From positions 19,039 to 83,038 of the forward strand of contig CAWHEU010000007.1 in NCBI GenBank assembly GCA_963828465.1: a stretch of DNA of 64,000 nt. Direction: 5' to 3'. Shown here in pieces: positions 1-64,000 of the stretch; within the stretch, counting starts at the first letter, position 1; each line of letters begins with the position of its first letter. The translations under genes and the position numbers were made by a program. Below the pieces are notes generated by a model. It did not search any database. It worked only from the letters and a program-made list of their open reading frames with translations, and was not told the origin of the DNA. Source of the stretch: an uncultured Acidobacteriota bacterium (lineage in GTDB: Bacteria > Actinomycetota > Acidimicrobiia > Spongiisociales > ZC4RG35).

Positions 1-1
1 C

Positions 2-421
2 TTGCTGCCGTACACCGACCCGTTAGGAGTCAAGAATTGGCTGCGCTCGGTGGTCGAGTCGATTCGACCCGCCCTCGTGCTCTCACCGTGGACCGGTGAC
101 GAGCACCAGGATCACCGGTTGATGGGTCAACTGGCATGGCAGATCTTTCGGGGATCGACCATCTTGGAGTACGAGATCCCGAAATGGGAGAGCGAGCCCT
201 TCGCCCCGAATCTGCTGATACCGCTGAGCGACGGGACCGCGGAAGCCAAACTCGACCATCTAGCCAAGTCGTTTCCCAGCCAGCACGGCAAGCCCTGGTA
301 CGACATCAGCCTCTTCAGCGCGACCCTTCGGGTTCGGGGTGTGCATCACGGCTCGAGCACATACGCAGAGGGGTTCGTTGCGCGCAAGCTTGCTTTGGAG
401 CCAAGCGCCAGGGCTGATTGA
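2..421 (+). CDS. PIG-L/LmbE family N-deacetylase (5'-truncated by the window edge)
   Basis: HQDH zinc-binding motif (GDEHQDHR), ILEYEIPKW and FPSQxxKPW segments typical of PIG-L deacetylases in sugar clusters. Confidence 0.85.
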   Translation: MLPYTDPLGVKNWLRSVVESIRPALVLSPWTGDEHQDHRLMGQLAWQIFRGSTILEYEIPKWESEPFAPNLLIPLSDGTAEAKLDHLAKSFPSQHGKPWYDISLFSATLRVRGVHHGSSTYAEGFVARKLALEPSARAD

Positions 422-467
422 CCCATGCCGGGGTCAATCTCGAATCGCCAACCCGGGGTCTGATCGC

Positions 468-1280
468 CTAGGTCCAGCTTGGTTCAGGCTGCCACGGATG
501 CGCGTCCTGTCGCCACACCTGCCATGGTGCCAGGCCGGATTCGTGGATCTCGTCGAGCATCTGCTTTTCCTTGAACGTGTCCATGCAGGCCCAGAACCCG
601 TCGTGCACATAGGCACCGAGCCGTGATTCCTCGATCATGCGCCCGAAGGGTTCCTCTACGAGTTCCTCTCCGTTCCGCATGTATTCGAAAACCTTGTTCT
701 GCATCACGAAGAAACCACCGTTGATTCGTGTCGCCTCGGTTTGCGCGTTGCGAATGGAGCTGACCCGCCCGTCGTCCTCGATATCAACCGTGTGAAAGCT
801 GACGTTGGGTTTGACGGCGACGAAGGTGGCGACGTGGTTGTGCGTTTGCCCGAACTCGATCATCTCATTGAGGTTCAGGTCGGTCAGGCCATCGGTGTAG
901 TTCGCCAGAAACCAGTCCTCGTCCTCGAGCAGATGCTGGACCGACATCAATCGCTCTCCAACCGAGGACTTGAGGCCGGTGTCGACGAACGTGATCCGCC
1001 AATCCGAGATATCGGAGTTGAGAAGGGTGACGTCGCGTCCCCCGTTGCTCAGAACGAAGTCATTGGACTCGTACTCGCTGTAGTTGAGGAAGTAGCTCTT
1101 GATGGCGTTCGCCTGATTGCCGAGGGCCAGGATGAAGTCCTTGTGCCCGTAGTGGGCGTAGTACTTCATGACGTGCCAGATGATCGGCCTTTGGCCGATC
1201 TTCACCAGGGGTTTGGGCACACTGTCCTCATGTTCCCTGAGTCTCATGCCGAGACCGCCGCAGAAGAGGACCACCTTCAT
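468..1280 (-). CDS. rfbF: Glucose-1-phosphate cytidylyltransferase family protein
   Basis: N-terminal MKVVLFCGGLGMRLRE...PKPLV, INGGFFV and GFWACMDT motifs. Confidence 0.9.
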   Translation of the reverse strand: MKVVLFCGGLGMRLREHEDSVPKPLVKIGQRPIIWHVMKYYAHYGHKDFILALGNQANAIKSYFLNYSEYESNDFVLSNGGRDVTLLNSDISDWRITFVDTGLKSSVGERLMSVQHLLEDEDWFLANYTDGLTDLNLNEMIEFGQTHNHVATFVAVKPNVSFHTVDIEDDGRVSSIRNAQTEATRINGGFFVMQNKVFEYMRNGEELVEEPFGRMIEESRLGAYVHDGFWACMDTFKEKQMLDEIHESGLAPWQVWRQDAHPWQPEPSWT

Positions 1281-1313
1281 GTCAGTGGACGGCAGGTAGT
1301 GCGGGTGAGCATG

Positions 1314-2642
1314 TCATCTCACCGCCGCGGCCAATAAGTCGGCGAGCCATGTCTCACCTCGGAAGTCTTCGTACTGCTCAGACCTCAGCCGGTCGGACAG
1401 ACGGCCCTCGGGGAGGATGACGTCGTCGTAGCTGAGAACTTGGTCCTGGCTGATGTCGTTGACGAGGCGACAGCCCTCGACAAGCCCTTCCGGCAGGTAG
1501 CGGCCCGTTGACATCTCATCGGCATTGACCGCCTCTCCGTAGGTCATGTACATGCCGTAGTCGTCGAGAATTTCACCGGCCTTCAGGTCCCTCTTGGCGA
1601 CTGCGCAGACCTCGACCACCGGCCCTCCCAGAGGGGGAGCGACCTCATCCCGGAACAACACGACTCGCGCAATGGAGTTGTGGACCTCGAATTGCACCAA
1701 ATGGTACGGAGTGAAGAACGAGTAGAGAGGCCCGTCGCCCATCTTGTACAGCTTCAGATAGTGCTGTTGCTTCGGATCCGGGTGCTCGGCGAGGACGTAG
1801 ACCTTGGTGTGGGGGGTGCCGACCACATAGTCGACAATGCCCCCGAGCTCCCTCAACTCGTCGATGTCGTACAACTCCCCAATTGTCATGACGTCACCGC
1901 GATACTCCAGGCCCCTCGACATTCCGCGCGAGCGCACCTGGAAGCCGGTGGCATTGGCAACGATCGATTGCTCGAAGCTGACCTTGGTCCCGTCGGCGAA
2001 GCTGGTGACCATCGTCGGGTTCTGCCCCCATTGCTCGGCGAAGCCCTGCTGAGTAGTCGGGTTCCGATATGGGTCTTGCAGGCCTTTGACGTTGCCGATC
2101 ACCCTCGGGATCAAGCCCAGCCCGACGACCCACCGCACGAGATCCATCTGAACTCCCGGCTCATCACCGTTGCAGGCGGATAGGAGACGCCCGGCCCGAG
2201 CCGCGTACTTCCGTAACACCGGGCCCACTGTCCCGTCCAGCTCGGCATTCATCAGGACGACGTCTTTGTCGTTCTCAAAGGCGTCGAGGGCGACTCGTGC
2301 TCCGAACTCGACTGAACCGGTCACGTCGACGATCACGTCGATGTTCTCGGATTGGGTGATCGAGAATGCGTCATCGGTGACGACCGGGCGGCCGGAGCGG
2401 ATCGCATCCTCCAATTCCCCAGGGCCGCTGGCTTCGACGACATCTGGCAGACCGGCGTACTTGTAGACCCGGGCCGCACGGTCGGGTGCCCGGTTGAAAA
2501 TGGCCGAAATCTCCATTCCTGGCACGCTGTTGGCTACCTGGTTGGTCAGCCCTTGAGCCATGAACCCGGCACCGATCAAGCCCACGCGAATCGGTTTGGA
2601 GGCGGCAGCCCGCGCCTTTAGAGCCTCATCGACGAGAATCAT
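1314..2642 (-). CDS. NAD(P)-dependent oxidoreductase with C-terminal SAF domain (COG4091 type)
   Basis: Rossmann GLIGAGFM, GDEPG, SFADGTK; C-terminal AVAKRDLKAGEILD SAF-like domain; ATG at 2642 (MILVD) preferred over TTG 2651. Confidence 0.85.
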   Translation of the reverse strand: MILVDEALKARAAASKPIRVGLIGAGFMAQGLTNQVANSVPGMEISAIFNRAPDRAARVYKYAGLPDVVEASGPGELEDAIRSGRPVVTDDAFSITQSENIDVIVDVTGSVEFGARVALDAFENDKDVVLMNAELDGTVGPVLRKYAARAGRLLSACNGDEPGVQMDLVRWVVGLGLIPRVIGNVKGLQDPYRNPTTQQGFAEQWGQNPTMVTSFADGTKVSFEQSIVANATGFQVRSRGMSRGLEYRGDVMTIGELYDIDELRELGGIVDYVVGTPHTKVYVLAEHPDPKQQHYLKLYKMGDGPLYSFFTPYHLVQFEVHNSIARVVLFRDEVAPPLGGPVVEVCAVAKRDLKAGEILDDYGMYMTYGEAVNADEMSTGRYLPEGLVEGCRLVNDISQDQVLSYDDVILPEGRLSDRLRSEQYEDFRGETWLADLLAAAVR

Positions 2643-2672
2643 TGTTCCCAACCCCCATTTCCTGTCCCTCCA

Positions 2673-3239
2673 TCAGCCTAACCCCATCCTTTCCTCTAGG
2701 TCATCCCGAATCTCTTCGAATGCCGGCCAGGCTCCATCTTTCGGTGAAACGACCGCGACGGGCAACGGCCAGGCGATATCAAGCTGTGGATCGTCGTACC
2801 TCAGGCCGCCTTCGGTCCCGGGGGTGTAGAACTCCCCGGCCTGGTAACTGGTCTCGGTCTTGTCGCGGAGGGTTTGATAGCCATGGGCGAACCTCTCCGG
2901 CACGTAGAGCGCTCGGTGGTTCTCCTCGTTCAGCTCTACCTGGAGATGCTCCAGGTAGGTGGGGCTCTCGGGTCTGAGGTCGACGATGGTGTCCACGATC
3001 GCCCCTCGGGTGCAGCGGACGAGTTTCGACTCGGCGGCAGGGGGATACTGAAAGTGCATCCCGCGCAACGTGCCCTTGACCAGGTTGAAGGCGATGTTTG
3101 CTTGTGCAATGACCGGGTTGAGACCGTGGTCAGTGAATTCGTTCTGGCAGAACGCACGGGCGAAGAAACCTCGATCGTCCTCGATCTTCTCGAGGTCGAT
3201 GACATACGCCCCCGCAACATCGGTCTCGGTGAAGATCAT
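2673..3239 (-). CDS. rfbC: NDP-4-keto-sugar 3,5-epimerase (RmlC/RfbC cupin)
   Basis: DDRGFF, GTLRGMHFQ, KLVRC, VDLRPESPT, FAHGYQTL motifs. Confidence 0.92.
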   Translation of the reverse strand: MIFTETDVAGAYVIDLEKIEDDRGFFARAFCQNEFTDHGLNPVIAQANIAFNLVKGTLRGMHFQYPPAAESKLVRCTRGAIVDTIVDLRPESPTYLEHLQVELNEENHRALYVPERFAHGYQTLRDKTETSYQAGEFYTPGTEGGLRYDDPQLDIAWPLPVAVVSPKDGAWPAFEEIRDDLEERMGLG

Positions 3240-3447
3240 GCGAACTCTTTCCCTCTCACGGGTTGCTCCTCCCCGTCCGCCTCCCGACGGGGGACCCGCT
3301 CACGGCGGGCGAAGATGCCCAGCGAAGGAACGACCACTGTGCGTGGTCGCACGGGCCTCTCTAGCGCGCAGTCCGCGCGGCCGGCAGTGGACTCGGATTC
3401 AGGCGACATCAGCGTCACGGCTCGCGACCCGGCGTCTCCGATGCGCA

Positions 3448-4131
3448 TCAGTGGCCCTTCCGGCCGACCATTGCCATTGGGGTCCTGACCAGAATCCCGA
3501 TGTCGTGGGCGAAGCTGATCTGCTTGAGATATTCGAGATCGATCTCGGTGTGCTGATACATCAAGTCGCCGTTGTGGTTGGAGACCTGCCATGGGCCGGT
3601 CACCCCAGGCTTGACCAGATGACGGTCGTGTTGCCAGGGCTCGTAGCGGCGGACGATCTCGGGGAGCTCGGGCCGAGGTCCCACCATGCTCATCTCACCC
3701 TTGACCACATTGAGGAACTGCGGCAGCTCATCGAATCGTGTGGCCCGGAGCGCCTTCCCTACCAGCGTTACCCTGGGGTCGTCCACCGATTTGTGAACGA
3801 GCCTTCGGTCGGCGCCGCTGTAGACATCCTCACCGACACGTCGGTCGGGGATCATGGTCCTGATCTTGTAGAGCCGAAAGACACGCCCACCGAGCCCGAT
3901 CCGCTCCTGGCTGTAGAAAACTGGGCGGCCCATGGTCAGGAACACCGCGAGGGCCGAAGCGGCGATAACGGGGCTGAACAGAATGAGAAATAGAAGGCCG
4001 ATCGCTCGGTCGAGCATCGGTTTGATCATCCGCGGATACGGGCCTGACGGTGCTGATGCACTCTCATCACGCCAAGGTCTGCCGCCCACAGGTAACACGG
4101 GCGCAAGCGCCTCACCCTTACGAGCCCACAT
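3448..4131 (-). CDS. Priming sugar transferase (Bac_transf phosphoglycosyl transferase)
   Basis: One TM helix then QERIG, YKIRTM, DDPRVT, DELPQFLNV, MSMVGPRPE, KPGVTG; start uncertain (4131 has SD AGGGGAG; 4188 and 4221 are in frame). Confidence 0.9.
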   Translation of the reverse strand: MWARKGEALAPVLPVGGRPWRDESASAPSGPYPRMIKPMLDRAIGLLFLILFSPVIAASALAVFLTMGRPVFYSQERIGLGGRVFRLYKIRTMIPDRRVGEDVYSGADRRLVHKSVDDPRVTLVGKALRATRFDELPQFLNVVKGEMSMVGPRPELPEIVRRYEPWQHDRHLVKPGVTGPWQVSNHNGDLMYQHTEIDLEYLKQISFAHDIGILVRTPMAMVGRKGH

Positions 4132-4480
4132 CGTCTCGTCTCCCCTAAGTTGGATAGCCCCAAGGATCTGTTCGATCCTGGCGACCATGTTACCACCACC
4201 GAGAGTGGTGGGAAGAGCCACCTCGAGAGTTTCAGATTCGGAATGCCGGTATGAGCGGTGATGCGCAACAATTACGTATTGGTGTTGTCCAACCTGATGA
4301 CTCGGGACAAATTCAGGTCTGGCGTGATTTCGTCATCCAGGTCAGAATGAACGCCTGCGAGGCTGGATCGAGTTGCGGGGAAGTGGGGTTTTCCAGCATG
4401 GGGAGTGACTTCGTTTTGTGGGGGTGTCCGATGGTTCCGACGTTGACGTCTGGCTCGATGTGGAGTCGAGAGGACCTCGC

Positions 4481-6646
4481 TTGAGGCAGATAGCTCAGAA
4501 CTACAAGACCGGTGAGGTGAAGCTCGTCGAGGTGCCGGTCCCGGCGTGTCGGCCCGGCGGAGTGGTGGTTCGCAGCGAATACTCCCTGATCTCCGCGGGC
4601 ACCGAGTTGATGAAGATCGCCGAGAGCAAGATGTCCCTCGTCGGCAAGGCCAGGGCGAGGCCCGATCAGGTTCGGAAAGTGCTCGAATCGGTCTCACAGC
4701 AGGGTGTGGGCGCCACTTATCGCAAGGTCATGAACCGCCTCGACTCCTACACCCCGCTTGGGTACTCGTTGTCGGGCACCGTCGTCGAGTCCATGGTTCC
4801 TGAACTGCCGGTGGGCAGCCGTGTCGCTTGTGGCGGGAACGAGTATGCGCTGCACGCCGAGTTCAACTATGTGCCACGCAACCTGTGCGCTCTCGTTCCC
4901 GACGGAGTCAAAGCCGAGCACGCCGCGTTCGCCACAGTGGGCGCCATCGCGATGCAGGCCTTCCGGCGTTCGGAGGCTGTGATCGGCGAGACCGTCTGTG
5001 TGATCGGGCTGGGTCTCATCGGCCAGCTGCTCGTCCAGATCGCCGATGCGGCCGGAGTCAACGTCTTCGGATTGGACCCGTCGGAGGAGCGCTGCGGTCT
5101 GGCCGAACGATCTGGCGCCCGCGCAGCTGGGGCCCCCAGCGGGCCTTCGGCATCCCGGGTCAGAGATAGGATTCTCGAGATCACCGATGGCCACGGCGCT
5201 GATGTGGTGTTCCTCGCCGCCGCAACCGACTCCGCCGAGCCGGTGAGCATGGCAGTGGAAATCGCACGGGACAGGGCTCGGATCGTGGATGTGGGCAAAC
5301 TGCCGCTCGACCTCCCGTGGAAGCCCTACTACGAGAAGGAGATCGACGTGCGCTTCTCGAGGTCTTATGGCCCGGGGAGGTACGACCCGACATATGAAGA
5401 AGACGGTGTGGACTACCCGATCGGGTACGTGAGGTGGACAGAGCAGCGGAACATGAAGTCGTTCCTCGATCTGGTTGCCGCCGACCGGATCGGCCTGGAG
5501 ACTCTCATCGACGAGATCATCCCGTTCGAAGCTTCGGTCGAGGCATACGAACGGCTCCTCTCTGGAGAGTCACGCGCTATCGGGAGCTTGTTCGGATACC
5601 CGCAAGAGACACTGGTCGAACGAGTTCTTCACCTGGGTGGACAGGCAGAGTTCGCTCCCAGATCGGGGAAGGTCGGCCTCGGGGTCATCGGCAGTGGCAA
5701 CTACGCCACCACCATGTTGTTGCCACACCTGGCCTCGAACCCCAATGTGCACCTCTCGGTGGTGGCCACGGCCACAGCGCTTTCTGGCGCAACGGCACAG
5801 GAGAGATTCGGGTTCGATCGGATCACGTCTGACTATCGGACCCTGATCGACGACGACGCTGTCGATGCTGTCGTGATCGCCACACGCCACGATCTGCATG
5901 CGCCGATGGTCTCCGAGATGATCGCTGCGGGTAAGGCGGTGTTCGTAGAGAAGCCTCTGGCCACGAACGCAGGGGAACTCGATCAGGTGATCGAATCGAT
6001 CCGGTCATCAGGCAATCAACGTCTCATGGTCGGATTCAATCGCAGGTTCGCGCCGTTGCTTCGCCAACTCAAAGATGCTTGGGGCGAAGCGAACGGCGAG
6101 CAACACCTTCACTACGTCGTCAATGCCGGACCTCTCGACAACGACAGCTGGTATCGAGACGTGTCCCGTTACGGTTCCCGCTTCGATGGCGAGGGTGGCC
6201 ATTTCATAGATGTGTTGTCGTGGTGGCTGGGCGAGGACCCGGTTGATGTGGCGGGCCATCCATCCCCTGGAGAGGTCGACGACCTCGAGGTGATTCTGCG
6301 CTTTCCCGGCGGGTCGGTCGGGATCATCTCATATCTCACCAGAGGGAGCCGTGCCTACCCGAAAGAGACCTTCCTCGTGTCCGGGGAATCGCGCACCGCC
6401 CGGCTCGACAATTTCAAGGAGGCCACTATTTGGTCGGATCGGGGTAGGACGGTTCGTCGCTCCAGGGGGAAGGTGGACAAAGGTCAGGCCACCCAGATAG
6501 GAGCGTTCGTGGAGGCGATCAGGGCGGGATCGGATATGCCCATAGCCGTCGAATCGTTGTTGAGCACGACCGAGGCCACTCTGCTGGCGCAGACGAGCGC
6601 CCAGTCGGGGCGTGCCGCTTCTCTCCGCCGTCCGTCGGGCGATTGA
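4481..6646 (+). CDS. Bi-domain oxidoreductase (Zn-ADH-like + Gfo/Idh/MocA)
   Basis: SLISAGTE, PLGYS, GLGLIG, SYGPGRYD...YVRWTEQRN; second domain GSGNYA, EKPLA, GFNRRFAP; TTG start at 4481 after GAGAGGA. Confidence 0.9.
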   Translation: MRQIAQNYKTGEVKLVEVPVPACRPGGVVVRSEYSLISAGTELMKIAESKMSLVGKARARPDQVRKVLESVSQQGVGATYRKVMNRLDSYTPLGYSLSGTVVESMVPELPVGSRVACGGNEYALHAEFNYVPRNLCALVPDGVKAEHAAFATVGAIAMQAFRRSEAVIGETVCVIGLGLIGQLLVQIADAAGVNVFGLDPSEERCGLAERSGARAAGAPSGPSASRVRDRILEITDGHGADVVFLAAATDSAEPVSMAVEIARDRARIVDVGKLPLDLPWKPYYEKEIDVRFSRSYGPGRYDPTYEEDGVDYPIGYVRWTEQRNMKSFLDLVAADRIGLETLIDEIIPFEASVEAYERLLSGESRAIGSLFGYPQETLVERVLHLGGQAEFAPRSGKVGLGVIGSGNYATTMLLPHLASNPNVHLSVVATATALSGATAQERFGFDRITSDYRTLIDDDAVDAVVIATRHDLHAPMVSEMIAAGKAVFVEKPLATNAGELDQVIESIRSSGNQRLMVGFNRRFAPLLRQLKDAWGEANGEQHLHYVVNAGPLDNDSWYRDVSRYGSRFDGEGGHFIDVLSWWLGEDPVDVAGHPSPGEVDDLEVILRFPGGSVGIISYLTRGSRAYPKETFLVSGESRTARLDNFKEATIWSDRGRTVRRSRGKVDKGQATQIGAFVEAIRAGSDMPIAVESLLSTTEATLLAQTSAQSGRAASLRRPSGD

Positions 6647-8631
6647 GTCTCAGCTGGTACATCCACCGCCTTGCGGCCATGGGCCCTGGCGAGATCGTCC
6701 ACCGGGCCAAGGACTCCGGGGTGAAGGTGATCACCGGGGTCGAGGAGAAAAGGCTGCGAGAAGCCGGGGCGAGGCGGGCAGAGGGCGGATTTGCCACTCC
6801 ATTCGTCCGGCTGCCTGAGACTCCCTCCGACACTGCGCTCGAAGGTCTGGCAAACGCTGTCGAGTCGCTCTCCGAAGGCCGGGTCCAGGTTTTCGGCGTC
6901 GAGCGAACCGACATGGGGGACAAGCCTGATTGGTTCATGGACCCTAAGACCGGGTTGCGCGCCCCGGCTGCACAGTCGGCCTTTCGCATCAACCAGCGCG
7001 GGTGGCGGGGCAGCCTGAAGCACGTTTGGGAGCCGTCCCGGCATCAGCATCTGACGGTGTTGGCCGGCGCCGCCCGGTTTCGTGGCGATCCGGAGGCCGC
7101 CCGGTTGCTCATGACCCAATTGGATAGTTGGTGGCGGGCGAACCCCCCGTTTCGTGGCATCCATTGGACGAGCGGAATCGAGATCGGAATGCGGCTGCTC
7201 TCCTGGGTCTGGATCAGACGTCTGCTCGACTACGACGACCGAGCCCCCGGCTGGTTCGAGGAGAACCCGCGGTTTCTCGACCAGCTCTTTGCCCACCAGC
7301 TGTGGCTCGACCGCCTGCCGAGTCATGGCACCTCGGCCAACAACCATGCCATCGCCGAGTGGGCCGGCCAGTTCACGGCAGCCTGCGCGTTTCCCCTCTT
7401 TCCCGAATCTTCTCGGTGGAGAGAGCGGGCGGGCCGGCGCCTCGTCGCCGAGGCGAAGCGGCAGATCGATGGCGACGGCGTGGACCGAGAGCTGGCCACC
7501 GACTATCACGGCTTCGTTGCGGAATTGTTCATCCTCGCCGGGCTCGAGGGGGAGCGGGCCGGCTCTGGCCTTGGAGACGAGTTCTGGGTCCGCGTTCGCT
7601 CCATGGTCGATGTCGTGGCGGCGATGCTCGATGTCGCCGGGAGACCGCCCCGTCAGGGAGACTCGGATGATGCGATTGCACTCTTGCTCGATGGTTCGGG
7701 GTTCGACCGGTGGGCGTCACTGCTCGTCACAGGGTCCGCGCTCTTCGGGCGGCTCGACTGGTGGCCCACACCGCAAGTCGTAGGCGACGTTCGGAGCTCG
7801 GCCCTCGCCGCATTGGCCTCCGTCGGCGCGTTGCCAGATGGTCGACCGTCGGTCCGGCCGGTGTCATTCCAGGAGTCCGGTATGACAATCCTGAGGGCAC
7901 GGCCTGGTGGGCCGTCCGAGATCTGGTGTCGTTGCGACGGTGGCCCTCTCGGCTACATGTCAACAGCCGCCCACGGCCATGACGACGCTCTGTCTATCGA
8001 GGTGAGACACGGCGGGGTGGACGTTCTAGCGGATCCGGGTACGTACTGCTATCAGTTAGAGCCATTCTGGCGGTCGTACTTCCGATCGATCCGGGCCCAC
8101 AACACCCTCGAACTCGCCAAAGCGAGCCATGCCCAGCAGACGGGGCCCTTCATGTGGTCCTCAGCCGAGCGATCTGGTGTGGCCGAGATCTCTGAGAGCC
8201 CGGTGACGAGATGGACAGGCTATTGCATTCGACCTCACGTGGACGGCGGGGAGATAGAGCACCGGAGGACGGTGGCCGTCGACGACGCCGGCGTGACGAT
8301 CGAGGACGTCGTTGACCGGGCTAGCCCGGCCAGAATGCGCTTCCACCTCGGCCCATCCGTGGAATGCGTGCTCGACGGGAACGTTGCGCAGCTGTCATGG
8401 GTGTCTCTCGATGGCCGGGCCGAGTCGTCGAGGATGGAGCTCAGCGGGTCGCTGACGTGGCGATCCGCGCGCGGCCACGATGCAGAGCCCCTCGGCTGGT
8501 ACTCGCCGGGCTTCGACGTGCGTCTTGCTGCCTTCGCTCTCGAAGGTGAAGGCGAAATGAGTCCCGGTGAGGTTTTGACGACTCGGCTCTCCGTGAGCGG
8601 CGGGGGATCTGCTGAGGGGGCTGGAGCCTGA
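6643..8631 (+). CDS. Heparinase II/III family protein
   Basis: WEPSRHQHL, ANNH, AAHGHDDALS, LADPGTYCY, FRSIRAHNT motifs; overlaps the upstream stop. Confidence 0.88.
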   Translation: MSLSWYIHRLAAMGPGEIVHRAKDSGVKVITGVEEKRLREAGARRAEGGFATPFVRLPETPSDTALEGLANAVESLSEGRVQVFGVERTDMGDKPDWFMDPKTGLRAPAAQSAFRINQRGWRGSLKHVWEPSRHQHLTVLAGAARFRGDPEAARLLMTQLDSWWRANPPFRGIHWTSGIEIGMRLLSWVWIRRLLDYDDRAPGWFEENPRFLDQLFAHQLWLDRLPSHGTSANNHAIAEWAGQFTAACAFPLFPESSRWRERAGRRLVAEAKRQIDGDGVDRELATDYHGFVAELFILAGLEGERAGSGLGDEFWVRVRSMVDVVAAMLDVAGRPPRQGDSDDAIALLLDGSGFDRWASLLVTGSALFGRLDWWPTPQVVGDVRSSALAALASVGALPDGRPSVRPVSFQESGMTILRARPGGPSEIWCRCDGGPLGYMSTAAHGHDDALSIEVRHGGVDVLADPGTYCYQLEPFWRSYFRSIRAHNTLELAKASHAQQTGPFMWSSAERSGVAEISESPVTRWTGYCIRPHVDGGEIEHRRTVAVDDAGVTIEDVVDRASPARMRFHLGPSVECVLDGNVAQLSWVSLDGRAESSRMELSGSLTWRSARGHDAEPLGWYSPGFDVRLAAFALEGEGEMSPGEVLTTRLSVSGGGSAEGAGA

Positions 8632-8639
8632 CGGTCGGG

Positions 8640-9871
8640 TCAGACAGGGCGGGACTTCGCCGCCACGCCGTCCCGTGACAAATTGGCGAAAGCTCGCTCA
8701 TAGGCTCTCAGCAGATGAGGGACCGAGTGCTCCCAACTCAGAGTGCTCTCCAGTCGACTCCTCCCCGCGGTGGACATCCGCCTCCGTCGCTCTGGGTCAT
8801 CCAGGAGTTGATCGAGGATTTCAGCGAAATCGGCTTCATCACCGGATCGCGCCGGAGCCACGGCATCCTCGGCGGACCTCATCGTTTCGGTGAGGTCGAA
8901 GGCGACAATCGGCAGGCCGAAGTACATGTACTCCATGATCTTGTTCATGGTGGACCGGTCCGACCAGCTGTTCTTCGGGACCGTGTCTACCGCCACCGTT
9001 GCCGACGACAATGCACGGCAGAGGACGTCATCTGACACGACACCGGTGAACGTGAAGAGATGATCCACGCCCAACTCCTCTGCGTACTGCTTTACATCCT
9101 GCCAGGCCGACCCGCCACCGATGACAACGGTGTGGAAGTCGTCCCGTCGCTCACTCAGCAGTGCCACCACCCTGACGAGGCCATCGACGCCGTCCTGGGC
9201 CGAGATGTCACCGAGGTAGGCGATTACGTGCTCCTTCGATTTTGCCCACGCCGGGTCCGGGGGATAGACGGTCAGTCGCTTCAGATCGGGCCCTGACCTG
9301 ACTATCGCAACCCGGTCTGCGCTCACACCGCCGCGTTCGATGGCCACTGTCCGGTGGCTCTCGTTGGTGGCCAGGATCATGTCGGCTGTCCGAAAGGACC
9401 GGCGCTCCATGAAGAGCAGGAGCGATGAATAAGACCGCTTCTCACCCCGAACTTGGCTTCGAACATCTCCGGAGAGAGGTCGTGGTGATCGAACACGAAC
9501 CTCTTCCCCGCCAGCCGCCAGATCAGGGCGAGGACCCAGTATGTCTCGGGTGGATTACAGGCATGTATGACGTCGAAGCCCCGGCCCTGTGTGGCCACCC
9601 TCAACGAGAGGAGAAAGGTGGCAAGCCATGCCAACGAGAACTCTGCCAGGAATCCGAGCTTGGATCGCGGGTCGAACGGCATCGAGTAGCGAAACACCTC
9701 GACGTCCTCGATCGTCTCGTGGGACTCGTTGAATCCCTTCAGCTTCGGACAGATGACCGATACCTGGTAGCCCCGTGCCTGCAAGGTGGTCGCTTCGAGC
9801 CAGACCCGCCGGTCAAATGGCACCGGCAGGTTCTGGACGATGATCAGGACACGCCTACCAGCCGATGCCAA
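8640..9871 (-). CDS. GT4 glycosyltransferase (one frameshift near 9420)
   Basis: ORF 9377-9883 (NLPVPFDRRVW, HACNPPE, FDHHDLSPE) joins ORF 8640-9410 (STMNKIMEYM, PIVAFDL); TTG start overlaps the end of the upstream gene. Confidence 0.85.
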
Positions 9872-11167
9872 CGTAACTCCCATCCACGGGCCTGACCGAC
9901 ATCCCGGCCAGGTCGACCAGGTGTTGGGCCGGCCCCAGTTTCAGCGCAGCATCGACCAGGGACTCGTCGTTTTTCCCTAGGACGACGATGTCCCCGAACG
10001 CAAGCACCTCGTCGGGGGAGGACACAAGGATTTGCTCGAACGACGGAAGCTGCGCGGTGAGGAATGCCAGGTTGGCCCCGATGAGGCCCTTCGGGTCGAA
10101 GTCAGGGTCGAAGACCCGAACTTCCTTGCCACAGGCGAGCAGGCGCCGGGCCAGTTCGAGGAAGGGGCTGTTGCGCAGGTCGTCGGTGTTCGACTTGAAC
10201 GTGATGCCGAGCAATCCGACCTTGTTACCGCCAAGATCCTCGATGAGGTCCAACGCGGACCGTATGTGCTCTTCGTTGCTCTGGGGGATCGCCGAGATAA
10301 GCGGCAGATCGAGCTCCCGGCTTTGGGCGTGAGACTGGAGAGCCGCGATGTCCTTGGGCAGGCACGACCCGCCGTAGGCGAATCCAGGTCGCAAATACCG
10401 GGACGAGATGTTCAGTTTGGTGTCGCCGGTCATGATCGTCATGACCTCCCTGCCGTCGACCCCCACATCACGGGCGAGCCGGCCCATCTCGTTGGCGAAA
10501 CTCACTTTGAGGGCGTGCCAGCTGTTGTCTACGTATTTGGCCAGTTCGGCGACCTCGAAGACTGTGTCGGAGCGAGGGCATTCGAACTGTGCGTAAAGCT
10601 GGTCTGTGATCGCATTGTGCTTGCCGTGCTCGGTGCCAACCACGATCTTGGGAGGCTCCCGGTAGTCCTTGATGGACGAGCCTTCGCGCAGGAACTCCGG
10701 GTTGAAGCACAGATCGATCTGTTCGCCAATCGTGAGACCCGAAGCAGACTCGAGAATCGGAAGGACGATGTCCCTCGTCGTCCCCGGGAGCACCGTGGAC
10801 CGAAGGATGACGGTGAAGGGACTAGTCCTTCCCCTCAATGCCCGACCGATATCGGCCACCACCGTGCGGATGTGGTCGAGCTCGATGCTTCCGTCGGGAC
10901 GGCTGGGTGTTCCGACGCAGATCAAGGCGGCGTCCGACTGCTCCACCGCCGCCACCGAATCGTCCGTGGCCTAGCAGTCTTCCCGAAGCGACGCCGGAGG
11001 CGATCAGATCATCGAGCCCGGGCTCGCGGATCGGCGCACGGCCGGACGTTGAAGATCTCCACTTTTTCCAGGTTGGAGTCGACACCGACCACGTCATGGC
11101 CGTCTTCGGCGAGGCAGGCAGACGTAACCGACCCCACGTAGCCCAGCCCGAAAACTGCCAGCTTCAC
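9855..11167 (-). CDS. GDP-mannose/UDP-glucose 6-dehydrogenase family, AlgD-like (frameshifts in 10960-11060)
   Basis: GTG start MKLAVFGLGYVG; CVGTPS, NPEFLREG, LRPGFAYGGSCLPKD, FKSNTDDLRNSP. Confidence 0.88.
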
Positions 11168-11633
11168 GCTGCGAAGAAGTCGTAAGAGCTCGAACGCGTC
11201 AGTGATGTGCGTAGATGGCCACAGCCGTGACTACCCCGCGACAGTCCCAAGACACGCCCAGCGCACCAGCGCGCGTTCGCGCATTCCCCCGCCCACATTG
11301 TGTGCCTCCCTTATGCGGCATAGCCGCGGCTCCACATCCCAATAGGTTGCCCCAGGTGCACTGCACCTCACCGGCACTTTAACCGGGGAGGATTCGCACA
11401 CCAGTCGTTCATGTATGTAATCGACGACGGCAAACAGAGGGTTACTGCTCGAGTTGCTGTCCGGCTAATAAACAACCCTGAATCTCCCTGCAGGACGGTC
11501 ACGGCGAACTGACTCGAGCCGGGGTGATGATCAATACGGGGTGCCTGCGGGCTTCCTCTTGCCGCGGATAGCGGCCTACATTCACCACGCCGAACGGTCA
11601 CAGGCCGTCCCAGGGGATCGGAGACCCGGAGCA

Positions 11634-12768
11634 ATGACAAACCTGCAGGAAGGGATCGAGCCCCTTGCCGATCTGCTCGCCCGCGACCTCGACCACATCG
11701 TCGACCAGCTCGTCGACGAATTCGCGGTCGATGGCTGGGAAGCGCCTCCTCATCACCGGAGGAGCCGGATTCCTCGGCTACTACCTCGTGCAGAGTGTGC
11801 TCCACTGGAACGACCGCGTTGTCGAAGATCAGCGGATCCACACGACCGTGTTCGACAACTACGTGCGTGGCGTCCCGGCGTGGCTGGATGAACTCGGCCG
11901 GCGTGGCGATCTAACGATGGTTCGACACGACGTCCGGCAACCACTGCCGGACACGATGCCAGACTTCGAGTTCATCGTCCACGCCGCAGGTATCGCGTCC
12001 CCGACGTATTACCGAGCCCACCCGCTGGAGACGATGGATGCCAACATCGACGGGCTGCGAATGCTGCTCGAGTACGCACGAGACCGGGTCGACCGAGGCC
12101 TCGAGGTCGGCGGCTTCATCTTCTACTCGAGCAGCGAGATCTACGGCGATCCGGCTCCCGACCGCATCCCTACGTCGGAGGACTACCGCGGCAACGTCTC
12201 CTGCACGGGCCCGCGCGCCTGTTACGACGAGTCGAAGCGCTACGGCGAGACCTTGTGCTCGGTGTTCGCCCAGCACTACGGCGTGCCGGTGCGGATGGTC
12301 CGCCCATTCAACAACTACGGACCGGGACTCAAGATCAGTGATCGACGCGTCATCCCCGACTTCGCACGCGACGTCTTCAGCGGTCGCGACATCGTCATGC
12401 TCTCAGATGGAAGCCCGAAGCGAACCTTCTGCTACGTGGCCGACGCCGTTGTCGGCTATTACCGGGCCCTGGTGCGAGGACGGGCCGGCGAGCCCTACAA
12501 CATCGGGATCGATCGTCCGGAGATCTCGATGGCGGACCTCGGGCGACGGCTGGCCACGACTGCGCACGACCTCTTCGGCTATTCCGGGAAGGTAGTGACG
12601 GGCGAGTCGACTGAGGCTGACTATCTGGTCGACAATCCGAACCGCAGGTGCCCGGACATGACGAAATCTCGGGCTGAGTTGGGCTACGAGCCGTCGATAC
12701 TCGTGGACGAGGGCCTTCGGCGAACCCTCGTGTGGTACCACTACCACCGCCATGCTGAAGACGCCTGA
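11634..12768 (+). CDS. NAD-dependent epimerase/dehydratase, UDP-glucuronate decarboxylase-like (frameshift near 11725)
   Basis: ITGGAGFLG, AGIASP, SSSEIYGDP, GPRACYDESKRYGE, RPFNNYGP; N-terminus MTNLQE...DLDHI lies in another frame. Confidence 0.88.
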
Positions 12769-14105
12769 TGCGAGTCTCCATCATCGGCGCCGGCTATGTC
12801 GGGCTCGTCACCGGGGTGTGCTTGGCCGAAAAGGGTCACCAAGTCGTTTGCGTCGACGTGGACCATACGAAAGTCGAGCGCCTCACTCGAGGTGAGGCGC
12901 CGATCCATGAGGTCGGCCTCGGCGAGTTGCTCGATCGTCACGCCGGCAAGGGATTTTCGGCAACGACCGACCTCGTCGGCGCGGTCCGGGACTCCGAGGT
13001 GACCTTCATAGCCGTGGGCACGCCGTTCGACGGCGCCGCAATCGACCTGACATATGTCGTGAATGCGGCGCGCCAAGTGGGGGCCGCCTTGGCCGAGAAG
13101 TCCGAGCATCACGTCGTCGTCGTCAAGAGCACGGTTGTGCCCGGCACAACGGACGGCGAGGTGCGGACAGCTCTGGAGGAGACCTCGGGCCGGCGCGCCG
13201 GTGAAGGCTTCGGTCTCGGGGTCAACCCGGAGTTCCTGACCGAGGGCCAGGCCGTCGCCGACTTCATGGATCCCGACCGAATCGTGATCGGCGGGGTCGA
13301 CGAGCGGACGCTCGACATCCTGTCCGACGTTTACGCCCCCTTCACCGACGTCCCGATCGTCCGCACCAACAACAAGTCGGCCGAGATGATCAAGTACGCG
13401 TCCAACGCCCTGCTTGCGACCATGATCTCTTTCTCGAACGAGTTCGCCGACTTGTGCACCGCACTCGGTGGGGTCGACGCCCGTGACGTCATGGCCGGTC
13501 TGCACACATCCGGATATCTCAGCGTTCCTGGATCCGATGGCGAGTCGAACCCCGCACCGATCGTGAGCTTCCTCGAGGCGGGCTGCGGATTCGGGGGAAG
13601 TTGCCTCCCCAAGGACGTCAGTGCCCTCGTCGCGCACGGAGCCCTGAAGGGAGTGAAGATGAACGTGCTCCAGGCCGTTCTCGACACCAACATCCAACGT
13701 CCGGATCGCGTGCTCGAAGGGATCCGCCGCGAGGTCCCCGACCTGCACGACGCCCGCGTCTCCGTGCTCGGCCTGGCGTTCAAGCCCGATACGGACGACG
13801 TTCGGGAATCTCCGGCATTTCCGATCATCGAGCGACTTGTCACCGCCGGAGCGGATGTCACGGCATACGACCCGGTCGCGATGGGCACGGCTCGACTCGT
13901 ACTCGGAGAGACACCCGTGAAGTACGCCGCATCCCTCGAGGAGGCGGTCACTTCCGCCGACATCATCGTGATCGTCACGCGCTGGCACGAGTTCGAACGA
14001 CTACCGGCGCTGCTCCACAAGCTCGACCGAGCGCCGTTCGTGTTCGACGGCCGTCGCATGCTCGACGAGAACGCAGTTGAGCGGTACGGGGGTATCGGAC
14101 GATGA
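12768..14105 (+). CDS. ugd: UDP-glucose 6-dehydrogenase family
   Basis: IIGAGYVG, AVGTP, KSTVVPGT, NPEFL, GFGGSCLPKD, FKPDTDDVRESP, FDGR. Confidence 0.92.
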   Translation: MRVSIIGAGYVGLVTGVCLAEKGHQVVCVDVDHTKVERLTRGEAPIHEVGLGELLDRHAGKGFSATTDLVGAVRDSEVTFIAVGTPFDGAAIDLTYVVNAARQVGAALAEKSEHHVVVVKSTVVPGTTDGEVRTALEETSGRRAGEGFGLGVNPEFLTEGQAVADFMDPDRIVIGGVDERTLDILSDVYAPFTDVPIVRTNNKSAEMIKYASNALLATMISFSNEFADLCTALGGVDARDVMAGLHTSGYLSVPGSDGESNPAPIVSFLEAGCGFGGSCLPKDVSALVAHGALKGVKMNVLQAVLDTNIQRPDRVLEGIRREVPDLHDARVSVLGLAFKPDTDDVRESPAFPIIERLVTAGADVTAYDPVAMGTARLVLGETPVKYAASLEEAVTSADIIVIVTRWHEFERLPALLHKLDRAPFVFDGRRMLDENAVERYGGIGR

Positions 14106-14127
14106 CCAGCGCATCAGGTCGGAGTAG

Positions 14128-14557
14128 TCAGGCCGGGGTCAAGATGAATACCGGGTGCCTTTGGGCTTCCTCCTGCCATGCCTCGATCGGCGCCGAGGGG
14201 TCGGTCACGAAGTAGGAGCCAATCACAGGGGCGCACGATCGGGTTCAGCGACGCCAGCAGATCCCGCACGATGGGGGCCGCCTGATCTGTGGTGAGCTCC
14301 TGCGAGGTAACCGGAAAGGTACGTCGTCTCACCGTAACCACGGCCTCTCCAGCTGCTCGAAGGTTCCTCACCCAGTCCACCCGGCCGTAGACGGACACCA
14401 ACAGCCAGCCGGTTCCGTGTGGGTTGAGTGCGATGGGTGTGGTGCGCGGGAGGCCGGAGTTTCGACCGCGGACTGTGAGCAGGGCCTGGGGACCAAGGGG
14501 CAACCCGAGTCGGAGCAGGAACGAAACGATGGGGTTGTAGAACCGGGCGTACTTCAC
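14128..14557 (-). CDS. F420-dependent (deazaflavin) nitroreductase family, Ddn-like (frameshift near 14228)
   Basis: LLTVRGRNSGLPRTTP, YGRVDWVRNLRAAG; the alternative frame restores the C-terminus EEAQRHPVFILTPA* at 14128. Confidence 0.85.
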
Positions 14558-14588
14558 GATACCTCCTTGTTAGTCTCTAGTACGTTCC

Positions 14589-14613
14589 TCGTATATTACG
14601 ACTACCATACTAT
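14589..14613. promoter_or_regulatory. Divergent ddn/marR promoter with palindrome TCGTA-TAT-TACGA; probable leaderless marR promoter
   Basis: AT-rich 56-bp intergenic region; inverted repeat 14589-14601; TACCAT hexamer 5 nt before the marR ATG, which has no SD. Confidence 0.45.
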
Positions 14614-15084
14614 ATGAAAACCAGACGAACCACTGCGGCGGCCCTGGCACGGGAGATCCAGCATCATCTCCGCGATCTCATCGCCCGGCTGCATCAACTC
14701 AATGACGCCGTCGGCGCCAGAGTCGAGCTGAGGGGGCCTGATCTGGAGATCCTGGACCTGATCGCGCGTCACGGGCCGGTGTCGCCCAGCGAAGTAGCGT
14801 CGGCAACCGGTGTTCATCCAGCCACCCTCACCGGCATAGTCGATCGATTGGAGGAAGGGGGGTGGGTGACCCGCCTACCGAATCCCGAGGATCGTCGGCG
14901 TGTCCGCCTCGAGGCGCGACGAGATCGTGGGCCGGAGTTGGTCCGCCTCTACGGCCCGATGAACCGCTCGCTGGCCGAGATCTGCGCAGCCCTGACTCCC
15001 GAGCAGCTCGGGGTGGTCCGCGACTTCCTTCGTGACGCTGCCGCCGCCGGGGGGGACGCGGTCAGCGGGCTCCGAGTCGACTGA
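14614..15084 (+). CDS. MarR family transcriptional regulator
   Basis: wHTH SPSEVASATGVHPATLTGIVDRLEEGGWV and wing PEDRRRV. Confidence 0.92.
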   Translation: MKTRRTTAAALAREIQHHLRDLIARLHQLNDAVGARVELRGPDLEILDLIARHGPVSPSEVASATGVHPATLTGIVDRLEEGGWVTRLPNPEDRRRVRLEARRDRGPELVRLYGPMNRSLAEICAALTPEQLGVVRDFLRDAAAAGGDAVSGLRVD

Positions 15085-15097
15085 GCCGCCCGAAACG

Positions 15098-15131
15098 AGA
15101 AGAGCCCGGCCGGGGGGCCGGGCTCTTCTTT
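15098..15131. terminator. Intrinsic terminator between convergent marR and yceI (probably bidirectional)
   Basis: 14-bp perfect stem AGAAGAGCCCGGCC-GGGG-GGCCGGGCTCTTCT followed by TT. Confidence 0.8.
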
Positions 15132-15146
15132 GTGCGGAGGACGGCG

Positions 15147-15710
15147 TCAAGCCTGGAGGGCAGCCTCGATGTCGAACTCGATCTTGAACTTCTCCGATAC
15201 CAGCACACCACCGTTTTCGAGTGGGACGTTCCATGTCAGGTCCCAGTCACGACGCTCGATCTCACCGACGGCGCTGAAGCCCGCCTTGGTGTTGCCGTAG
15301 GGATCCGTTGTGGTGCCTTCGAAACTGAGGTCGAACTGCACCGGGCGGGTCACGCCGCGGATGGTGAGATCACCGATCAGCTTCCAGTCGTCTCCAGCCG
15401 GGTTGAGCGCCGTCGACTTGAAGGTGATCAGAGGGTGCTGTTCGGCATCGAGGAAGTCGGCGGAGCGCAGATGCTCGTCTCGCTCTCGTGTGCCGGTGGT
15501 GACCGATGCGGCCTTGGCCTCGATCTCCACGGTCGACTGCCGTGGGTCGTCCGCCACCACGATCGTGGCATCGAGGTCCTCGAAGGTGCCTCGGACTTTG
15601 GCCACCATCAGATGTCGAGCGGTGATCCGGAGATCACTGTGGATCGGGTCGATGAGCCACGTCCCTGGATGGGGGACGATCCGGCCATCGACGATGCGGT
15701 CTGTTGCCAT
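15147..15710 (-). CDS. yceI: YceI family polyisoprenoid-binding protein
   Basis: WLIDPIHS, RHLMVAKVRGTF, RDEHLRSADFLD, GDLTIRGVT, LTWNVPLENGGVLV. Confidence 0.92.
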   Translation of the reverse strand: MATDRIVDGRIVPHPGTWLIDPIHSDLRITARHLMVAKVRGTFEDLDATIVVADDPRQSTVEIEAKAASVTTGTRERDEHLRSADFLDAEQHPLITFKSTALNPAGDDWKLIGDLTIRGVTRPVQFDLSFEGTTTDPYGNTKAGFSAVGEIERRDWDLTWNVPLENGGVLVSEKFKIEFDIEAALQA

Positions 15711-15730
15711 TAGTGAGCCCTTTCGCAGTG

Positions 15731-15748
15731 TTGTTGAACTGTCAACAT
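15731..15748. promoter_or_regulatory. Palindromic operator TTGTTGA-ACTG-TCAACAT upstream of yceI (RosR/MarR-like box)
   Basis: Perfect TGTTGA-N4-TCAACA inverted repeat about 20 nt upstream of the yceI start. Confidence 0.65.
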
Positions 15749-15789
15749 TCAAGGCTTCAACTGTATTCCCGCCTCGAGGTCCACCCTAC

Positions 15790-15814
15790 AAAGTCGACTA
15801 GAATGGTCAACAAT
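15790..15814. promoter_or_regulatory. Rrf2/IscR-type-1-like operator overlapping the -10 (TAGAAT) and ATG of the rrf2 gene
   Basis: AAAGTCGACTAGAATGGTCAACAAT; TAGAAT at 15799-15804, 8 nt before an ATG that has no SD. Confidence 0.65.
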
Positions 15815-16259
15815 GTGGATCTCGCGCAAGACCGACTATGCGACGCGAGCCGTTCTCGCCCTGGCCATCGCCGAAGGGGAGCGTCTCAATGCGCAGGACC
15901 TCTCGCGGAGAGTGGGCGTCCCCGAGCCATTCATGAAGCAGATCCTCATGCAGCTGCGCGACGCGGGGGTCGTCCGCTCGGAGCGAGGCCCGTCCGGTGG
16001 CTACCGGCTCAATCACGATCCCGCTGAGATCACCTTGGAGCGCATCGTGCGCATATTCCAGGGCCAACTTGCACCGATCGAATGCGCCACCCGCCACGAG
16101 CCGCAGCCGTGTTCGATGGAGATCGGGTGCAGCCTGCGCGATGTTTGGGCCGAAGTGCGCGACGCCACGATCGCCATTCTGGAGCGGACCGATTTCGCCA
16201 CCCTCGCCGCTCAGTCCGGCGGGCCCTGGGTCTCGGTAGGGCTGATCACCAAGCCCTAG
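15813..16259 (+). CDS. Rrf2 family transcriptional regulator with three Cys (probable Fe-S cluster)
   Basis: SRKTDYA, VRSERGPSGGYRL, ITLERIVR; C-X8-C-X5-C (ECATRHEPQPCSMEIGC). Confidence 0.92.
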   Translation: MWISRKTDYATRAVLALAIAEGERLNAQDLSRRVGVPEPFMKQILMQLRDAGVVRSERGPSGGYRLNHDPAEITLERIVRIFQGQLAPIECATRHEPQPCSMEIGCSLRDVWAEVRDATIAILERTDFATLAAQSGGPWVSVGLITKP

Positions 16260-17146
16260 ACGGACTGAGCAATCAGCTCCGACTGCTCGCGGTCCCGTCT
16301 GTTTCCTCTCACCGCGAGGACGATCGCGATCAGAGAACCGGCGACGATCGCCAGATAGCCCAAGGTCCTCGCCGATCCCTCGAGCCCGAACTGGTTGAAC
16401 AGCGTTCTCGAGTTGGTGATCACGATTACCGACCCGACCACCGTGCCGAGCACTCTTGGTGCCACCTTTGTCACCAACCAGGCGGCGAACGGTGCCGCGA
16501 TGGCGCCACCAACGAGAAGAGCGCCGGCGATCGGCCAGTCGATCCCTTGCGACCCGAGATTGATCAGGAACCCGAGGCTTGCAGCAACTGACACGAGGAA
16601 TTCGCTGGCGGACACCGACCCGATCACCTTCCGCGGCTCGGTCCGGCCCGAGACGAGCATCGTTGGAGTGGCGACCGGCCCCCACCCGCCACCTCCGCTG
16701 GCATCGACGAAGCCGGCAAACAATCCCAACGGTGCCAGGAACCTCGACTTGAAACCGAGGTGGTGGCGATCGGTCCGGGTACCCCTGACTGCGAATCGGA
16801 TTAGAAGGGAGACACCGAGGGCGAGCAAGATCGCCGACATCCAGGGCCGTGCCGCCTCTGTCGAGAGATTGGAGAGGACGGTGGCGCCGGCATAGGCGCC
16901 GACGGCGCCAGGCACCCCGAGGAGGAGCACAGTCCGCCAGTCGACATTTCCAAACCGCCAGTGAGAGGCTCCTGAGATGAGCGTGGTCCCCACTTCGGCG
17001 AAATGAACCGAGGCCGAGGCCATGGCCGGCGCGATGCCAGTCGCCACCAGAAGGGTCGACGAAGTGACCCCATAGGCCATGCCCAGCGAACCGTCGACCA
17101 TCTGTGCAGCAAAGCCGACGAGGACGAAAACGATGAGTGATGGCAT
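16256..17146 (-). CDS. TSUP / TauE-SafE family sulfur-compound transporter
   Basis: AQMVDGSLGMAYGV, SHWRFGNVDW, DASGGGGWGPV, IGSVSASEF; multiple TM helices. Confidence 0.92.
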   Translation of the reverse strand: MPSLIVFVLVGFAAQMVDGSLGMAYGVTSSTLLVATGIAPAMASASVHFAEVGTTLISGASHWRFGNVDWRTVLLLGVPGAVGAYAGATVLSNLSTEAARPWMSAILLALGVSLLIRFAVRGTRTDRHHLGFKSRFLAPLGLFAGFVDASGGGGWGPVATPTMLVSGRTEPRKVIGSVSASEFLVSVAASLGFLINLGSQGIDWPIAGALLVGGAIAAPFAAWLVTKVAPRVLGTVVGSVIVITNSRTLFNQFGLEGSARTLGYLAIVAGSLIAIVLAVRGNRRDREQSELIAQSV

Positions 17147-17166
17147 CTGGGATTTCCTTACAAGAT

Positions 17167-17191
17167 AAAGTTGACTTGGCTTGTCTATTTA
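17167..17191. promoter_or_regulatory. Second Rrf2-like operator upstream of the TSUP gene
   Basis: AAAGTTGACTTGGCTTGTCTATTTA shares AAAGTYGACT-N5-KGTCWA with the 15790 site; 20 nt upstream of the TSUP ATG. Confidence 0.55.
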
Positions 17192-17410
17192 ATACTGAAG
17201 ACACGATAGAGCCTGTTTCAGGGCGTCGTCAAGAACTCGACGAATGAGTCGGCGAAAGCCGCGGTCTAGTCCCTTTGGTCACTCATCACGTTCGTCGACC
17301 ACTCGACGTGGCACAACGGTCAGAGGTGCATGTATGCTCCGCGGCGTTGGGTGGAGGGCTATCGCTCTTCCTGGTCTACCGGTGCGGGGAAGGCACCAGG
17401 GGGTTTCACA

Positions 17411-19170
17411 ATGCGTGGTGGAAGATTGGGGATGCTGGGGCTCGTGGTGGCCCTCCTCCTCTCGATCATGCCGGTGGCGGGTGCGCAGGTGGCCGACGAC
17501 TCAGGTGAGTCGATCGAGCAGCAGGCGTTCACCGACACGGCGGAAGCGTGTTCCAGAGGCGCCATCGACGAACTGGCGGCGCGCGGCATCACACGTCGGG
17601 TGTAACCCGCCCGCCAACACCAGATTCTGTCCCGGACAACCCGGTGACCAGGGGCCAGATGGCCATCTTCATCGTCCGCGGCCTTCGACCTCGGGCCGGC
17701 ATCGACCGATTTCTTCTTCGATGACACCGGCAAGGTCTACGAGGATGCGGCGAACCGTCTGGCCGAGGCCGGCCTGACCCAAGGCTGTGGCCCGGGGCGA
17801 TACTGCGGTGACAACAACATCAGCCCGCGGGGAGATGGCGGCGTTCCTCTCCAGGGCGCAGAGCCTGCCCGACTCGATCGACGGATCATCTTCGTCGACG
17901 ACAACACCTCGATCTTCGAGAACGGGATCAACAGGGTGGCCGAGGCCGGGATCACCTTCGGGCTGCAACCCGCCGGCGAACACCAACTTCTGTCCCACTG
18001 CCAACGTCACGCGTGGCCAGATGGCGGCCTTCATCATCCGGGCGCTGGCCGGCGGAGTCACTCCGCCGCCCCGGGGGCCGGACCGGAACCCGCCGCCACC
18101 GACGCCCGTGCCGCAGGGTTCTGCGACGACGTCACACGGTGATCAAAGGCTGACTGCCAGGCCTGCTCTCCCTGTACTACGTCGACCGGTGGTATCGGCT
18201 TGGACGAGCAAGGCGGGCTGGCGGTCAGCAAGAACCCGTGCAACTGGTCCGGTGTCGCCTGCAACCCGGCGCAAGCGGGTGACCCAGCTCATCCTGAACG
18301 CCGAGGCTCCGAACGATCCCGGCAACAATCTGAGCGGCTCGATTGCCGGCTGCCCTCGGGAACCTCACCGGCCTGTCAGGTCATCGACTTCGCATCGAAC
18401 GAGATCGGAGGGAGCATCCCGACCGGCATCGGGCAAGCTGAAGAAACTGACGGCGCTCGACCTGTCGGGGAACTTCCTGACCGGGACCATCCCCAGCCAC
18501 GCTTGGCGGCCTCACCAGTCTCTCGGTCGAGCTGGACCTGCACAGCAACCGTTGACCGGGGGCCTTCCCGACCAGCTTCACCAACCTGAACGCCTGTTCA
18601 GATCCTGGACCTGGGATCGAACAGCCTGTCCGGGCGATGGACGTTGTTGGGGACGATGCCGTCCCTGCGCCAGATCGATCTCAGGGAGAACAAGTTCGCT
18701 GGGGCGGTGCCCGGGGTGATCGGCGAGTCTGCCAGTTCCTCAACCGTCTCGACCTGTCGGTGAACAAGTTCACCGCGGATCAGGGGCTGGGTTCGGGAAC
18801 GCCCCGACGCTGGACGACATCGATATGTCCGAGAACAAGCTCTGAGCGGGTTCAGCCCGGCGTTTGCCCAGATCCCAACCCTGACCGAGCTGGATCTGTC
18901 GTTCAACTGATGAACGGGCGCCATCCCGGACGGGATGCATCAATCTGGGGTTGTTGTCGTCGCTGGACATCTCCAACAACCAGTTGAGCGACACAGAGAT
19001 CCCCTTGTTCCGGCTTCGAGGAGCCGGGTCTGGAGGAGTTGCTGCTGTTCGGCAACACCTGTCTCCAGACCAGTGACCTGGCCAACTACAACTACATCCT
19101 GGCCCGCGATCCGGCGTGGCGCAACTGCGGCCAGCCAGCGCCCTCCACCACCCCGGCCGTGATCGGCTGA
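17411..19170 (+). CDS. Secreted protein: 3 SLH domains + Pro linker + Cys-capped plant-type leucine-rich repeats (heavily frameshifted; error-rich sequence or pseudogene)
   Basis: Signal peptide MRGGRLGMLGLVVALLL; GCNPPANTRFCP..VTRGQMA, GC..YC..RGEMAAFL, GCNPPANTNFCPTANVTRGQMAAFI; cap KNPCNWSGVACN; LRRs GNNLSGSI, IDFASNEIGGSIP, LKKLTALDLSGNFLTGTIP, LRQIDLRENKFAGAVP, LNRLDLSVNKF spread over all three frames; stop at 19168-19170. Confidence 0.78.
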
Positions 19171-19182
19171 GAACACTGATCT

Positions 19183-19213
19183 GAAAGAGCCCCTTCGGGG
19201 GCTCTTTCTCTTT
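19183..19213. terminator. Intrinsic terminator between the SLH-LRR gene and the convergent sulfotransferase
   Basis: 11-bp stem GAAAGAGCCCC-TTCG-GGGGCTCTTTC with cUUCGg loop, followed by TCTTT. Confidence 0.85.
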
Positions 19214-19215
19214 GG

Positions 19216-20122
19216 TCAGCGCAAGACCTTCTTCACCCGCCGAACCGTGTAGCGGGCGCTGTCGGCGGCCACCTGGCGCAGGGCGGCGGTCCGGGCGGAC
19301 AAAGGCACTTTCTCGAACTTGCGCTCGTAGCCCAGATCGGCCAGCAGGTTCCCGGCGAGAGCCTCGAATCGGGCCACCTGGTCGTCGGACAGCTCCCGTC
19401 GCCAGTCGCGCAGACCCTTGGTCGGGGGGAGGAAGATGTCCTTGTGCCGGTCGGGCACCGCCGTGGTCGACACGATGTCGCCGGCTCGCTCGTAGTAGGT
19501 GAGCATCCGCGGATCGAATGGCAGACTCGAGGAAGTCGCATAGCTTCCTAACCGAGCCCTCGGTGTCGTCGATCAACTCCTCGAATCGGGACTCGATGTA
19601 TCGGTCGGGGCCGAGCGATTCCCCGGCCGCCCGTCCGGCGTCGACCCGGCGCTTCCAGGAGACGGCGACCTGTTCGATCTTGGTCCCGTCGGTGTGCGCC
19701 AGGGCGACGTCCCGGCCGTCTCGCACCGCATGGACGAATTTGCCCTCAGGGAAGAGGTCCGCCAGCAGCGTCAGATGATGGATGTTGCTCTGGGTCTTGT
19801 CTCCGTAGCGGGTCTTGCCCTGCAGGCCGGCGTAGAGGCCATAGAGCCGGCGCACCGCCTCCGGATAGTCCCCGGCCGGTGGGTCATTCAGAGCCATCTC
19901 GATGTCCCCAGCGTCGAGTCCCCAGTTCTCGAACCGATCGTCTTTGCCGAGATCCTTCAGGAACCGCTCGGTGTCGTAACCCTTCTCCCGGTACCGATTC
20001 GCCAGCCTCGCCACGAACCGGGCCTCACCCGGGATGGCCAGGTCGGGATGAGAGTCGAAAATGGCTCGGTGCAACGTCGTGCCCGAACCATTGGCCCCGA
20101 AGAAGAAGGGGAACGGCTTCAC
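19216..20122 (-). CDS. Sulfotransferase (Sulfotransfer_3 type; frameshift near 19520)
   Basis: FFFGANGSGTTL..IFDSHP, YGDKT, VRDGRDVALA, RFEELI..LCDFL; C-terminus in ORF 19216-19506 (DWRRELSDDQVARFE..LGY). Confidence 0.85.
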
Positions 20123-21111
20123 GTGAGCCCTGCCCGGATCTCGGCCAGGGCACGCCCGGCCGATCTCCGACCCCCCTCACCTTTCCGCTCGAGACGCTGG
20201 ATGGTGCCCATCAGGCGCTGCATCTCCGAGAAACGCCATCCGGGCCCCGAGGCGGCATCAGTGTCTCCATAGCCTTCGGTTACTGCCGCAACCAGAGCCT
20301 CGGTCCAGGGACGGAACGACGTCGTGGTGTAGCGGAGGCGATGAACGAATCGGGAGAGGTCGAAGCCACGAAGCTGGGGTATCCAGCCGAAGTCGATCAG
20401 ACCGGTGCCGTCCTCCATCATTATCACGTTCCCGGGGCTGAGGTCTCCGTGTGAGACGGTTACTCCGTGGGTGTCGGCTGAGGCCATGTCGAACAGCTCG
20501 CCAAGATGCGTCTCGAGACTCCTCCGATCGGCCTCTGGCAGCAGCGGCCCGATGGACTCGACTTTCCGCTCCGTCTCCTTCCAGATGCGATCCAGCTCTG
20601 GGCCAGGCTCGGGTTCGGGGAAACTCTCCAGAACCCGGACCGCCTGTCCGACTGCTGCTGCAGCGGCCAATGCCCTCGCTCGACTCTTGCCGGTAAAGGC
20701 GAACTGCAACGGGTTGCCCATGGGCTCGCCTTCCAACCCGAGGGTCACCACCTCGAGCGTGTCTTCGTCGAAGGCCAGCGTCTCATTGATGGCGAGAGAG
20801 GATTCGCCGGCGAGCTCCATGAAACGTCGCGCCATCTCGTCGCCCTGACTGAGGGCTTGGCGTGCCCGGCCCAGGTGTCGGGAATCCTGCTCCGCCGGCG
20901 GGAAGTACGGGGTCTTGTACCAGGCCGTCGCCACCGTTCCTTCGGTGGATCGCAAGGTCAAGTGGAAGAGCGTCGAGCGTTTGCGGTCGGTGCGGTCGCC
21001 CACGGTCCAGGTCAGAGATTCCGGGTCGATCGAGTGTTTGTCCGCCAGGGCCACCAGGGCCCTCTGCAGCACATCGGCTCCAGGGATGTCGGGTCGATGG
21101 TCGAAGGGCAC
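20119..21111 (-). CDS. APH/choline-kinase-like phosphotransferase (kinase 1)
   Basis: AWYK lysine, Brenner motif HGDLSPGN, LIDFG, FDLSRF; GTG start 8 nt after the permease stop. Confidence 0.75.
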   Translation of the reverse strand: MPFDHRPDIPGADVLQRALVALADKHSIDPESLTWTVGDRTDRKRSTLFHLTLRSTEGTVATAWYKTPYFPPAEQDSRHLGRARQALSQGDEMARRFMELAGESSLAINETLAFDEDTLEVVTLGLEGEPMGNPLQFAFTGKSRARALAAAAAVGQAVRVLESFPEPEPGPELDRIWKETERKVESIGPLLPEADRRSLETHLGELFDMASADTHGVTVSHGDLSPGNVIMMEDGTGLIDFGWIPQLRGFDLSRFVHRLRYTTTSFRPWTEALVAAVTEGYGDTDAASGPGWRFSEMQRLMGTIQRLERKGEGGRRSAGRALAEIRAGLT

Positions 21112-21119
21112 GGGCCGGC

Positions 21120-21989
21120 CTAGTAGCCGCTCAGCATGCCCATCTTTCTCCCGTACTCGAGTGAGCGGGAGAACAGCCAGAGACCGCCGGCGAGCACCAC
21201 CACATTGAAGGCGAGGAGTGCGATGACTGCCATTTGGAACGGGACGACGAACGTGCCCGGGTCTTCCATGAGCACGGCGCGGCTGGCGTTGATGACATAC
21301 GTGTGTGGGATGGCCCAGGACAAGGTCTGCAGCCAGGAGGGCAGCTGGTCGACCGAGAACACGGCACCGGCGAGCAATGACGCCGCCATGCCGTACAGAG
21401 TGAGGAATGGCTTCGACCGCTTCGAAATGATGAGGATGGCGGCCGAGACGATCCCGATCGCCGTGCAAGCCAGTATCCCCAGCACGAGCAGGACAAGGAA
21501 CTCCCGCCACCCGGAGGCCAGGTACTCCGCCCCGAGCAGGGCACCCATGCCGAGAATGATCGCCCCTTCGAGCACTCCCATCATTGTGTGCCAGAGATTC
21601 ATGGCAAAGGGGAGGAACGTCCACGGGACCGGCTCAACCAACAGGGTCTCCAGCGAGCCCCGGTTCAGGGCTCGTTGCAGGTTGCCTCCGAACCCGCTCA
21701 ACGCGCCCTGGAGAATCGCGGACACCGCCAACCCGAGTACGGCGAAGGTGAAATAGTCGCCACCCACCTCGGCCGACTCACCGACGAGGTCGCCGATGAA
21801 GAACGAGACCAGCACCGGTAGGACGGTTCCAAGCTCGCTGAGAATGAGCGACATGGGGTAGCTGAATTCCTCGATGGCATCCATGCGGAGGAACGCAACC
21901 GCGATCGAAGGGGTGGGTCTGTTCGGTGAGCGCCGCTTCTTGCGACGCCCGTGCTCCGCCGCTTCGGGGGTCTTGGTCTCGACACTCAT
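21120..21989 (-). CDS. ABC-2 type transporter permease
   Basis: About six TM helices, RGSLETLLVEP, GAVFSVDQLPSWLQTLSWAIPHTY. Confidence 0.88.
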   Translation of the reverse strand: MSVETKTPEAAEHGRRKKRRSPNRPTPSIAVAFLRMDAIEEFSYPMSLILSELGTVLPVLVSFFIGDLVGESAEVGGDYFTFAVLGLAVSAILQGALSGFGGNLQRALNRGSLETLLVEPVPWTFLPFAMNLWHTMMGVLEGAIILGMGALLGAEYLASGWREFLVLLVLGILACTAIGIVSAAILIISKRSKPFLTLYGMAASLLAGAVFSVDQLPSWLQTLSWAIPHTYVINASRAVLMEDPGTFVVPFQMAVIALLAFNVVVLAGGLWLFSRSLEYGRKMGMLSGY

Positions 21990-22990
21990 TTCGCTTGCTT
22001 CTCCCGATACATGTCGGCGAGGAGGTCGCGGAGCGGTCGCTGCACCTCCTGGAGGTGCACCACATCGGGTGCCACCGTCTCGAGGACTGCGAGGACGTCG
22101 CCAGTGGTTGTCTCGGATGAGGTCAGGACCGTCGTCAGCTGGGATCCCTCGACGGTGATCGACTCACCGAGACCGGCGGCGTCGATGAGCTTCCGGGCTT
22201 GACGGGCACTCTCGTCGGACTTGAACTCGATCTCGAGCTGCTCCCTGTCAACGAGGGCACGTAGCTCGTCGAGGTCTCCGTCGTACCGGATCCGCCCCTT
22301 GTCGAGGAGGACGACATGAGAGTGGAGGGCTTCGATCTCCTCCAGACGGTGTGAGCTGATCATGCAGGCGAGCCGCTCTTCCTCGACGATGGAGATGATC
22401 AATCCGAGGAGCTCGTGGGCGGCAACCGGGTCGATGGCGCCGGTGGGCTCATCGAGGATCAGGACGCTAGGACTGTGCAGGAGGGCACGGGCGAGCTGGA
22501 GTCGGGCCCGCATCCCGGAGGAGAGGGCAAAGACGGAATGCTCGGCGGCATGGGAGAGCCCGACCTTGGCCAGGGAGTCGTATATCCGCCCTTTGAGATC
22601 TTCACCTTTGAGTCCCTGCAGACGGCCGTGGAAGCGGAGGTTCTCGACACATGTGAGGCGGCCCAACAGGCTGACGTCCTGGCCTGGCATCCAGCCGACC
22701 ATGCGTCGCACTGCGACCGACTCGTGTTGGGCGTCGTATCCGCCCACCGTGGCCGTACCGGTAGAGGGAGTGGTGAGACCGAGGAGGATGCGGAACGTCG
22801 TTGTCTTGCCGGCGCCGTTAGGGCCGACCACGGCGCAGATCTCACCGGGCCCAACCTCGAAGGTGATGCCGTCGAGCGCGACCACCGCGTTCTTGATATT
22901 GCTCTTCACCATGAGCTTCATCCAGGTGGGCGAGGGCTCGTAGACCTTGGTCAGGTCTTTGACCGAGATGCTCGGATCGCGTTCGCTCAT
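21986..22990 (-). CDS. ABC transporter ATP-binding protein (DrrA/NodI-like)
   Basis: Walker A GPNGAGKTT, signature LSSGM, Walker B ILDEPT, H-loop SSH. Confidence 0.93.
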   Translation of the reverse strand: MSERDPSISVKDLTKVYEPSPTWMKLMVKSNIKNAVVALDGITFEVGPGEICAVVGPNGAGKTTTFRILLGLTTPSTGTATVGGYDAQHESVAVRRMVGWMPGQDVSLLGRLTCVENLRFHGRLQGLKGEDLKGRIYDSLAKVGLSHAAEHSVFALSSGMRARLQLARALLHSPSVLILDEPTGAIDPVAAHELLGLIISIVEEERLACMISSHRLEEIEALHSHVVLLDKGRIRYDGDLDELRALVDREQLEIEFKSDESARQARKLIDAAGLGESITVEGSQLTTVLTSSETTTGDVLAVLETVAPDVVHLQEVQRPLRDLLADMYREKQAK

Positions 22991-23173
22991 TTCCCTGTGA
23001 AACCCCTCAACGCCCAGGACGCCGCATCGAATGAAGTCGGCGCCGAATCAAGTAAACCACGGTTTGCGTGTGCGCCCCCCTAGACGAAGTGAGAGTGTAA
23101 CCGCCCTCCGTGGTCAAACAATATGCAGAACCCACTATCGTCCGGTCAGGAAGACGGGATCGGAGGGCATGCC

Positions 23174-24571
23174 GTGGGGGCGTGGAAATGGGTCTTGGTC
23201 GTCGGGGGGTTGACCGTGGCCCTGGCCGGCGGGTGGTTTCTCGGGAGCAGACTGGCGGGCGGAGGGGACACAGATCCCAACTCCCCTGAAGCGGCGACGC
23301 CCACCACACAGGGGCAGACATCGACAACACAGCCTGAGACGGGTCAGTCGACTCCTGTCACCGGGGCTGTCGACCCTTCATGCGATGTCCCACCCGGTCA
23401 GCCATACGTTGGTGGCCCGAGCGCCCAGTTGGTTGACCTCGGCGAAGTGAATGGGATGCAGGTCGAGGGTGTGGTGTACCCGCGGCCCGACTACCAGGGC
23501 GATCCGTGGACCATGTGGGGACAGGGCATCGCCCTGGACGATGGCCGTTTCGTCTCTGCGATAGGCGACCATCTCGGCCCTGACGGGAACTCGTTCGTCT
23601 ACGAGTACGACCCGGCGACCGGGTCGCTCGACACACTCGGCGATCTCCTCTCCTACGTCGAGCACACTCCGGGGGCGTGGGGATACGGCAAGGTCCACGG
23701 CCAGATGGCCGCCGGTCCCTGTGGTGAGGTCTATTTCGCCTCCTACTGGGGCACCAACCGTGACCTCCAGTACGGGTCGTCCTACACCGGGGACTATCTC
23801 TTCCGACTCGATCCCGACCAGCGCACGATCGCAGCCCTGGGAGTCCCAATCCAGGAGCACGGTATTCCCTCGCTGGCGGGGTCGTCGGACCTGGGACTGG
23901 TATACGGCGAGGCGATCGACCCGATAGCGGAGGCTCAGAACGTCGACGCCGGCCCGTTCTTCGTCTACGACGTCGTGAGTGAGCAGATGGTCTTCGAAGG
24001 CCCGGCGTCGCCGCATTCCGGATTCCGAAACGTGATGGTCGATGGCGGGGGGCGGGCGTACTACTCGATCGGCGCTGGCGAGCTGTCGGTTTATGACCCG
24101 GCGACCAACGAGGTGACGACCCACCCCCACCAGATGCCCGGTGACTGGCTCAGGGCCTCGACCACACCGGCCGAGGACGGAAGGGTGTTCGCGGTCACCC
24201 GGGATCCCGACGCGTTTTTCGTCCTCAATCCAGACGGGTCGATCGAGGGCCTCGGCAATCCGGCCGAGTACACCGCAACTATGGCCATCCACCCTTCCGG
24301 CGATCGGTTCTTCTTCATGCCCGATGCCCACGGCGACGCCTGGGCATTCGGTGGCGCCCTCACCAGTGTCGACACCGCGACCGGTGAGCAGACGGTGATG
24401 GCCGAGCTCAATCCCCTCACCGAGGAGGGTCTCGGGTTGCGTCTCGGCGGGACATTCAGCATGGCGGTGTCACCTGCCGGCGACACGATCTACATGGGTG
24501 CCAACGCCGGACCGCTCGGCGCGGACGACGGCTTCGGGGAAGTCGTCCTCCTCGTGATCCATCTCCCGTGA
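23174..24571 (+). CDS. Membrane-anchored acidic beta-propeller-like protein of unknown function
   Basis: N-terminal TM, T/P/Q-rich linker, repeated YDP turns (YEYDPATG, VYDPATN, VDTATG), GYGKVHG motif; GTG start after GGAGG. Confidence 0.7.
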   Translation: MGAWKWVLVVGGLTVALAGGWFLGSRLAGGGDTDPNSPEAATPTTQGQTSTTQPETGQSTPVTGAVDPSCDVPPGQPYVGGPSAQLVDLGEVNGMQVEGVVYPRPDYQGDPWTMWGQGIALDDGRFVSAIGDHLGPDGNSFVYEYDPATGSLDTLGDLLSYVEHTPGAWGYGKVHGQMAAGPCGEVYFASYWGTNRDLQYGSSYTGDYLFRLDPDQRTIAALGVPIQEHGIPSLAGSSDLGLVYGEAIDPIAEAQNVDAGPFFVYDVVSEQMVFEGPASPHSGFRNVMVDGGGRAYYSIGAGELSVYDPATNEVTTHPHQMPGDWLRASTTPAEDGRVFAVTRDPDAFFVLNPDGSIEGLGNPAEYTATMAIHPSGDRFFFMPDAHGDAWAFGGALTSVDTATGEQTVMAELNPLTEEGLGLRLGGTFSMAVSPAGDTIYMGANAGPLGADDGFGEVVLLVIHLP

Positions 24572-24589
24572 GTCGCCGGTCGGCTGGCA

Positions 24590-26230
24590 GTGGCGGCCCT
24601 GGTCGTCCTGACCGCGTGCACGTCCGGGGGCGGGGCGGGAACCACCGCCACGAGTGGGGCGGAGGCAGAGCCGGGAGGTACTTCCTCAGGCACCGCCGGC
24701 ACCGTCGCTGAAAGTGGAAGCCTCACCTGTTGGACGGCAGCGCCCGGGGGCGGGGAGACAGCGATCGGCTTTTCCGATCAGACGGAGGCCCTGGGCATGG
24801 TGACACCTCTGGTCGGCATGTACGGGCATGCCGGGGTGTGGGGCGACTTCAACGGCGACACACGGCCCGACCTCTTCATGGGCACGTTCGCCGATCGGGA
24901 CACCGAGATCTATCAGGCGCGGGGCGCCGACGGACCCGCCCCTGACCAGCTGCTCCTGTCGTCCGACGCCAGCTTTGCCGCCGACGAGAGCCTCCCCGAC
25001 ATGTTCGCCAGGACCAGCGGTGGGGCGACCGCCGATCTGGACTCGGACGGTGATTTCGACCTGGTCGTCTCACGAAACTGGGACGACGACCAGCCTTCGG
25101 CGCCAGGTACACAGATACTGCGGAACGACGGGGGCTCTCTGGTCCCGGCCGGAACCGGGCTCCCCACCCAATTTGCCGGCCGGTCGGTTGCTGTCCTCGA
25201 CTACGACCTCGATGGCCTGCTCGACCTGTTCATCACCGCCGATGAGGGCGGGAGTGTCCTGCTTCGAAACGAAGGGGACCTCGCTTTCACGGACGTCACT
25301 GTGGCGGCGGGTCTGCCCCAGGGCATCGTCGGACTCGGGGTGGCGGTGGCCGATCTCACAGGGGACCGTCGGCAGGACATCTTCGTGGCAGGGTCGAATC
25401 AGCTATTCGTCGCCGAGGGCGAGTCGTTCCAGCAGGTCGACAGCTCCGTTTTCGCCTGGCCACCGATCAGTGACGAGGATCTGGTCACGGGAGCTTCGAT
25501 CGCAGACGTCAATCGCGATGGTCTGCTGGACATCGCCGTCGGTCACCATTTCAACAGCACAATCGACGATGGGGCCATGGTCCCGGTGCGTCTATTCCTC
25601 AACAGGGGAGAGGCGCAGTTCGAGGAAGTGACCGAGGCGGCTGGACTGGTCGGGCTCCCGACCAAAGGCCCCCATGTCGAGCTCAACGACATGGACAACG
25701 ACGGCTGGCCCGACCTGGTCGCCACGGCCTCGGCCGCAGACGGCACCCGGCCCGCTGTGTTCCGGCACACAGGGCTCAACGGCGACATCCCCATGTTCAG
25801 CGCTCCGGAGGGCTTGGGGAGCCCTCAGTACTGGGTTGCCGGGCCTACGGCCGACATCGATCGGGACGGACGACTCGATGTCTTTCTGGTGGAGTTCGAC
25901 CCGGCACTGCCCTCACTGATGTTGCGCAACGAGACCGCGTCGGGCCACTGGCTGGAAGTTTCCATGGGCAACGAATTGGGATCCGGCCTGGGGTGGCGGA
26001 TAGAGGTCTACGAGGTGGGCGCAGTGGGGGATACGTCCGAGTTGCTCGGTGCCCGTGAGATCACAACCACTCAGGGCTACTCCTCGGGAGTGGCACCCGT
26101 TGCGCATTTCGGGCTCGGCGACCACGAGCAAGTCGACGTCCAGCTCAACCCCCCGGGCGATGGGGAGATTGTGATCCTCGAGGGCGTGTCCGCCGATCAA
26201 CATGTGAGATATCCGGAGGGCTGCGGCTGA
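24590..26230 (+). CDS. FG-GAP/VCBS repeat lipoprotein with ASPIC/UnbV-like C-terminus (CRTAC1-like)
   Basis: Lipobox LTAC; seven Ca-binding loops (DFNGDTRPDL, DLDSDGDFDL, DYDLDGLLDL, DLTGDRRQDI, DVNRDGLLDI, DMDNDGWPDL, DIDRDGRLDV); GYSS..AHFGLG; true start may be the out-of-frame GTG at 24568. Confidence 0.85.
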   Translation: MAALVVLTACTSGGGAGTTATSGAEAEPGGTSSGTAGTVAESGSLTCWTAAPGGGETAIGFSDQTEALGMVTPLVGMYGHAGVWGDFNGDTRPDLFMGTFADRDTEIYQARGADGPAPDQLLLSSDASFAADESLPDMFARTSGGATADLDSDGDFDLVVSRNWDDDQPSAPGTQILRNDGGSLVPAGTGLPTQFAGRSVAVLDYDLDGLLDLFITADEGGSVLLRNEGDLAFTDVTVAAGLPQGIVGLGVAVADLTGDRRQDIFVAGSNQLFVAEGESFQQVDSSVFAWPPISDEDLVTGASIADVNRDGLLDIAVGHHFNSTIDDGAMVPVRLFLNRGEAQFEEVTEAAGLVGLPTKGPHVELNDMDNDGWPDLVATASAADGTRPAVFRHTGLNGDIPMFSAPEGLGSPQYWVAGPTADIDRDGRLDVFLVEFDPALPSLMLRNETASGHWLEVSMGNELGSGLGWRIEVYEVGAVGDTSELLGAREITTTQGYSSGVAPVAHFGLGDHEQVDVQLNPPGDGEIVILEGVSADQHVRYPEGCG

Positions 26231-26254
26231 GAGCCCCGTCCTAGAATCGCCTTC

Positions 26255-27370
26255 GTGTCCGATCTCCTCGCTCTCTTCGAGACGGGCTTCTTCACGACCG
26301 GGCTCCGCCTTGGTGTGCTGGCGCTGGCACTGGGCTGGGCCCTTCGATTTGTGACCGGCCGCTATCGACCCCCAATGCCAATTGCCGGGGTGCTCATCGC
26401 GATAGCCACGATTGGTGGCCTGTACCTCGTGGCTGAGCCACTCGGGCCTGCGGTCCCGGCCCTCGCAGCGATAGCCCTCGGAGTCCTGATCGTCCGCTTG
26501 ACCCGGGCACCGGCTTGGGTGCAGATACTGGCTGCTGTGCCTGGTTCGGTGTGGCTGGGCTTCGGTGCGACTGTCACCGACCTGACCTGGGTTCGGGTCC
26601 TGATGGCGGTGCTGATCCCGGTCGGTGGATTTCTCATCAATGACTTCGAGACACGCAACCAACGCCTCGGGCTCGGCGTCATCTACTTCACCCTTGCTGT
26701 GCTCGGCACCTTCGCCGCCGTTCCCGACACCGAACAAGCTCTGGTCCTCATGGCAGCTGCTCTGCCCATCACCCTTCTCGCCTGGCCCAAGGTGGCCGTC
26801 TCGCTGGGCATGGAGGGCTCCTTCGTGGCCGTGGGTGCATTCCTCTGGGTGGCGGCGGCTGGTGGGGGCGGCCGTCCACCGTCGATCGCAGGATCGGCGG
26901 CGTGCCTGGGACTGCTCCTCCTCGAGCCGCTCATCTTCCGACTTCGACCCGGCACGGCCAATCTGGTGAACAGGGTTAGGCAGAACTGGCTGGGCGCAGT
27001 GGTGGCCTCGATCCCACAGTTCGTCTTGGTCGTGATCTGCTCGCGGATCGCAGCCCGGTTCGACAACATGCTTCCCGCCTTGATCGTAATCGTCGCCGGC
27101 TACCTGATCGCCCTGGGTGTCGGGATCTACGTCGGTACTCGAGTCTCCGAGCCGGCAGAAAGCGCACCAAGCTCCGTTCTGAACTGCTTGATGGCGGGCA
27201 CCATTAACATGCCCATCCATGTGGAGGAGGAGCCCGCGGGTTCTGAGCGCGCTCGTCGTCGGTGTCATCGTGGCATCAGTGATGGTGGGCGAGTCCTGGC
27301 TGCCAGCGCAGGCCCAAACGACCGATGTGACCGCGACCGTCGAAACCGATCCGGTTCCCAACGGCGGTGA
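26255..27370 (+). CDS. Polytopic membrane protein of unknown function (true end probably near 27180)
   Basis: About ten hydrophobic segments, AVPDTEQ loop; the tail beyond ~27180 overlaps the phytase gene and looks out of frame. Confidence 0.65.
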   Translation: MSDLLALFETGFFTTGLRLGVLALALGWALRFVTGRYRPPMPIAGVLIAIATIGGLYLVAEPLGPAVPALAAIALGVLIVRLTRAPAWVQILAAVPGSVWLGFGATVTDLTWVRVLMAVLIPVGGFLINDFETRNQRLGLGVIYFTLAVLGTFAAVPDTEQALVLMAAALPITLLAWPKVAVSLGMEGSFVAVGAFLWVAAAGGGGRPPSIAGSAACLGLLLLEPLIFRLRPGTANLVNRVRQNWLGAVVASIPQFVLVVICSRIAARFDNMLPALIVIVAGYLIALGVGIYVGTRVSEPAESAPSSVLNCLMAGTINMPIHVEEEPAGSERARRRCHRGISDGGRVLAASAGPNDRCDRDRRNRSGSQRR

Positions 27371-28865
27371 TGCGGCCGACGACCCTGCCATCTGGCTCCA
27401 CCCAACCGACCCGGCGCTTTCGACCGTCATCGGAACCGACAAGGAAGGCGGTCTCGCCGTCTATGACCTCGATGGCCGTCAGATCCAGTATCTCGCCGGG
27501 ATCCGTCCCAACAACGTCGACATACGTCATGGCTTTCCTCTCGCCGGGCAGCCGGTCGACATCGTGGTCACCAGCGAACAGGACGATGAAGCCATCACGA
27601 TCCACCGAGTCGATCCCCAGACCCGCCAGCTCGTCGATGTGGCCGCGCCGATTGCTACCGGCCTGGACGTTCTCGGCGTTTGCCTTTATCGCAGCCCCGA
27701 AACCGGGAGTTTCTTCGTCTTTGTCACTTCGGATGGGTCAGGGCCGGTGCGCCAGTGGCAACTGTCGGACGGGGGTGCGGGCGGAGTGACGGCCACCCAG
27801 GTACGTGACATCTCCATGGAGAGCACCGCCGAAGGATGTGTCGCCGACGACGACCTCGCCTACTTGTACGTTGCGGAGGAGGCAGTGGGCATTTGGAAAT
27901 ATGAGGCAGAGCCCGGCGGCGGCTCCTCCCGCGTCCCCGTCGATCAGGTCGGTTCGACATTGGAGGCCGACGTGGAGGGACTGACGATCTACTACGGGCC
28001 TGACGGAGCCGGCTATCTGATCGCGTCGAGCCAGGGCTCGGGGCAGTACGCAACGTACAACCGCACGGGAGACAATGAGCACGTCTCCAATTTCCAGATC
28101 GTCGATTCAGCTGCGATCGATGGCACCAGCAGCACCGATGGCATCGATGTGATGAGTGCTCCCTTGGGCGCCGGATTTCCCAACGGGCTATTCGTGGCGC
28201 AGGACGGGGACAACGATTCGGGGAACCAGAATTTCAAGCTCGTTCCTTGGGATGTCGTGGCCGGGGCTCCCAATCCGGCTCTTGCCATCGAGACGGGCTG
28301 GAACCCGCGTGGGGACAGCCCGACGAACCTGCCACATGTGCCGCTGCCCTCCGACATCGCCACCACACCTTCGAACTGGTCGGTGGGTCGGACCGCCGTA
28401 TCGGCCGCGGAGGAAGACGGGCAATTGGCGACCGACGGCACGGTGGAAGCTGGAACCACGCTCGTCTTCGACTCTGACAGCACGGTGGCATTGGAGTTTC
28501 CTGGACTGAACGTGTCTGCCGACTCAGCCGTCAGGAGCGCCCACGTCCAGTTCACCGCCACCGGGGTCGATGATTCCGACCTGGTCCTGTCCATCCACGG
28601 CGTCATCGACGAGGGCGGCGCAGAGACAGGGGCCGTGACCTGGGCGCCCGCGGGATGGGACGCCGACGAGCGCGGTGTCTTTCAGCAGACTCCAGACTTG
28701 TCGGCGATCATTATGGAGATCGTCGCGTCGCCAGGATGGGAGCCCGGAGGAAGCCTGAGGTTGGTCCTACGAGCGGAGGGGGCAGGACGGCGAGCGGCCG
28801 TTGCCTTCGAGGGAGACGCTGGGCAGGCTCCTGGACTTCGTCTCGAATACGCGGAGGGCAGATGA
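27219..28865 (+). CDS. phy: Beta-propeller 3-phytase with C-terminal DNRLRE/CBM96-like domain
   Basis: Signal peptide; DAADDPAIWLHP, IGTDKEGGLAVYDL, NNVD, EGCVADD, ADVEGLTIY, SSQG, TDGIDV, GLFVAQDG, NQNFKLVPW; tail SAHVQF...TPDLSAIIMEIVASPGW...PGLRLEY. Confidence 0.92.
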   Translation: MWRRSPRVLSALVVGVIVASVMVGESWLPAQAQTTDVTATVETDPVPNGGDAADDPAIWLHPTDPALSTVIGTDKEGGLAVYDLDGRQIQYLAGIRPNNVDIRHGFPLAGQPVDIVVTSEQDDEAITIHRVDPQTRQLVDVAAPIATGLDVLGVCLYRSPETGSFFVFVTSDGSGPVRQWQLSDGGAGGVTATQVRDISMESTAEGCVADDDLAYLYVAEEAVGIWKYEAEPGGGSSRVPVDQVGSTLEADVEGLTIYYGPDGAGYLIASSQGSGQYATYNRTGDNEHVSNFQIVDSAAIDGTSSTDGIDVMSAPLGAGFPNGLFVAQDGDNDSGNQNFKLVPWDVVAGAPNPALAIETGWNPRGDSPTNLPHVPLPSDIATTPSNWSVGRTAVSAAEEDGQLATDGTVEAGTTLVFDSDSTVALEFPGLNVSADSAVRSAHVQFTATGVDDSDLVLSIHGVIDEGGAETGAVTWAPAGWDADERGVFQQTPDLSAIIMEIVASPGWEPGGSLRLVLRAEGAGRRAAVAFEGDAGQAPGLRLEYAEGR

Positions 28866-30433
28866 ACGGCGAAAACATGAACGGCGATGACGCCACACCG
28901 AGGGACAACCGACAAACGATCATCATTGTCCTGGCGGTGGTGCTCACGATCCTGGTTGGCCTGGTGATCGGCTTCCTCGCCACGGGCGGTCTTTCGCAGG
29001 AGCCTGCGGCGGCCCCGACCACCACCCCGGCGCCGCCTGTCTCGGTCGACGCGCCATCGACCACGGCTGTCGCGCCAACTTCACCGACCGTCTCCATGCC
29101 CCCGGGCCAACTTGCCGTCACGGCCAGTGAGGACACCTCCGTCAACAGTGGCCAACCGGAGGAGATCAACGGATTCGAAGACGTGCTCGAGATAGAGAAC
29201 GACCCGCCCGAGAACAAGCAGGCCCTGATTCGCTTCGTTGTCGGCGACATCCCCGAGGGTGAGACGCTCCAGAGCGTTTCGATGCGGCTCTTCGTGATAG
29301 CGGACAGCGATGAGGTGGTCACGGTTCACACGGTAGAAGGCCCGTGGACACAGGCCGACGCAACCGGGGCGAACGCTCCCGCGGTTGGGGCTCAGATCGC
29401 CGCCATTCCTCCCGGAACTGCGGAGGGCTCCAGTGTGGACGTGGACCTCACTTCCGTCGTCCTGGGGCCGGGCACCTACGACTTCTATCTCACGATGACG
29501 AGCGACGACAGTGCCGAGTTCGCCGCTCTCGAGAGCGGGGCAAACGCTCCCCTTCTCATCCTCGACTGGGGCTCGGCAGAGGCTGCGGCCACGGAGTCAG
29601 AGCCAGTGGCCCAGTTGACAGGCACGCCAGTCGTACTCGCCGGTGCCGGCGACATCTCGGATTGCGGGAACGATGGCGACACTGTCACGGCGGGCCTCAT
29701 CGATGACGTGGTCGCCCAGGACCCTTCCGCCATCGTTTTCACGGCGGGAGACAACGTCTATTCGAGCGGCACGGCGGAGGAGTTCGTCGAATGCTACGAC
29801 CCGACCTGGGGACGGCACAAGGAGCGGACCAGGCCGGCGCCCGGGAACCACGACTACAACACCTCCGATGCCACCGGTTACTTCGGCTACTTTGGCGAGG
29901 CCGCCGGCCAACCTGATGAGGGCTACTACAGCTATCAAGCGGGCGACTGGCAGGTTCTCGTGCTGAACTCCAACTGCGGAGACGTGGCCTGCGAGACAGG
30001 GTCGCCTCAGGTGCGGTGGCTCCAGCAAGAGTTGGATTCTTCAGATGCGGCATGCACGCTCGCCTACTGGCATCACCCCCTGTTCAGCTCGGGGGACCAC
30101 GGGGGCGATCCCGGGATGAGGGACCTGTTCGCTGCGCTTTACGAGGGCGAGGCAGATCTCGTGGTCAACGGCCACGACCACAACTACGAGCGTTTTGCCC
30201 CACAAGACCCCGATGGCACCCACGATCCGGTCGAGGGGATCCGGCAGATCGTGGCCGGTACCGGAGGCACGGGCAATCGCAGCTTCGACCAGGTCGCCCC
30301 GAACAGCGAAACCCGATACAGCGATTCGTTCGGGATCCTCAAACTGGCCCTTTACGCCGACGGATACGAGTGGGAGTTCATCCCCGAAGCCGGCTCGACT
30401 TATGTGGATGTCGGCATCGGTGCATGTCACTGA
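28862..30433 (+). CDS. Membrane-anchored DNRLRE/CBM96-like domain + calcineurin-like metallophosphoesterase (intact motifs)
   Basis: TM, P/T linker, ASEDTSV..ALIRF..APLLIL domain; AGDI, AGDNVY, PGNHDY, WHHP, NGHDHNY; ATG overlaps the phytase stop. Confidence 0.88.
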   Translation: MNGENMNGDDATPRDNRQTIIIVLAVVLTILVGLVIGFLATGGLSQEPAAAPTTTPAPPVSVDAPSTTAVAPTSPTVSMPPGQLAVTASEDTSVNSGQPEEINGFEDVLEIENDPPENKQALIRFVVGDIPEGETLQSVSMRLFVIADSDEVVTVHTVEGPWTQADATGANAPAVGAQIAAIPPGTAEGSSVDVDLTSVVLGPGTYDFYLTMTSDDSAEFAALESGANAPLLILDWGSAEAAATESEPVAQLTGTPVVLAGAGDISDCGNDGDTVTAGLIDDVVAQDPSAIVFTAGDNVYSSGTAEEFVECYDPTWGRHKERTRPAPGNHDYNTSDATGYFGYFGEAAGQPDEGYYSYQAGDWQVLVLNSNCGDVACETGSPQVRWLQQELDSSDAACTLAYWHHPLFSSGDHGGDPGMRDLFAALYEGEADLVVNGHDHNYERFAPQDPDGTHDPVEGIRQIVAGTGGTGNRSFDQVAPNSETRYSDSFGILKLALYADGYEWEFIPEAGSTYVDVGIGACH

Positions 30434-31539
30434 CTGAGATGCCGGGCTCCCCGACTCCGCCCGTCGTCCTCCACGTACTCCCATATGACCTGGCGAGAGG
30501 CGCCCAGCGATATGCCCGAGCCCTTGTCGACGCCCTCAACGCCGAAGACGAGTCGCATCAGATCCTGACTTTGTTCCGAGCGGATCCGGTGCTGCTTCGA
30601 CCCGATGTCGAGCTCGACGTGCCGCGCGGGATGCTCCGCCGTCTCGGCCTTGATCCGCGAGTGGTCCGGCGGCTACGCAGCGAGGTGAAGCGGATCGCTC
30701 CAGCGGTGGTGGTGGCCCACGGAGGCGAGTCGGCCAAGTACGCCGCCATCGCCCTTCCGCGCGACTTGCCACTCGTGTATCTGAAGGTCGGCACCGCCCA
30801 TCGGGCACTTCAGCGGAAGGCGAATCGGTCCCTCCACGGCTACTACACCCGACGGGCCGACATCGTCGCCGCGGTGTCCAGCGACGTGGCCGAGGAGGCC
30901 AACCAGCTCTACGACGTGCCCCAGGATCGTCTTGTGGTCATCCCCAACGCCCGGGACCCGGTCGACTTCCCGCCTCACATCGGCGGCCGGGACGGGAGGG
31001 CAGGCGTCATTTTCGTGGGCCATCTCGATCCAGGGAAGCGTCCGGACTGGTTCATCGATGTGGTCGCGGCGCTGAGAGAGGATGATCTCGACTTCGATGC
31101 CTCAATGGTCGGAGACGGGCCGCTGGAGCAATCACTGGGCGCACACGCCGGGGAGGCGCGCATCGAGATGCTGGGCAGACGCAGCGACGTGCCTCAGCTT
31201 CTCTCCGAGAACGACATCTTCGTGTTCACCAGTCTCTCGCCAGGTGAGGGAATGCCGGGTGTGCTGATAGAAGCAGGGCTCTCCGGCCTGGCCACCGTGG
31301 CGACCAGGGTCCCCGGGGCCCGGGACGTGATCGAGGACGGGGTGACCGGGCTATTGGTCGACATCGAGGACAAGCCCGGGATGACAGATGCTGTTCGGAG
31401 ACTGGTCTCGGATCGGGCCCTGAGGGAGGCGATGGGTCAGAAGGCAAGGACGCGGTGCATGGACATGTTCACTCTCCAGGCCTCGGTCGAACATTGGCAT
31501 GACGTGCTGGAGCCATTCATCGCCCGCGGTCGGGCCTGA
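30424..31539 (+). CDS. GT4 glycosyltransferase
   Basis: GAQRY, VIPNA, FVGHLDPGKR, EGMPGVLIEA (EX7E), DGVTGLLV. Confidence 0.9.
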   Translation: MSLTEMPGSPTPPVVLHVLPYDLARGAQRYARALVDALNAEDESHQILTLFRADPVLLRPDVELDVPRGMLRRLGLDPRVVRRLRSEVKRIAPAVVVAHGGESAKYAAIALPRDLPLVYLKVGTAHRALQRKANRSLHGYYTRRADIVAAVSSDVAEEANQLYDVPQDRLVVIPNARDPVDFPPHIGGRDGRAGVIFVGHLDPGKRPDWFIDVVAALREDDLDFDASMVGDGPLEQSLGAHAGEARIEMLGRRSDVPQLLSENDIFVFTSLSPGEGMPGVLIEAGLSGLATVATRVPGARDVIEDGVTGLLVDIEDKPGMTDAVRRLVSDRALREAMGQKARTRCMDMFTLQASVEHWHDVLEPFIARGRA

Positions 31540-31545
31540 GCAGGC

Positions 31546-32508
31546 GTGCCCTCCGACCTACTGACCGAGACCGAGCTGCGGACTGTCGCCTCAGACCTGG
31601 CACAGAGTTTCGACACGGCTCGAGAACTGGCGACGGCGGTCCCTACCGGCCGATTCGTCAGTCACACCTCGACGTTCTACGAGCTCAGCACGTCCGAAGG
31701 CGAAGCTCCGATCGCCCTGATCAAAGTGGGGAGAGATTGGGACCTGACCGAGGCGCGGAGGATCTACGACGACCTCGTCGCCCTGTCAAGGCTTCTCACA
31801 GATGCCGGGTCGTCTCTCGAAGGCGCCCGACCGATGGGCTGGCACGCGGCGCCGCCCTCCATATGCGTCGCGTACGTCCCTGGCGAGGACCTGGGGAAGC
31901 TTCTCCGCGCTGCTGGCCACGACACCGCGGATTCGTTTCGACCGGTCATCGAGGCATGCGGCCACGCTCTGGGATCGTTCCACAGCCAGAGCCGCGTGGC
32001 CGACCTGGTGCCCGACCCGTCGTCGATGCGCGCAGACCTCGAGGCGATGGCGAGGACGGTGATGGTCCGGCCGCGGTTTCTCGACGCCATCGATCTCGTC
32101 AGCTCTACGGCCAGGCGGTACGGGGACTTCGCCCCCTACAACGTCAGGCTCGAGCCCGGCGGGAAGGCGTGGATCATCGACCAGCCGTCTCCTCCTGCCC
32201 TCGATGTGGTGCATCGAGATGTGGCCTGGTTCCTGTTCAATCTCGAGCGCCGCCTCGGCTGGGAAACGTCAGATAGGGGTGCGGCATTCGACGACGCGAG
32301 GGCGAGGTTGGCCGATTCGTTCCATGACGGGTACCGCCGAACCGGACCGGTCACCCTCGACGCTCCCGCCGATCGGGCACTGCTCGCCCTCTATCGGTCC
32401 CACCGAAGTCTGTGGACAGCGCGCCGCAGGCTGCGCCAGCGTGAGCTCGGCGAAGCCCCTGCCTACCTCCGTCTGGCGATGCTTTGGCGGAAGGCAGCCA
32501 GAGAGTGA
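31546..32508 (+). CDS. APH-like phosphotransferase (kinase 2)
   Basis: ALIKV, ALGSFH, YGDFAPYNV, WIID, HRDVAWF. Confidence 0.7.
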   Translation: MPSDLLTETELRTVASDLAQSFDTARELATAVPTGRFVSHTSTFYELSTSEGEAPIALIKVGRDWDLTEARRIYDDLVALSRLLTDAGSSLEGARPMGWHAAPPSICVAYVPGEDLGKLLRAAGHDTADSFRPVIEACGHALGSFHSQSRVADLVPDPSSMRADLEAMARTVMVRPRFLDAIDLVSSTARRYGDFAPYNVRLEPGGKAWIIDQPSPPALDVVHRDVAWFLFNLERRLGWETSDRGAAFDDARARLADSFHDGYRRTGPVTLDAPADRALLALYRSHRSLWTARRRLRQRELGEAPAYLRLAMLWRKAARE

Positions 32509-32536
32509 TGCTGGCGCTGAGCGCCGCCACCATTCA

Positions 32537-33548
32537 TCACCAGTCGGGGACCATCCAGGGGAGCTCCGATCGCAGTTCTTTGTCGGCGACGAGCGAAGCG
32601 GCGAACTCGGTCCAGTCCTCGGCGCCCATACGGGTGTCGTCTGCCTGCCGGATGGCGGTTGCCATCGAGCTGAGAGCGATCACCCAGCCGAGGGGCATCC
32701 GGTTATCCCAGGCGTCGTTCGATCTCGGCCCGGAGCACCTGGCCAGCCCAACCCGATCTACCGAGAGCCGACATTGCGGCGGCCCGGGAGGAGGCAGCGC
32801 CCGATTGACGCTTGGCAAGCCTTGCCGTCGCCCCGACGGACTGGGCTAGATCGAACCAGGGCTGTGACTTATTCGATGCGTGCTCCCAGTCGAGGAGTCG
32901 CAACTCGCCCCGATGCATCAGCACGTTGCCTACCGCCAGGTCAGCATGTTGCCAGGACGTGGACCAGGCGATTCCACTCCCGGCCACCGCATCACGGAAG
33001 CTGCGCACCCTTTCTTCGACATCGGTGGAATGGGGGACCAGACCGATGTACCGATCCACGATCTCGGCGAGGTGTGACCCGTCGAGCCGCTCTGTGCTGC
33101 TGGTGGCGACGGCGAGATCGTTGCTCCACTCAAACGACTTGCGGTAGAAGTCGCCCATCAACGACCTGGGTAGCGAGCTTCCTGAACCGTTGAGATCGGG
33201 GACGAGAAGACGACGCCCGGCTAGCGCCTCCATCGTCAGGACCGTGTTTCCCTCGATCTCCGCCAGACCCAAGGCTCGGGGCACAGTTCGGCGCATCGGC
33301 TCCGGCAAGAGGGGCCGGATGTCATCGAGCGCACCGTGCTCATGTCGAAGAAAGGCTCCCTCGAGGTCGGTGAAGGCGATCTTCATCACGACCGACGGAC
33401 GCGCCCGTCTGTCCTCGAACAGGAACACGGCGGCCCTCGTCCTATGGGCCGGCCCTCCGCTCCCGATCGCAATGCCCACTGATCCAGGGGGATGGCCGAA
33501 CCAGGACTGCCATTCCTGCCTGGCGTAGTCGGTCAGCTCGTCGATCAT
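32537..33548 (-). CDS. APH-like phosphotransferase (kinase 3; frameshift near 32705)
   Basis: VVMKIA, VPRAL, HADLAVGNVL, LLDWE, WFDL; C-terminus continues in ORF 32537-32818. Confidence 0.78.
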
Positions 33549-34058
33549 CGGGTGTCTTCGCTGCGGGATTGGCGAACAACGAAGGCCATGCCCGGGGCGA
33601 TGGCGGCGGCGACCGGCGTGAACAACACCGACCTGGCCAGAATCCGGGCCCAGAGCCTGTTGCCACCACCGCCGAGCACGCCAGAGGTCTGTAGCCAGTA
33701 GAGCATGTGGATGTGGCCCCAGGGGAAGGCAATCCGGGGGGAACGGGCCGACGGCCAGAGCCCGTAGGTGGCTATCACCTCCAACCGCTGCCCTGGCGAA
33801 TGCGTGGGTCATCTCGGTTGGGCTGGGACCTTTGCTGGATAGACGTCCCCGGCCGGAAAGGCGGGACAGGGCGGAGCGTGCCAGGGGCCGGCCCACCGAA
33901 ACGATCAGCTCCTCGTCGCCGAGGGCGGCCGATGCCGACTCGAGCGAGGCCGCCCATTCTTTCCCTCCGGCGGGTGGCATCCACAGATTCGGGCTTTCCC
34001 CCTTTGAGAGAAGCACCCAGATCGGGTTGAGAGACTCGTCGAGAGGTGTCTCAGTCAT
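33545..34058 (-). CDS. Hypothetical protein, ~170 aa (frameshift near 33785)
   Basis: MTETPLDESL...AFARA joins EVIATYGLWPSARSPR...EDTR*; ATGA overlaps at both ends. Confidence 0.6.
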
Positions 34059-35305
34059 TCCGGCGCCCGCGCACTCGAGGCGCCGTGCAGCGCCGCGTCG
34101 ATGCGGAGAAGCTGGATGTCCCAGGTCGCCTGTTCGAGGATCTTCCGACGAGCGGCTTCTCCCAGCCTTGCCCTCAGATCGGGCCGCTCATGGAGATCGA
34201 CGATGGCTGCCGCAAGACCTCCGGTGTCTCCGCTCTCGACTAGCACTGCGTCCTCGCCGTCCGCCAGCCACCTGGCCATCTCGCCGATTCGGGGAGCGAT
34301 CACTGCCTTGCCCGCTGCCATGTACTCCCTGAGCTTGAGCGGGGAATAGTGAAAGGACCCCGCTCCGCGATCTGTGATGACCGCTACATCCATGGCCGCC
34401 ACATGCTCGGGTATATCGAGGTACCCCACGGTTCCGGTCATCACGACGTTCTTGAGTCCCAAGGCTCGGACGGTCTCTTCGATATGTGACCGCTCCAGAC
34501 CGTCTCCGACGAGGAGAAGCGTGGCCTCGGGTATCTCGGACTCGATCCTTTTCATCGCCGCCAACGCCATGTCGAGACCATGGAACTTGCGAAAGCTGCC
34601 CACCCAACCGATCACGAAGTTTCTCTCCAGCCCAAGCCGCCGTCTTACCTCGTCGCCTTGGCGCTCTGGCGAGAACATCTCGGGATCGACACCATTCGGT
34701 GTCACCAAGAGACGCGCTTCGGGCACCCCGAGCCGGGCCACTTGCTCGGCGATCTCTATCGAGCCGCAGGCCACCACATCGGCGGCTTTGAGCAAGGGTG
34801 TTTCGGCGGTCCGCTCCAGAAGCCCCTGCCAGCCCGGGCGTTTCACACCCCAGCCGGCCGCCTCCTGGACGATGAGAGCCGGAGTGAAGACGACCAACGG
34901 GCGCTCCAGCGCCTTTGCGGCGCTCACTCCTGCATCATGGAACAGGTCGTGCCGCTGCCAGATGAAACGCACTTCCTCCGAACGCCACGGGCCTTCGAGC
35001 CCTGCTTCCCTGAACCGGCGGGCCTCCATGGCTTTTCGGGCGTCCTTGAGCCCGGTCTTGACGGTGGTAGGCACCATGCGGCGCAGCGACGCGGGACCCG
35101 GTGGGCCTTTGAGGGCGACCGGGTCAGATGCCCTTCGCATGACCTCCTCTGGTTCGAGAATGCCCTCGGGGGTGACGATCCACGACTTCCCCCAGAGCCT
35201 TCTGGCGGCGGTTGCCCAACTGGCGACGCTGATCCAGGAAGCCACCGGAGCCGTCTGACCCCCGGCCCGATTCGGGTTCAGGAAGAGGACACCACCCGTG
35301 CTCAC
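34055..35305 (-). CDS. GT4 glycosyltransferase
   Basis: VTPNGVDP, GWVGSFRKFHG, LVGDG, YSPLKLREYMAAGK. Confidence 0.9.
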   Translation of the reverse strand: MSTGGVLFLNPNRAGGQTAPVASWISVASWATAARRLWGKSWIVTPEGILEPEEVMRRASDPVALKGPPGPASLRRMVPTTVKTGLKDARKAMEARRFREAGLEGPWRSEEVRFIWQRHDLFHDAGVSAAKALERPLVVFTPALIVQEAAGWGVKRPGWQGLLERTAETPLLKAADVVACGSIEIAEQVARLGVPEARLLVTPNGVDPEMFSPERQGDEVRRRLGLERNFVIGWVGSFRKFHGLDMALAAMKRIESEIPEATLLLVGDGLERSHIEETVRALGLKNVVMTGTVGYLDIPEHVAAMDVAVITDRGAGSFHYSPLKLREYMAAGKAVIAPRIGEMARWLADGEDAVLVESGDTGGLAAAIVDLHERPDLRARLGEAARRKILEQATWDIQLLRIDAALHGASSARAPE

Positions 35306-35402
35306 TCGGCTGTTTGCTCAATGCCGGGTGGGAAATGCATGGGCCGTATTCTGGCATCGATGGCGGCGATAGAAGCAGTGACCAGACTGGTTGTGGGCCG
35401 AC

Positions 35403-37193
35403 ATGCATGACAGCTCGGAGGACCGGGCGTTCCAAGTCGCCCACCTCACCACCGTCGACCTCAGTCTTCGCTTTCTCGTCCGGCCCCAACTTCTGGCGGT
35501 CAACGAGGCTGGAGGAGAAGCAGTCGGTGTGAGCGCGCCGGGACCCTGGGTCGACGAGCTCGAGCAGGACGGCATACGGCATGTCGCACTGACCGCGTCG
35601 ACGAGAGGGATGAGCGTGGGCAACGACCTGAAGGCAGTCGCCCAGCTATGGAAGGTCCTTCGTAAAGAGCAATTCGACGTGCTCCACACTCACAACCCGA
35701 AGCCCGGCGTGTACGGGCGGATCCTGGGTCGTCTCGCTGGGGTTCCCCTCGTGGTCAACACGATGCACGGTCTGTATGCCACCGAGGACGACGATGCACT
35801 AAAGCGCGGCGTCGTTTACGCCCTGGAGGCCGTTGCCGCCCGGTGCTCGGATGTGGAATTGCATCAGAACGTGGAGGATCTCGAGTTCTGCCGTCGCACA
35901 CGGATCCTTCCCGCTCGGAAAGGCCAACTACTTGGCAATGGCGTCGACCTGTTGAGGTTCGACCGGGACAGAGTCGATCCAGAGGCGCGCTCCCGTCTCA
36001 GGGCGGAGTTCGGGGCGGATGAGGGCGTCGTGGTGGTGGGGATGGTGGGCCGTCTTGTCGCTGAGAAGGGCTATCCAGAGTTGTTCGAGGCCGCCACCAA
36101 GCTCGATGATGGATACATGGTGGTAGTCATCGGGCCGGACGACCCTGAGAAGTCAGACGCCCTCCCGCCGGATGCCGTCGCCAATGCCAAGGAGGCCGGC
36201 GTGCGGTTCCTCGGCATGCGCACCGACGTGGAGGACCTGTATTCGGCCATGGACCTTTTCGTCTTGCCCTCGCACCGGGAAGGTTTCCCGAGGGCGGCGA
36301 TGGAGGCGGCCGCGATGGGGCTCCCGGTCATCGCGACCGATATCCGGGGCTGCCGCCAGGTCGTCGACGACGGTGTCAACGGGCTTCTGGTCCCGGTGCT
36401 CGACCCGGTGAGGCTGGGAGAGGCGATACGGAAGGTCGGCGACGATCCGATCCTGCGAAACAAGATGTCGGAGGCGAGCGCGAGCATCGCTCGTGAGCGC
36501 TTCGATGAGCAGAAGGTGGTCAGCATCGTCATGGACGCCTACCGCGACGGGCTCGTGGCCAAAGGCTTCGGCCATCTCATGCCGCCGGCCATGATCACGC
36601 CGGCGCCGCGTCCACAGATGCGGCTCGCCACATCCCGTGATGCCCGGGCTCTGGCCGAGCTCCACGCTTCACAGATCGCAACCGGGTTTCTCCCCCTGCT
36701 AGGCCGGAGATTCATGAAGGTCCTGTATCAGGCGCTGATCGCCTGGAAGGGGGCGGTAGTCGTTGTCGTTGACGACGGTGGCGGACCGGTTGGGTTCACG
36801 GCGGGAGTGGAGGACGTCGGCGAGTTCTACGGTCATTTCTCCAGGCACTATTGGTGGCGGGCCGGGTGGGCGGCCCTGCCTCGGTTGATCAGACCGAGCA
36901 ACCTGCGCCGGGCATGGGAGACATTCCGCTATGGCCAGGATCAGGTCGACGTGCCGGCGGAGCTGCTCTCGATGGTGGTCGCCCCGAAAGCGCGGGGGAA
37001 GGGCCTTTCGCTGATGCTGGGGGCGAGGCTGCTCGACGACCTGAACCAGCGGGGAGTGCCCGCGGTGAAGGTGACCGTTGGCTCAGAGAACGAGACGGCC
37101 ATCGGCGTCTACCGAAAGATGGGCTTCAAGGACACCGAGCGGATCCAGGTCCATGCCGGCGAGAGCTCTGAGATCCTCGTTTGGCGGCCCTGA
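35403..37193 (+). CDS. GT4 (CapM-like) glycosyltransferase fused to a C-terminal GNAT acetyltransferase
   Basis: HTHNPKPG, GNGVD, GRLVAEKG, PSHREGFPRAAMEA; then ELLSMVVAPKARGKGL and NETAIGVYRKMGF in the same frame. Confidence 0.88.
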   Translation: MHDSSEDRAFQVAHLTTVDLSLRFLVRPQLLAVNEAGGEAVGVSAPGPWVDELEQDGIRHVALTASTRGMSVGNDLKAVAQLWKVLRKEQFDVLHTHNPKPGVYGRILGRLAGVPLVVNTMHGLYATEDDDALKRGVVYALEAVAARCSDVELHQNVEDLEFCRRTRILPARKGQLLGNGVDLLRFDRDRVDPEARSRLRAEFGADEGVVVVGMVGRLVAEKGYPELFEAATKLDDGYMVVVIGPDDPEKSDALPPDAVANAKEAGVRFLGMRTDVEDLYSAMDLFVLPSHREGFPRAAMEAAAMGLPVIATDIRGCRQVVDDGVNGLLVPVLDPVRLGEAIRKVGDDPILRNKMSEASASIARERFDEQKVVSIVMDAYRDGLVAKGFGHLMPPAMITPAPRPQMRLATSRDARALAELHASQIATGFLPLLGRRFMKVLYQALIAWKGAVVVVVDDGGGPVGFTAGVEDVGEFYGHFSRHYWWRAGWAALPRLIRPSNLRRAWETFRYGQDQVDVPAELLSMVVAPKARGKGLSLMLGARLLDDLNQRGVPAVKVTVGSENETAIGVYRKMGFKDTERIQVHAGESSEILVWRP

Positions 37194-38143
37194 TAGTTGC
37201 CGGTGTCGTCAGCCTGGCCTGGTGTTTCTTCGCAATCTGGCTGGGGCCTCAGGTCGGCTATGTCGATCGCCCCGACGACCCGACGCTGAAGGCGCACGCC
37301 CGGCCGGCGGTGCCTCTGGGTGGGGTGGGAGTTTTCCTCGGGGTCAACGCGGCCGGGCTGATGCGAAATGACCTGCAGTGGGGCCTTCTCATCGCCACGA
37401 CCATGGTTCTCATTCTCGGCCTGATCGACGACCGCGTGGGGATCGATCCAAAGCTGCGGTTGGTCGTCGAGCTGCTGGCCGCAGTCGTGTTGGTCCTCAA
37501 CGTTGCTGCTAACCCCGGCATCGTGTTCATGGTCGTCAGCGTCGGGCTCGCGATATTCGCCATCAACAGCGTCAATCTCTTCGACGGTCTCGACGGCCTG
37601 GTTGGTTCTGTGGGAATGGTGACGGCGGCCGGATTGGCCGTGATCGCGCAGAGTCGAGGCCTCGGCTTCGTATCGCCGCTCGAGCTCGGGGCGGCATTGG
37701 CCGGCTTCCTCGTCCTCAACTGGCACCCAGCACGTGTGTTCATGGGCGACGCCGGGACCTATTTCCTCGGCCTCTATCTGACGCATCTGATCATTGATTC
37801 CACCAACGAATCCGCGATCGAGGTGGTGTTCACAGCGGGCGTCCTCGGGGTGTTCGCAATCGACATGCTCGTGACGCTCCTTCGTCGTCGGCTCAACCAT
37901 CGCCCGCTCTTCCTCGGGGACCGCAGCCACATCTACGACCAGCTGCGTGACCGCGGGGTTGGAGTGCGGGCCATAGCGCTGATCGCCGCCGCAACACAGG
38001 CTGTCCTGCTTGCGCTCGTGATCGCAGCCGAGCGGGCACTGGGAGTCGAATGGGGTCTGGTGACCCTCATCGCCCTCCTCGCGCTACTCCTTGCCGCCTT
38101 GGCCCGTCTCGGTTTCCTCAGAGTCGATCAACCTCGAACCTGA
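37181..38143 (+). CDS. WecA/MraY family polyprenyl-phosphate HexNAc-1-P transferase
   Basis: VDRP..LKAH..VPLGGVG, GLIDD, NSVNLFDGLDGL, NWHPARVFMGDAG, DRSHIYD. Confidence 0.92.
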   Translation: MAALIVAGVVSLAWCFFAIWLGPQVGYVDRPDDPTLKAHARPAVPLGGVGVFLGVNAAGLMRNDLQWGLLIATTMVLILGLIDDRVGIDPKLRLVVELLAAVVLVLNVAANPGIVFMVVSVGLAIFAINSVNLFDGLDGLVGSVGMVTAAGLAVIAQSRGLGFVSPLELGAALAGFLVLNWHPARVFMGDAGTYFLGLYLTHLIIDSTNESAIEVVFTAGVLGVFAIDMLVTLLRRRLNHRPLFLGDRSHIYDQLRDRGVGVRAIALIAAATQAVLLALVIAAERALGVEWGLVTLIALLALLLAALARLGFLRVDQPRT

Positions 38144-38161
38144 TGATGTGATGGGCTGGGA

Positions 38162-39109
38162 TCAGCTGAAGACGCGGCCGGGTGTGGTCAATGCGATCTT
38201 GAACGATTGCAGGGCACCCGCGAAGTCCCCTTTCATGAGCATGCGTCTGGCAGTGCCCAAGGCTCGAGATGCCTCATATATCCCGACCGCCCTGAGGTCG
38301 GATTTGTCGAAAGGCCCACCGAGGCTGGAGGACTGATATCCCTCCAGGAACAGACTCCGGAGCCCCAACCGTTGCCCGGGTGCGGCACGGGTGAGCAACT
38401 GGTAGGTGAACCACGCCACGTCCTCGTGCAACAGCCCCGGGGTGCCAAGGATCGGCGGGTCGACTACCGAGAGCTGCGCATCGCTCGAGACGAGGAAGTC
38501 GTTGCGCGAGAAGTTGTGACTGCGAATCACTGACCCCTCCTGGGCTGGAGCCCACCGCTCCAGGACCCATCGCATGATGCCTGGCAAGCGTTGCAGCGCC
38601 TCGTGACGCACGGCATCCGTCTCTGGGTCGATGACGGCGAGGCGGTGGATCCATCCGAAGGCTTCGCCGCACGACTTCACGACTTCGGACAGGCGGCCGG
38701 GGTCGGTCCAGAGAGCATGCCCTGTGTCGGCCATCACGTCGAACAACTCCACACCCTCGACGTTGGGCATGATCACCCCGGGAGGCTCCCTGGTCCAGCC
38801 CAACGGCTCGGGGAAGGAGATGCTGGACGACGGCCCGGGCGTCAGGTGTTGCAGGTCGGAAAGTCGACGCAGTGCGTCGTGGGTGCCCTCAGCGCTCTCC
38901 GGGTTCCATCGCCGTTCCACCTTGAACACCACGTCGAACGGCTTCTCGTTCGCCTGCGCCGGATGGGCCCGGAAACGCCAGAACCCCGAGTTGCGGGTGC
39001 GCCAGGTGTCGAGGGCCTCGATCCGGTTTATCGATCGAGATGACGTCAGGACGTCAGTGACCACGCGGATGATGGTGTCTTGATCCAGCGTGCTGATATC
39101 GATCGCCAA
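38162..39109 (-). CDS. APH-like protein with degenerate catalytic loop (kinase 4)
   Basis: VVFKV, FPEPLGW, FGWIH, SHNFSRNDFL in place of HGDxxxxN, VVDP, HEDVAWF (compare HRDVAWF in kinase 2); TTG start after GGAGG. Confidence 0.65.
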   Translation of the reverse strand: MAIDISTLDQDTIIRVVTDVLTSSRSINRIEALDTWRTRNSGFWRFRAHPAQANEKPFDVVFKVERRWNPESAEGTHDALRRLSDLQHLTPGPSSSISFPEPLGWTREPPGVIMPNVEGVELFDVMADTGHALWTDPGRLSEVVKSCGEAFGWIHRLAVIDPETDAVRHEALQRLPGIMRWVLERWAPAQEGSVIRSHNFSRNDFLVSSDAQLSVVDPPILGTPGLLHEDVAWFTYQLLTRAAPGQRLGLRSLFLEGYQSSSLGGPFDKSDLRAVGIYEASRALGTARRMLMKGDFAGALQSFKIALTTPGRVFS

Positions 39110-39154
39110 CGTCCGTCCTCCGTCGACCACCTTGGTGTCGGTTGTCGCCCAGTC

Positions 39155-40552
39155 TCAGTGGTCGCTGGGCGTCGGCAGGGGCTTCCGCGAGGGCCCGGTG
39201 CGTATGACCTTCTCGACGGCTTCGTCGATCGATTCCGGGGCCGGCTCTTCCTCTTCGGTCTTCTTCCGCCGCCCGCCCTTGGTCTCATCCCAAGCCAGAC
39301 CGGCGATGAGGGCGAAGAACATCGGCAGCACCTGGACACGCTGGCGGGCCAGCAAGCCGAGGTTGAGGATCGCACTGAAGCCGACGATGAATCCGCCCGT
39401 ATAGAAGAAAGCCATCATGAGATACGGCTTCTCCCGCATTCGTCCCTTGTTCCTCCACATCGCAGGGAGGTTCCAGATCGTTATGCCGAGCAGGACGGTG
39501 CCCTCCAGGGCACTGAGCAATGCTTGGGCATTGCCTGCTTCGTAGATCAGCGGGCGGAAAAGGACCTTGATGATTGCGCCCGGTAGCTGGGCCGGACTGC
39601 CCACCGCGCCGCCTTCGACCTCGGAGCCACCGGTAGCCGTGCGCTCCGAGACGTCGGAGAGGAACTGGTCCGGGCTGGTGGTCCCCTCGCCCCCATCGAC
39701 TGTCACTCCGAAGGTGCTTGAGAAGGTGAGAACCGAGAGGGCGGCTCCTCCGGCGCAGAGGAGGATCATGATCCCGCGCTTGGCAGATCCCTGGTACTTC
39801 TTCGGTGCCTTGCCGAACACCGCGGCCAGGACGATGGCGAGGCCCATCACCGCCGCCACGTGCGACCTGATGCTGGCAGCCATATAGAGACCAGGTGCGA
39901 TGAGAAGGATTGCGCTGAACTGATAGAACTTGAGAAGCCGGGATGCTCCGTAGGCAGCCAGCCCCAGGAAGAAGACCATGAGGGCGTCCTTGCCGATGCT
40001 CGATGGCCAGAAGAGGAGGCTGGGAGCGAAGAAGACGGCGAGCCCGTACATCTTGAGCTGATAACCGGCCAACCAGTGGCGCCCGGCCAGGAAGAAGAGC
40101 AACAGGCCGGTGAAAGCGATCAAGGCGAAGATGATGAAGCCCCCGAGCATGCTCGGGGTGTAGGGCGCGTAGATCAGCCCCGTGGCGATTTCGGTGAACG
40201 CGGTGCCGGGCTGACTGGACTGCGATACGGGGACCTGCATCCCCCGCCAAACCTGGGCGAAGATCCCGCCCCACATGTGATAGCTATATGAGTCACCGGT
40301 CTCATAGAGGACGGTGACCATCCAGAATCGCCCGAATGCACCCAGGAGCTTGGCCGCGCAAGCCCACATGATCATCGTCGGCAGCCAGTCGCGGTCTTGC
40401 CTCGTGGCGACCGCCTTGCCCACGAATGACATGACGATTAGGGCGGCCGCCGAGATGAGCAGCGCCTCGAAGATGGCGACTCCATCGGTGACGACTTCGT
40501 CCTCGATCTGGGCGAGGAAGGGGGCGTGAAGTGCTAGCAGGGTTGTCATCAC
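39155..40552 (-). CDS. Wzy-like polysaccharide polymerase / GT-C membrane protein
   Basis: About eleven TM helices, GDSYSY, PSLLFWPSSIGKDA, IRSH, LFRP, NLGLLARQR. Confidence 0.7.
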   Translation of the reverse strand: MMTTLLALHAPFLAQIEDEVVTDGVAIFEALLISAAALIVMSFVGKAVATRQDRDWLPTMIMWACAAKLLGAFGRFWMVTVLYETGDSYSYHMWGGIFAQVWRGMQVPVSQSSQPGTAFTEIATGLIYAPYTPSMLGGFIIFALIAFTGLLLFFLAGRHWLAGYQLKMYGLAVFFAPSLLFWPSSIGKDALMVFFLGLAAYGASRLLKFYQFSAILLIAPGLYMAASIRSHVAAVMGLAIVLAAVFGKAPKKYQGSAKRGIMILLCAGGAALSVLTFSSTFGVTVDGGEGTTSPDQFLSDVSERTATGGSEVEGGAVGSPAQLPGAIIKVLFRPLIYEAGNAQALLSALEGTVLLGITIWNLPAMWRNKGRMREKPYLMMAFFYTGGFIVGFSAILNLGLLARQRVQVLPMFFALIAGLAWDETKGGRRKKTEEEEPAPESIDEAVEKVIRTGPSRKPLPTPSDH

Positions 40553-41499
40553 AAGAGCTCCAGGTCACTGATGGCGAGATCCCACGAGGCCATCGAGGTG
40601 ACGTCGATGCCCAGGTCCCGAAGCGGGCGCGCCATGAGAGTCAGGGCGGTGACCCCAGGCACGGGGACGAGACCGCTTCGAATGGCGGCCGCTCGCTCAG
40701 GTGATCCTGGAGAGAACCAGGCGGCGATGTAACCCGATCGGGATTTGCGGCCCACTTCTCGCAACGCAGCCCTCGGGCGTGGCCCATAGACGTCGGCCAC
40801 GATCAGTTCGCGTCGTCCCTTGCGGACGTTGGGCCTGACAACTGCGGTTGAGTCTGCCGAGTCGACACGGAAGTATCGGGCCGTGGGATGTGACCCGAAC
40901 CGCCAGCGCAGGTAAGCCTCATTCCTCGGGGTCCGCAGACCTCGAGGGACCCGATCGGTCACGTCGAGGGGGATGGCAGGTTGGGGATCGGCCAGGAAAT
41001 TCTCGGGTTCCGTGTCGGTGATGGGACCGCGATCTGTGGCCACGCGCGTAGATGGGCGTGCCAGTACGCCAATATTCCCGACTTCTGTCCACCCCATGGA
41101 GAGATACCCCGCACCCGATTTCTCGTTAGGGGTATTGAACACCAGATCCATGTTTTGCGCTAGCGCTAATTCCAGGGTTTCTTCGGTGAGTCTCCGAAAG
41201 ATGCCACGACGCTGATAATCGGGATGGGTGGCGGTGTCGACGGCGCGCACGCAACGCAGCGTGACACCATCGCGTGTGACGAGGTCCCAGCGCATGAACG
41301 CCCGCAGGCCGACGATGCGATCGTCCGACTCGGCGACGACAGCCAAGGACCGGCCGAACGGGTTGTCGAAGTGCTTCCAGGCGAAGAGCTCGCGGGTGCG
41401 GCGGAGGAGCGGTGGCTCACCTAGAGCGGCTCGCATCAGATCCAGCACCGGGAGGACGTCGCTTTCGTCGAGGGGCCTGGTGGTGATGGTTTCAGCCAC
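40549..41499 (-). CDS. GNAT family acetyltransferase
   Basis: WKHFDNPFG, RAVDTATHPDYQRRGIF, FNTPNEKS. Confidence 0.88.
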   Translation of the reverse strand: MAETITTRPLDESDVLPVLDLMRAALGEPPLLRRTRELFAWKHFDNPFGRSLAVVAESDDRIVGLRAFMRWDLVTRDGVTLRCVRAVDTATHPDYQRRGIFRRLTEETLELALAQNMDLVFNTPNEKSGAGYLSMGWTEVGNIGVLARPSTRVATDRGPITDTEPENFLADPQPAIPLDVTDRVPRGLRTPRNEAYLRWRFGSHPTARYFRVDSADSTAVVRPNVRKGRRELIVADVYGPRPRAALREVGRKSRSGYIAAWFSPGSPERAAAIRSGLVPVPGVTALTLMARPLRDLGIDVTSMASWDLAISDLELL

Positions 41500-42595
41500 G
41501 GACAACCTGTCGGTAGATGTCTTCGATGGCTTGGATCATCGGTTCCAACCCGTATTCCTTCTCCACCATGTCCTGGGCCGCCTGCCCGAGGCGCTCGGCG
41601 AGGAAGGGATCGTTGAGCAACTTCTCGATCCCGGCAGCGAGCGCCTCCGGCTCGTTGGGCTCGACGAGGATCCCGGTCTCGCCATCCTTGACGATTCCAG
41701 GCACGCCGCCGGCGGCCGCCGCTACCACAGGTCGGCCGAGGGCCATCGCCTCGAGGATGGCTACCGGCAACCCTTCGACGCTCGACGGATTGACGAAGAT
41801 ATCGGCCGCCGCCACAAAGCTCAGAGCATCGGTGCGGCGACCCATGAATCGGAGATGGTCCTCCAGCCCGGCCTCGATGACGCGGTTGCGAACTCGGTCG
41901 AGGTCGCCCGGGTACTTCTCGCCGCCGATCGAGACGAATTTGACGTTCGACATGCGCTGATGGAGATGGGCGACGGCGTCGATCAGGACATCGTGTCCCT
42001 TGCCGGGCCGGATGTTGCCTACATGGGCCACAAGCGGATCGGAGGGCGACAGCCTCAACTCCTGGCGAGCGGCCACGACCTCCTCCGGCTCAACGTGGAC
42101 GGCCACGCCGTTGGGGATGACGAGCGGCGGCTCGCCGGGCCATGTGCTCACTGAGCTGGCGACGGCCCCGGAGACAGCGGTAGCCGCGGCATTCCGACCA
42201 TATGTGACGCGGTTGAGGAAGCGGGTGATCGGCCGATAGGAGTCGGCCATGTTGTGCTCCGTGTAGACCACTGGAACGGGGGAGGCGATGCGCGCCACTA
42301 TCCCCATCGTCGGAAGATGGGCATGGATCAGATCGACGTCGAGATCCTTCACCAGGCTGCGAAGTCGACCGAGGGTGGGCGGGGTGAGCCCGCGCTCGCC
42401 TCCGATCATGTGCACTTCGACGCCCTGATCCTCCAGTGCGCCAACAAGCTGGTCCTTCCACGGGAGCACGTAGGCGACCGTGTACCTGAACGAATCCCGA
42501 TCCCAGAACCGGGCTCCCTCCGAGATCAGTTTCTCCGCACCTCCGATTCCCAGACCCTTGATCAGGACGAGGACCCGGATTTTCTCCGAGCCCAC
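41492..42595 (-). CDS. GT4 glycosyltransferase
   Basis: GIGGAEK, YTEHN, IPNGV, GKGH, EGLPVAILEAMALG. Confidence 0.92.
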   Translation of the reverse strand: MGSEKIRVLVLIKGLGIGGAEKLISEGARFWDRDSFRYTVAYVLPWKDQLVGALEDQGVEVHMIGGERGLTPPTLGRLRSLVKDLDVDLIHAHLPTMGIVARIASPVPVVYTEHNMADSYRPITRFLNRVTYGRNAAATAVSGAVASSVSTWPGEPPLVIPNGVAVHVEPEEVVAARQELRLSPSDPLVAHVGNIRPGKGHDVLIDAVAHLHQRMSNVKFVSIGGEKYPGDLDRVRNRVIEAGLEDHLRFMGRRTDALSFVAAADIFVNPSSVEGLPVAILEAMALGRPVVAAAAGGVPGIVKDGETGILVEPNEPEALAAGIEKLLNDPFLAERLGQAAQDMVEKEYGLEPMIQAIEDIYRQVVRG

Positions 42596-42596
42596 C

Positions 42597-43475
42597 TCAG
42601 CCCCGATCGGCGGAGAGCAACTCCGCCATGCCCTCCTCGAAGCTCACTTCGGTCTTCCAACCAAGCTTCTCCTCGATGCGGGCCGCCGAAACGTAGGACG
42701 GTGGCACGTCGCCGGGTCTCGGTTGCCCGTAGGTCACTTCGGTGGGGAAGCGCTCGGTAACCACATCGGCCAACTGCTTGATCGAGATCATCTCGGGCGA
42801 CACCACGTTGAGGGCGATTCCTCTGATGTCGCTCTTGGCGGCGGCGGCGAAGGCGCGGCCGATATCGCGGGCGTGGGTGAACTGGCGGCCCTGCGACCCA
42901 TCACCCTGGATGGTGATCGGCTCGCCTTTCCGGGCCTTCTCGATGAAGATCTCGAAGACTGAGTTCGGTCGCATCCCGAGGCCATAGGCGGTGCCCAACC
43001 GAAGAGAGACGACGGGGACGTCCCGGAGCCGGTCGGCGGCAACAAGCATGCGCTCGCCTGCGAGCTTGGTGATGTTGTACGGGTGGTCTGGCTCGCAGGG
43101 GTGTTTCTCGTCGACCGGCTCGTAGACCGGCTCGCCGTACACCTCCCACGTCGACGCATACACCACGCGCGCACCTGCCGCCTCGGCGGCGAGGGCGATA
43201 TTGGTGCTTCCGGTGACGTTGACCGACGCGGCCAGCTCCGGATTGGTGGCGGCGAGGTACACGTCCCCGATCGCCCCTATGTGAACAATGACGTCATGAG
43301 TCCGGACGGCGCCGTTCAGCGTCTCGAGATCCAGAAAGTCGCCGACGACCGATTCGACGCCGGGCTGTGCGGATTCCTTTTGGTCGAACCCGGTGACCTC
43401 GAATCCGTCGTCCAACAATGCTCGGGAGACATGCGTGCCTATGAAACCCGCAGACCCCGTCACCAATGCCTTCAT
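42597..43475 (-). CDS. NAD-dependent epimerase/dehydratase (extended SDR)
   Basis: TGSAGFIG, ASTWEVYG, YNITK, GDGSQGRQFTH, PRPGD. Confidence 0.9.
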   Translation of the reverse strand: MKALVTGSAGFIGTHVSRALLDDGFEVTGFDQKESAQPGVESVVGDFLDLETLNGAVRTHDVIVHIGAIGDVYLAATNPELAASVNVTGSTNIALAAEAAGARVVYASTWEVYGEPVYEPVDEKHPCEPDHPYNITKLAGERMLVAADRLRDVPVVSLRLGTAYGLGMRPNSVFEIFIEKARKGEPITIQGDGSQGRQFTHARDIGRAFAAAAKSDIRGIALNVVSPEMISIKQLADVVTERFPTEVTYGQPRPGDVPPSYVSAARIEEKLGWKTEVSFEEGMAELLSADRG

Positions 43476-43618
43476 GGTGAGTCCTCCCTCTGATTACCCC
43501 ACTGAGGTCGAGAAGAATAACACGGAGCGTGATACTGGCTCAAGAGGCACGGCCTGCCATGTCCTCCCAGACCACGGAATGATCGTGCAAAATCCAGAAT
43601 TGGAAAAAAATCGAATTA

Positions 43619-43637
43619 CGTGCTGGTAACCAGCACG
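43619..43637. promoter_or_regulatory. Perfect palindrome in a divergent promoter region (candidate operator)
   Basis: CGTGCTGGT-A-ACCAGCACG (9-1-9) next to an A-rich tract between two divergent glycan operons. Confidence 0.5.
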
Positions 43638-43817
43638 CTGAGTGGTTAAGGTATCGAACGGGTCGGGCGTTTACATCGCTTCGGCAGGGGTTGGGGGACA
43701 AATCGGTTCAGTCGGTTTCGATCCCTGACTGGATTTCTGGGAGGCATTACGGATGATGCCAAGGTGGCGCTGGCCGCCGCGCACATCCGACTGGGACAAA
43801 AGAGGGCGGATGCCGTG

Positions 43818-45761
43818 ATGAAGCGGTTCACCGGGAAGTTCGGGGTTAGTTCGTTCGGGGCACGAGTGGCGACACTGCTCGCCCAACTTCGTGCCGATAT
43901 CTCGTTCGCATTCGTGGACGCGATGGTCATCGCCGTCGCCTATCTATCGGCGCTCGGTGTCATGTCACTCGACGGGGGGCTCCAGGGCGTCTGGTGGGCG
44001 AGAGTGCTCGTCGCCCTGCCGGTCATCATCGGGATCCATCTCGTCGCCAACGTCGCGATGGGTGCCTATGGCCATGTATGGGAGTTCGCAAGCATCAGCG
44101 AGGCCCGGCGGGTCATCGCCGCCACCTTCTGGGCATCGTCGGCCTTGATTCTCATCGTCCTCGCCCTCGGCGACTACGAGTTGATCGAAGGGCCAGGTAA
44201 CCGGGCATTGCCGCTCACGGTTCTGATCCTCGGGTCGATGATCTCGCTCGGCTTCCTCGGAGCGGTCCGCTTCCGCTCCCGTCTCTTCTCTTTCCACCGC
44301 GGTTTGAGGCTCGACGCCCGGGACCGGGTGCTAATTCTTGGCACCAGCAAGCGCGCCGCCGATCTAGCTCGCTACACCGGCCCATACGAGGTCGACGTCG
44401 TCGGCTTTGTCAGCTCCGGGCCAACTACGAAGGCGAAGCGTCTGGCCAATCTGCCGATCGTGGGCGAGCTCGAGGACATCGCATCGCTGGTTACCGCATT
44501 GAACGTCCAGCAGGTAATCGTTGCCTCCGAGGGTGCGAGCGTCCTGGCCCGTCGGCTGGTCGACCTCTGTGTCGACATCGACGTAAGGCTGAGGATCGTC
44601 CCCGACCTCGACGAGTTGCTCACCGGATACGACGGAGGTCCCGACATCAGGGACTTGGAGATCGAGGACCTCTTGCTCCGCCCGTCGGTCACTACTGACC
44701 TCGAGGCAGTGGAGTCGATTCTCTACGGCAAGACGGTGCTGATCACCGGCGCCGGCGGATCAATCGGGTCCGAGATCGTGAACCAGGTGCTCCGTTTCAT
44801 GCCCGCCAGGGTCATCGCCATGGACCACGACGAGACCCATCTTCACGACAATATGGTGAAATGGGATGCGCCCGCCGGAACCGAGTTGGTCCCGGCGCTC
44901 TGCGACGTCCGGGACAAGAAGCAGCTCAAGGCCCTCGTCGCCAAGTACCAGCCGCAGGTCGTCTATCACGCAGCGGCCCACAAGCACGTGCCCATCCTCG
45001 AGGAATGGCCCGAGGAAGCAGTCAAGACCAACGTGGTCGGCACCAACAACCTCCTCAAGGTGGTCCGCGGCACGGAGATCGAGCGATTCGTCCTGATCTC
45101 CACCGACAAGACCGTCGACCCCAAGGGTGTCATGGGAGCGTCGAAGAGGATGGCGGAGATGCTGGTGCAGTCGGCCGCCAACACCGAGTCTCAGGGGTGC
45201 ATCTACTCGTCGGTCCGGTTCGGCAATGTTCTCGGCAGTCGCGGGAGCGTGGTTCCTACCTTCATGCAGCAGATCCGCGCCGGCGGCCCGGTGACGATCA
45301 CCGACGAGCGCATGACCCGCTACTTCATGACCATCGCCGAAGCGGTCCAGCTCGTGCTCCAGGCATCGGCCCTCGCCGAACGCGGAGAGGTCTTCGTCCT
45401 CGACATGGGGCAGCCGGTCCGCATCATTGACCTGGCCCACCGCATGATTCGGCTGGGCGGTCTGGTGCCCGGCCGGGACATCGAAGTCAAGACGGTTGGT
45501 GCCCGCCCCGGCGAGAAGCTGGTCGAGGAGCTCGCCCACGGCCCGCTTCTGAGCAGTTCGCACCCCCAGATCAACATTGCCGAGACGAAGGTTCCCGGCC
45601 CGGACGTCCTGAAGCTGAGCGTCCGGCAGCTGAAGCAAATGTCCACCACAGGTGGAAGACGGGAGCTCAAAGAGCTCCTGCTGGCCCTCGCCAATCGCGA
45701 ATGGCCTGACGATGTGACCATCGATTTGAGAGAAACCAGCGAGGTGAAGCTGTGGACATGA
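43818..45761 (+). CDS. CapD/PglF/WbpM-type membrane-bound NDP-sugar 4,6-dehydratase
   Basis: Four N-terminal TMs; IEDLL, TGAGGSIGSE, HAAAHKHVP, ISTDK, MGASK, VRFGNVLGSRGSV, RPGEKL. Confidence 0.93.
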   Translation: MKRFTGKFGVSSFGARVATLLAQLRADISFAFVDAMVIAVAYLSALGVMSLDGGLQGVWWARVLVALPVIIGIHLVANVAMGAYGHVWEFASISEARRVIAATFWASSALILIVLALGDYELIEGPGNRALPLTVLILGSMISLGFLGAVRFRSRLFSFHRGLRLDARDRVLILGTSKRAADLARYTGPYEVDVVGFVSSGPTTKAKRLANLPIVGELEDIASLVTALNVQQVIVASEGASVLARRLVDLCVDIDVRLRIVPDLDELLTGYDGGPDIRDLEIEDLLLRPSVTTDLEAVESILYGKTVLITGAGGSIGSEIVNQVLRFMPARVIAMDHDETHLHDNMVKWDAPAGTELVPALCDVRDKKQLKALVAKYQPQVVYHAAAHKHVPILEEWPEEAVKTNVVGTNNLLKVVRGTEIERFVLISTDKTVDPKGVMGASKRMAEMLVQSAANTESQGCIYSSVRFGNVLGSRGSVVPTFMQQIRAGGPVTITDERMTRYFMTIAEAVQLVLQASALAERGEVFVLDMGQPVRIIDLAHRMIRLGGLVPGRDIEVKTVGARPGEKLVEELAHGPLLSSSHPQINIAETKVPGPDVLKLSVRQLKQMSTTGGRRELKELLLALANREWPDDVTIDLRETSEVKLWT

Positions 45762-47620
45762 CAACGATTCGAGGTATCGCCAAGGCGAGATGGTGGCTGC
45801 TGGCGGCCGCCGCAATCCTGGCCTATGTGGTCTCCGGCGAGTTGGCCGAGTACCGCAATGCCAACCTTCCGCCGTTCGAGGCAATGGCGACGGTCACCTT
45901 CACCGAGGACCCGCAGGCCCTGGAGCGCGAAGACTTCGAGACCATGCTCGAGACCCAGTTGGCTTTGGCGACGGATGTGAACTCTGACGTCATCGGCGAG
46001 ACTCCCGGAGCCTTCCTCCCCTGGTTGATGGCCGAAGTCGATCTCGAGAACGAAGCCAACCAGCTTCAGTTCATCGCCCGCGGCTTCACCCAGGCCGAAG
46101 CCGATGCGCTGGCAGAGAACATGCAGAAGAACTTCCTTGCCGTCGCCACGATTGGCGCCGGGCTGGACGGGATGAGGGAAGATCTGGAGGAGACATCAAC
46201 TGAGATCAAGACAATGCGTGACGAGCTCGCTGCTCTGCAGGCTGCCTCCCCTCCAACAGCGGACGAGGTGACGCAGCAGACACAGCGGACTGTTCTGGAG
46301 AACCAGGTGGCCGCCCTCCTGGCACACCAGGGGAACCTGACCACTCAGCTGATGAATCCGGAGCTGGTACTCCGCACGCCTGAATCGATCCAGGCCGAGA
46401 TGGACCGGACCATGGCGCGTCTCTCCGAGCTTCAGGCTCAGCTGGCCACGTTCCCTCCCATCGTGGACCCCGTGGCCCAGGATCAGCAGGATCCGGAGCT
46501 CACGCTCAAGAACCTCGAGCTGGCTCAGCTCGAGGCCAGATGGAACAGCCTCTTCACCGGCATCCTCGAGCAGGAAGCCCTCGCTAGGTCTGGCTCGGTG
46601 GACAGCAGGCCGGTGACACTCGATGCCGCTTCCACTTCGAGCAATCAGATGCTCGCCACCTTTGGGGCCATCGGCGCGGTTCTGATCGGGCTCATCGCAC
46701 TCGAACGTGGTCGGGGCATGATGTGGTCCGCCAAGGACCTCGATGAGGGACCGCCGGTCATCGTCGAGATGCCATCGCGGCCACTCAGCATCGTCCACCA
46801 TCCGACTGGCGAGCCCTGGTACCTCGAAAGCACAGGAGGTAGGCGGAAGGCTTCGATCCAGATGCTGCGCAGCCAGCTGGACGACCAGGACAATGCTGTC
46901 GTTGCCTTCCAGGGCAGCGGGATCTTCAAAGAGGACATTCGCGAGCTGACTGCTGACATTTCGGTGGCCGTCGCAGCGTCGGGTCGGAGCGTGCTCCTCC
47001 TCGACGCCACGTTCGACAAGACAAATCACATGATGGAGTGGGGCCCGGAGACTGGTCCCACCCTGTCCAGCCTGCTAAACGGCGCCGGCGGCGAGCGTGA
47101 GGAGTTGATCTCCGAGTACAAGACCGCCCTGGTGTCTTCACCCGAGGTCGTCCAGGGGTTGCGGGCTCTGCGCTCCGGCAACGGCAAGCGCGACGCCGCC
47201 GACGTTCTCTCCGGATACCGGTTCGAGGTGCTGCTCGAGGTGGCACGGGAGATCTTCGACCTGGTCATCATCGCAGGCACCAACTTGGGCGAAGCCGCCT
47301 CCCACGTGCTGGCCCAGAGGGTCGACTCCGTGATCCTGGTTGCCTCGGCGGGTCACACCGTCACCCGCTCACTCGAAGCCGCCGATCGCGACTTTGCCAT
47401 CCGACGCGCCACGCTGCTCGGGGTCGTGCTGCTTCGTCGTCGTCGGACCAAGCTCACCCGGTGGGCTTCGACCGGCTTCCGCTCGCGGATGTGGAAGACC
47501 GTGGATGGATTCGCAGAGGGCCGGGCCAAGGGCGACCCGGATGGGGAAGAGGGCATCGATCTGGATGTCGAAGACGATGGACAGGGCAAGGACGGCGCCC
47601 ATGTCCGACCTGACAAGTAG
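45758..47620 (+). CDS. Wzc/Wzz-like polysaccharide co-polymerase with degenerate kinase domain
   Basis: TM, coiled coil, TM, then a CapB-like fold (GRSVLLLDA, FDLVII, VDSVILV, LLGVVL) lacking Walker A and the Tyr cluster. Confidence 0.75.
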   Translation: MTTIRGIAKARWWLLAAAAILAYVVSGELAEYRNANLPPFEAMATVTFTEDPQALEREDFETMLETQLALATDVNSDVIGETPGAFLPWLMAEVDLENEANQLQFIARGFTQAEADALAENMQKNFLAVATIGAGLDGMREDLEETSTEIKTMRDELAALQAASPPTADEVTQQTQRTVLENQVAALLAHQGNLTTQLMNPELVLRTPESIQAEMDRTMARLSELQAQLATFPPIVDPVAQDQQDPELTLKNLELAQLEARWNSLFTGILEQEALARSGSVDSRPVTLDAASTSSNQMLATFGAIGAVLIGLIALERGRGMMWSAKDLDEGPPVIVEMPSRPLSIVHHPTGEPWYLESTGGRRKASIQMLRSQLDDQDNAVVAFQGSGIFKEDIRELTADISVAVAASGRSVLLLDATFDKTNHMMEWGPETGPTLSSLLNGAGGEREELISEYKTALVSSPEVVQGLRALRSGNGKRDAADVLSGYRFEVLLEVAREIFDLVIIAGTNLGEAASHVLAQRVDSVILVASAGHTVTRSLEAADRDFAIRRATLLGVVLLRRRRTKLTRWASTGFRSRMWKTVDGFAEGRAKGDPDGEEGIDLDVEDDGQGKDGAHVRPDK

Positions 47621-48476
47621 CCCGTCGTTGACGCCCGTAGAGGGTGGCCATGTGCCGCCCTCTTCGGACTTGCGTTCGATGGCACGTGAGGTCCTGCGAA
47701 CGGCGGCAAAAGGCTCGTTCGCCGCTGCTGACCTCTTCCTGGGCGACTGGCCCGGACCCCGCATCCTGATCTATCACCAGATTGGGGCCGGCTCCGGATT
47801 CCAGATGGACATTTCTCCTGAGCTGTTCCGGGGCCACGTCAAGTGGTTGCTGGACCATGGCCGGATCGTCGGCTTCGGTGACGCCCTCTCTGGGGCCGAC
47901 GATCCGGAATCAAACCGCCAGTTCGTGCTGACATTCGACGACGGTTACGCGGATTTCTACGAGAATGGCTTCCCGCTTCTGCGTGAGCAGGGGATTCCGT
48001 TCACGCTGTATCTGACTAGCGGTCATATCGAGACCGGAGAGCTGCTGCATCCGGGAGATCGGCCCTTGAGCTGGGATCAGGTCGACGACATGCTGTCGAC
48101 CGGTCTGGTGACTCTTGGAGCCCACACCCACACCCACCCAGATCTGCGTGGTCTGGGCGTGGAGCAGATCGAAGAGGAGATTGGCCAGTCGAACCAGCTC
48201 ATCGAGCTGCGCACCGGGCAGATTCCTGCGCACTTTGCCTATCCGAAGGGCTTGTGGGACGAGGCTGCCGAGGAGGTCGTTCGGGCTAACTACTCGACAG
48301 CTGTGCTGGGGGGAGGATCCCCGGTTACACAAAGCACGGACCGCTTTAGGATTGGCCGGGTGCCGGTCCAGCGGTCCGATCGGCAGTTCTTTTTCACGCG
48401 CAAGTTGGCGCGAGGGATGAGGATGGAGGAGCGGGTGAGGGGCCTCGTCAGGGGCTACCGGAACCCTGTTGGATGA
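47601..48476 (+). CDS. CE4 polysaccharide deacetylase
   Basis: ILIYH, LTFDDGY, GAHTHTHPDL, FAYPKG. Confidence 0.9.
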   Translation: MSDLTSSPSLTPVEGGHVPPSSDLRSMAREVLRTAAKGSFAAADLFLGDWPGPRILIYHQIGAGSGFQMDISPELFRGHVKWLLDHGRIVGFGDALSGADDPESNRQFVLTFDDGYADFYENGFPLLREQGIPFTLYLTSGHIETGELLHPGDRPLSWDQVDDMLSTGLVTLGAHTHTHPDLRGLGVEQIEEEIGQSNQLIELRTGQIPAHFAYPKGLWDEAAEEVVRANYSTAVLGGGSPVTQSTDRFRIGRVPVQRSDRQFFFTRKLARGMRMEERVRGLVRGYRNPVG

Positions 48477-48509
48477 ATCTTTTGGGGGCTTGAGAAGGGT
48501 GCGAGGGAG

Positions 48510-48857
48510 ATGAAAAACGTTCAGAAGGTGCGATCGCTTGTCGCGCTCGCCTTTGTGACGACGCTGGTCTTGGTGCCGGCTGTCGGCGCACTGGCAGACG
48601 CCGGGACGGTCGTGGCCCAGGAGACGCCTTATCAGGCGCCCGACATCGAAGAGCGCGAGGCGCCGGACTGGCTCAAGCCACTGGAACCGCTGGCTCGTCT
48701 CCCGCTGTGGGGTCAGGCTGCGGTACTGTCGGCCGGTATCGCCGGGCTCTTCTTCGTTGTGCCGATGGTGGGCAAGTGGGTCTGGAGACTCGGCCCGGGG
48801 CACGACGACGAGTTTGACGACGACGAGTTTGACGACGACAACGAGCCCGCGCTGTGA
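48510..48857 (+). CDS. Small signal-peptide/TM protein with acidic C-terminal tail
   Basis: SD GAGGGAG; signal peptide (ALA-D), second hydrophobic helix, DDEFDDDEFDDD tail; GTGA overlap with the next gene. Confidence 0.75.
   Translation: MKNVQKVRSLVALAFVTTLVLVPAVGALADAGTVVAQETPYQAPDIEEREAPDWLKPLEPLARLPLWGQAAVLSAGIAGLFFVVPMVGKWVWRLGPGHDDEFDDDEFDDDNEPAL
48804..48839 (+). repeat. 15-bp tandem repeat (GACGACGAGTTTGAC) x2.4
   Basis: Direct reading; encodes DDEFD repeats. Confidence 0.85.
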
Positions 48858-49732
48858 CGGTCGTCAAGTCTCTCCCCACTCCTGGCCAGTACGAGCCAAC
48901 ACGCGAAGTCGCCGAGTTGCATGGGGCAACCGAGCCGGCCCGTGTAGAGATCTCTGTGGTTCTCCCGTGTCTGAACGAAGAGTTGGCCGTGGCCGATTGT
49001 GTCGCTTCGATACAGAACGTCCTCGACGATCTGGGTAAGCCCTATGAGGTGATCGTGGTCGACAATGGCTCCACGGATGCATCAGCTGCCCGAGCCGGAG
49101 ACGCTGGGGCCCGAGTGATCCACGAGTCTGTGCCGGGGTACGGAAGCGCATGTCGCGCCGGATTGGATGCCGCCCACGGCCGGGTGTTGGTCCTCGGCGA
49201 TGCTGACGGGACCTACGACTTCACGGCGATCCCCGAGCTGGTGTCTCTACTGGACGGGAATACCGATATCGCTCTCGGCAATCGCCTCGCCGGGCCGATC
49301 GAGCCAGGGGCCATGCCGTGGACCCATCGCCGTCTGGGAACTCCTTTCCTCACCGGTGCGGTGAACCTCCTCTACGGGGCCGAGATAGGGGATGTCAATT
49401 GCGGGATCCGGGCGATTACCAGTAGTGCCTACGGAAGGTTGGATGCCTCGGCTACCGGCATGGAGTTCGCTTCGGAGTTCCTGGTCCGTGCCGTCCAGCG
49501 TGACATGACGATCAGGCAGGTGCCAGTGCCGTATCGACGTCGTCGCGGAGGGGACGTCAAGCTGCGCACCTTCTCGGATGGCTGGCGGCACCTACGACTC
49601 GTGGTTGGGATGTGGCGCTCAGAAGGTCGTCGTGTCGGTCCGGCACCTGTAGTCGTCCTTGCCGGCAACTCAGACCTGACCGTCGACCTGAGGACGGCGG
49701 GGGGGACCGATGCGGATCGCCTTCGTCTATGA
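48854..49732 (+). CDS. GT2, DPM1-like polyprenol-phosphate glycosyltransferase
   Basis: VVLPCLNEE, VVDNGSTD, GYG, GDADGTYD, DVNCGIR, GMEFASE, KLRTFSDGWRHL. Confidence 0.9.
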   Translation: MTVVKSLPTPGQYEPTREVAELHGATEPARVEISVVLPCLNEELAVADCVASIQNVLDDLGKPYEVIVVDNGSTDASAARAGDAGARVIHESVPGYGSACRAGLDAAHGRVLVLGDADGTYDFTAIPELVSLLDGNTDIALGNRLAGPIEPGAMPWTHRRLGTPFLTGAVNLLYGAEIGDVNCGIRAITSSAYGRLDASATGMEFASEFLVRAVQRDMTIRQVPVPYRRRRGGDVKLRTFSDGWRHLRLVVGMWRSEGRRVGPAPVVVLAGNSDLTVDLRTAGGTDADRLRL

Positions 49733-50867
49733 CACGGTCTACCCGGAGACCAAGGGCGGCGTAGAGAAGAGGGTTTGGGAGCTGGCGCGTCGCCTCGCCA
49801 CACGGGGCCACGAGGTGCATCTGCTTGTCCCCCATGCGTGGGATGGCCCTGCCCGGATCGTGCGGGAGGGTGTGACCTTTCTGGGTGTATGCCGTAGTCG
49901 CGACCTCTACACCACCAGGGGACGACGCGCGAGTGTGGCCAGCCCTGGCACATGCCGTCGGAGTCTTCCGTGCCCTCCGCAGTGATCGATTCGACCTCGT
50001 CGACACTCAGACCCCGGCGCTCCCGGCGGCTCTCGCCGTACGGGCGGCTCTAGCCGGACCATCGTCGACCATGCAAGTCGTCACCTGGCATGAGGCGTGG
50101 GACGAGAGCTGGGTGGACGAGATGGGCGCTCTCGGCCACGTGGGGAAGCTGGTAGAACGTCGGGTTTCCCGACTCCCGGTGACCCACATCGCGGCTTCTC
50201 AGTTCACGGCTGAAAGGCTCACGAACCTGGGCCTGTCGGTCGAGGCGGTGGTGGTCGCCGGAGTCGACGCGGTGGAAGATGGCCCGACGGCGGATGCAAT
50301 GGTCGCCGACATCCTTTTTGTTGGGCGACTCGTCCCGACAAAGAACCTGGGTCTCCTCATCGATGCCACTGCTGAGCTGGTGTCGAGAGGTATGACACCA
50401 AAGGTCATTGTCATCGGCGACGGGCCGCAACGCGCCGTCTGGGAGGCTCAAGCTGCACATGAGGGGCTCTCGGACGTCATCGAGTTCGCGGGAACCTTCT
50501 ACGACGGGAACGAGGTAATGGCGGCCTTGAGATCCGCCCGGGTGCTGGCGCTTCCGTCCGTGCGTGAAGGCTTCGGGATGATCGGCCTCGAGGCCGCAGC
50601 CCACGGAGTACCTGTGGTGACCGTCGATCACGAGCGCAATGCGGCTAGACATCTGGTGACCCATGGCGTCACGGGGCTCTGTGTGCCTCCGACTCCGAAG
50701 CTGTTCGCTGACGCCCTCCAGTCCCTGCTCGATGATGAGGAGCTCCGCCTGCGACTTTCTCGAGCGGCCTTCGAGAGCGCTCGACACGCCACGTGGGACC
50801 GCGCTGTCGACCAGACCGAGGCCGTCTATCGGGTGTGGGTGGCAGAGCCTTCGCCTCGAATCGATGA
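49710..50867 (+). CDS. GT4 glycosyltransferase (frameshifts near 49930 and 50830)
   Basis: MRIAFVYDTVYPETKGGVEKR joins ORF 49885 (TWHEAW, FVGRL..K, PSVREGFGMIGLEA); probable stop at 50865-50867 overlapping the next ATG. Confidence 0.82.
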
Positions 50868-52155
50868 AGCGCTCACGGCCCGAGACTCCTGGCATCAGAT
50901 CTCGACACACGAGCAACCCGTCGACAGTGCTCAATCATCTAGGTGGGTTAGCTCGGCGGCGTCCGACACGTCGTGGCGGCGACATCGCCAATTGGCCGGA
51001 TGTGGATGGCCTGAAGCTGGTCGGGTATTGCGACCATTTCCACCCACCAATGATCGGGGGGTCCGAGCGAGTCGCGCTCGAGGTCTACACGGCGATGAGA
51101 GAACGGGGGGCGGACATATCGGTCCTGACTGCGCTGCCGGGAGCCAAGAGTGAATGGTCGAGTGTGGAAGGTACGCCCACTTGGACACATCCAATGATCG
51201 ACTTGACCGATGCCCTCAAACTTCAATTCGGACTGTCACCAGGTCTTCTCCGTCGCTCCGTGGCGATCGTGCAGGAAAAAGAGCCCCGCGTGCTCGCATG
51301 CCTCGAGCATCCACTTTCAATCGGCCAGGGTCGCCGCAGCGACCGCCGGAGAACGGGGCTGCCTCTGGTGACCACGGCTCATGTCGGATCGATCGAGCAT
51401 CTTCCTCTGGCGCCCCGACTGGCAACAGACGCGTACGAACGCTCGATCGGGTCGAGGATCCTCGCCGCCTCGACGAAGGTGATCGCAGTCTCTGAGTCGG
51501 TGGCCGCCCATGTCATCGAACTGGGTGCATCACCGGAGAAGGTCGTCGTTGTTCCCAATGGCGTGGACACAAATCGGTTTCGGCCGACGGACGAAGCGAA
51601 GGAGCAACCAAATCGCCTTTGTGGGGCGTCTTGTCAGCAACAAGGGAGCCGAGGACGCTTTGGAAGCCTTTGCGAAGCTCGGTCGGAGCGACTGGCAGTT
51701 CGTTTTCGTCGGCGATGGACCTATGAGGCGCCGACTCGAGCTCAAGGCATCGGAGCTTGGTGTGGGCGGCAGTGTCCAGTTTCTGGGCGCACGCAGATGA
51801 CGTCCCCGCCCTCCTCTCCCGGTCTGCGATTGTTGTGAGACCGTCCTTGACTGAGGGTCGTTCTCTGACGATTTTGGAGGCGATGGCCTCGGGAGCTTGC
51901 GTGGTCGCATCAGACATCGTTCCTAATCGAGAGCTGATACGACACGGTGTCACCGGCATATTGACGCCGGTGGGGGACCGCCTGCTCCTCGCCGAAGCCC
52001 TCAGACGGCTGGTAGACGACGCTGCCCGGCGACTCTCGATCGGAGCGGCGGCACGTGATGCAATTCTGCGATCGACATGGGACGCCACCGCAAGCAAGAC
52101 GGCAGAGGTACTGTTGGAAGCCGCGAGTCGAGGAGTCATCGCCGGGAGCCGGTAG
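50864..52155 (+). CDS. GT4 glycosyltransferase (several frameshifts)
   Basis: Fragments FHPPMIGGSER, VVPNGVD, FVGRLVSNKG, VGDGP, PSLTEGRSLTILEAMASG in three frames; start 50864 or ~51002. Confidence 0.8.
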
Positions 52156-52247
52156 CTCTCTGCAATTGATCAGGGTTCAACCTTCTCGGGATGCTCGAAG
52201 GTCATCGGCTGCAGACGACATGGCGACACCAAATTCAAAGAAGACGC

Positions 52248-52835
52248 ATGAGCACTTACAAGGCCAGGGTTCTAGAAGCCATCGAGGCGCACTGTGGGAC
52301 CGCCTTTCCTGCATCCACAGCGCTGGATCTAGGCGCTGGTGACGGCTGGTATGCGGCGGAAATGAAGGAGCGTGGCCTCGTCGGGTCCGTCCGTGCACTG
52401 GAGGTGCGGTCGCCGTCCTGAACGCGTTGAGTCGAGGTCGAGATTTACGACGGCGAGCGCATCCCAATGGTCGACCGAAGCGTCGAGCTTGCCTATGCCT
52501 TCGACGTGCTGCACCACTGTCCGGAACCTGTGGCTGTCTTGCGCGAATTGATGCGTTGCACGGACAGGTATCTCTTGCTCAAGGATCACACGTTCCGCAA
52601 CCGGTCGGATCGGTGGGTTCTGGCTGCTCTCGATGAGATCGGCAACCGCCGCTTCGGCGTGCCCTCGGTGCACAAATACCAGCGCGGGTGGGAATGGGTG
52701 GGGCGGATTGAAGCAGAAGGGTTTGAGCGTTGCGCTCTTGTTACGCCGGTGAGGCTTGCGGGTTTCCCCCTTGGCCTGGTGGCCAACAAGTTGCAGTTCA
52801 TCGGACTGTGGCGGCGGACGGGTGGTCCAGGCTGA
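52248..52835 (+). CDS. Class I SAM-dependent methyltransferase (local indels at 52405-52430)
   Basis: LDLGAGDG motif I, YDGERIP, DVLHHC, LLKDH. Confidence 0.8.
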
Positions 52836-52865
52836 AATCAAACCTAATATTCGGTAACTGCGCTG

Positions 52866-54447
52866 CTAGCCCTTCTGAGGGAGCTCCAAGACCACCAAAT
52901 TGGAGCTGTCGTCGATCACCTTGAGCGACCGAGCGAACTCGCTCTCCAGCCAGAGTGCAGATGGCCCGCGGCGGTCCACAACCACGAATCGCGCTCCCAT
53001 CTGATCGAGGAGGCCAGCGGCTGTGGACGGGTCAGTCTGGAAGACACGATTGGCTTGGGCTCCTTGGTCACGCTCCTGCGGCGACGCCAGGAAGTCGACA
53101 TTTCCGCCCGGGTAGCTTGGCCTTTCTGCATATCCCTGCACCCACCACCCGACCTGATTCTCATGGTGCCCGGCAGACGCAACTACCAGATCGCCGGGGC
53201 GCGAGACTTCCATCATGTGCTCAAGAGCCGCGATCTCTCCGTGGTCGACAACGCGGTACCAATCGGTGGCAACGTCATAGTCGGAATAGCCACTGGCCAC
53301 GACCGCAAAGATCAGGACGACACCCAGGACTGCGAGAGCATCACGGGCATAGACGTTTCGACGACGCCTGGCTTCTCGGAACAACTCGGCGTATCCCGGG
53401 ATCGCAATCATTACGAGACCCATCTGTGTCAGTAGGAGGGCACGAGGTTCACCGATTGCCAAGAAGAAGACGAGAGAGACCAGCACCCAGGAGCCCCCGA
53501 CAGCCACTGTGGCCGCGTTGGGACCGGACCACTTCCTCGACATACTCAAGACGAGTGCAAATGCCGTCACCACTAGCCATGGAATCGTTGCCTCGTTGAT
53601 CATGTGCACGACCGACTCACTCCAGGTCAGATCACCGGGATTGAGGGATGGTTGGCGGCCCGCTCTCTCACCAAGCACCAGGTCGATGGCAACGAAGGCG
53701 GCAGCGGGGAGGGTGACAACGACAGCGTCCATAAGCCCGCTGATCCACTTCCTACGAGGCCGCGCGTGTCAGGTACAACCAATGCATGGCAGCCACGAAC
53801 AGAGCCCCGACCATCAAGCCTCCTACGAGGTTGTGCGTAAAAAGAGTCGATGCCACAGCCACAGCACTGATAGCGAGATGACGCACATTTCGCGACTCCA
53901 GATAGTGGATGAGGTAGAACACTGCGACTACTCCCAGGGCCGTTCCCAGCTGCTGCGTGTACCCGCCCCAGGCGTACATCTCAGCGTATGCCCCAGATAT
54001 CCCAACCATCACTGCCGCGGCGGCGGCATAACCCTGCCCTACCGGCCGGACCACGAGGTATACGGCAAGTACCAATGCGACCTTGGAGATGACGCCAGCG
54101 GCAGTTATCGCAAGGACGGAATCGGCCACCCCTAGGAGCAGACCAAGGAGCACCGGAAAGCCCGGCAGGTAAGTCGCTTCGCTGGCAGCCAGCACCTCGC
54201 CCCCAAATCTGTCTTTGGCCATCGCCAGCCACCCTCCGGGATCCGTCCCAGAGGGAACCGCACCTGGTACGGCCACGTGGACAACGATGAACGCAATCGC
54301 CAGCGCCCCAGCGATGACCAGGTCAGTCCACCAAGGAGGTCTTTCCTGGCTCGCCTCAGTCCACTGCTCGGTGTCGGCCGCGGTACCACGTAGGTCGCTT
54401 CCAATCGACATCAGGGATGGTTCAACCCGGTCGGGTGGAGAGTTCAT
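52866..54447 (-). CDS. GT-C-like polytopic membrane protein, paralogue A (frameshift near 53750)
   Basis: VPSGTDPGGWL loop after TM1, YAWGGYTQ, many TMs, C-terminal soluble domain DWYR..VGWWVQGYA..FVVVDRRGP. Confidence 0.7.
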
Positions 54448-56111
54448 GGGCTTTCCCCTCGAGGAACATCGAGGACGACCATGTTCGAAGAGTCGTCTAC
54501 CACCGTGAAGGTCTGAGCGAGGTCGCTCCTCAACCACCTGGCGTCGGGGCCCCGACGATCTACGACAACGAAGTCTGCTCCTGTGGTGTCCAGGAGCGCT
54601 AGCGCGGCGGCGTCGGTGAGATCGCCACTGAAGAAAGTATTCGCCAACTCCGCCTGCTCTCGCTCGTCGGGAAAGGCCAGGTAAGAAGTGTCGTGGGCCG
54701 AATAGGTGCGACGTTGGGCGTAACCCTGAGTCCACCATCCCACCGGCATGCTGTGAGGTCCCCTGGACGCAAGGACCAGATCCTCGAGAGTCGAGGCTGC
54801 CCGTAGGCGGTCCAGCGATTCCAGTTCCGCCTCGTCCACCAGGCGATACCAGTCAACCGAGCTGGAGTAATTCGCAAGACCGCTGATCACGAGTGAGCAG
54901 AAGAGCGAGATGCACGCGATGACGAACAGTGGATAGCCCCCGCCCCACGTCTTGCGCGCAGGGTCACGAGCATGACGCTTCGCGCTGAAAGAAGAGAGCA
55001 TCTCCGCAAGGGTCACGGAGGCGCAGACCACAGCGCCGACCTGAGCCACCATCAGGCCACGAGGTTCGGCGGTCACCAAAAAGAAGGCCAGCCCGACCAG
55101 GACCCAAGACATCCCCGATGCGACTGTGGCGGCGATAGTGGGTGGGCGTCTCCGTTTGAAAAGAACTGCGATTGCGCCGACAGTCACAATGGCCCACGGG
55201 ACAGGAGCTTCCCGCACAGTCTTGAGAAGGGACTCGAGCCTCCCGGTGTTCTCGGGATTGAGTGTCGGAACCACGCCCTCCGGGACCCACACCGACGTAA
55301 TGAGGACCACTAGACCAGCTACACCCGCGCCTGCCAGACCGATCAGGAATGCCCTGCGACGCCCCTCCGTCGGTCGCACCAAGTAAAGCCAGTAGGCAGT
55401 GGCGAGAACCAGAGCCACGACCAACAAGCCCCCGATCAAGGCATGCGTGGCCAGGGTCGCAGCCACGAGGGCGAGTCCCGTCCAAAGGTGCCTGGGTCGA
55501 CGCGTGTCGTAATAGCGAAGCAGGATGAACGTCGCGAGTAGACCAAATGCTGTGGCGAGAAGTTGCGGATACCCGCCCCACGCATATGCCTCCACCTGAT
55601 TCCCCGCGGTGGTCGCCACAATCGCTGCGGCCAGGGCGTAGCCGCGCCCGATGGGTCTGGTGCAGAGGTAGACGGCCAACGCCATGGCACCGATCGTGAT
55701 GATCGCGGCAAGGTCAAAACCGGCTATCGGCCCCCACAGTGACAACAGGCCAGCGAGCAACGCCGGGAACAGGGGCAAGTAGGTGACATCGGCCGCCATG
55801 ACGTCCCGGCCGAGTCTCTCGGTTGCGATTCCGAGCCAGTTGCCGGGGTCTGCGCCGGTCGGCACGAAGCGAGTCGCGATGCCATATAGAGCGAGAGCCC
55901 CAGCGAGTAGCAGAGTGACGTTCAGCGCGTCCAGGTACCACGATGTCGAGAGAAGCGAGTGGATTCGTCGCGCTTCGTACGGAAGCCGCGCGCCCGCGCC
56001 CGAGCGACGCGTTGCATCGGCGTCCACGTTGACTTTGCTATCCGTGCTCGAAGGGCGATTCGTGGTGCCAACGTACCGAATTGTCCGTACTATCTTCGAG
56101 AATTGCGGCAC
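54444..56111 (-). CDS. GT-C-like polytopic membrane protein, paralogue B (start uncertain)
   Basis: VPTGADPGNWL, YAWGGYPQ, DWYR, VGWWTQGYA, FVVVDRRGP, VVDDSSN: colinear with paralogue A. Confidence 0.72.
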   Translation of the reverse strand: MPQFSKIVRTIRYVGTTNRPSSTDSKVNVDADATRRSGAGARLPYEARRIHSLLSTSWYLDALNVTLLLAGALALYGIATRFVPTGADPGNWLGIATERLGRDVMAADVTYLPLFPALLAGLLSLWGPIAGFDLAAIITIGAMALAVYLCTRPIGRGYALAAAIVATTAGNQVEAYAWGGYPQLLATAFGLLATFILLRYYDTRRPRHLWTGLALVAATLATHALIGGLLVVALVLATAYWLYLVRPTEGRRRAFLIGLAGAGVAGLVVLITSVWVPEGVVPTLNPENTGRLESLLKTVREAPVPWAIVTVGAIAVLFKRRRPPTIAATVASGMSWVLVGLAFFLVTAEPRGLMVAQVGAVVCASVTLAEMLSSFSAKRHARDPARKTWGGGYPLFVIACISLFCSLVISGLANYSSSVDWYRLVDEAELESLDRLRAASTLEDLVLASRGPHSMPVGWWTQGYAQRRTYSAHDTSYLAFPDEREQAELANTFFSGDLTDAAALALLDTTGADFVVVDRRGPDARWLRSDLAQTFTVVDDSSNMVVLDVPRGESP

Positions 56112-56146
56112 ACGCTGGAAGGCACATCAACGGTGGGGGCTCTCGT

Positions 56147-57139
56147 TTGAAGCGCGAAAACACGTCTCGCCTCCTTATTGGAGGAATCCTGGTGGCAGTC
56201 GTCATCGGTGTTCTGGTATGGCTGAACGTATCCGACGACGATCCCGAGGACGGCGCTGCGATTGCTCCGACATCACCAACATCTGCACCGCCTGCTCCGA
56301 CAGGTCCGGGTGTCAATGTCATTGACGTGGCGGCTGGGAGCAGCGTCTATCTCAGTCCTGGTTCGGAACCTGAGTGGTCCCCTGACGGCAGTCAGCTCGC
56401 CTTCACGTCTGAGGAGGATGGGCAGACGGGTGTCTATGTGGTCGATGCCGCCGGTGCGGCGGGCGGCACGTTCCTCACCCCTGGGTCAGGGCCGGTCTGG
56501 TCTCCTGAAGGCTCGGAGCTCGCCTTCACGTCTGAGGAGGACGGCGAGACGGGCGTCTACGTGATCGACGCTACCGGTGGGAGCGGAACTTTCCTCACAC
56601 CGGGATCAGGGCCCTCGTGGTCTCCCGATGGGTCCCAGCTCGCCTTCACCGACGAAGAAGGCGGCGAGACCGGGATCTATGCGATCGATGCTGATGGTGG
56701 GAGTGGCACCTTTCTCACTCTCGGCTCAGGGCCCGCCTGGTCCCCCGACGGGACCCAACTTGCCTTTACGGCCGAAGACAATGGCGAAACCGGTATCTAT
56801 GTGGTCGATGCTGCGGGTGGAACAGGCGCTTTCCTCACTCCTGGGTCTGGGCCTGTCTGGTCTCCCGACGGGTCCCAACTCGCCTTCACAGTTGATGCTG
56901 ACGGTGAGACTGGTGTCTATGTTGCCGACACTGCCGGTGGAACCGGCACGTTTCTCACCCCGGGATCAGGGCCTGTCTGGTCTCCTGACGGCGCCCAACT
57001 CGCCTTCACCGCGGAAGAGAATGGTGAGGCAGGTGTCTACCTGATCGACGCAGCCGGCGGGAGCGGCACGTTCCTGATTCTCGGATCTGGTCCGGTCTGG
57101 TCTCCTGACGGGTCGCAGATCGCCTTCATCCAGGAGTAA
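56147..57139 (+). CDS. Membrane-anchored PD40/TolB-like beta-propeller with seven near-identical blades
   Basis: TM, P/T linker, 7x WSP(D/E)G(S/T/A)x(L/I)AF at 40-41 aa period. Confidence 0.9.
   Translation: MKRENTSRLLIGGILVAVVIGVLVWLNVSDDDPEDGAAIAPTSPTSAPPAPTGPGVNVIDVAAGSSVYLSPGSEPEWSPDGSQLAFTSEEDGQTGVYVVDAAGAAGGTFLTPGSGPVWSPEGSELAFTSEEDGETGVYVIDATGGSGTFLTPGSGPSWSPDGSQLAFTDEEGGETGIYAIDADGGSGTFLTLGSGPAWSPDGTQLAFTAEDNGETGIYVVDAAGGTGAFLTPGSGPVWSPDGSQLAFTVDADGETGVYVADTAGGTGTFLTPGSGPVWSPDGAQLAFTAEENGEAGVYLIDAAGGSGTFLILGSGPVWSPDGSQIAFIQE
56345..57136 (+). repeat. Coding tandem repeat, 120-bp unit, ~6.6 copies
   Basis: CGCCTTCA (one variant TGCCTTTA) recurs at 56398, 56521, 56641, 56761, 56881, 57001, 57121. 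Confidence 0.9.
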
Positions 57140-57171
57140 CGACTGGGAACCTTTCCGGGGCAGCCGCTTTC

Positions 57172-57978
57172 TTGAGCCGAACCGAGACCCTGAAGCGAAT
57201 GATTGAGATCAACGGGTTGACCTGGACGTCCCTCGTTGTCGTCTATGGAGCCTGCCGCACGATTAACAAGGATCTCCGACTCCCGTCCCTCGACCGACTC
57301 ATCAGGGCTGTTGAGAATCGTCGTGGTGTCCCAGGAATGGGCGCCAGCGAACTCCAGGCGCTCATCTGGGACAACTGGGATTGGAGCGCCGATGGAGGAG
57401 AGAAGTGGACCGAGTCCACGGCCTGGAAGGACTCAGTTATCGATGAGGTGCTTCGCCCTCGAATCCCTGAGGGTAGCGACGTCCTCGAAATCGGGCCGGG
57501 TGCGGGTCGGTGGACTGAAGCTCTTGCCGCACTTTCGGACTCACTGACACTGGTCGATATCTCACCCCGATGCATAGACATCTGTCGGGACAAATTCGGA
57601 CACCTAAGTTCGGTGTCATTTCATGTCACCAGCGGCTCGGACCTCTCGTTCATAGACGACGCGTCTATCGATGCGGTGTGGTCCTTTGACGTGTTCGTCC
57701 ATCTGGCCGCAGCTGATGTCAAGGGGTACATAGCGGAGTTGGCAAGGGTGCTCAGGTCAGGAGGGCAGGCTGTCATTCACCACGCGGCCGGCGGAGGCAT
57801 ACACGGCGGCTGGCGGAGCGCGATGACCAACGAGGAGTTCACAGTGATAGCGGAGCACGCCGGCTTCGTCGTCGTCGAGCAATTCGATTCATGGGGGAAA
57901 TCGGGAGCGTTCGCTGTTCCGGAAGAGCATGACTTGATCAGCGTCATTCGGAAGCCTCCCTCTGGCGACGGTGCTTGA
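57172..57978 (+). CDS. Class I SAM-dependent methyltransferase
   Basis: VLEIGPGAGRWT, VDIS, SFDVFVH, RVLRSGG. Confidence 0.9.
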   Translation: MSRTETLKRMIEINGLTWTSLVVVYGACRTINKDLRLPSLDRLIRAVENRRGVPGMGASELQALIWDNWDWSADGGEKWTESTAWKDSVIDEVLRPRIPEGSDVLEIGPGAGRWTEALAALSDSLTLVDISPRCIDICRDKFGHLSSVSFHVTSGSDLSFIDDASIDAVWSFDVFVHLAAADVKGYIAELARVLRSGGQAVIHHAAGGGIHGGWRSAMTNEEFTVIAEHAGFVVVEQFDSWGKSGAFAVPEEHDLISVIRKPPSGDGA

Positions 57979-60513
57979 GCGCTTTGGACACAACACGGAC
58001 AGCAATTGGCGGCGAGAACGCCCATCGAGCCGTCAACTCGCGTCTGACGGCGATCTGGCGCAATTACGGAAGTTCGTTGACACTTCTGGGCCTCGGAGCC
58101 CTCGCAGTGAGTCAACCGATACTCAGCGACCTTCGGGCCGGCGCCGGCTACTTCGTCGCTCGACGTGTACAGCCGGTGGACATCGTGGTGCTGGTGCTTG
58201 TGGTGACGCTGGCCCCTGGTGTCGCCGCGAACGTGGTCGTGTGGTTGGCAGGACTCTTCTCGAGGGGGCTCCGTTTCCTTGTCGAGGCGGGCGCAGTGGG
58301 CATCTTTCTCACCCTGATGATGCGGACTTTCGCGCTGCGAATCGTGAGTGCTCCCGAGGCCGCGCTCCTCATCCCTGTCGCGATTGGCACTGCTATGGCC
58401 GTGATCTATTACCGATCGGAGTGGGTTCGAGACGGCCTAACGTGGGTTGGTCTAGCCCCCGTGATCATTGCGGGCTTCTTTCTGTTCACGCCACCGGTGG
58501 TACATCTGGTCGTCCCTCGGGGTTTTGTGCCCGTGGAGGCTGGCGTGGAGTCAAAGGCCCCGGTCGTATTCATCGTGTTCGATGAACTTCCGCTTGTCTC
58601 GCTCCTCGATCGGGCCGGGGAGTTGGACGTGGGTCGGTATCCGAACTTTGCCGCCCTCGCGGAGACGTCGACTTGGTACAAGTACACCGCCACCGCCCAT
58701 GATCTCACGCTCTGGGCAGTTCCGGCGCTGCTGACCGGTGACTTACCAGACCAGTCTCGGGTCCCGACCACAGCCAATTACCCGGGAAATCTCTTCACGC
58801 TCCTGGATCGCTCGCATGAGCTGAATGTCATGGAATCCCATACGTATTTGTGCCCTTCTGAGATGTGTGGCGAAACTCAGCCGCCAACAAGATTCTGGGA
58901 GCGGTTCGGCTCACTCATCGACGATGCGGCGCGCCTGTACGCGATGATCATCGCCCCCGACCCTTCCGCATCGGCATCTGTGTCCGACACGTTCACTGAG
59001 GCATTGGCGGTGGCTGAAGCGACGGCCGATCGAGAGTCGATCCCCGACAGGCCGACAGGATTCGAAGCGTTCTTGGACGGCATGACCTCTGGGAACTCCC
59101 GGCTGTACTACGCACACCTAGCGCTGCCGCATATCCCATATCAGTACTACCCCTCCGGACGGCAATACCTCGGGTGGGGCGGACTCGAAGGCCAAGAGGG
59201 CGAGTTGTGGTTCGACCAGGCCCTAGCTGAGCAGGGATATCAAAGGCATCTGTTTCAGGTCGAGTACGTCGATCGTCTGCTCGGGCAGCTCCTCGATCGG
59301 CTTGAAGAGGTGGGGATCCTCGACGAGGCCATCCTGGTGGTGACCGCGGATCATGGAGCCAGCTTTCGCGGAGACACTCCGCGTCGTGGCCTAGTCGACA
59401 CCAATGCATTCGAAATCGGGATGGTGCCTTTGTTCATCAAGGCGCCGCATCAATCTTCCGGGATCGTCGAGTCGACTCCGGCGCGGACCATTGATGTCCT
59501 GCCAACAGTGGCTGCGCATTTGGGGATAGAGCTTCCCTGGCCGCATCAGGGGCAATCGCTGACAGGAAATCCGAGAACCGCCCCGCCGCTGCAGGTGAAG
59601 GCGTACTGGGAAAGTGACTTGGTCGAATTGGAGAATGTCGCTGAGGGTGTCCTCGATGCCACCGAGTACGCATATTCGATTTTCGGAGATGGCAAAGGAC
59701 GAATCGACCCGGATTCGCTCGGTGACTACGACTCCCTAATCGGTCGCGCACCCGAGGAGGTATCGACCGGCTCGTCGGCTCTCGGTGTGCACGTTGAAGA
59801 CCTATGGCGTCTTGACCACGTCTCAGAATCGATCGGCTTTCTTCCGGGCTTCGTTAGGGGCGAAGTTGTCGGGGACGTGGAACCTGATTTGCACCTAGCA
59901 GTTGCGCTGAATGGTCGTATAAGAACGGTTGTACCAGTGATCGAGGGGGGTGACATCACGAGTTTCAGTGCCTTTCTCCCGGAGCATGCCTTCGTACCGG
60001 GTTTCAACGATCTCACCCTCGTGGCAGTAACCGGACCAATCGACTCTCCTGAGGTTGAGAACATCGAACTGGACGAGCAGCAAGAGTTTCAACTGGAACC
60101 GGGGGAATCAGGTGAGCCCGGGCACCTTGTCGACAGGGACGGTCAGACCTGGGAGTTGACCGAAGAGCAAGTCCTGAACGGATATGTCGAGGCAACTGAG
60201 TGGTATCCGAACGAAGCCGTGAGCTCAAGTACAGACTTGGTTGTGGTCGGCTGGGCGGTCGATACGCTGGAGATTGAGCCCGCAGAGCGCGTCGTGTTCT
60301 TCATTGACGGGGTCTTTGGAGGCTCAACTGTCCCCGATGTCGAGCGGCCGGACGTTCGACAACCGCCAGGCCCTCCGTAGTGGATTCCGGGCACAGCTTT
60401 CCCATTTCTCCCCAACCGAGAATTGCGCACTGCGAGCATTCGCTCTATCCGGTGACAGCGCGATCGAGCTCGAGATCAGTGAGCGAGCGCGATCGAGCTT
60501 CCTCGGTTGCTGA
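57975..60513 (+). CDS. Membrane-bound alkaline-phosphatase-superfamily transferase (LtaS/EptA-like 'sulfatase'; frameshift near 60360)
   Basis: About five N-terminal TMs; VFDEL, HDLTLWAVP (Thr at the nucleophile position, no CxPxR), LPHIPY, TADHG, VPLFIK, DVLPT; C-terminal VGWAVD..ERPDV domain. Confidence 0.8.
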
Positions 60514-60522
60514 GGGTGCTGC

Positions 60523-61377
60523 CTACTCCGGCGTCCTCACGAAGATCAGCTCGGAGCCGTCAGGAGACCACGACGGCTCTTCGCCGCTCGTGACTTCGGT
60601 CGGCGTCGAATCTGGGGCGACCGTGGCCACGATCGGGAGCTCGGCTGTGTCCTCGCCGCTGAAGGCCAGAGTGGATCCGTCAGGTGACCACACCGGGTCG
60701 TCGCCGCCGGTCACGAAGGTGATCTCAGAACTTGCCAGGTCGAAGAGCTGGATCTCGGAGTCGCCTTCGCTGTTCTCACGGACGAAGGCGATGGTCGAAC
60801 CGTCCGGCGACCATGAAGGCTCGTTCCCGGGGGAGAGCAAGGTCACAGCCTCGCTGGCTACTTCGAAGGTATAGACACCAGGATTCCCAGCCTGGTCCTG
60901 ACCGCTGAACGCGATCATTGCCCCATCTGGTGAGAAGACGGGCTCGTCGCCGTCTGTGAGGAACGTGGGCTCACCGCCCTCGGCGGGGATGGTGTACACG
61001 CCCGACACACCCTGGTCGTCTTCGAGGCTGAAGGCGATGGTGGCTCCGTCCGCCGACCAGCTCGGATTCCCGCCCGACGTGATGAAAGTCGGCTCGCCAC
61101 CAGCCAGATCCATCCGGTAGATGCCTTCCACGCCTTCCTCGTCGTCGGCGGTGAGAAGCACCGAATTTCCATCCGGTGACCATTGAGGGTCATTGCCCTC
61201 GACCACCAGTGATGCCTCGCCTTCACCCGAGGATGCGATCCTGAATATCGAGGGCTGTGGTGCCGGCCCCCGGTTCAGAAAGAAGTAGATCCCGGCGGCG
61301 AGCCCCAGCACCACCAAAAGCAGCACGAATCGCTGCCAAAGTGAACGTTTCCCCCACCAGCCTGTTCTAGATGTCAT
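60523..61377 (-). CDS. Membrane-anchored PD40/TolB-like beta-propeller, six blades
   Basis: TM followed by 6x P-x-(W/F)S(P/A)DG. Confidence 0.9.
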   Translation of the reverse strand: MTSRTGWWGKRSLWQRFVLLLVVLGLAAGIYFFLNRGPAPQPSIFRIASSGEGEASLVVEGNDPQWSPDGNSVLLTADDEEGVEGIYRMDLAGGEPTFITSGGNPSWSADGATIAFSLEDDQGVSGVYTIPAEGGEPTFLTDGDEPVFSPDGAMIAFSGQDQAGNPGVYTFEVASEAVTLLSPGNEPSWSPDGSTIAFVRENSEGDSEIQLFDLASSEITFVTGGDDPVWSPDGSTLAFSGEDTAELPIVATVAPDSTPTEVTSGEEPSWSPDGSELIFVRTPE

Positions 61378-61469
61378 GCGGGCGACATATTAGAGCCTCG
61401 TCGAGTTATGAAAACCCAGGAGTTGGCAGGCAACTCTTGGCTGATTGGACCCCTGGTACCGTCATCCCG

Positions 61470-62422
61470 GTGCAATCGGTCGTCCCGATCTTCGTCAGCA
61501 GCGGACGATCGGGTCTGACGCTTTTGCGAATGATCTTCGACACCCATCCGGAGCTAACCGTCGCCCATGAGCCGCGGTTCCTCGCCACCATGGCCCCCAA
61601 CCGCGGGCGATACGAGAGGGATGGCGGGCTCGATATTCATCGGTTCCTCGGCGATCTCTATGCGGTGTCTAACTTTCGTCGTCTCGGTTTGCCCCGCAAG
61701 GAGGTGAGATCCGCTCTAGAAGACCAGCGTCCGGCTGGATTCGTGGACGCGGTCAGAATCGTCTTCGGGATGTACGCACAAAGCCGGGGCAAGGCCATGT
61801 ACGCGGACAAGACGCCGCTCTACATCTCGTTCATGGAGCCGATCGCGGTCTGCTCCCCGAGGCCCGGTTTGTACATCTGGTCAGGGACGGACGCGACGTG
61901 GTCGTCGCCTACCTGGAAAGGGACAAGGGTCCGGCCACGGTGGCCGAGGGCGCCTTCCATTGGCGGCTGCGAGTAAACAGGGGCCATCGATCCGGGCAGG
62001 TTCTGGGACCGGATCGTTATCGGGAGTTCCACTACGAGGATCTGATCGAGGACCCCGAGGCGACGGTGCGGGCCATCTGCGATTACCTGGGCCTCGACTT
62101 CCATAATGAGATGCTCGACTACCAGCGGACTGCGGAGAAGTTTCTCGCCGAGGCCAAGAATCCGGCAGACCATCAGCACCTGACGTTGGCCCCCACGAAG
62201 GGCCTGGTCGACTGGAGACGCTCCATGTCGACCGACGACGTTGCCCTATTCGAGGCCATCGCCGGCGACACGCTGGAGGCCGTGGGATACCAGAGGGTAT
62301 CGATGAGGAAGATCTCGTCTCTGGTGGTGGGGTGGGAGTGGGCCCGGTGGCAGACGAAACGGGTGCTCTGGCGCGTCGGATGGGTCGTCTTTCGTCGACA
62401 GCCCGGTGTCGAGAATCTGTAG
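61470..62422 (+). CDS. Sulfotransferase (Sulfotransfer_3 type; frameshift near 61850)
   Basis: FVSSGRSGLTLL..IFDTHP, YADKTP, VRDGRDV, YEDLI, ICDYLGL, PTKGLVDWRR; start uncertain. Confidence 0.85.
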
Positions 62423-62500
62423 CGGGTGGCCGCGGCTAAATTTCCTCGTTCTGACGTGGTCTGAAGTGGGCCCCAGCTGCAGAGACGTCGTGGAGGCATC

Positions 62501-64000
62501 ATCACTTCTGACAACACCGGAACCCCTAATCGTCAGACCACAGTCATCTACGCCCTGATCGGCGTTGTTGTCCTGCTCGTCGGCGGGATCGTCGGATTCC
62601 TGGTGGCTGGCGATGACGCAGCACCCACCACGACGACATTGGCGCCGACGACCACCTTGCCGCCGACCACGACCACGACCCTGCCTTCGACCACGACGGT
62701 GCCAGCCACGACCACCACCTCCTCGGGATCGGCCGAGGGAGGCATCGTTCTCACCGCAGTCGAGGACACCTGGGTCGACAGCGACGAGCTGGTGACACCA
62801 ATGGGGACGAGCCCGATCCTCGAGACAGAGCAGGACGGAACCGACTTCAAACGGGCGCTCATCGGGTTCGAGGTGGCCGACCTCCCGGAGGGGGCGACGA
62901 TCGCATCGGCCGCTCTCCACCTCGCCGTGCTCGACGGGTCCGAACAGGGTGGTTCGATAAGCCTGGTCGACGGGCCTTGGACCGAAGCGGAGACAACCTG
63001 GGCTTCGGCGCCGCCGATCGGTGCCCAGATTGCGCCCCTGGTGGCTCCGATCAACGGGACCGTGGTCGAGGTGGACGTGACAAGGGCGGTGACCGGCAAC
63101 GGGCGGGCCGATTTCTACGTCACTACAGAGTCCGAAGACGGTATCGATTTGGCTTCGAGGGAGAATCCGCAGGCTCCGCCCACCCTGGTCATCACCCTGG
63201 CTGGAAGTGCGGAAACGCCAACGGGCGAAAGAGCGATCTTGGTTGGCGCCGGTGACATTGCCGGCTGCGACAGCGACGGAGACGAGGCCACGGCGGCGTT
63301 GCTCGACGAGGTTGTGGCCCGAGGGTCCGAGACCGTGGTGTTCACCGCCGGTGACAACGCTTATGAGTCTGGGTCGGCTGCCAATTTCGCCGACTGCTAT
63401 GACCCGAGTTGGGGGCGTCACCGGGCGATCACCCGGCCGGCCGCCGGGTCACGGGAGTACCGAACTTCGAACGCCTCCGCATATTTCGAATACTTCGGTG
63501 CCGTCGCCGGGGACCCAGCAGAAGGCTGGTACAGCTACAACCTCGGAGGCTGGCACATCGTGGTGATCAACTCCAACTGCACCGAGGTCGGTTGTGAGGC
63601 TGGGTCGGCACAGGAGCAATGGCTGCGGGAGGACCTCGAGGCCCACTCCACCGCCTGCACTTTGGGCTACTGGCACCAGCCGCTGTTCAGCTCCCGGTCC
63701 GGGGAACCAATCCGAGATGCTTCCCATCTTCCAGGCCTTCTACGACGCCGATGCCGACGTCGTGGTCAACGGGAATGACCATTTCTATGAGCGTTTCCTT
63801 CCCCAGGATCCTGTCGGGGAGGAAGAGGACGACGGGATTACCCAGTTCACTGCTGGCACCGGTGGGCGGTCCCTGGACGATTTCGAAGGGCCGTCGCCGA
63901 ACAGCGGGGTGCGCTTCAACGAAGCCTTTGGCGTGCTCGCCTTCACGTTGTACCCGGGTGGGCTGGACTGGGAATTCCTAACGCCTGCGGGAAGCACTCA
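62501..64000 (+). CDS. Membrane-anchored Thr-rich DNRLRE/CBM96-like + metallophosphoesterase-like protein with degenerate metal ligands (frameshift near 63715; runs off the window)
   Basis: Paralogue of 28862-30433; AVEDTWV..ALIGF..SREN..PTLVI; AGDI and AGDNAY present, but GSREY, WHQP, NGNDHFY. Confidence 0.82.
62624..62725 (+). repeat. Low-complexity coding repeat (Thr/Pro linker)
   Basis: (ACS)n runs encoding PTTTTLAPTTTLPPTTTTTLPSTTTVPATTTTSS. Confidence 0.8.

Follow-up and report, generated by a model that had tools for sequence, protein, structure and literature searches.

The window, a 64,000-nucleotide stretch of DNA whose end coincides with the end of its contig, carries what we read, with a probability of about 0.5, as one conserved supercluster with which a genus of uncultured soil Acidimicrobiia makes, exports, and tailors a heteropolysaccharide of its cell surface. 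The locus is a rich variant of an already known type of glycan biosynthesis and tailoring locus, and its unusual trait is that a private family of sugar-type kinases and exported phosphatases share one operon. The preliminary description had proposed a write-and-erase system, in which a glycan is decorated inside the cell and edited outside it. The "write" half of that proposal is plausible, and the "erase" half is a testable idea.

Gene content and predicted activities

The gene inventory given in the preliminary description was borne out by Pfam, NCBIfam, and direct reading. It comprises four APH-fold kinases (K1 to K4), two sulfotransferases (ST1 and ST2), an LtaS/EptA-like protein, two GNATs, a CE4 deacetylase, a beta-propeller phytase, and two CBM96-purple acid phosphatase (PAP) proteins (PE1 and PE2); the second methyltransferase has two in-frame stops. 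By sequence, the sulfotransferases are PAPS-type, and there are at least six GT4 glycosyltransferases, a GT2, candidate GT-C-like membrane proteins, and precursor and initiation genes (a CapD-type dehydratase, a reductase or epimerase, and a WecA-like transferase). The features are as follows.

19183..19208, unstranded: terminator-like palindromic GC-rich hairpin (11-bp stem, 7 GC pairs), ending the minus-strand operon
19216..20122, minus: ST1, Sulfotransfer_3; frame broken by a +1 insertion near 19526
20119..21111, minus: K1, APH-family kinase (HGDLSPGN, DFG)
21120..21989, minus: ABC-2 type permease (profile match)
21986..22990, minus: ABC ATPase, DrrA/ABCA type (profile and PDB matches)
23123..24571, plus: exp482, membrane-anchored beta-propeller, opening the plus-strand operon
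24590..26230, plus: FG-GAP/ASPIC protein, N-terminus lipoprotein-like
26255..27370, plus: polytopic membrane protein; indel near 27170, relatives' version ~65 codons shorter at the end
27219..28865, plus: beta-propeller phytase (PHY); signal peptide, C-terminal domain of ~180 aa
28862..30433, plus: PE1; TM anchor, Pro/Thr linker, CBM96 (DNRLRE), purple-acid-phosphatase-type metallophosphoesterase
30424..31539, plus: GT4a glycosyltransferase (profile match)
31546..32508, plus: K2, small APH-clan kinase family; YGDFAPYN catalytic loop
32703..34058, minus: K3, APH-family kinase (HADLAVGN, DWE) with an N-terminal extension
34055..35305, minus: GT4b (profile match)
35391..37193, plus: GT4 with a GNAT fused C-terminally (profile match)
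37181..38143, plus: WecA/MraY-family polyprenyl-phosphate HexNAc-1-P transferase (profile match)
38162..39130, minus: K4, K2 paralogue (SHNFSRND)
39155..40552, minus: polytopic membrane protein; GT39/PMT_2 GT-C transferases are among its language-model look-alikes (a lead only)
40549..41505, minus: GNAT acetyltransferase (profile match)
41492..42595, minus: GT4c (profile match)
42597..43475, minus: NAD-dependent sugar epimerase/reductase (profile match)
43764..45761, plus: CapD/PglF-type membrane UDP-HexNAc 4,6-dehydratase (profile match)
45752..47620, plus: Wzc-like chain-length/co-polymerase protein; P-loop domain kinase-dead
47679..48476, plus: CE4 polysaccharide deacetylase (profile match)
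48510..60380, unstranded: variable block, opening with a small ORF and holding the next eight entries
48854-49732: GT2
49885-51153: GT4d
~51032-52130: GT4e, with two frame changes
~52200-52835: methyltransferase MT2, with two in-frame stops
52866-56111, minus: membrane/GT-C-like genes
56147-57139: PD40 propeller
57172-57978: methyltransferase, intact
57984-60380: LtaS/EptA-like protein
60523..61377, minus: membrane-anchored PD40 (TolB-like) propeller
61371..62422, plus: ST2, Sulfotransfer_3; 1-nt deletion near 61846
62603..64000, plus: PE2, CBM96 and a rewired PAP-like domain (GSRE, GNDH), truncated by the contig end

K1 and K3 matched the Pfam APH family at 31.0 and 24.7 bits, respectively. 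K2 and K4 had no Pfam match and are paralogues within a small APH-clan family, of which 22 of 102 members matched Pfam APH. The profile of this family found corramycin phosphotransferase (E = 6.6e-8) and maltokinase (E = 4e-6). Similarly, the top Foldseek neighbours of the K2 predicted structure (pLDDT 95.2) were mycobacterial maltokinase, actinobacterial glucosamine kinase, APH(3'), and corramycin phosphotransferase, with the first two the best (PDB 4u94, 5jy7, and 6hwj; E = 2.4e-8 to 1.5e-7). K2 has the APH-type catalytic loop in common with maltokinase and glucosamine kinase at 12-20% identity and TM-scores of 0.5-0.6, but its family has motifs of its own ([YF]GD[FY]xPxN, LLDPP, and HRD[VI]A). 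K1 had only weak PDB matches.

The phytase aligned with Bacillus phytase 1poo over residues 17-329 (E = 3.9e-85). PE1 matched purple acid phosphatases (1xzw, E = 1.1e-5) and has all five of their motifs (GDISD, GDNVY, GNHDY, WHHP, and GHDH). No TM segment was found in K1 to K4 or ST1, and the kinases are predicted to be soluble without a signal peptide; a signal peptide was recognized in the phytase, a TM anchor in PE1, and 5-6 TM segments in the LtaS/EptA-like protein. PE1 and the phytase would be surface-tethered phosphomonoesterases, with either polymer phosphate or external organic phosphate as the substrate.

Under our preferred reading, the kinases and sulfotransferases would be cytoplasmic enzymes that add anionic groups to sugars or lipid-linked glycan; genome G000 encodes an APS kinase, so PAPS can be made. 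The LtaS/EptA-like enzyme may add a phosphodiester-linked group outside the membrane. It has a Thr at what we take to be the position where sulfatases carry the Cys or Ser converted to formylglycine.

In structure, K2 lies closest to small-molecule kinases, so the kinases may instead produce sugar phosphates that never become part of the polymer, which counts against our preferred reading. Carried further, K1 to K4 would be sugar (e.g., anomeric) kinases feeding donor synthesis, as maltokinase does for GlgE, the polymer would keep no phosphate, and PE1, PE2, and the phytase would be ordinary soil organic-phosphate ectoenzymes for which the wall polymer is merely an anchor. Soil bacteria are described as secreting such enzymes (PMC9306846), the phytase shares ~55% identity with Bacillus enzymes whose substrate is free phytate, and, of 401 genomes of the class, 58 encode exported PAP-like Metallophos proteins with no kinase nearby, mostly within proteins of 1000-1800 aa. 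However, we consider this alternative improbable: no nucleotidyltransferase able to use sugar-1-phosphates was found at 19-64 kb (the sole NTP_transferase lies at 468-1280), four different kinases are many for the precursor supply of one locus, and the coupling of PE1 with GT4a-K2 is kept across 38-96% identity.

Conservation of the phosphoesterase-kinase operon

The proposed phytase-PE1-GT4-K2 operon is real: the phytase and PE1 overlap by ATGA, PE1 and GT4a overlap by 10 nt, and GT4a and K2 lie 6 nt apart. PE1, GT4a, and K2 were adjacent in all 12 genomes in which one contig covered a PE1 orthologue (at least 52% identity) together with its neighbourhood, 11 of them with the phytase, and K2 identity reached down to 38%. 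Among 24 sampled genomes of the genus, no PE1 orthologue occurred without a K2 orthologue (the orthologue counts include the unpublished genome G018). The core order, from the ABC-2 exporter through PE1-GT4-K2-K3 onward, recurs in 12 genomes and is therefore not a chance arrangement. The block from 19216 to 48476 was collinear in G012, G017, G020, G006, G014, L023, L024, L028, L030, and L031. L032, from another genus, had the order PE1-GT4a-K2 without PHY and K4 and with a sulfotransferase after PE1, and the G078 locus lacked the phytase. The block from 48510 to 60380, compared with G012:C8 and G006, showed 30-50% identity or no match.

The expected synteny held within the lineage. Four genomes of other genera (G335, G041, G167, and G312) carry related loci in the order memb465 / Wzc-like / CE4 / GT4 / K4-type kinase / sulfotransferase / GT4 / ABC-2, in which neither Metallophos nor phytase was matched. 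The phosphoesterases therefore appear to be lineage-specific additions to the locus; membrane-anchored PE1 and the secreted phytase may be a later insertion, in this lineage only, into the GT4a/K2 operon. Of the write-and-erase proposal, the glycan locus, the cytoplasmic kinases and sulfotransferases, and the extracytoplasmic phosphoesterases stand, but the erasing genes are not constant members.

In its strict form, that proposal has cytoplasmic kinases add phosphomonoesters that are taken off again after export by the phytase and by PE1, which CBM96 would tether to the anionic polymer, so that the polymer is a phosphate store, a charge switch, or the carrier of a transient export tag. The topology suits it, with writers inside and erasers outside, and the founding member of CBM96 is described as an alginate-specific, polyanion-binding module (PMC9971899). 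An argument against our preferred reading, and for PE1 being more than a passenger, is the tight, translationally coupled operon together with the unbroken linkage of PE1 to GT4a-K2 across the 12 genomes. Likewise, G005, G009, and G011 have a different glycan locus in which a second, non-orthologous kinase lies 1 nt from an exported Big_9-Metallophos gene, which favours a functional link between kinase and phosphoesterase. We nevertheless regard the strict form as doubtful: the 12 genomes all belong to one family and are not independent, the four loci from other genera have a kinase and no phosphoesterase, the G078 locus does without the phytase, and that enzyme resembles those acting on free phytate. 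Moreover, exported PAP-like proteins turn up widely across the class, and a search at E <= 1e-10 recovered the kinase of the G005 pair in no genome but G005, apart from a weak 26% match to K3 in G000.

Degenerate members and frame breaks

K4 has Asn in place of the catalytic Asp and, five positions later, Asp in place of Asn; in PE2, GNHD has become GSRE and GHDH has become GNDH; and the Wzc-like protein lacks Walker A, A', and B. These substitutions were identical in independent sequences (K4, n = 4; PE2, n = 9; Wzc-like, n = 6), and dN/dS was 0.15-0.26 for K4 (6 pairs), 0.04-0.18 for PE2 (15 pairs), and 0.087 for the Wzc-like protein (1 pair). For K2 and PE1, the values were 0.15-0.48 and 0.087-0.26 (8 pairs each). 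The degenerate residues that the preliminary description had noticed therefore recur in independent assemblies under purifying selection and are not sequencing errors. Its pairing of active with degenerate enzymes is unsupported, since a K4-type kinase is the sole member of the K2/K4 family in the four loci from other genera and PE2-type proteins occur in 3 genomes whose locus lacks PE1. Moreover, 2 of the 12 K2-containing loci lack K4, and no active partner of the dead Wzc was found in any locus seen. K4, PE2, and the Wzc-like protein would be old, conserved, rewired families, neither decayed copies nor obligate partners of an active paralogue.

In this assembly, ST1, ST2, a methyltransferase, and a GT4 at 9377-9410 are interrupted by indels, as are PE2 and GT4e, each at two sites. 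If the breaks in ST1/ST2, GT4, methyltransferase, and PE2 are real, this strain has lost part of its tailoring, which would count against our preferred reading. At the extreme, the degenerate and interrupted genes would reflect pseudogenization or sequencing error, with no functional system in the strain, but the recurrent substitutions and low dN/dS make this very unlikely. The sole frame break of the 20-48 kb core is in the last codons of one membrane protein. The ST1 insertion is also present in G012 and is absent from G017, G020, and G006. The ST2 deletion and two 1-nt deletions in PE2 near 63700-63711 occur in this assembly only; they lie within short homopolymers and are absent from G012, G006, and ~91% identical contigs of an independent run. 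In G012, the same genes are broken by a different set of breaks, which random long-read consensus errors fit better than decay. The frameshifts in ST2, PE2, GT4e, and MT2 are probably errors of this assembly.

Comparison with known systems

The claim that no characterized locus has this combination is true in part. The Actinoplanes missouriensis wps-1 EPS cluster, also an Actinomycetota polysaccharide cluster, is described as joining two sulfotransferases, a SAM methyltransferase, a Wzz-like protein, and the protein-kinase-like WpsI, whose deletion gave a defect identical to that of whole-cluster deletion (PMC13390465). WpsI is likened here to K1 to K4 by description only. Unlike the present locus, wps-1 is described as Wzx/Wzy-dependent, with one kinase-like gene, a glycoside hydrolase, and no exported phosphatase in that account.

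In Escherichia coli O9a, WbdD is reported to phosphorylate the glycan in the cytoplasm and thereby control chain length and export, and wzm-wzt-wbdD, like the K1 region, places a gene for a kinase of protein-kinase-like fold beside ABC-2 exporter genes (PMC3482155). K1 and ST1, translationally coupled to the ABC-2 genes (4-nt overlaps join ATPase to permease and K1 to ST1), may work like this terminator. Against this, WbdD is described as a bifunctional kinase-methyltransferase, whereas the 330 aa of K1 form one domain and lack WbdD's methyltransferase and coiled coil. The exporter's ATPase and permease also resemble DrrAB/ABCA-type exporters more than characterized Wzm/Wzt: no Wzt or TarH chain was among the best 60 of 69 PDB matches of the ATPase (E <= 1e-25), a sequence search of the PDB gave nothing for the permease, and the ATPase, in contrast to O9a, showed no identifiable carbohydrate-binding C-terminal domain.

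The LtaS/EptA-like protein resembles GacH/LtaS/EptA transferases as described in its N-terminal TM helices and sulfatase-fold ectodomain (bioRxiv 10.1101/337519), but its Pfam Sulfatase match spans profile positions 161-301 only and its NCBIfam scores lie far under the cut-off. The Synechocystis xss (synechan) cluster for a sulfated EPS is cyanobacterial and is likened on its dedicated sulfotransferases alone (PMC8205485). In Bacillus subtilis, wall teichoic acid is reported to be turned over by GlpQ and PhoD under phosphate limitation (PMC7086022, PMC6232261). The concept in common is a phosphate-rich wall polymer dismantled by exported phosphoesterases; those enzymes, however, are described as cleaving phosphodiester backbones and being encoded outside the biosynthesis operon, whereas here a PAP-type monoesterase and a beta-propeller phytase lie inside it.

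Gene content and order of the locus

Genes were called with a codon-usage model trained on the long open reading frames (ORFs) of the source genome (G000; 3.07 Mb in 29 contigs, 64% G+C, completeness 92%, contamination 4.8%) and were annotated with Pfam and NCBIfam. The named close relatives are metagenome-assembled Acidimicrobiia, and the window ends where the contig ends (G000:C7:19039-83038). Every gene class named in the preliminary description was found by Pfam, NCBIfam, or motif reading. That description had also proposed a phosphate/sulfate "write-and-erase" decoration of a glycan by paired active and degenerate enzymes; the enzyme classes of this interpretation held up, and the active/degenerate pairing did not. 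The locus represents a rich variant of an already known type of glycan locus. What appears new in it is one kinase family with an atypical subfamily, and what appears unusual is a lineage-restricted operon link between predicted exported phosphatases and cytoplasmic glycan enzymes.

Kinases and putative phosphatases of the locus
K1, 20119-21111, minus strand: APH-fold kinase, Pfam APH 31.0 bits; HGDLSPGN, DFG
K2, 31546-32508, plus strand: APH-fold kinase; YGDFAPYN, IID, K60
K3, 32703-34058, minus strand: APH-fold kinase, Pfam APH 24.7 bits; HADLAVGN, DWE
K4, 38162-39130, minus strand: APH-fold kinase; SHNFSRND
exp482, 23123-24571, plus strand: beta-propeller protein
PHY, 27219-28865, plus strand: beta-propeller phytase
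PE1, 28862-30433, plus strand: CBM96 and purple-acid-phosphatase-type protein
PE2, 62603-64000: CBM96 and purple-acid-phosphatase-type protein

The genes for PHY, PE1, the glycosyltransferase GT4a, and K2 are the last four of a seven-gene plus-strand run that starts at 23123. PHY and PE1 share an ATGA, PE1 and GT4a overlap by 10 nt, and GT4a and K2 are 6 nt apart. This run is divergent from a second one-strand run, ATPase-permease-K1-ST1 (ST1 being the first of two Sulfotransfer_3 genes), with a 4-nt overlap between ATPase and permease, an 8-nt gap between permease and K1, and a 4-nt overlap between K1 and ST1; it ends at a strong hairpin (19183-19208), and its order recurs in G012, G017, G020, and G006. 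A promoter/terminator scan of 19-38.5 kb gave counts not above those of shuffled sequences, and no Pho-box-like repeat was seen by eye in 22991-23122. The first gene of the plus-strand run, exp482, had no Pfam or NCBIfam match, and its Atlas search returned unnamed clusters and a weak SGL/WD40 lead, nothing more; its AF2 model (pLDDT 73.4) matched generic seven-bladed propellers only.

The order ABC-2/exp482/FG-GAP/membrane protein/PHY/PE1/GT4a/K2/K3/GT4b, continuing as GT4-GNAT/WecA/K4/membrane protein/GNAT/GT4c/epimerase/CapD/Wzc-like/CE4, was collinear within contig reach in G012, G017, G020, G006, G014, L023, L024, and L028. PHY-PE1-GT4a-K2 was also kept in the more distant G024 (L031; K2 identity, 38%), where K4 was absent, and in G008 (L030), on a 4.4-kb contig that stops directly after K2 and is uninformative on K4. 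In G078 (L032/L050), from another genus, PE1 was present without phytase and K4 and was followed by a sulfotransferase gene. From these loci, PE1, GT4a, and K2 are neighbors in 12 genomes, and the phytase accompanies them in 11. A locus search by profile (A3) recovered 11 loci, all of them close. Further along, the block at 48510-60380 was variable, as in O-antigen-like loci, and matched G012:C8 and G006 at 30-50% identity or not at all; beyond it, a PD40 gene, the second sulfotransferase gene (ST2), and PE2, then an LtaS-like gene, were conserved again.

Matches among the 24 genomes of the genus sample (all four counts include the unpublished G018)
Phytase query: 10/24
PE1 query, any match including PE2-type and weak matches: 20/24
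K2 query, any match including K4-type and 28-32% relatives: 14/24
K3 query: 12/24

In the same draw, K2 and K3 matched in none of 16 genomes of other families.

Two neighboring regions of the window were also examined. Positions 1-14100 hold a second sugar-nucleotide/glycan block (NTP_transferase, DRL-type oxidoreductase, RmlC, Bac_transf, a heparinase II/III-like protein, a GT4 frameshifted at 9377-9410, and two UDP-glucose dehydrogenase genes), separated from the glycan locus by MarR, YceI, Rrf2, and TauE genes. At 17200-19200 lies a decayed surface-protein gene with SLH-like (RGQMAAF...) and LRR-like (LDLSxNKF) repeats, stops, frame changes, and a low coding score; intact homologues in relatives have Pfam SLH domains.

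The K2/K4 kinase family

K1 and K3 lie above the gathering cutoff of the Pfam APH family (PF01636; 23.2 bits), with no Pfam family at E <= 1 for the N-terminal 170 amino acids of K3. K2 and K4, paralogues with ∼25% identity, had no Pfam family at E <= 1 and no match to an NCBIfam kinase model. A profile of K2, K4, and their orthologues, searched against 1.84 billion cluster representatives, gathered 268 proteins at E <= 0.001 and 159 at E <= 1e-10. When 102 members were tested, Pfam APH matched 22 and the remaining 80 had no Pfam match. Against the PDB, the 102-sequence profile matched corramycin phosphotransferase (E, 6.6e-8), maltokinase (4e-6), and the N-lobes of Hanks kinases; an earlier nine-sequence profile (A1) had matched Rio2 alone, at E 1.4. 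The AF2 model of K2, the sole kinase modelled, has a bilobal kinase fold (pLDDT, 95.2; pTM, 0.92). Its closest Foldseek matches were mycobacterial maltokinase, actinobacterial glucosamine kinase, APH(3')-Ia, corramycin phosphotransferase, and choline kinases, with a probability of 1.00 for maltokinase, APH(3')-Ia, corramycin phosphotransferase, and choline kinase. The preliminary count of four APH-like kinases was correct: K1 and K3 are placed by Pfam, and K2 and K4 belong to the APH fold because the family profile, the APH matches, and the K2 model put them there. Thus, K2 and K4 define a small family without annotation in the libraries searched.

K1, K2, and K3 retain the catalytic Asp and Asn (HxDxxxxN) and the metal-binding Asp, K2 has the beta3 Lys (K60), and the canonical D, N, D, and K are present in 87 of the 129 aligned K2/K4-family sequences. 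K4 departs from this catalytic loop, with Asn for the catalytic Asp and Asp for the Asn, and keeps the Lys and the metal-binding Asp. Its loop type, [RQN]FSxND, occurs in 15/129 of the family alignment. The members of the family are kinases of glycan loci or SLH loci; one conserved subfamily, without the canonical catalytic Asp, is for that reason a concrete target for enzymology.

Canonical K2-like kinases (FGDFGPGN; 26-31% identity to K2) were also observed inside arrays of SLH-domain surface-protein genes in eight genomes (L036 [G009:C131], L037, L038, L039, L051, L052, L054, and L055), an arrangement that suggests that the family has a second role, related to the S-layer or to a wall polymer.

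Substituted residues in K4, PE2, and the Wzc-like protein

In purple acid phosphatases, the motifs GDxx(D/G), GDxxY, GNH(D/E), VxxH, and GHxH carry seven metal ligands, and PE1 has all five (GDISD, GDNVY, GNHDY, WHHP, and GHDH). At E <= 0.01, PE1 matched three PDB sequences, all purple acid phosphatases. PE2 is built like PE1 and reads GSRE in place of GNHD and GNDH in place of GHDH; motifs I, II, and IV are kept, as is the last His, and the departures (GSREY and G(N/D)DH) recur in nine genomes. The Wzc-like protein aligns to the BY-kinases VpsO and BceF in the PDB and scores 39.9 bits against TIGR01007, below the cutoff of 108. Relative to BceF, GPTPGIGKS has become G--SGIFKED, DAD has become DAT, and the Walker B Asp is gone. 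Walker A, A', and B were missing from 6/6 orthologues in at least three genera, and the C-terminal Tyr cluster was absent from all six tails inspected.

One way to explain such residues is sequencing error, which the preliminary description had itself raised, but the substitutions are real: they recur in relatives of K4, PE2, and the Wzc-like protein, and dN/dS is low. For instance, SHNFSRND was identical in 4/4 aligned K4 sequences.

Pairwise Nei-Gojobori dN/dS (first HSPs covering at least 90% of the query; split matches dropped)
K4: 0.15-0.26, 6 pairs
K2: 0.15-0.48, 8 pairs
K3: 0.19-0.28, 7 pairs
PE1: 0.087-0.26, 8 pairs
Wzc-like: 0.087, 1 pair
PE2: 0.04-0.18, 15 pairs

Frame disruptions in G000 were judged separately. 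Neither sulfotransferase gene has an uninterrupted frame there: ST1 has a +1 insertion near 19526, common to G012, and ST2 is one base short (-1) at a CC run near 61846, in G000 only. PE2 lacks one base at each of two places near 63700-63711, in G and C runs; GT4e (a glycosyltransferase) changes frame twice; a methyltransferase is interrupted by two stops near 52414-52430; the GT4 at 9377-9410 is broken; and the tail of a membrane protein is disturbed near 27170. ST2 and PE2 are intact in G012 and G006, and the set of split genes in G012 differs from that of G000. Contigs from an independent run carry the letters missing at 61845 and 63700-63711, although at ∼91% identity they represent relatives and not the same strain; the one near-identical contig ends at 63693. 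In a raw-read check, the best runs contained at most 0.10 of the sampled words. The indels restricted to G000 are probably consensus errors, and the ST1 insertion common to G000 and G012 may be real. We also observed two slightly different PD40-ST2-PE2 copies in G012 (L046 [G012:C37] and G012:C8; dS, 0.155), which, given the 8% contamination of G012, may be two strains binned together.

Real substitutions do not make these proteins partners of active paralogues, as had been claimed. A profile search of 401 genomes of the class gave strong matches (E <= 1e-40) in 14. Four loci from other genera (G335, G041, G167, and G312) have the order membrane protein/Wzc-like/CE4/GT4/kinase/three small ORFs/sulfotransferase/GT4/ABC-2, with no Metallophos or phytase match. 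Their kinase has the K4-type loop ([RQ]FSPND), and no other family member lies within 10 kb on either side. This solitary occurrence, together with the share of the K4 type in the aligned set, points to an old subfamily working alone. Likewise, PE2-type genes lie between PD40 genes and an LtaS-like gene in G001, G015, and G019, in loci without PE1, K2, or ST2, and the Wzc-like protein was kinase-dead in every locus seen, with no active copy alongside. The K4 type, the PE2 type, and the Wzc-like protein are better described as conserved rewired proteins.

In the loci of other genera, three small ORFs are conserved between the K4-type kinase and the sulfotransferase (L053, 11043-13176; L058, 11025-13227); one gave a biotin/lipoyl-like match, and the other two belong to no family. 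L053 has another biotin/lipoyl-like ORF after the sulfotransferase (14197-14637), and its L058 counterpart has no Pfam match. A third PE-like Metallophos remnant in G000 (L040; G000:C2:205284-206398) is fragmented, has 61% identity to the catalytic half of PE1, and sits among unrelated genes beside the nuo operon.

Predicted exported phosphatases, a possible mechanism, and known systems

PHY starts at 27219 with a signal peptide (MWRRSPRVLSALVVGVIVASVMVG...) and matches Pfam PF02333 over profile positions 3-370 of 375 (358.6 bits) and the Bacillus beta-propeller phytase 1poo (E, 3.9e-85). DAADDPAIW and NNVDIR, which we take to be beta-propeller phytase signatures, are visible in the 1poo alignment. 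Its C-terminal ∼180 amino acids had no Pfam family at E <= 1 (200-amino-acid query); residues ∼355-525 match repeated domains of very large proteins (open frames up to 1686 amino acids) in G030, G031, and G035, from other families of the same order. PE1 has a transmembrane anchor, a Pro/Thr linker, and a CBM96 (DNRLRE) domain; the founding member of CBM96 is described as binding alginate (PMC9971899).

The "erase" half of the original proposal would require these phosphoesterases to be functionally linked to the glycan kinases. The tight coupling of the PHY-PE1-GT4a-K2 operon is consistent with such a link, as is the association of PE1 with GT4a-K2, which held in all cases observed. So is a second pair, not orthologous to the first, in a different glycan locus (G005, G009, and G011): an APH-like kinase gene followed after 1 nt by one for a Big_9-Metallophos protein, with GT4, CE4, Bac_transf, epimerase, SLH-protein, and MOP flippase genes around them. 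Yet all cases of kinase-phosphoesterase linkage fall within one family, and the four other-genera loci are without any phosphoesterase. The Big_9-Metallophos family is found in 58/401 genomes of the class, mostly within proteins of 1000-1800 amino acids, and at E <= 1e-10 the neighboring kinase was found in G005 only, barring a weak 26% match to K3 in G000. Moreover, PHY would by its sequence be a typical free-phytate enzyme. We conclude that, in this lineage, the phosphoesterases probably entered a glycan locus that already had kinase and sulfotransferase genes. In L033 (G005:C14; 10026-12221), and also in L034 and L035, the Big_9-Metallophos protein directly after the APH-like kinase has the variant motifs GDHEY and GNDH and lacks the motif IV His; the pair lies in a Wzx-type glycan locus.

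Taken jointly, the genes could specify an operon-encoded cycle in which private APH-fold kinases would write phosphate esters in the cytoplasm and the CBM96-tethered purple acid phosphatase and the phytase would trim them outside, with the polymer as a phosphate store or charge switch. The K4 type (Arg/Asn for the catalytic Asp, Asn-Asp for x-Asn) and the PE2 type (Ser-Arg for Asn-His, Asn/Asp for His) would then be rewired for another substrate and not dead. We consider this joint reading unlikely, with a probability of about 0.15. Within it, sulfate esters or a sulfonucleotide are one candidate substrate for the K4 and PE2 types, because the K4 type lies ∼2.3 kb from a sulfotransferase gene in the four other-genera genomes and PE2 adjoins ST2.

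In the mechanism proposed for the locus, a CapD-like dehydratase and a reductase would make a 6-deoxy-HexNAc-type sugar, which a WecA-like enzyme would place on polyprenyl phosphate for extension by the GT4s; the GNATs and CE4 would set the N-acetylation state, and the cytoplasmic kinases and sulfotransferases would add anionic groups. ST1 matches Sulfotransfer_3 with 94.7 bits and ST2 with 41.7 (C-terminal part) and 19.1 (N-terminal part). Both GSGTTL and RSGLTL, presumably 5'-phosphosulfate-binding loops, are present, as is an RDGRDV motif. PAPS should be available since G000 has an APS kinase; a Sat-type ATP sulfurylase was not found in this genome. Export may use the ABC-2 pump because Pfam found no Wzx-type flippase in 19-64 kb. 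Outside, GT2, candidate GT-C-like membrane proteins (a lead only), and the LtaS-like enzyme may modify the polymer, and PE1 and PE2 may hold the polyanion through CBM96.

Elsewhere in G000, the APS kinase gene (G000:C22:247312-247767) lies 30 kb from another wall-polymer region (L041; G000:C22:268000-288000). Besides SLH proteins and rhamnose genes, this region contains a third Sulfotransfer_3 gene, a CsaB-like pyruvyl transferase, a methyltransferase, and a PMT-like GT-C. We rejected phosphate or sulfate as a pyruvate substitute for SLH binding, given the CsaB-like pyruvyl transferase and SLH proteins on this contig.

If the phosphoesterases act on the glycan of their own cell, this would be the first biosynthesis operon with both cytoplasmic phosphorylation and extracellular dephosphorylation of a wall polymer, and it would bear on the phosphorus economy of soil Actinomycetota. 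Useful regardless is that the degenerate residues are real and conserved, that the frameshifts probably are not, and that the active/dead pairing fails.

A literature search for glycan operons that include a purple acid phosphatase or a beta-propeller phytase returned nothing relevant, with most subscription journals outside its coverage. Individual elements of the proposal have described precedents: GlpQ and PhoD for phosphate recovery from wall polymers (PMC7086022, PMC6232261), synechan for a sulfated bacterial exopolysaccharide (PMC8205485), and GacH for extracytoplasmic glycerol-phosphate decoration (bioRxiv 10.1101/337519). WbdD is described as a kinase that acts on a glycan and is coupled to an ABC-2 exporter (PMC3482155). 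As in that system, the K1 gene lies beside ABC-2 exporter genes; unlike WbdD, K1 is a kinase domain only, without a fused methyltransferase or coiled coil, and the ATPase here matches DrrA, NodI, and ABCA types, in contrast to a Wzt with a glycan-end-binding C-terminal domain. The nearest published case is the wps-1 cluster of Actinoplanes missouriensis, with two sulfotransferases, a methyltransferase, the protein-kinase-like WpsI, a glycoside hydrolase, and Wzx/Wzy/Wzz, in which deletion of wpsI is described as having the same phenotype as deletion of the whole cluster (PMC13390465).
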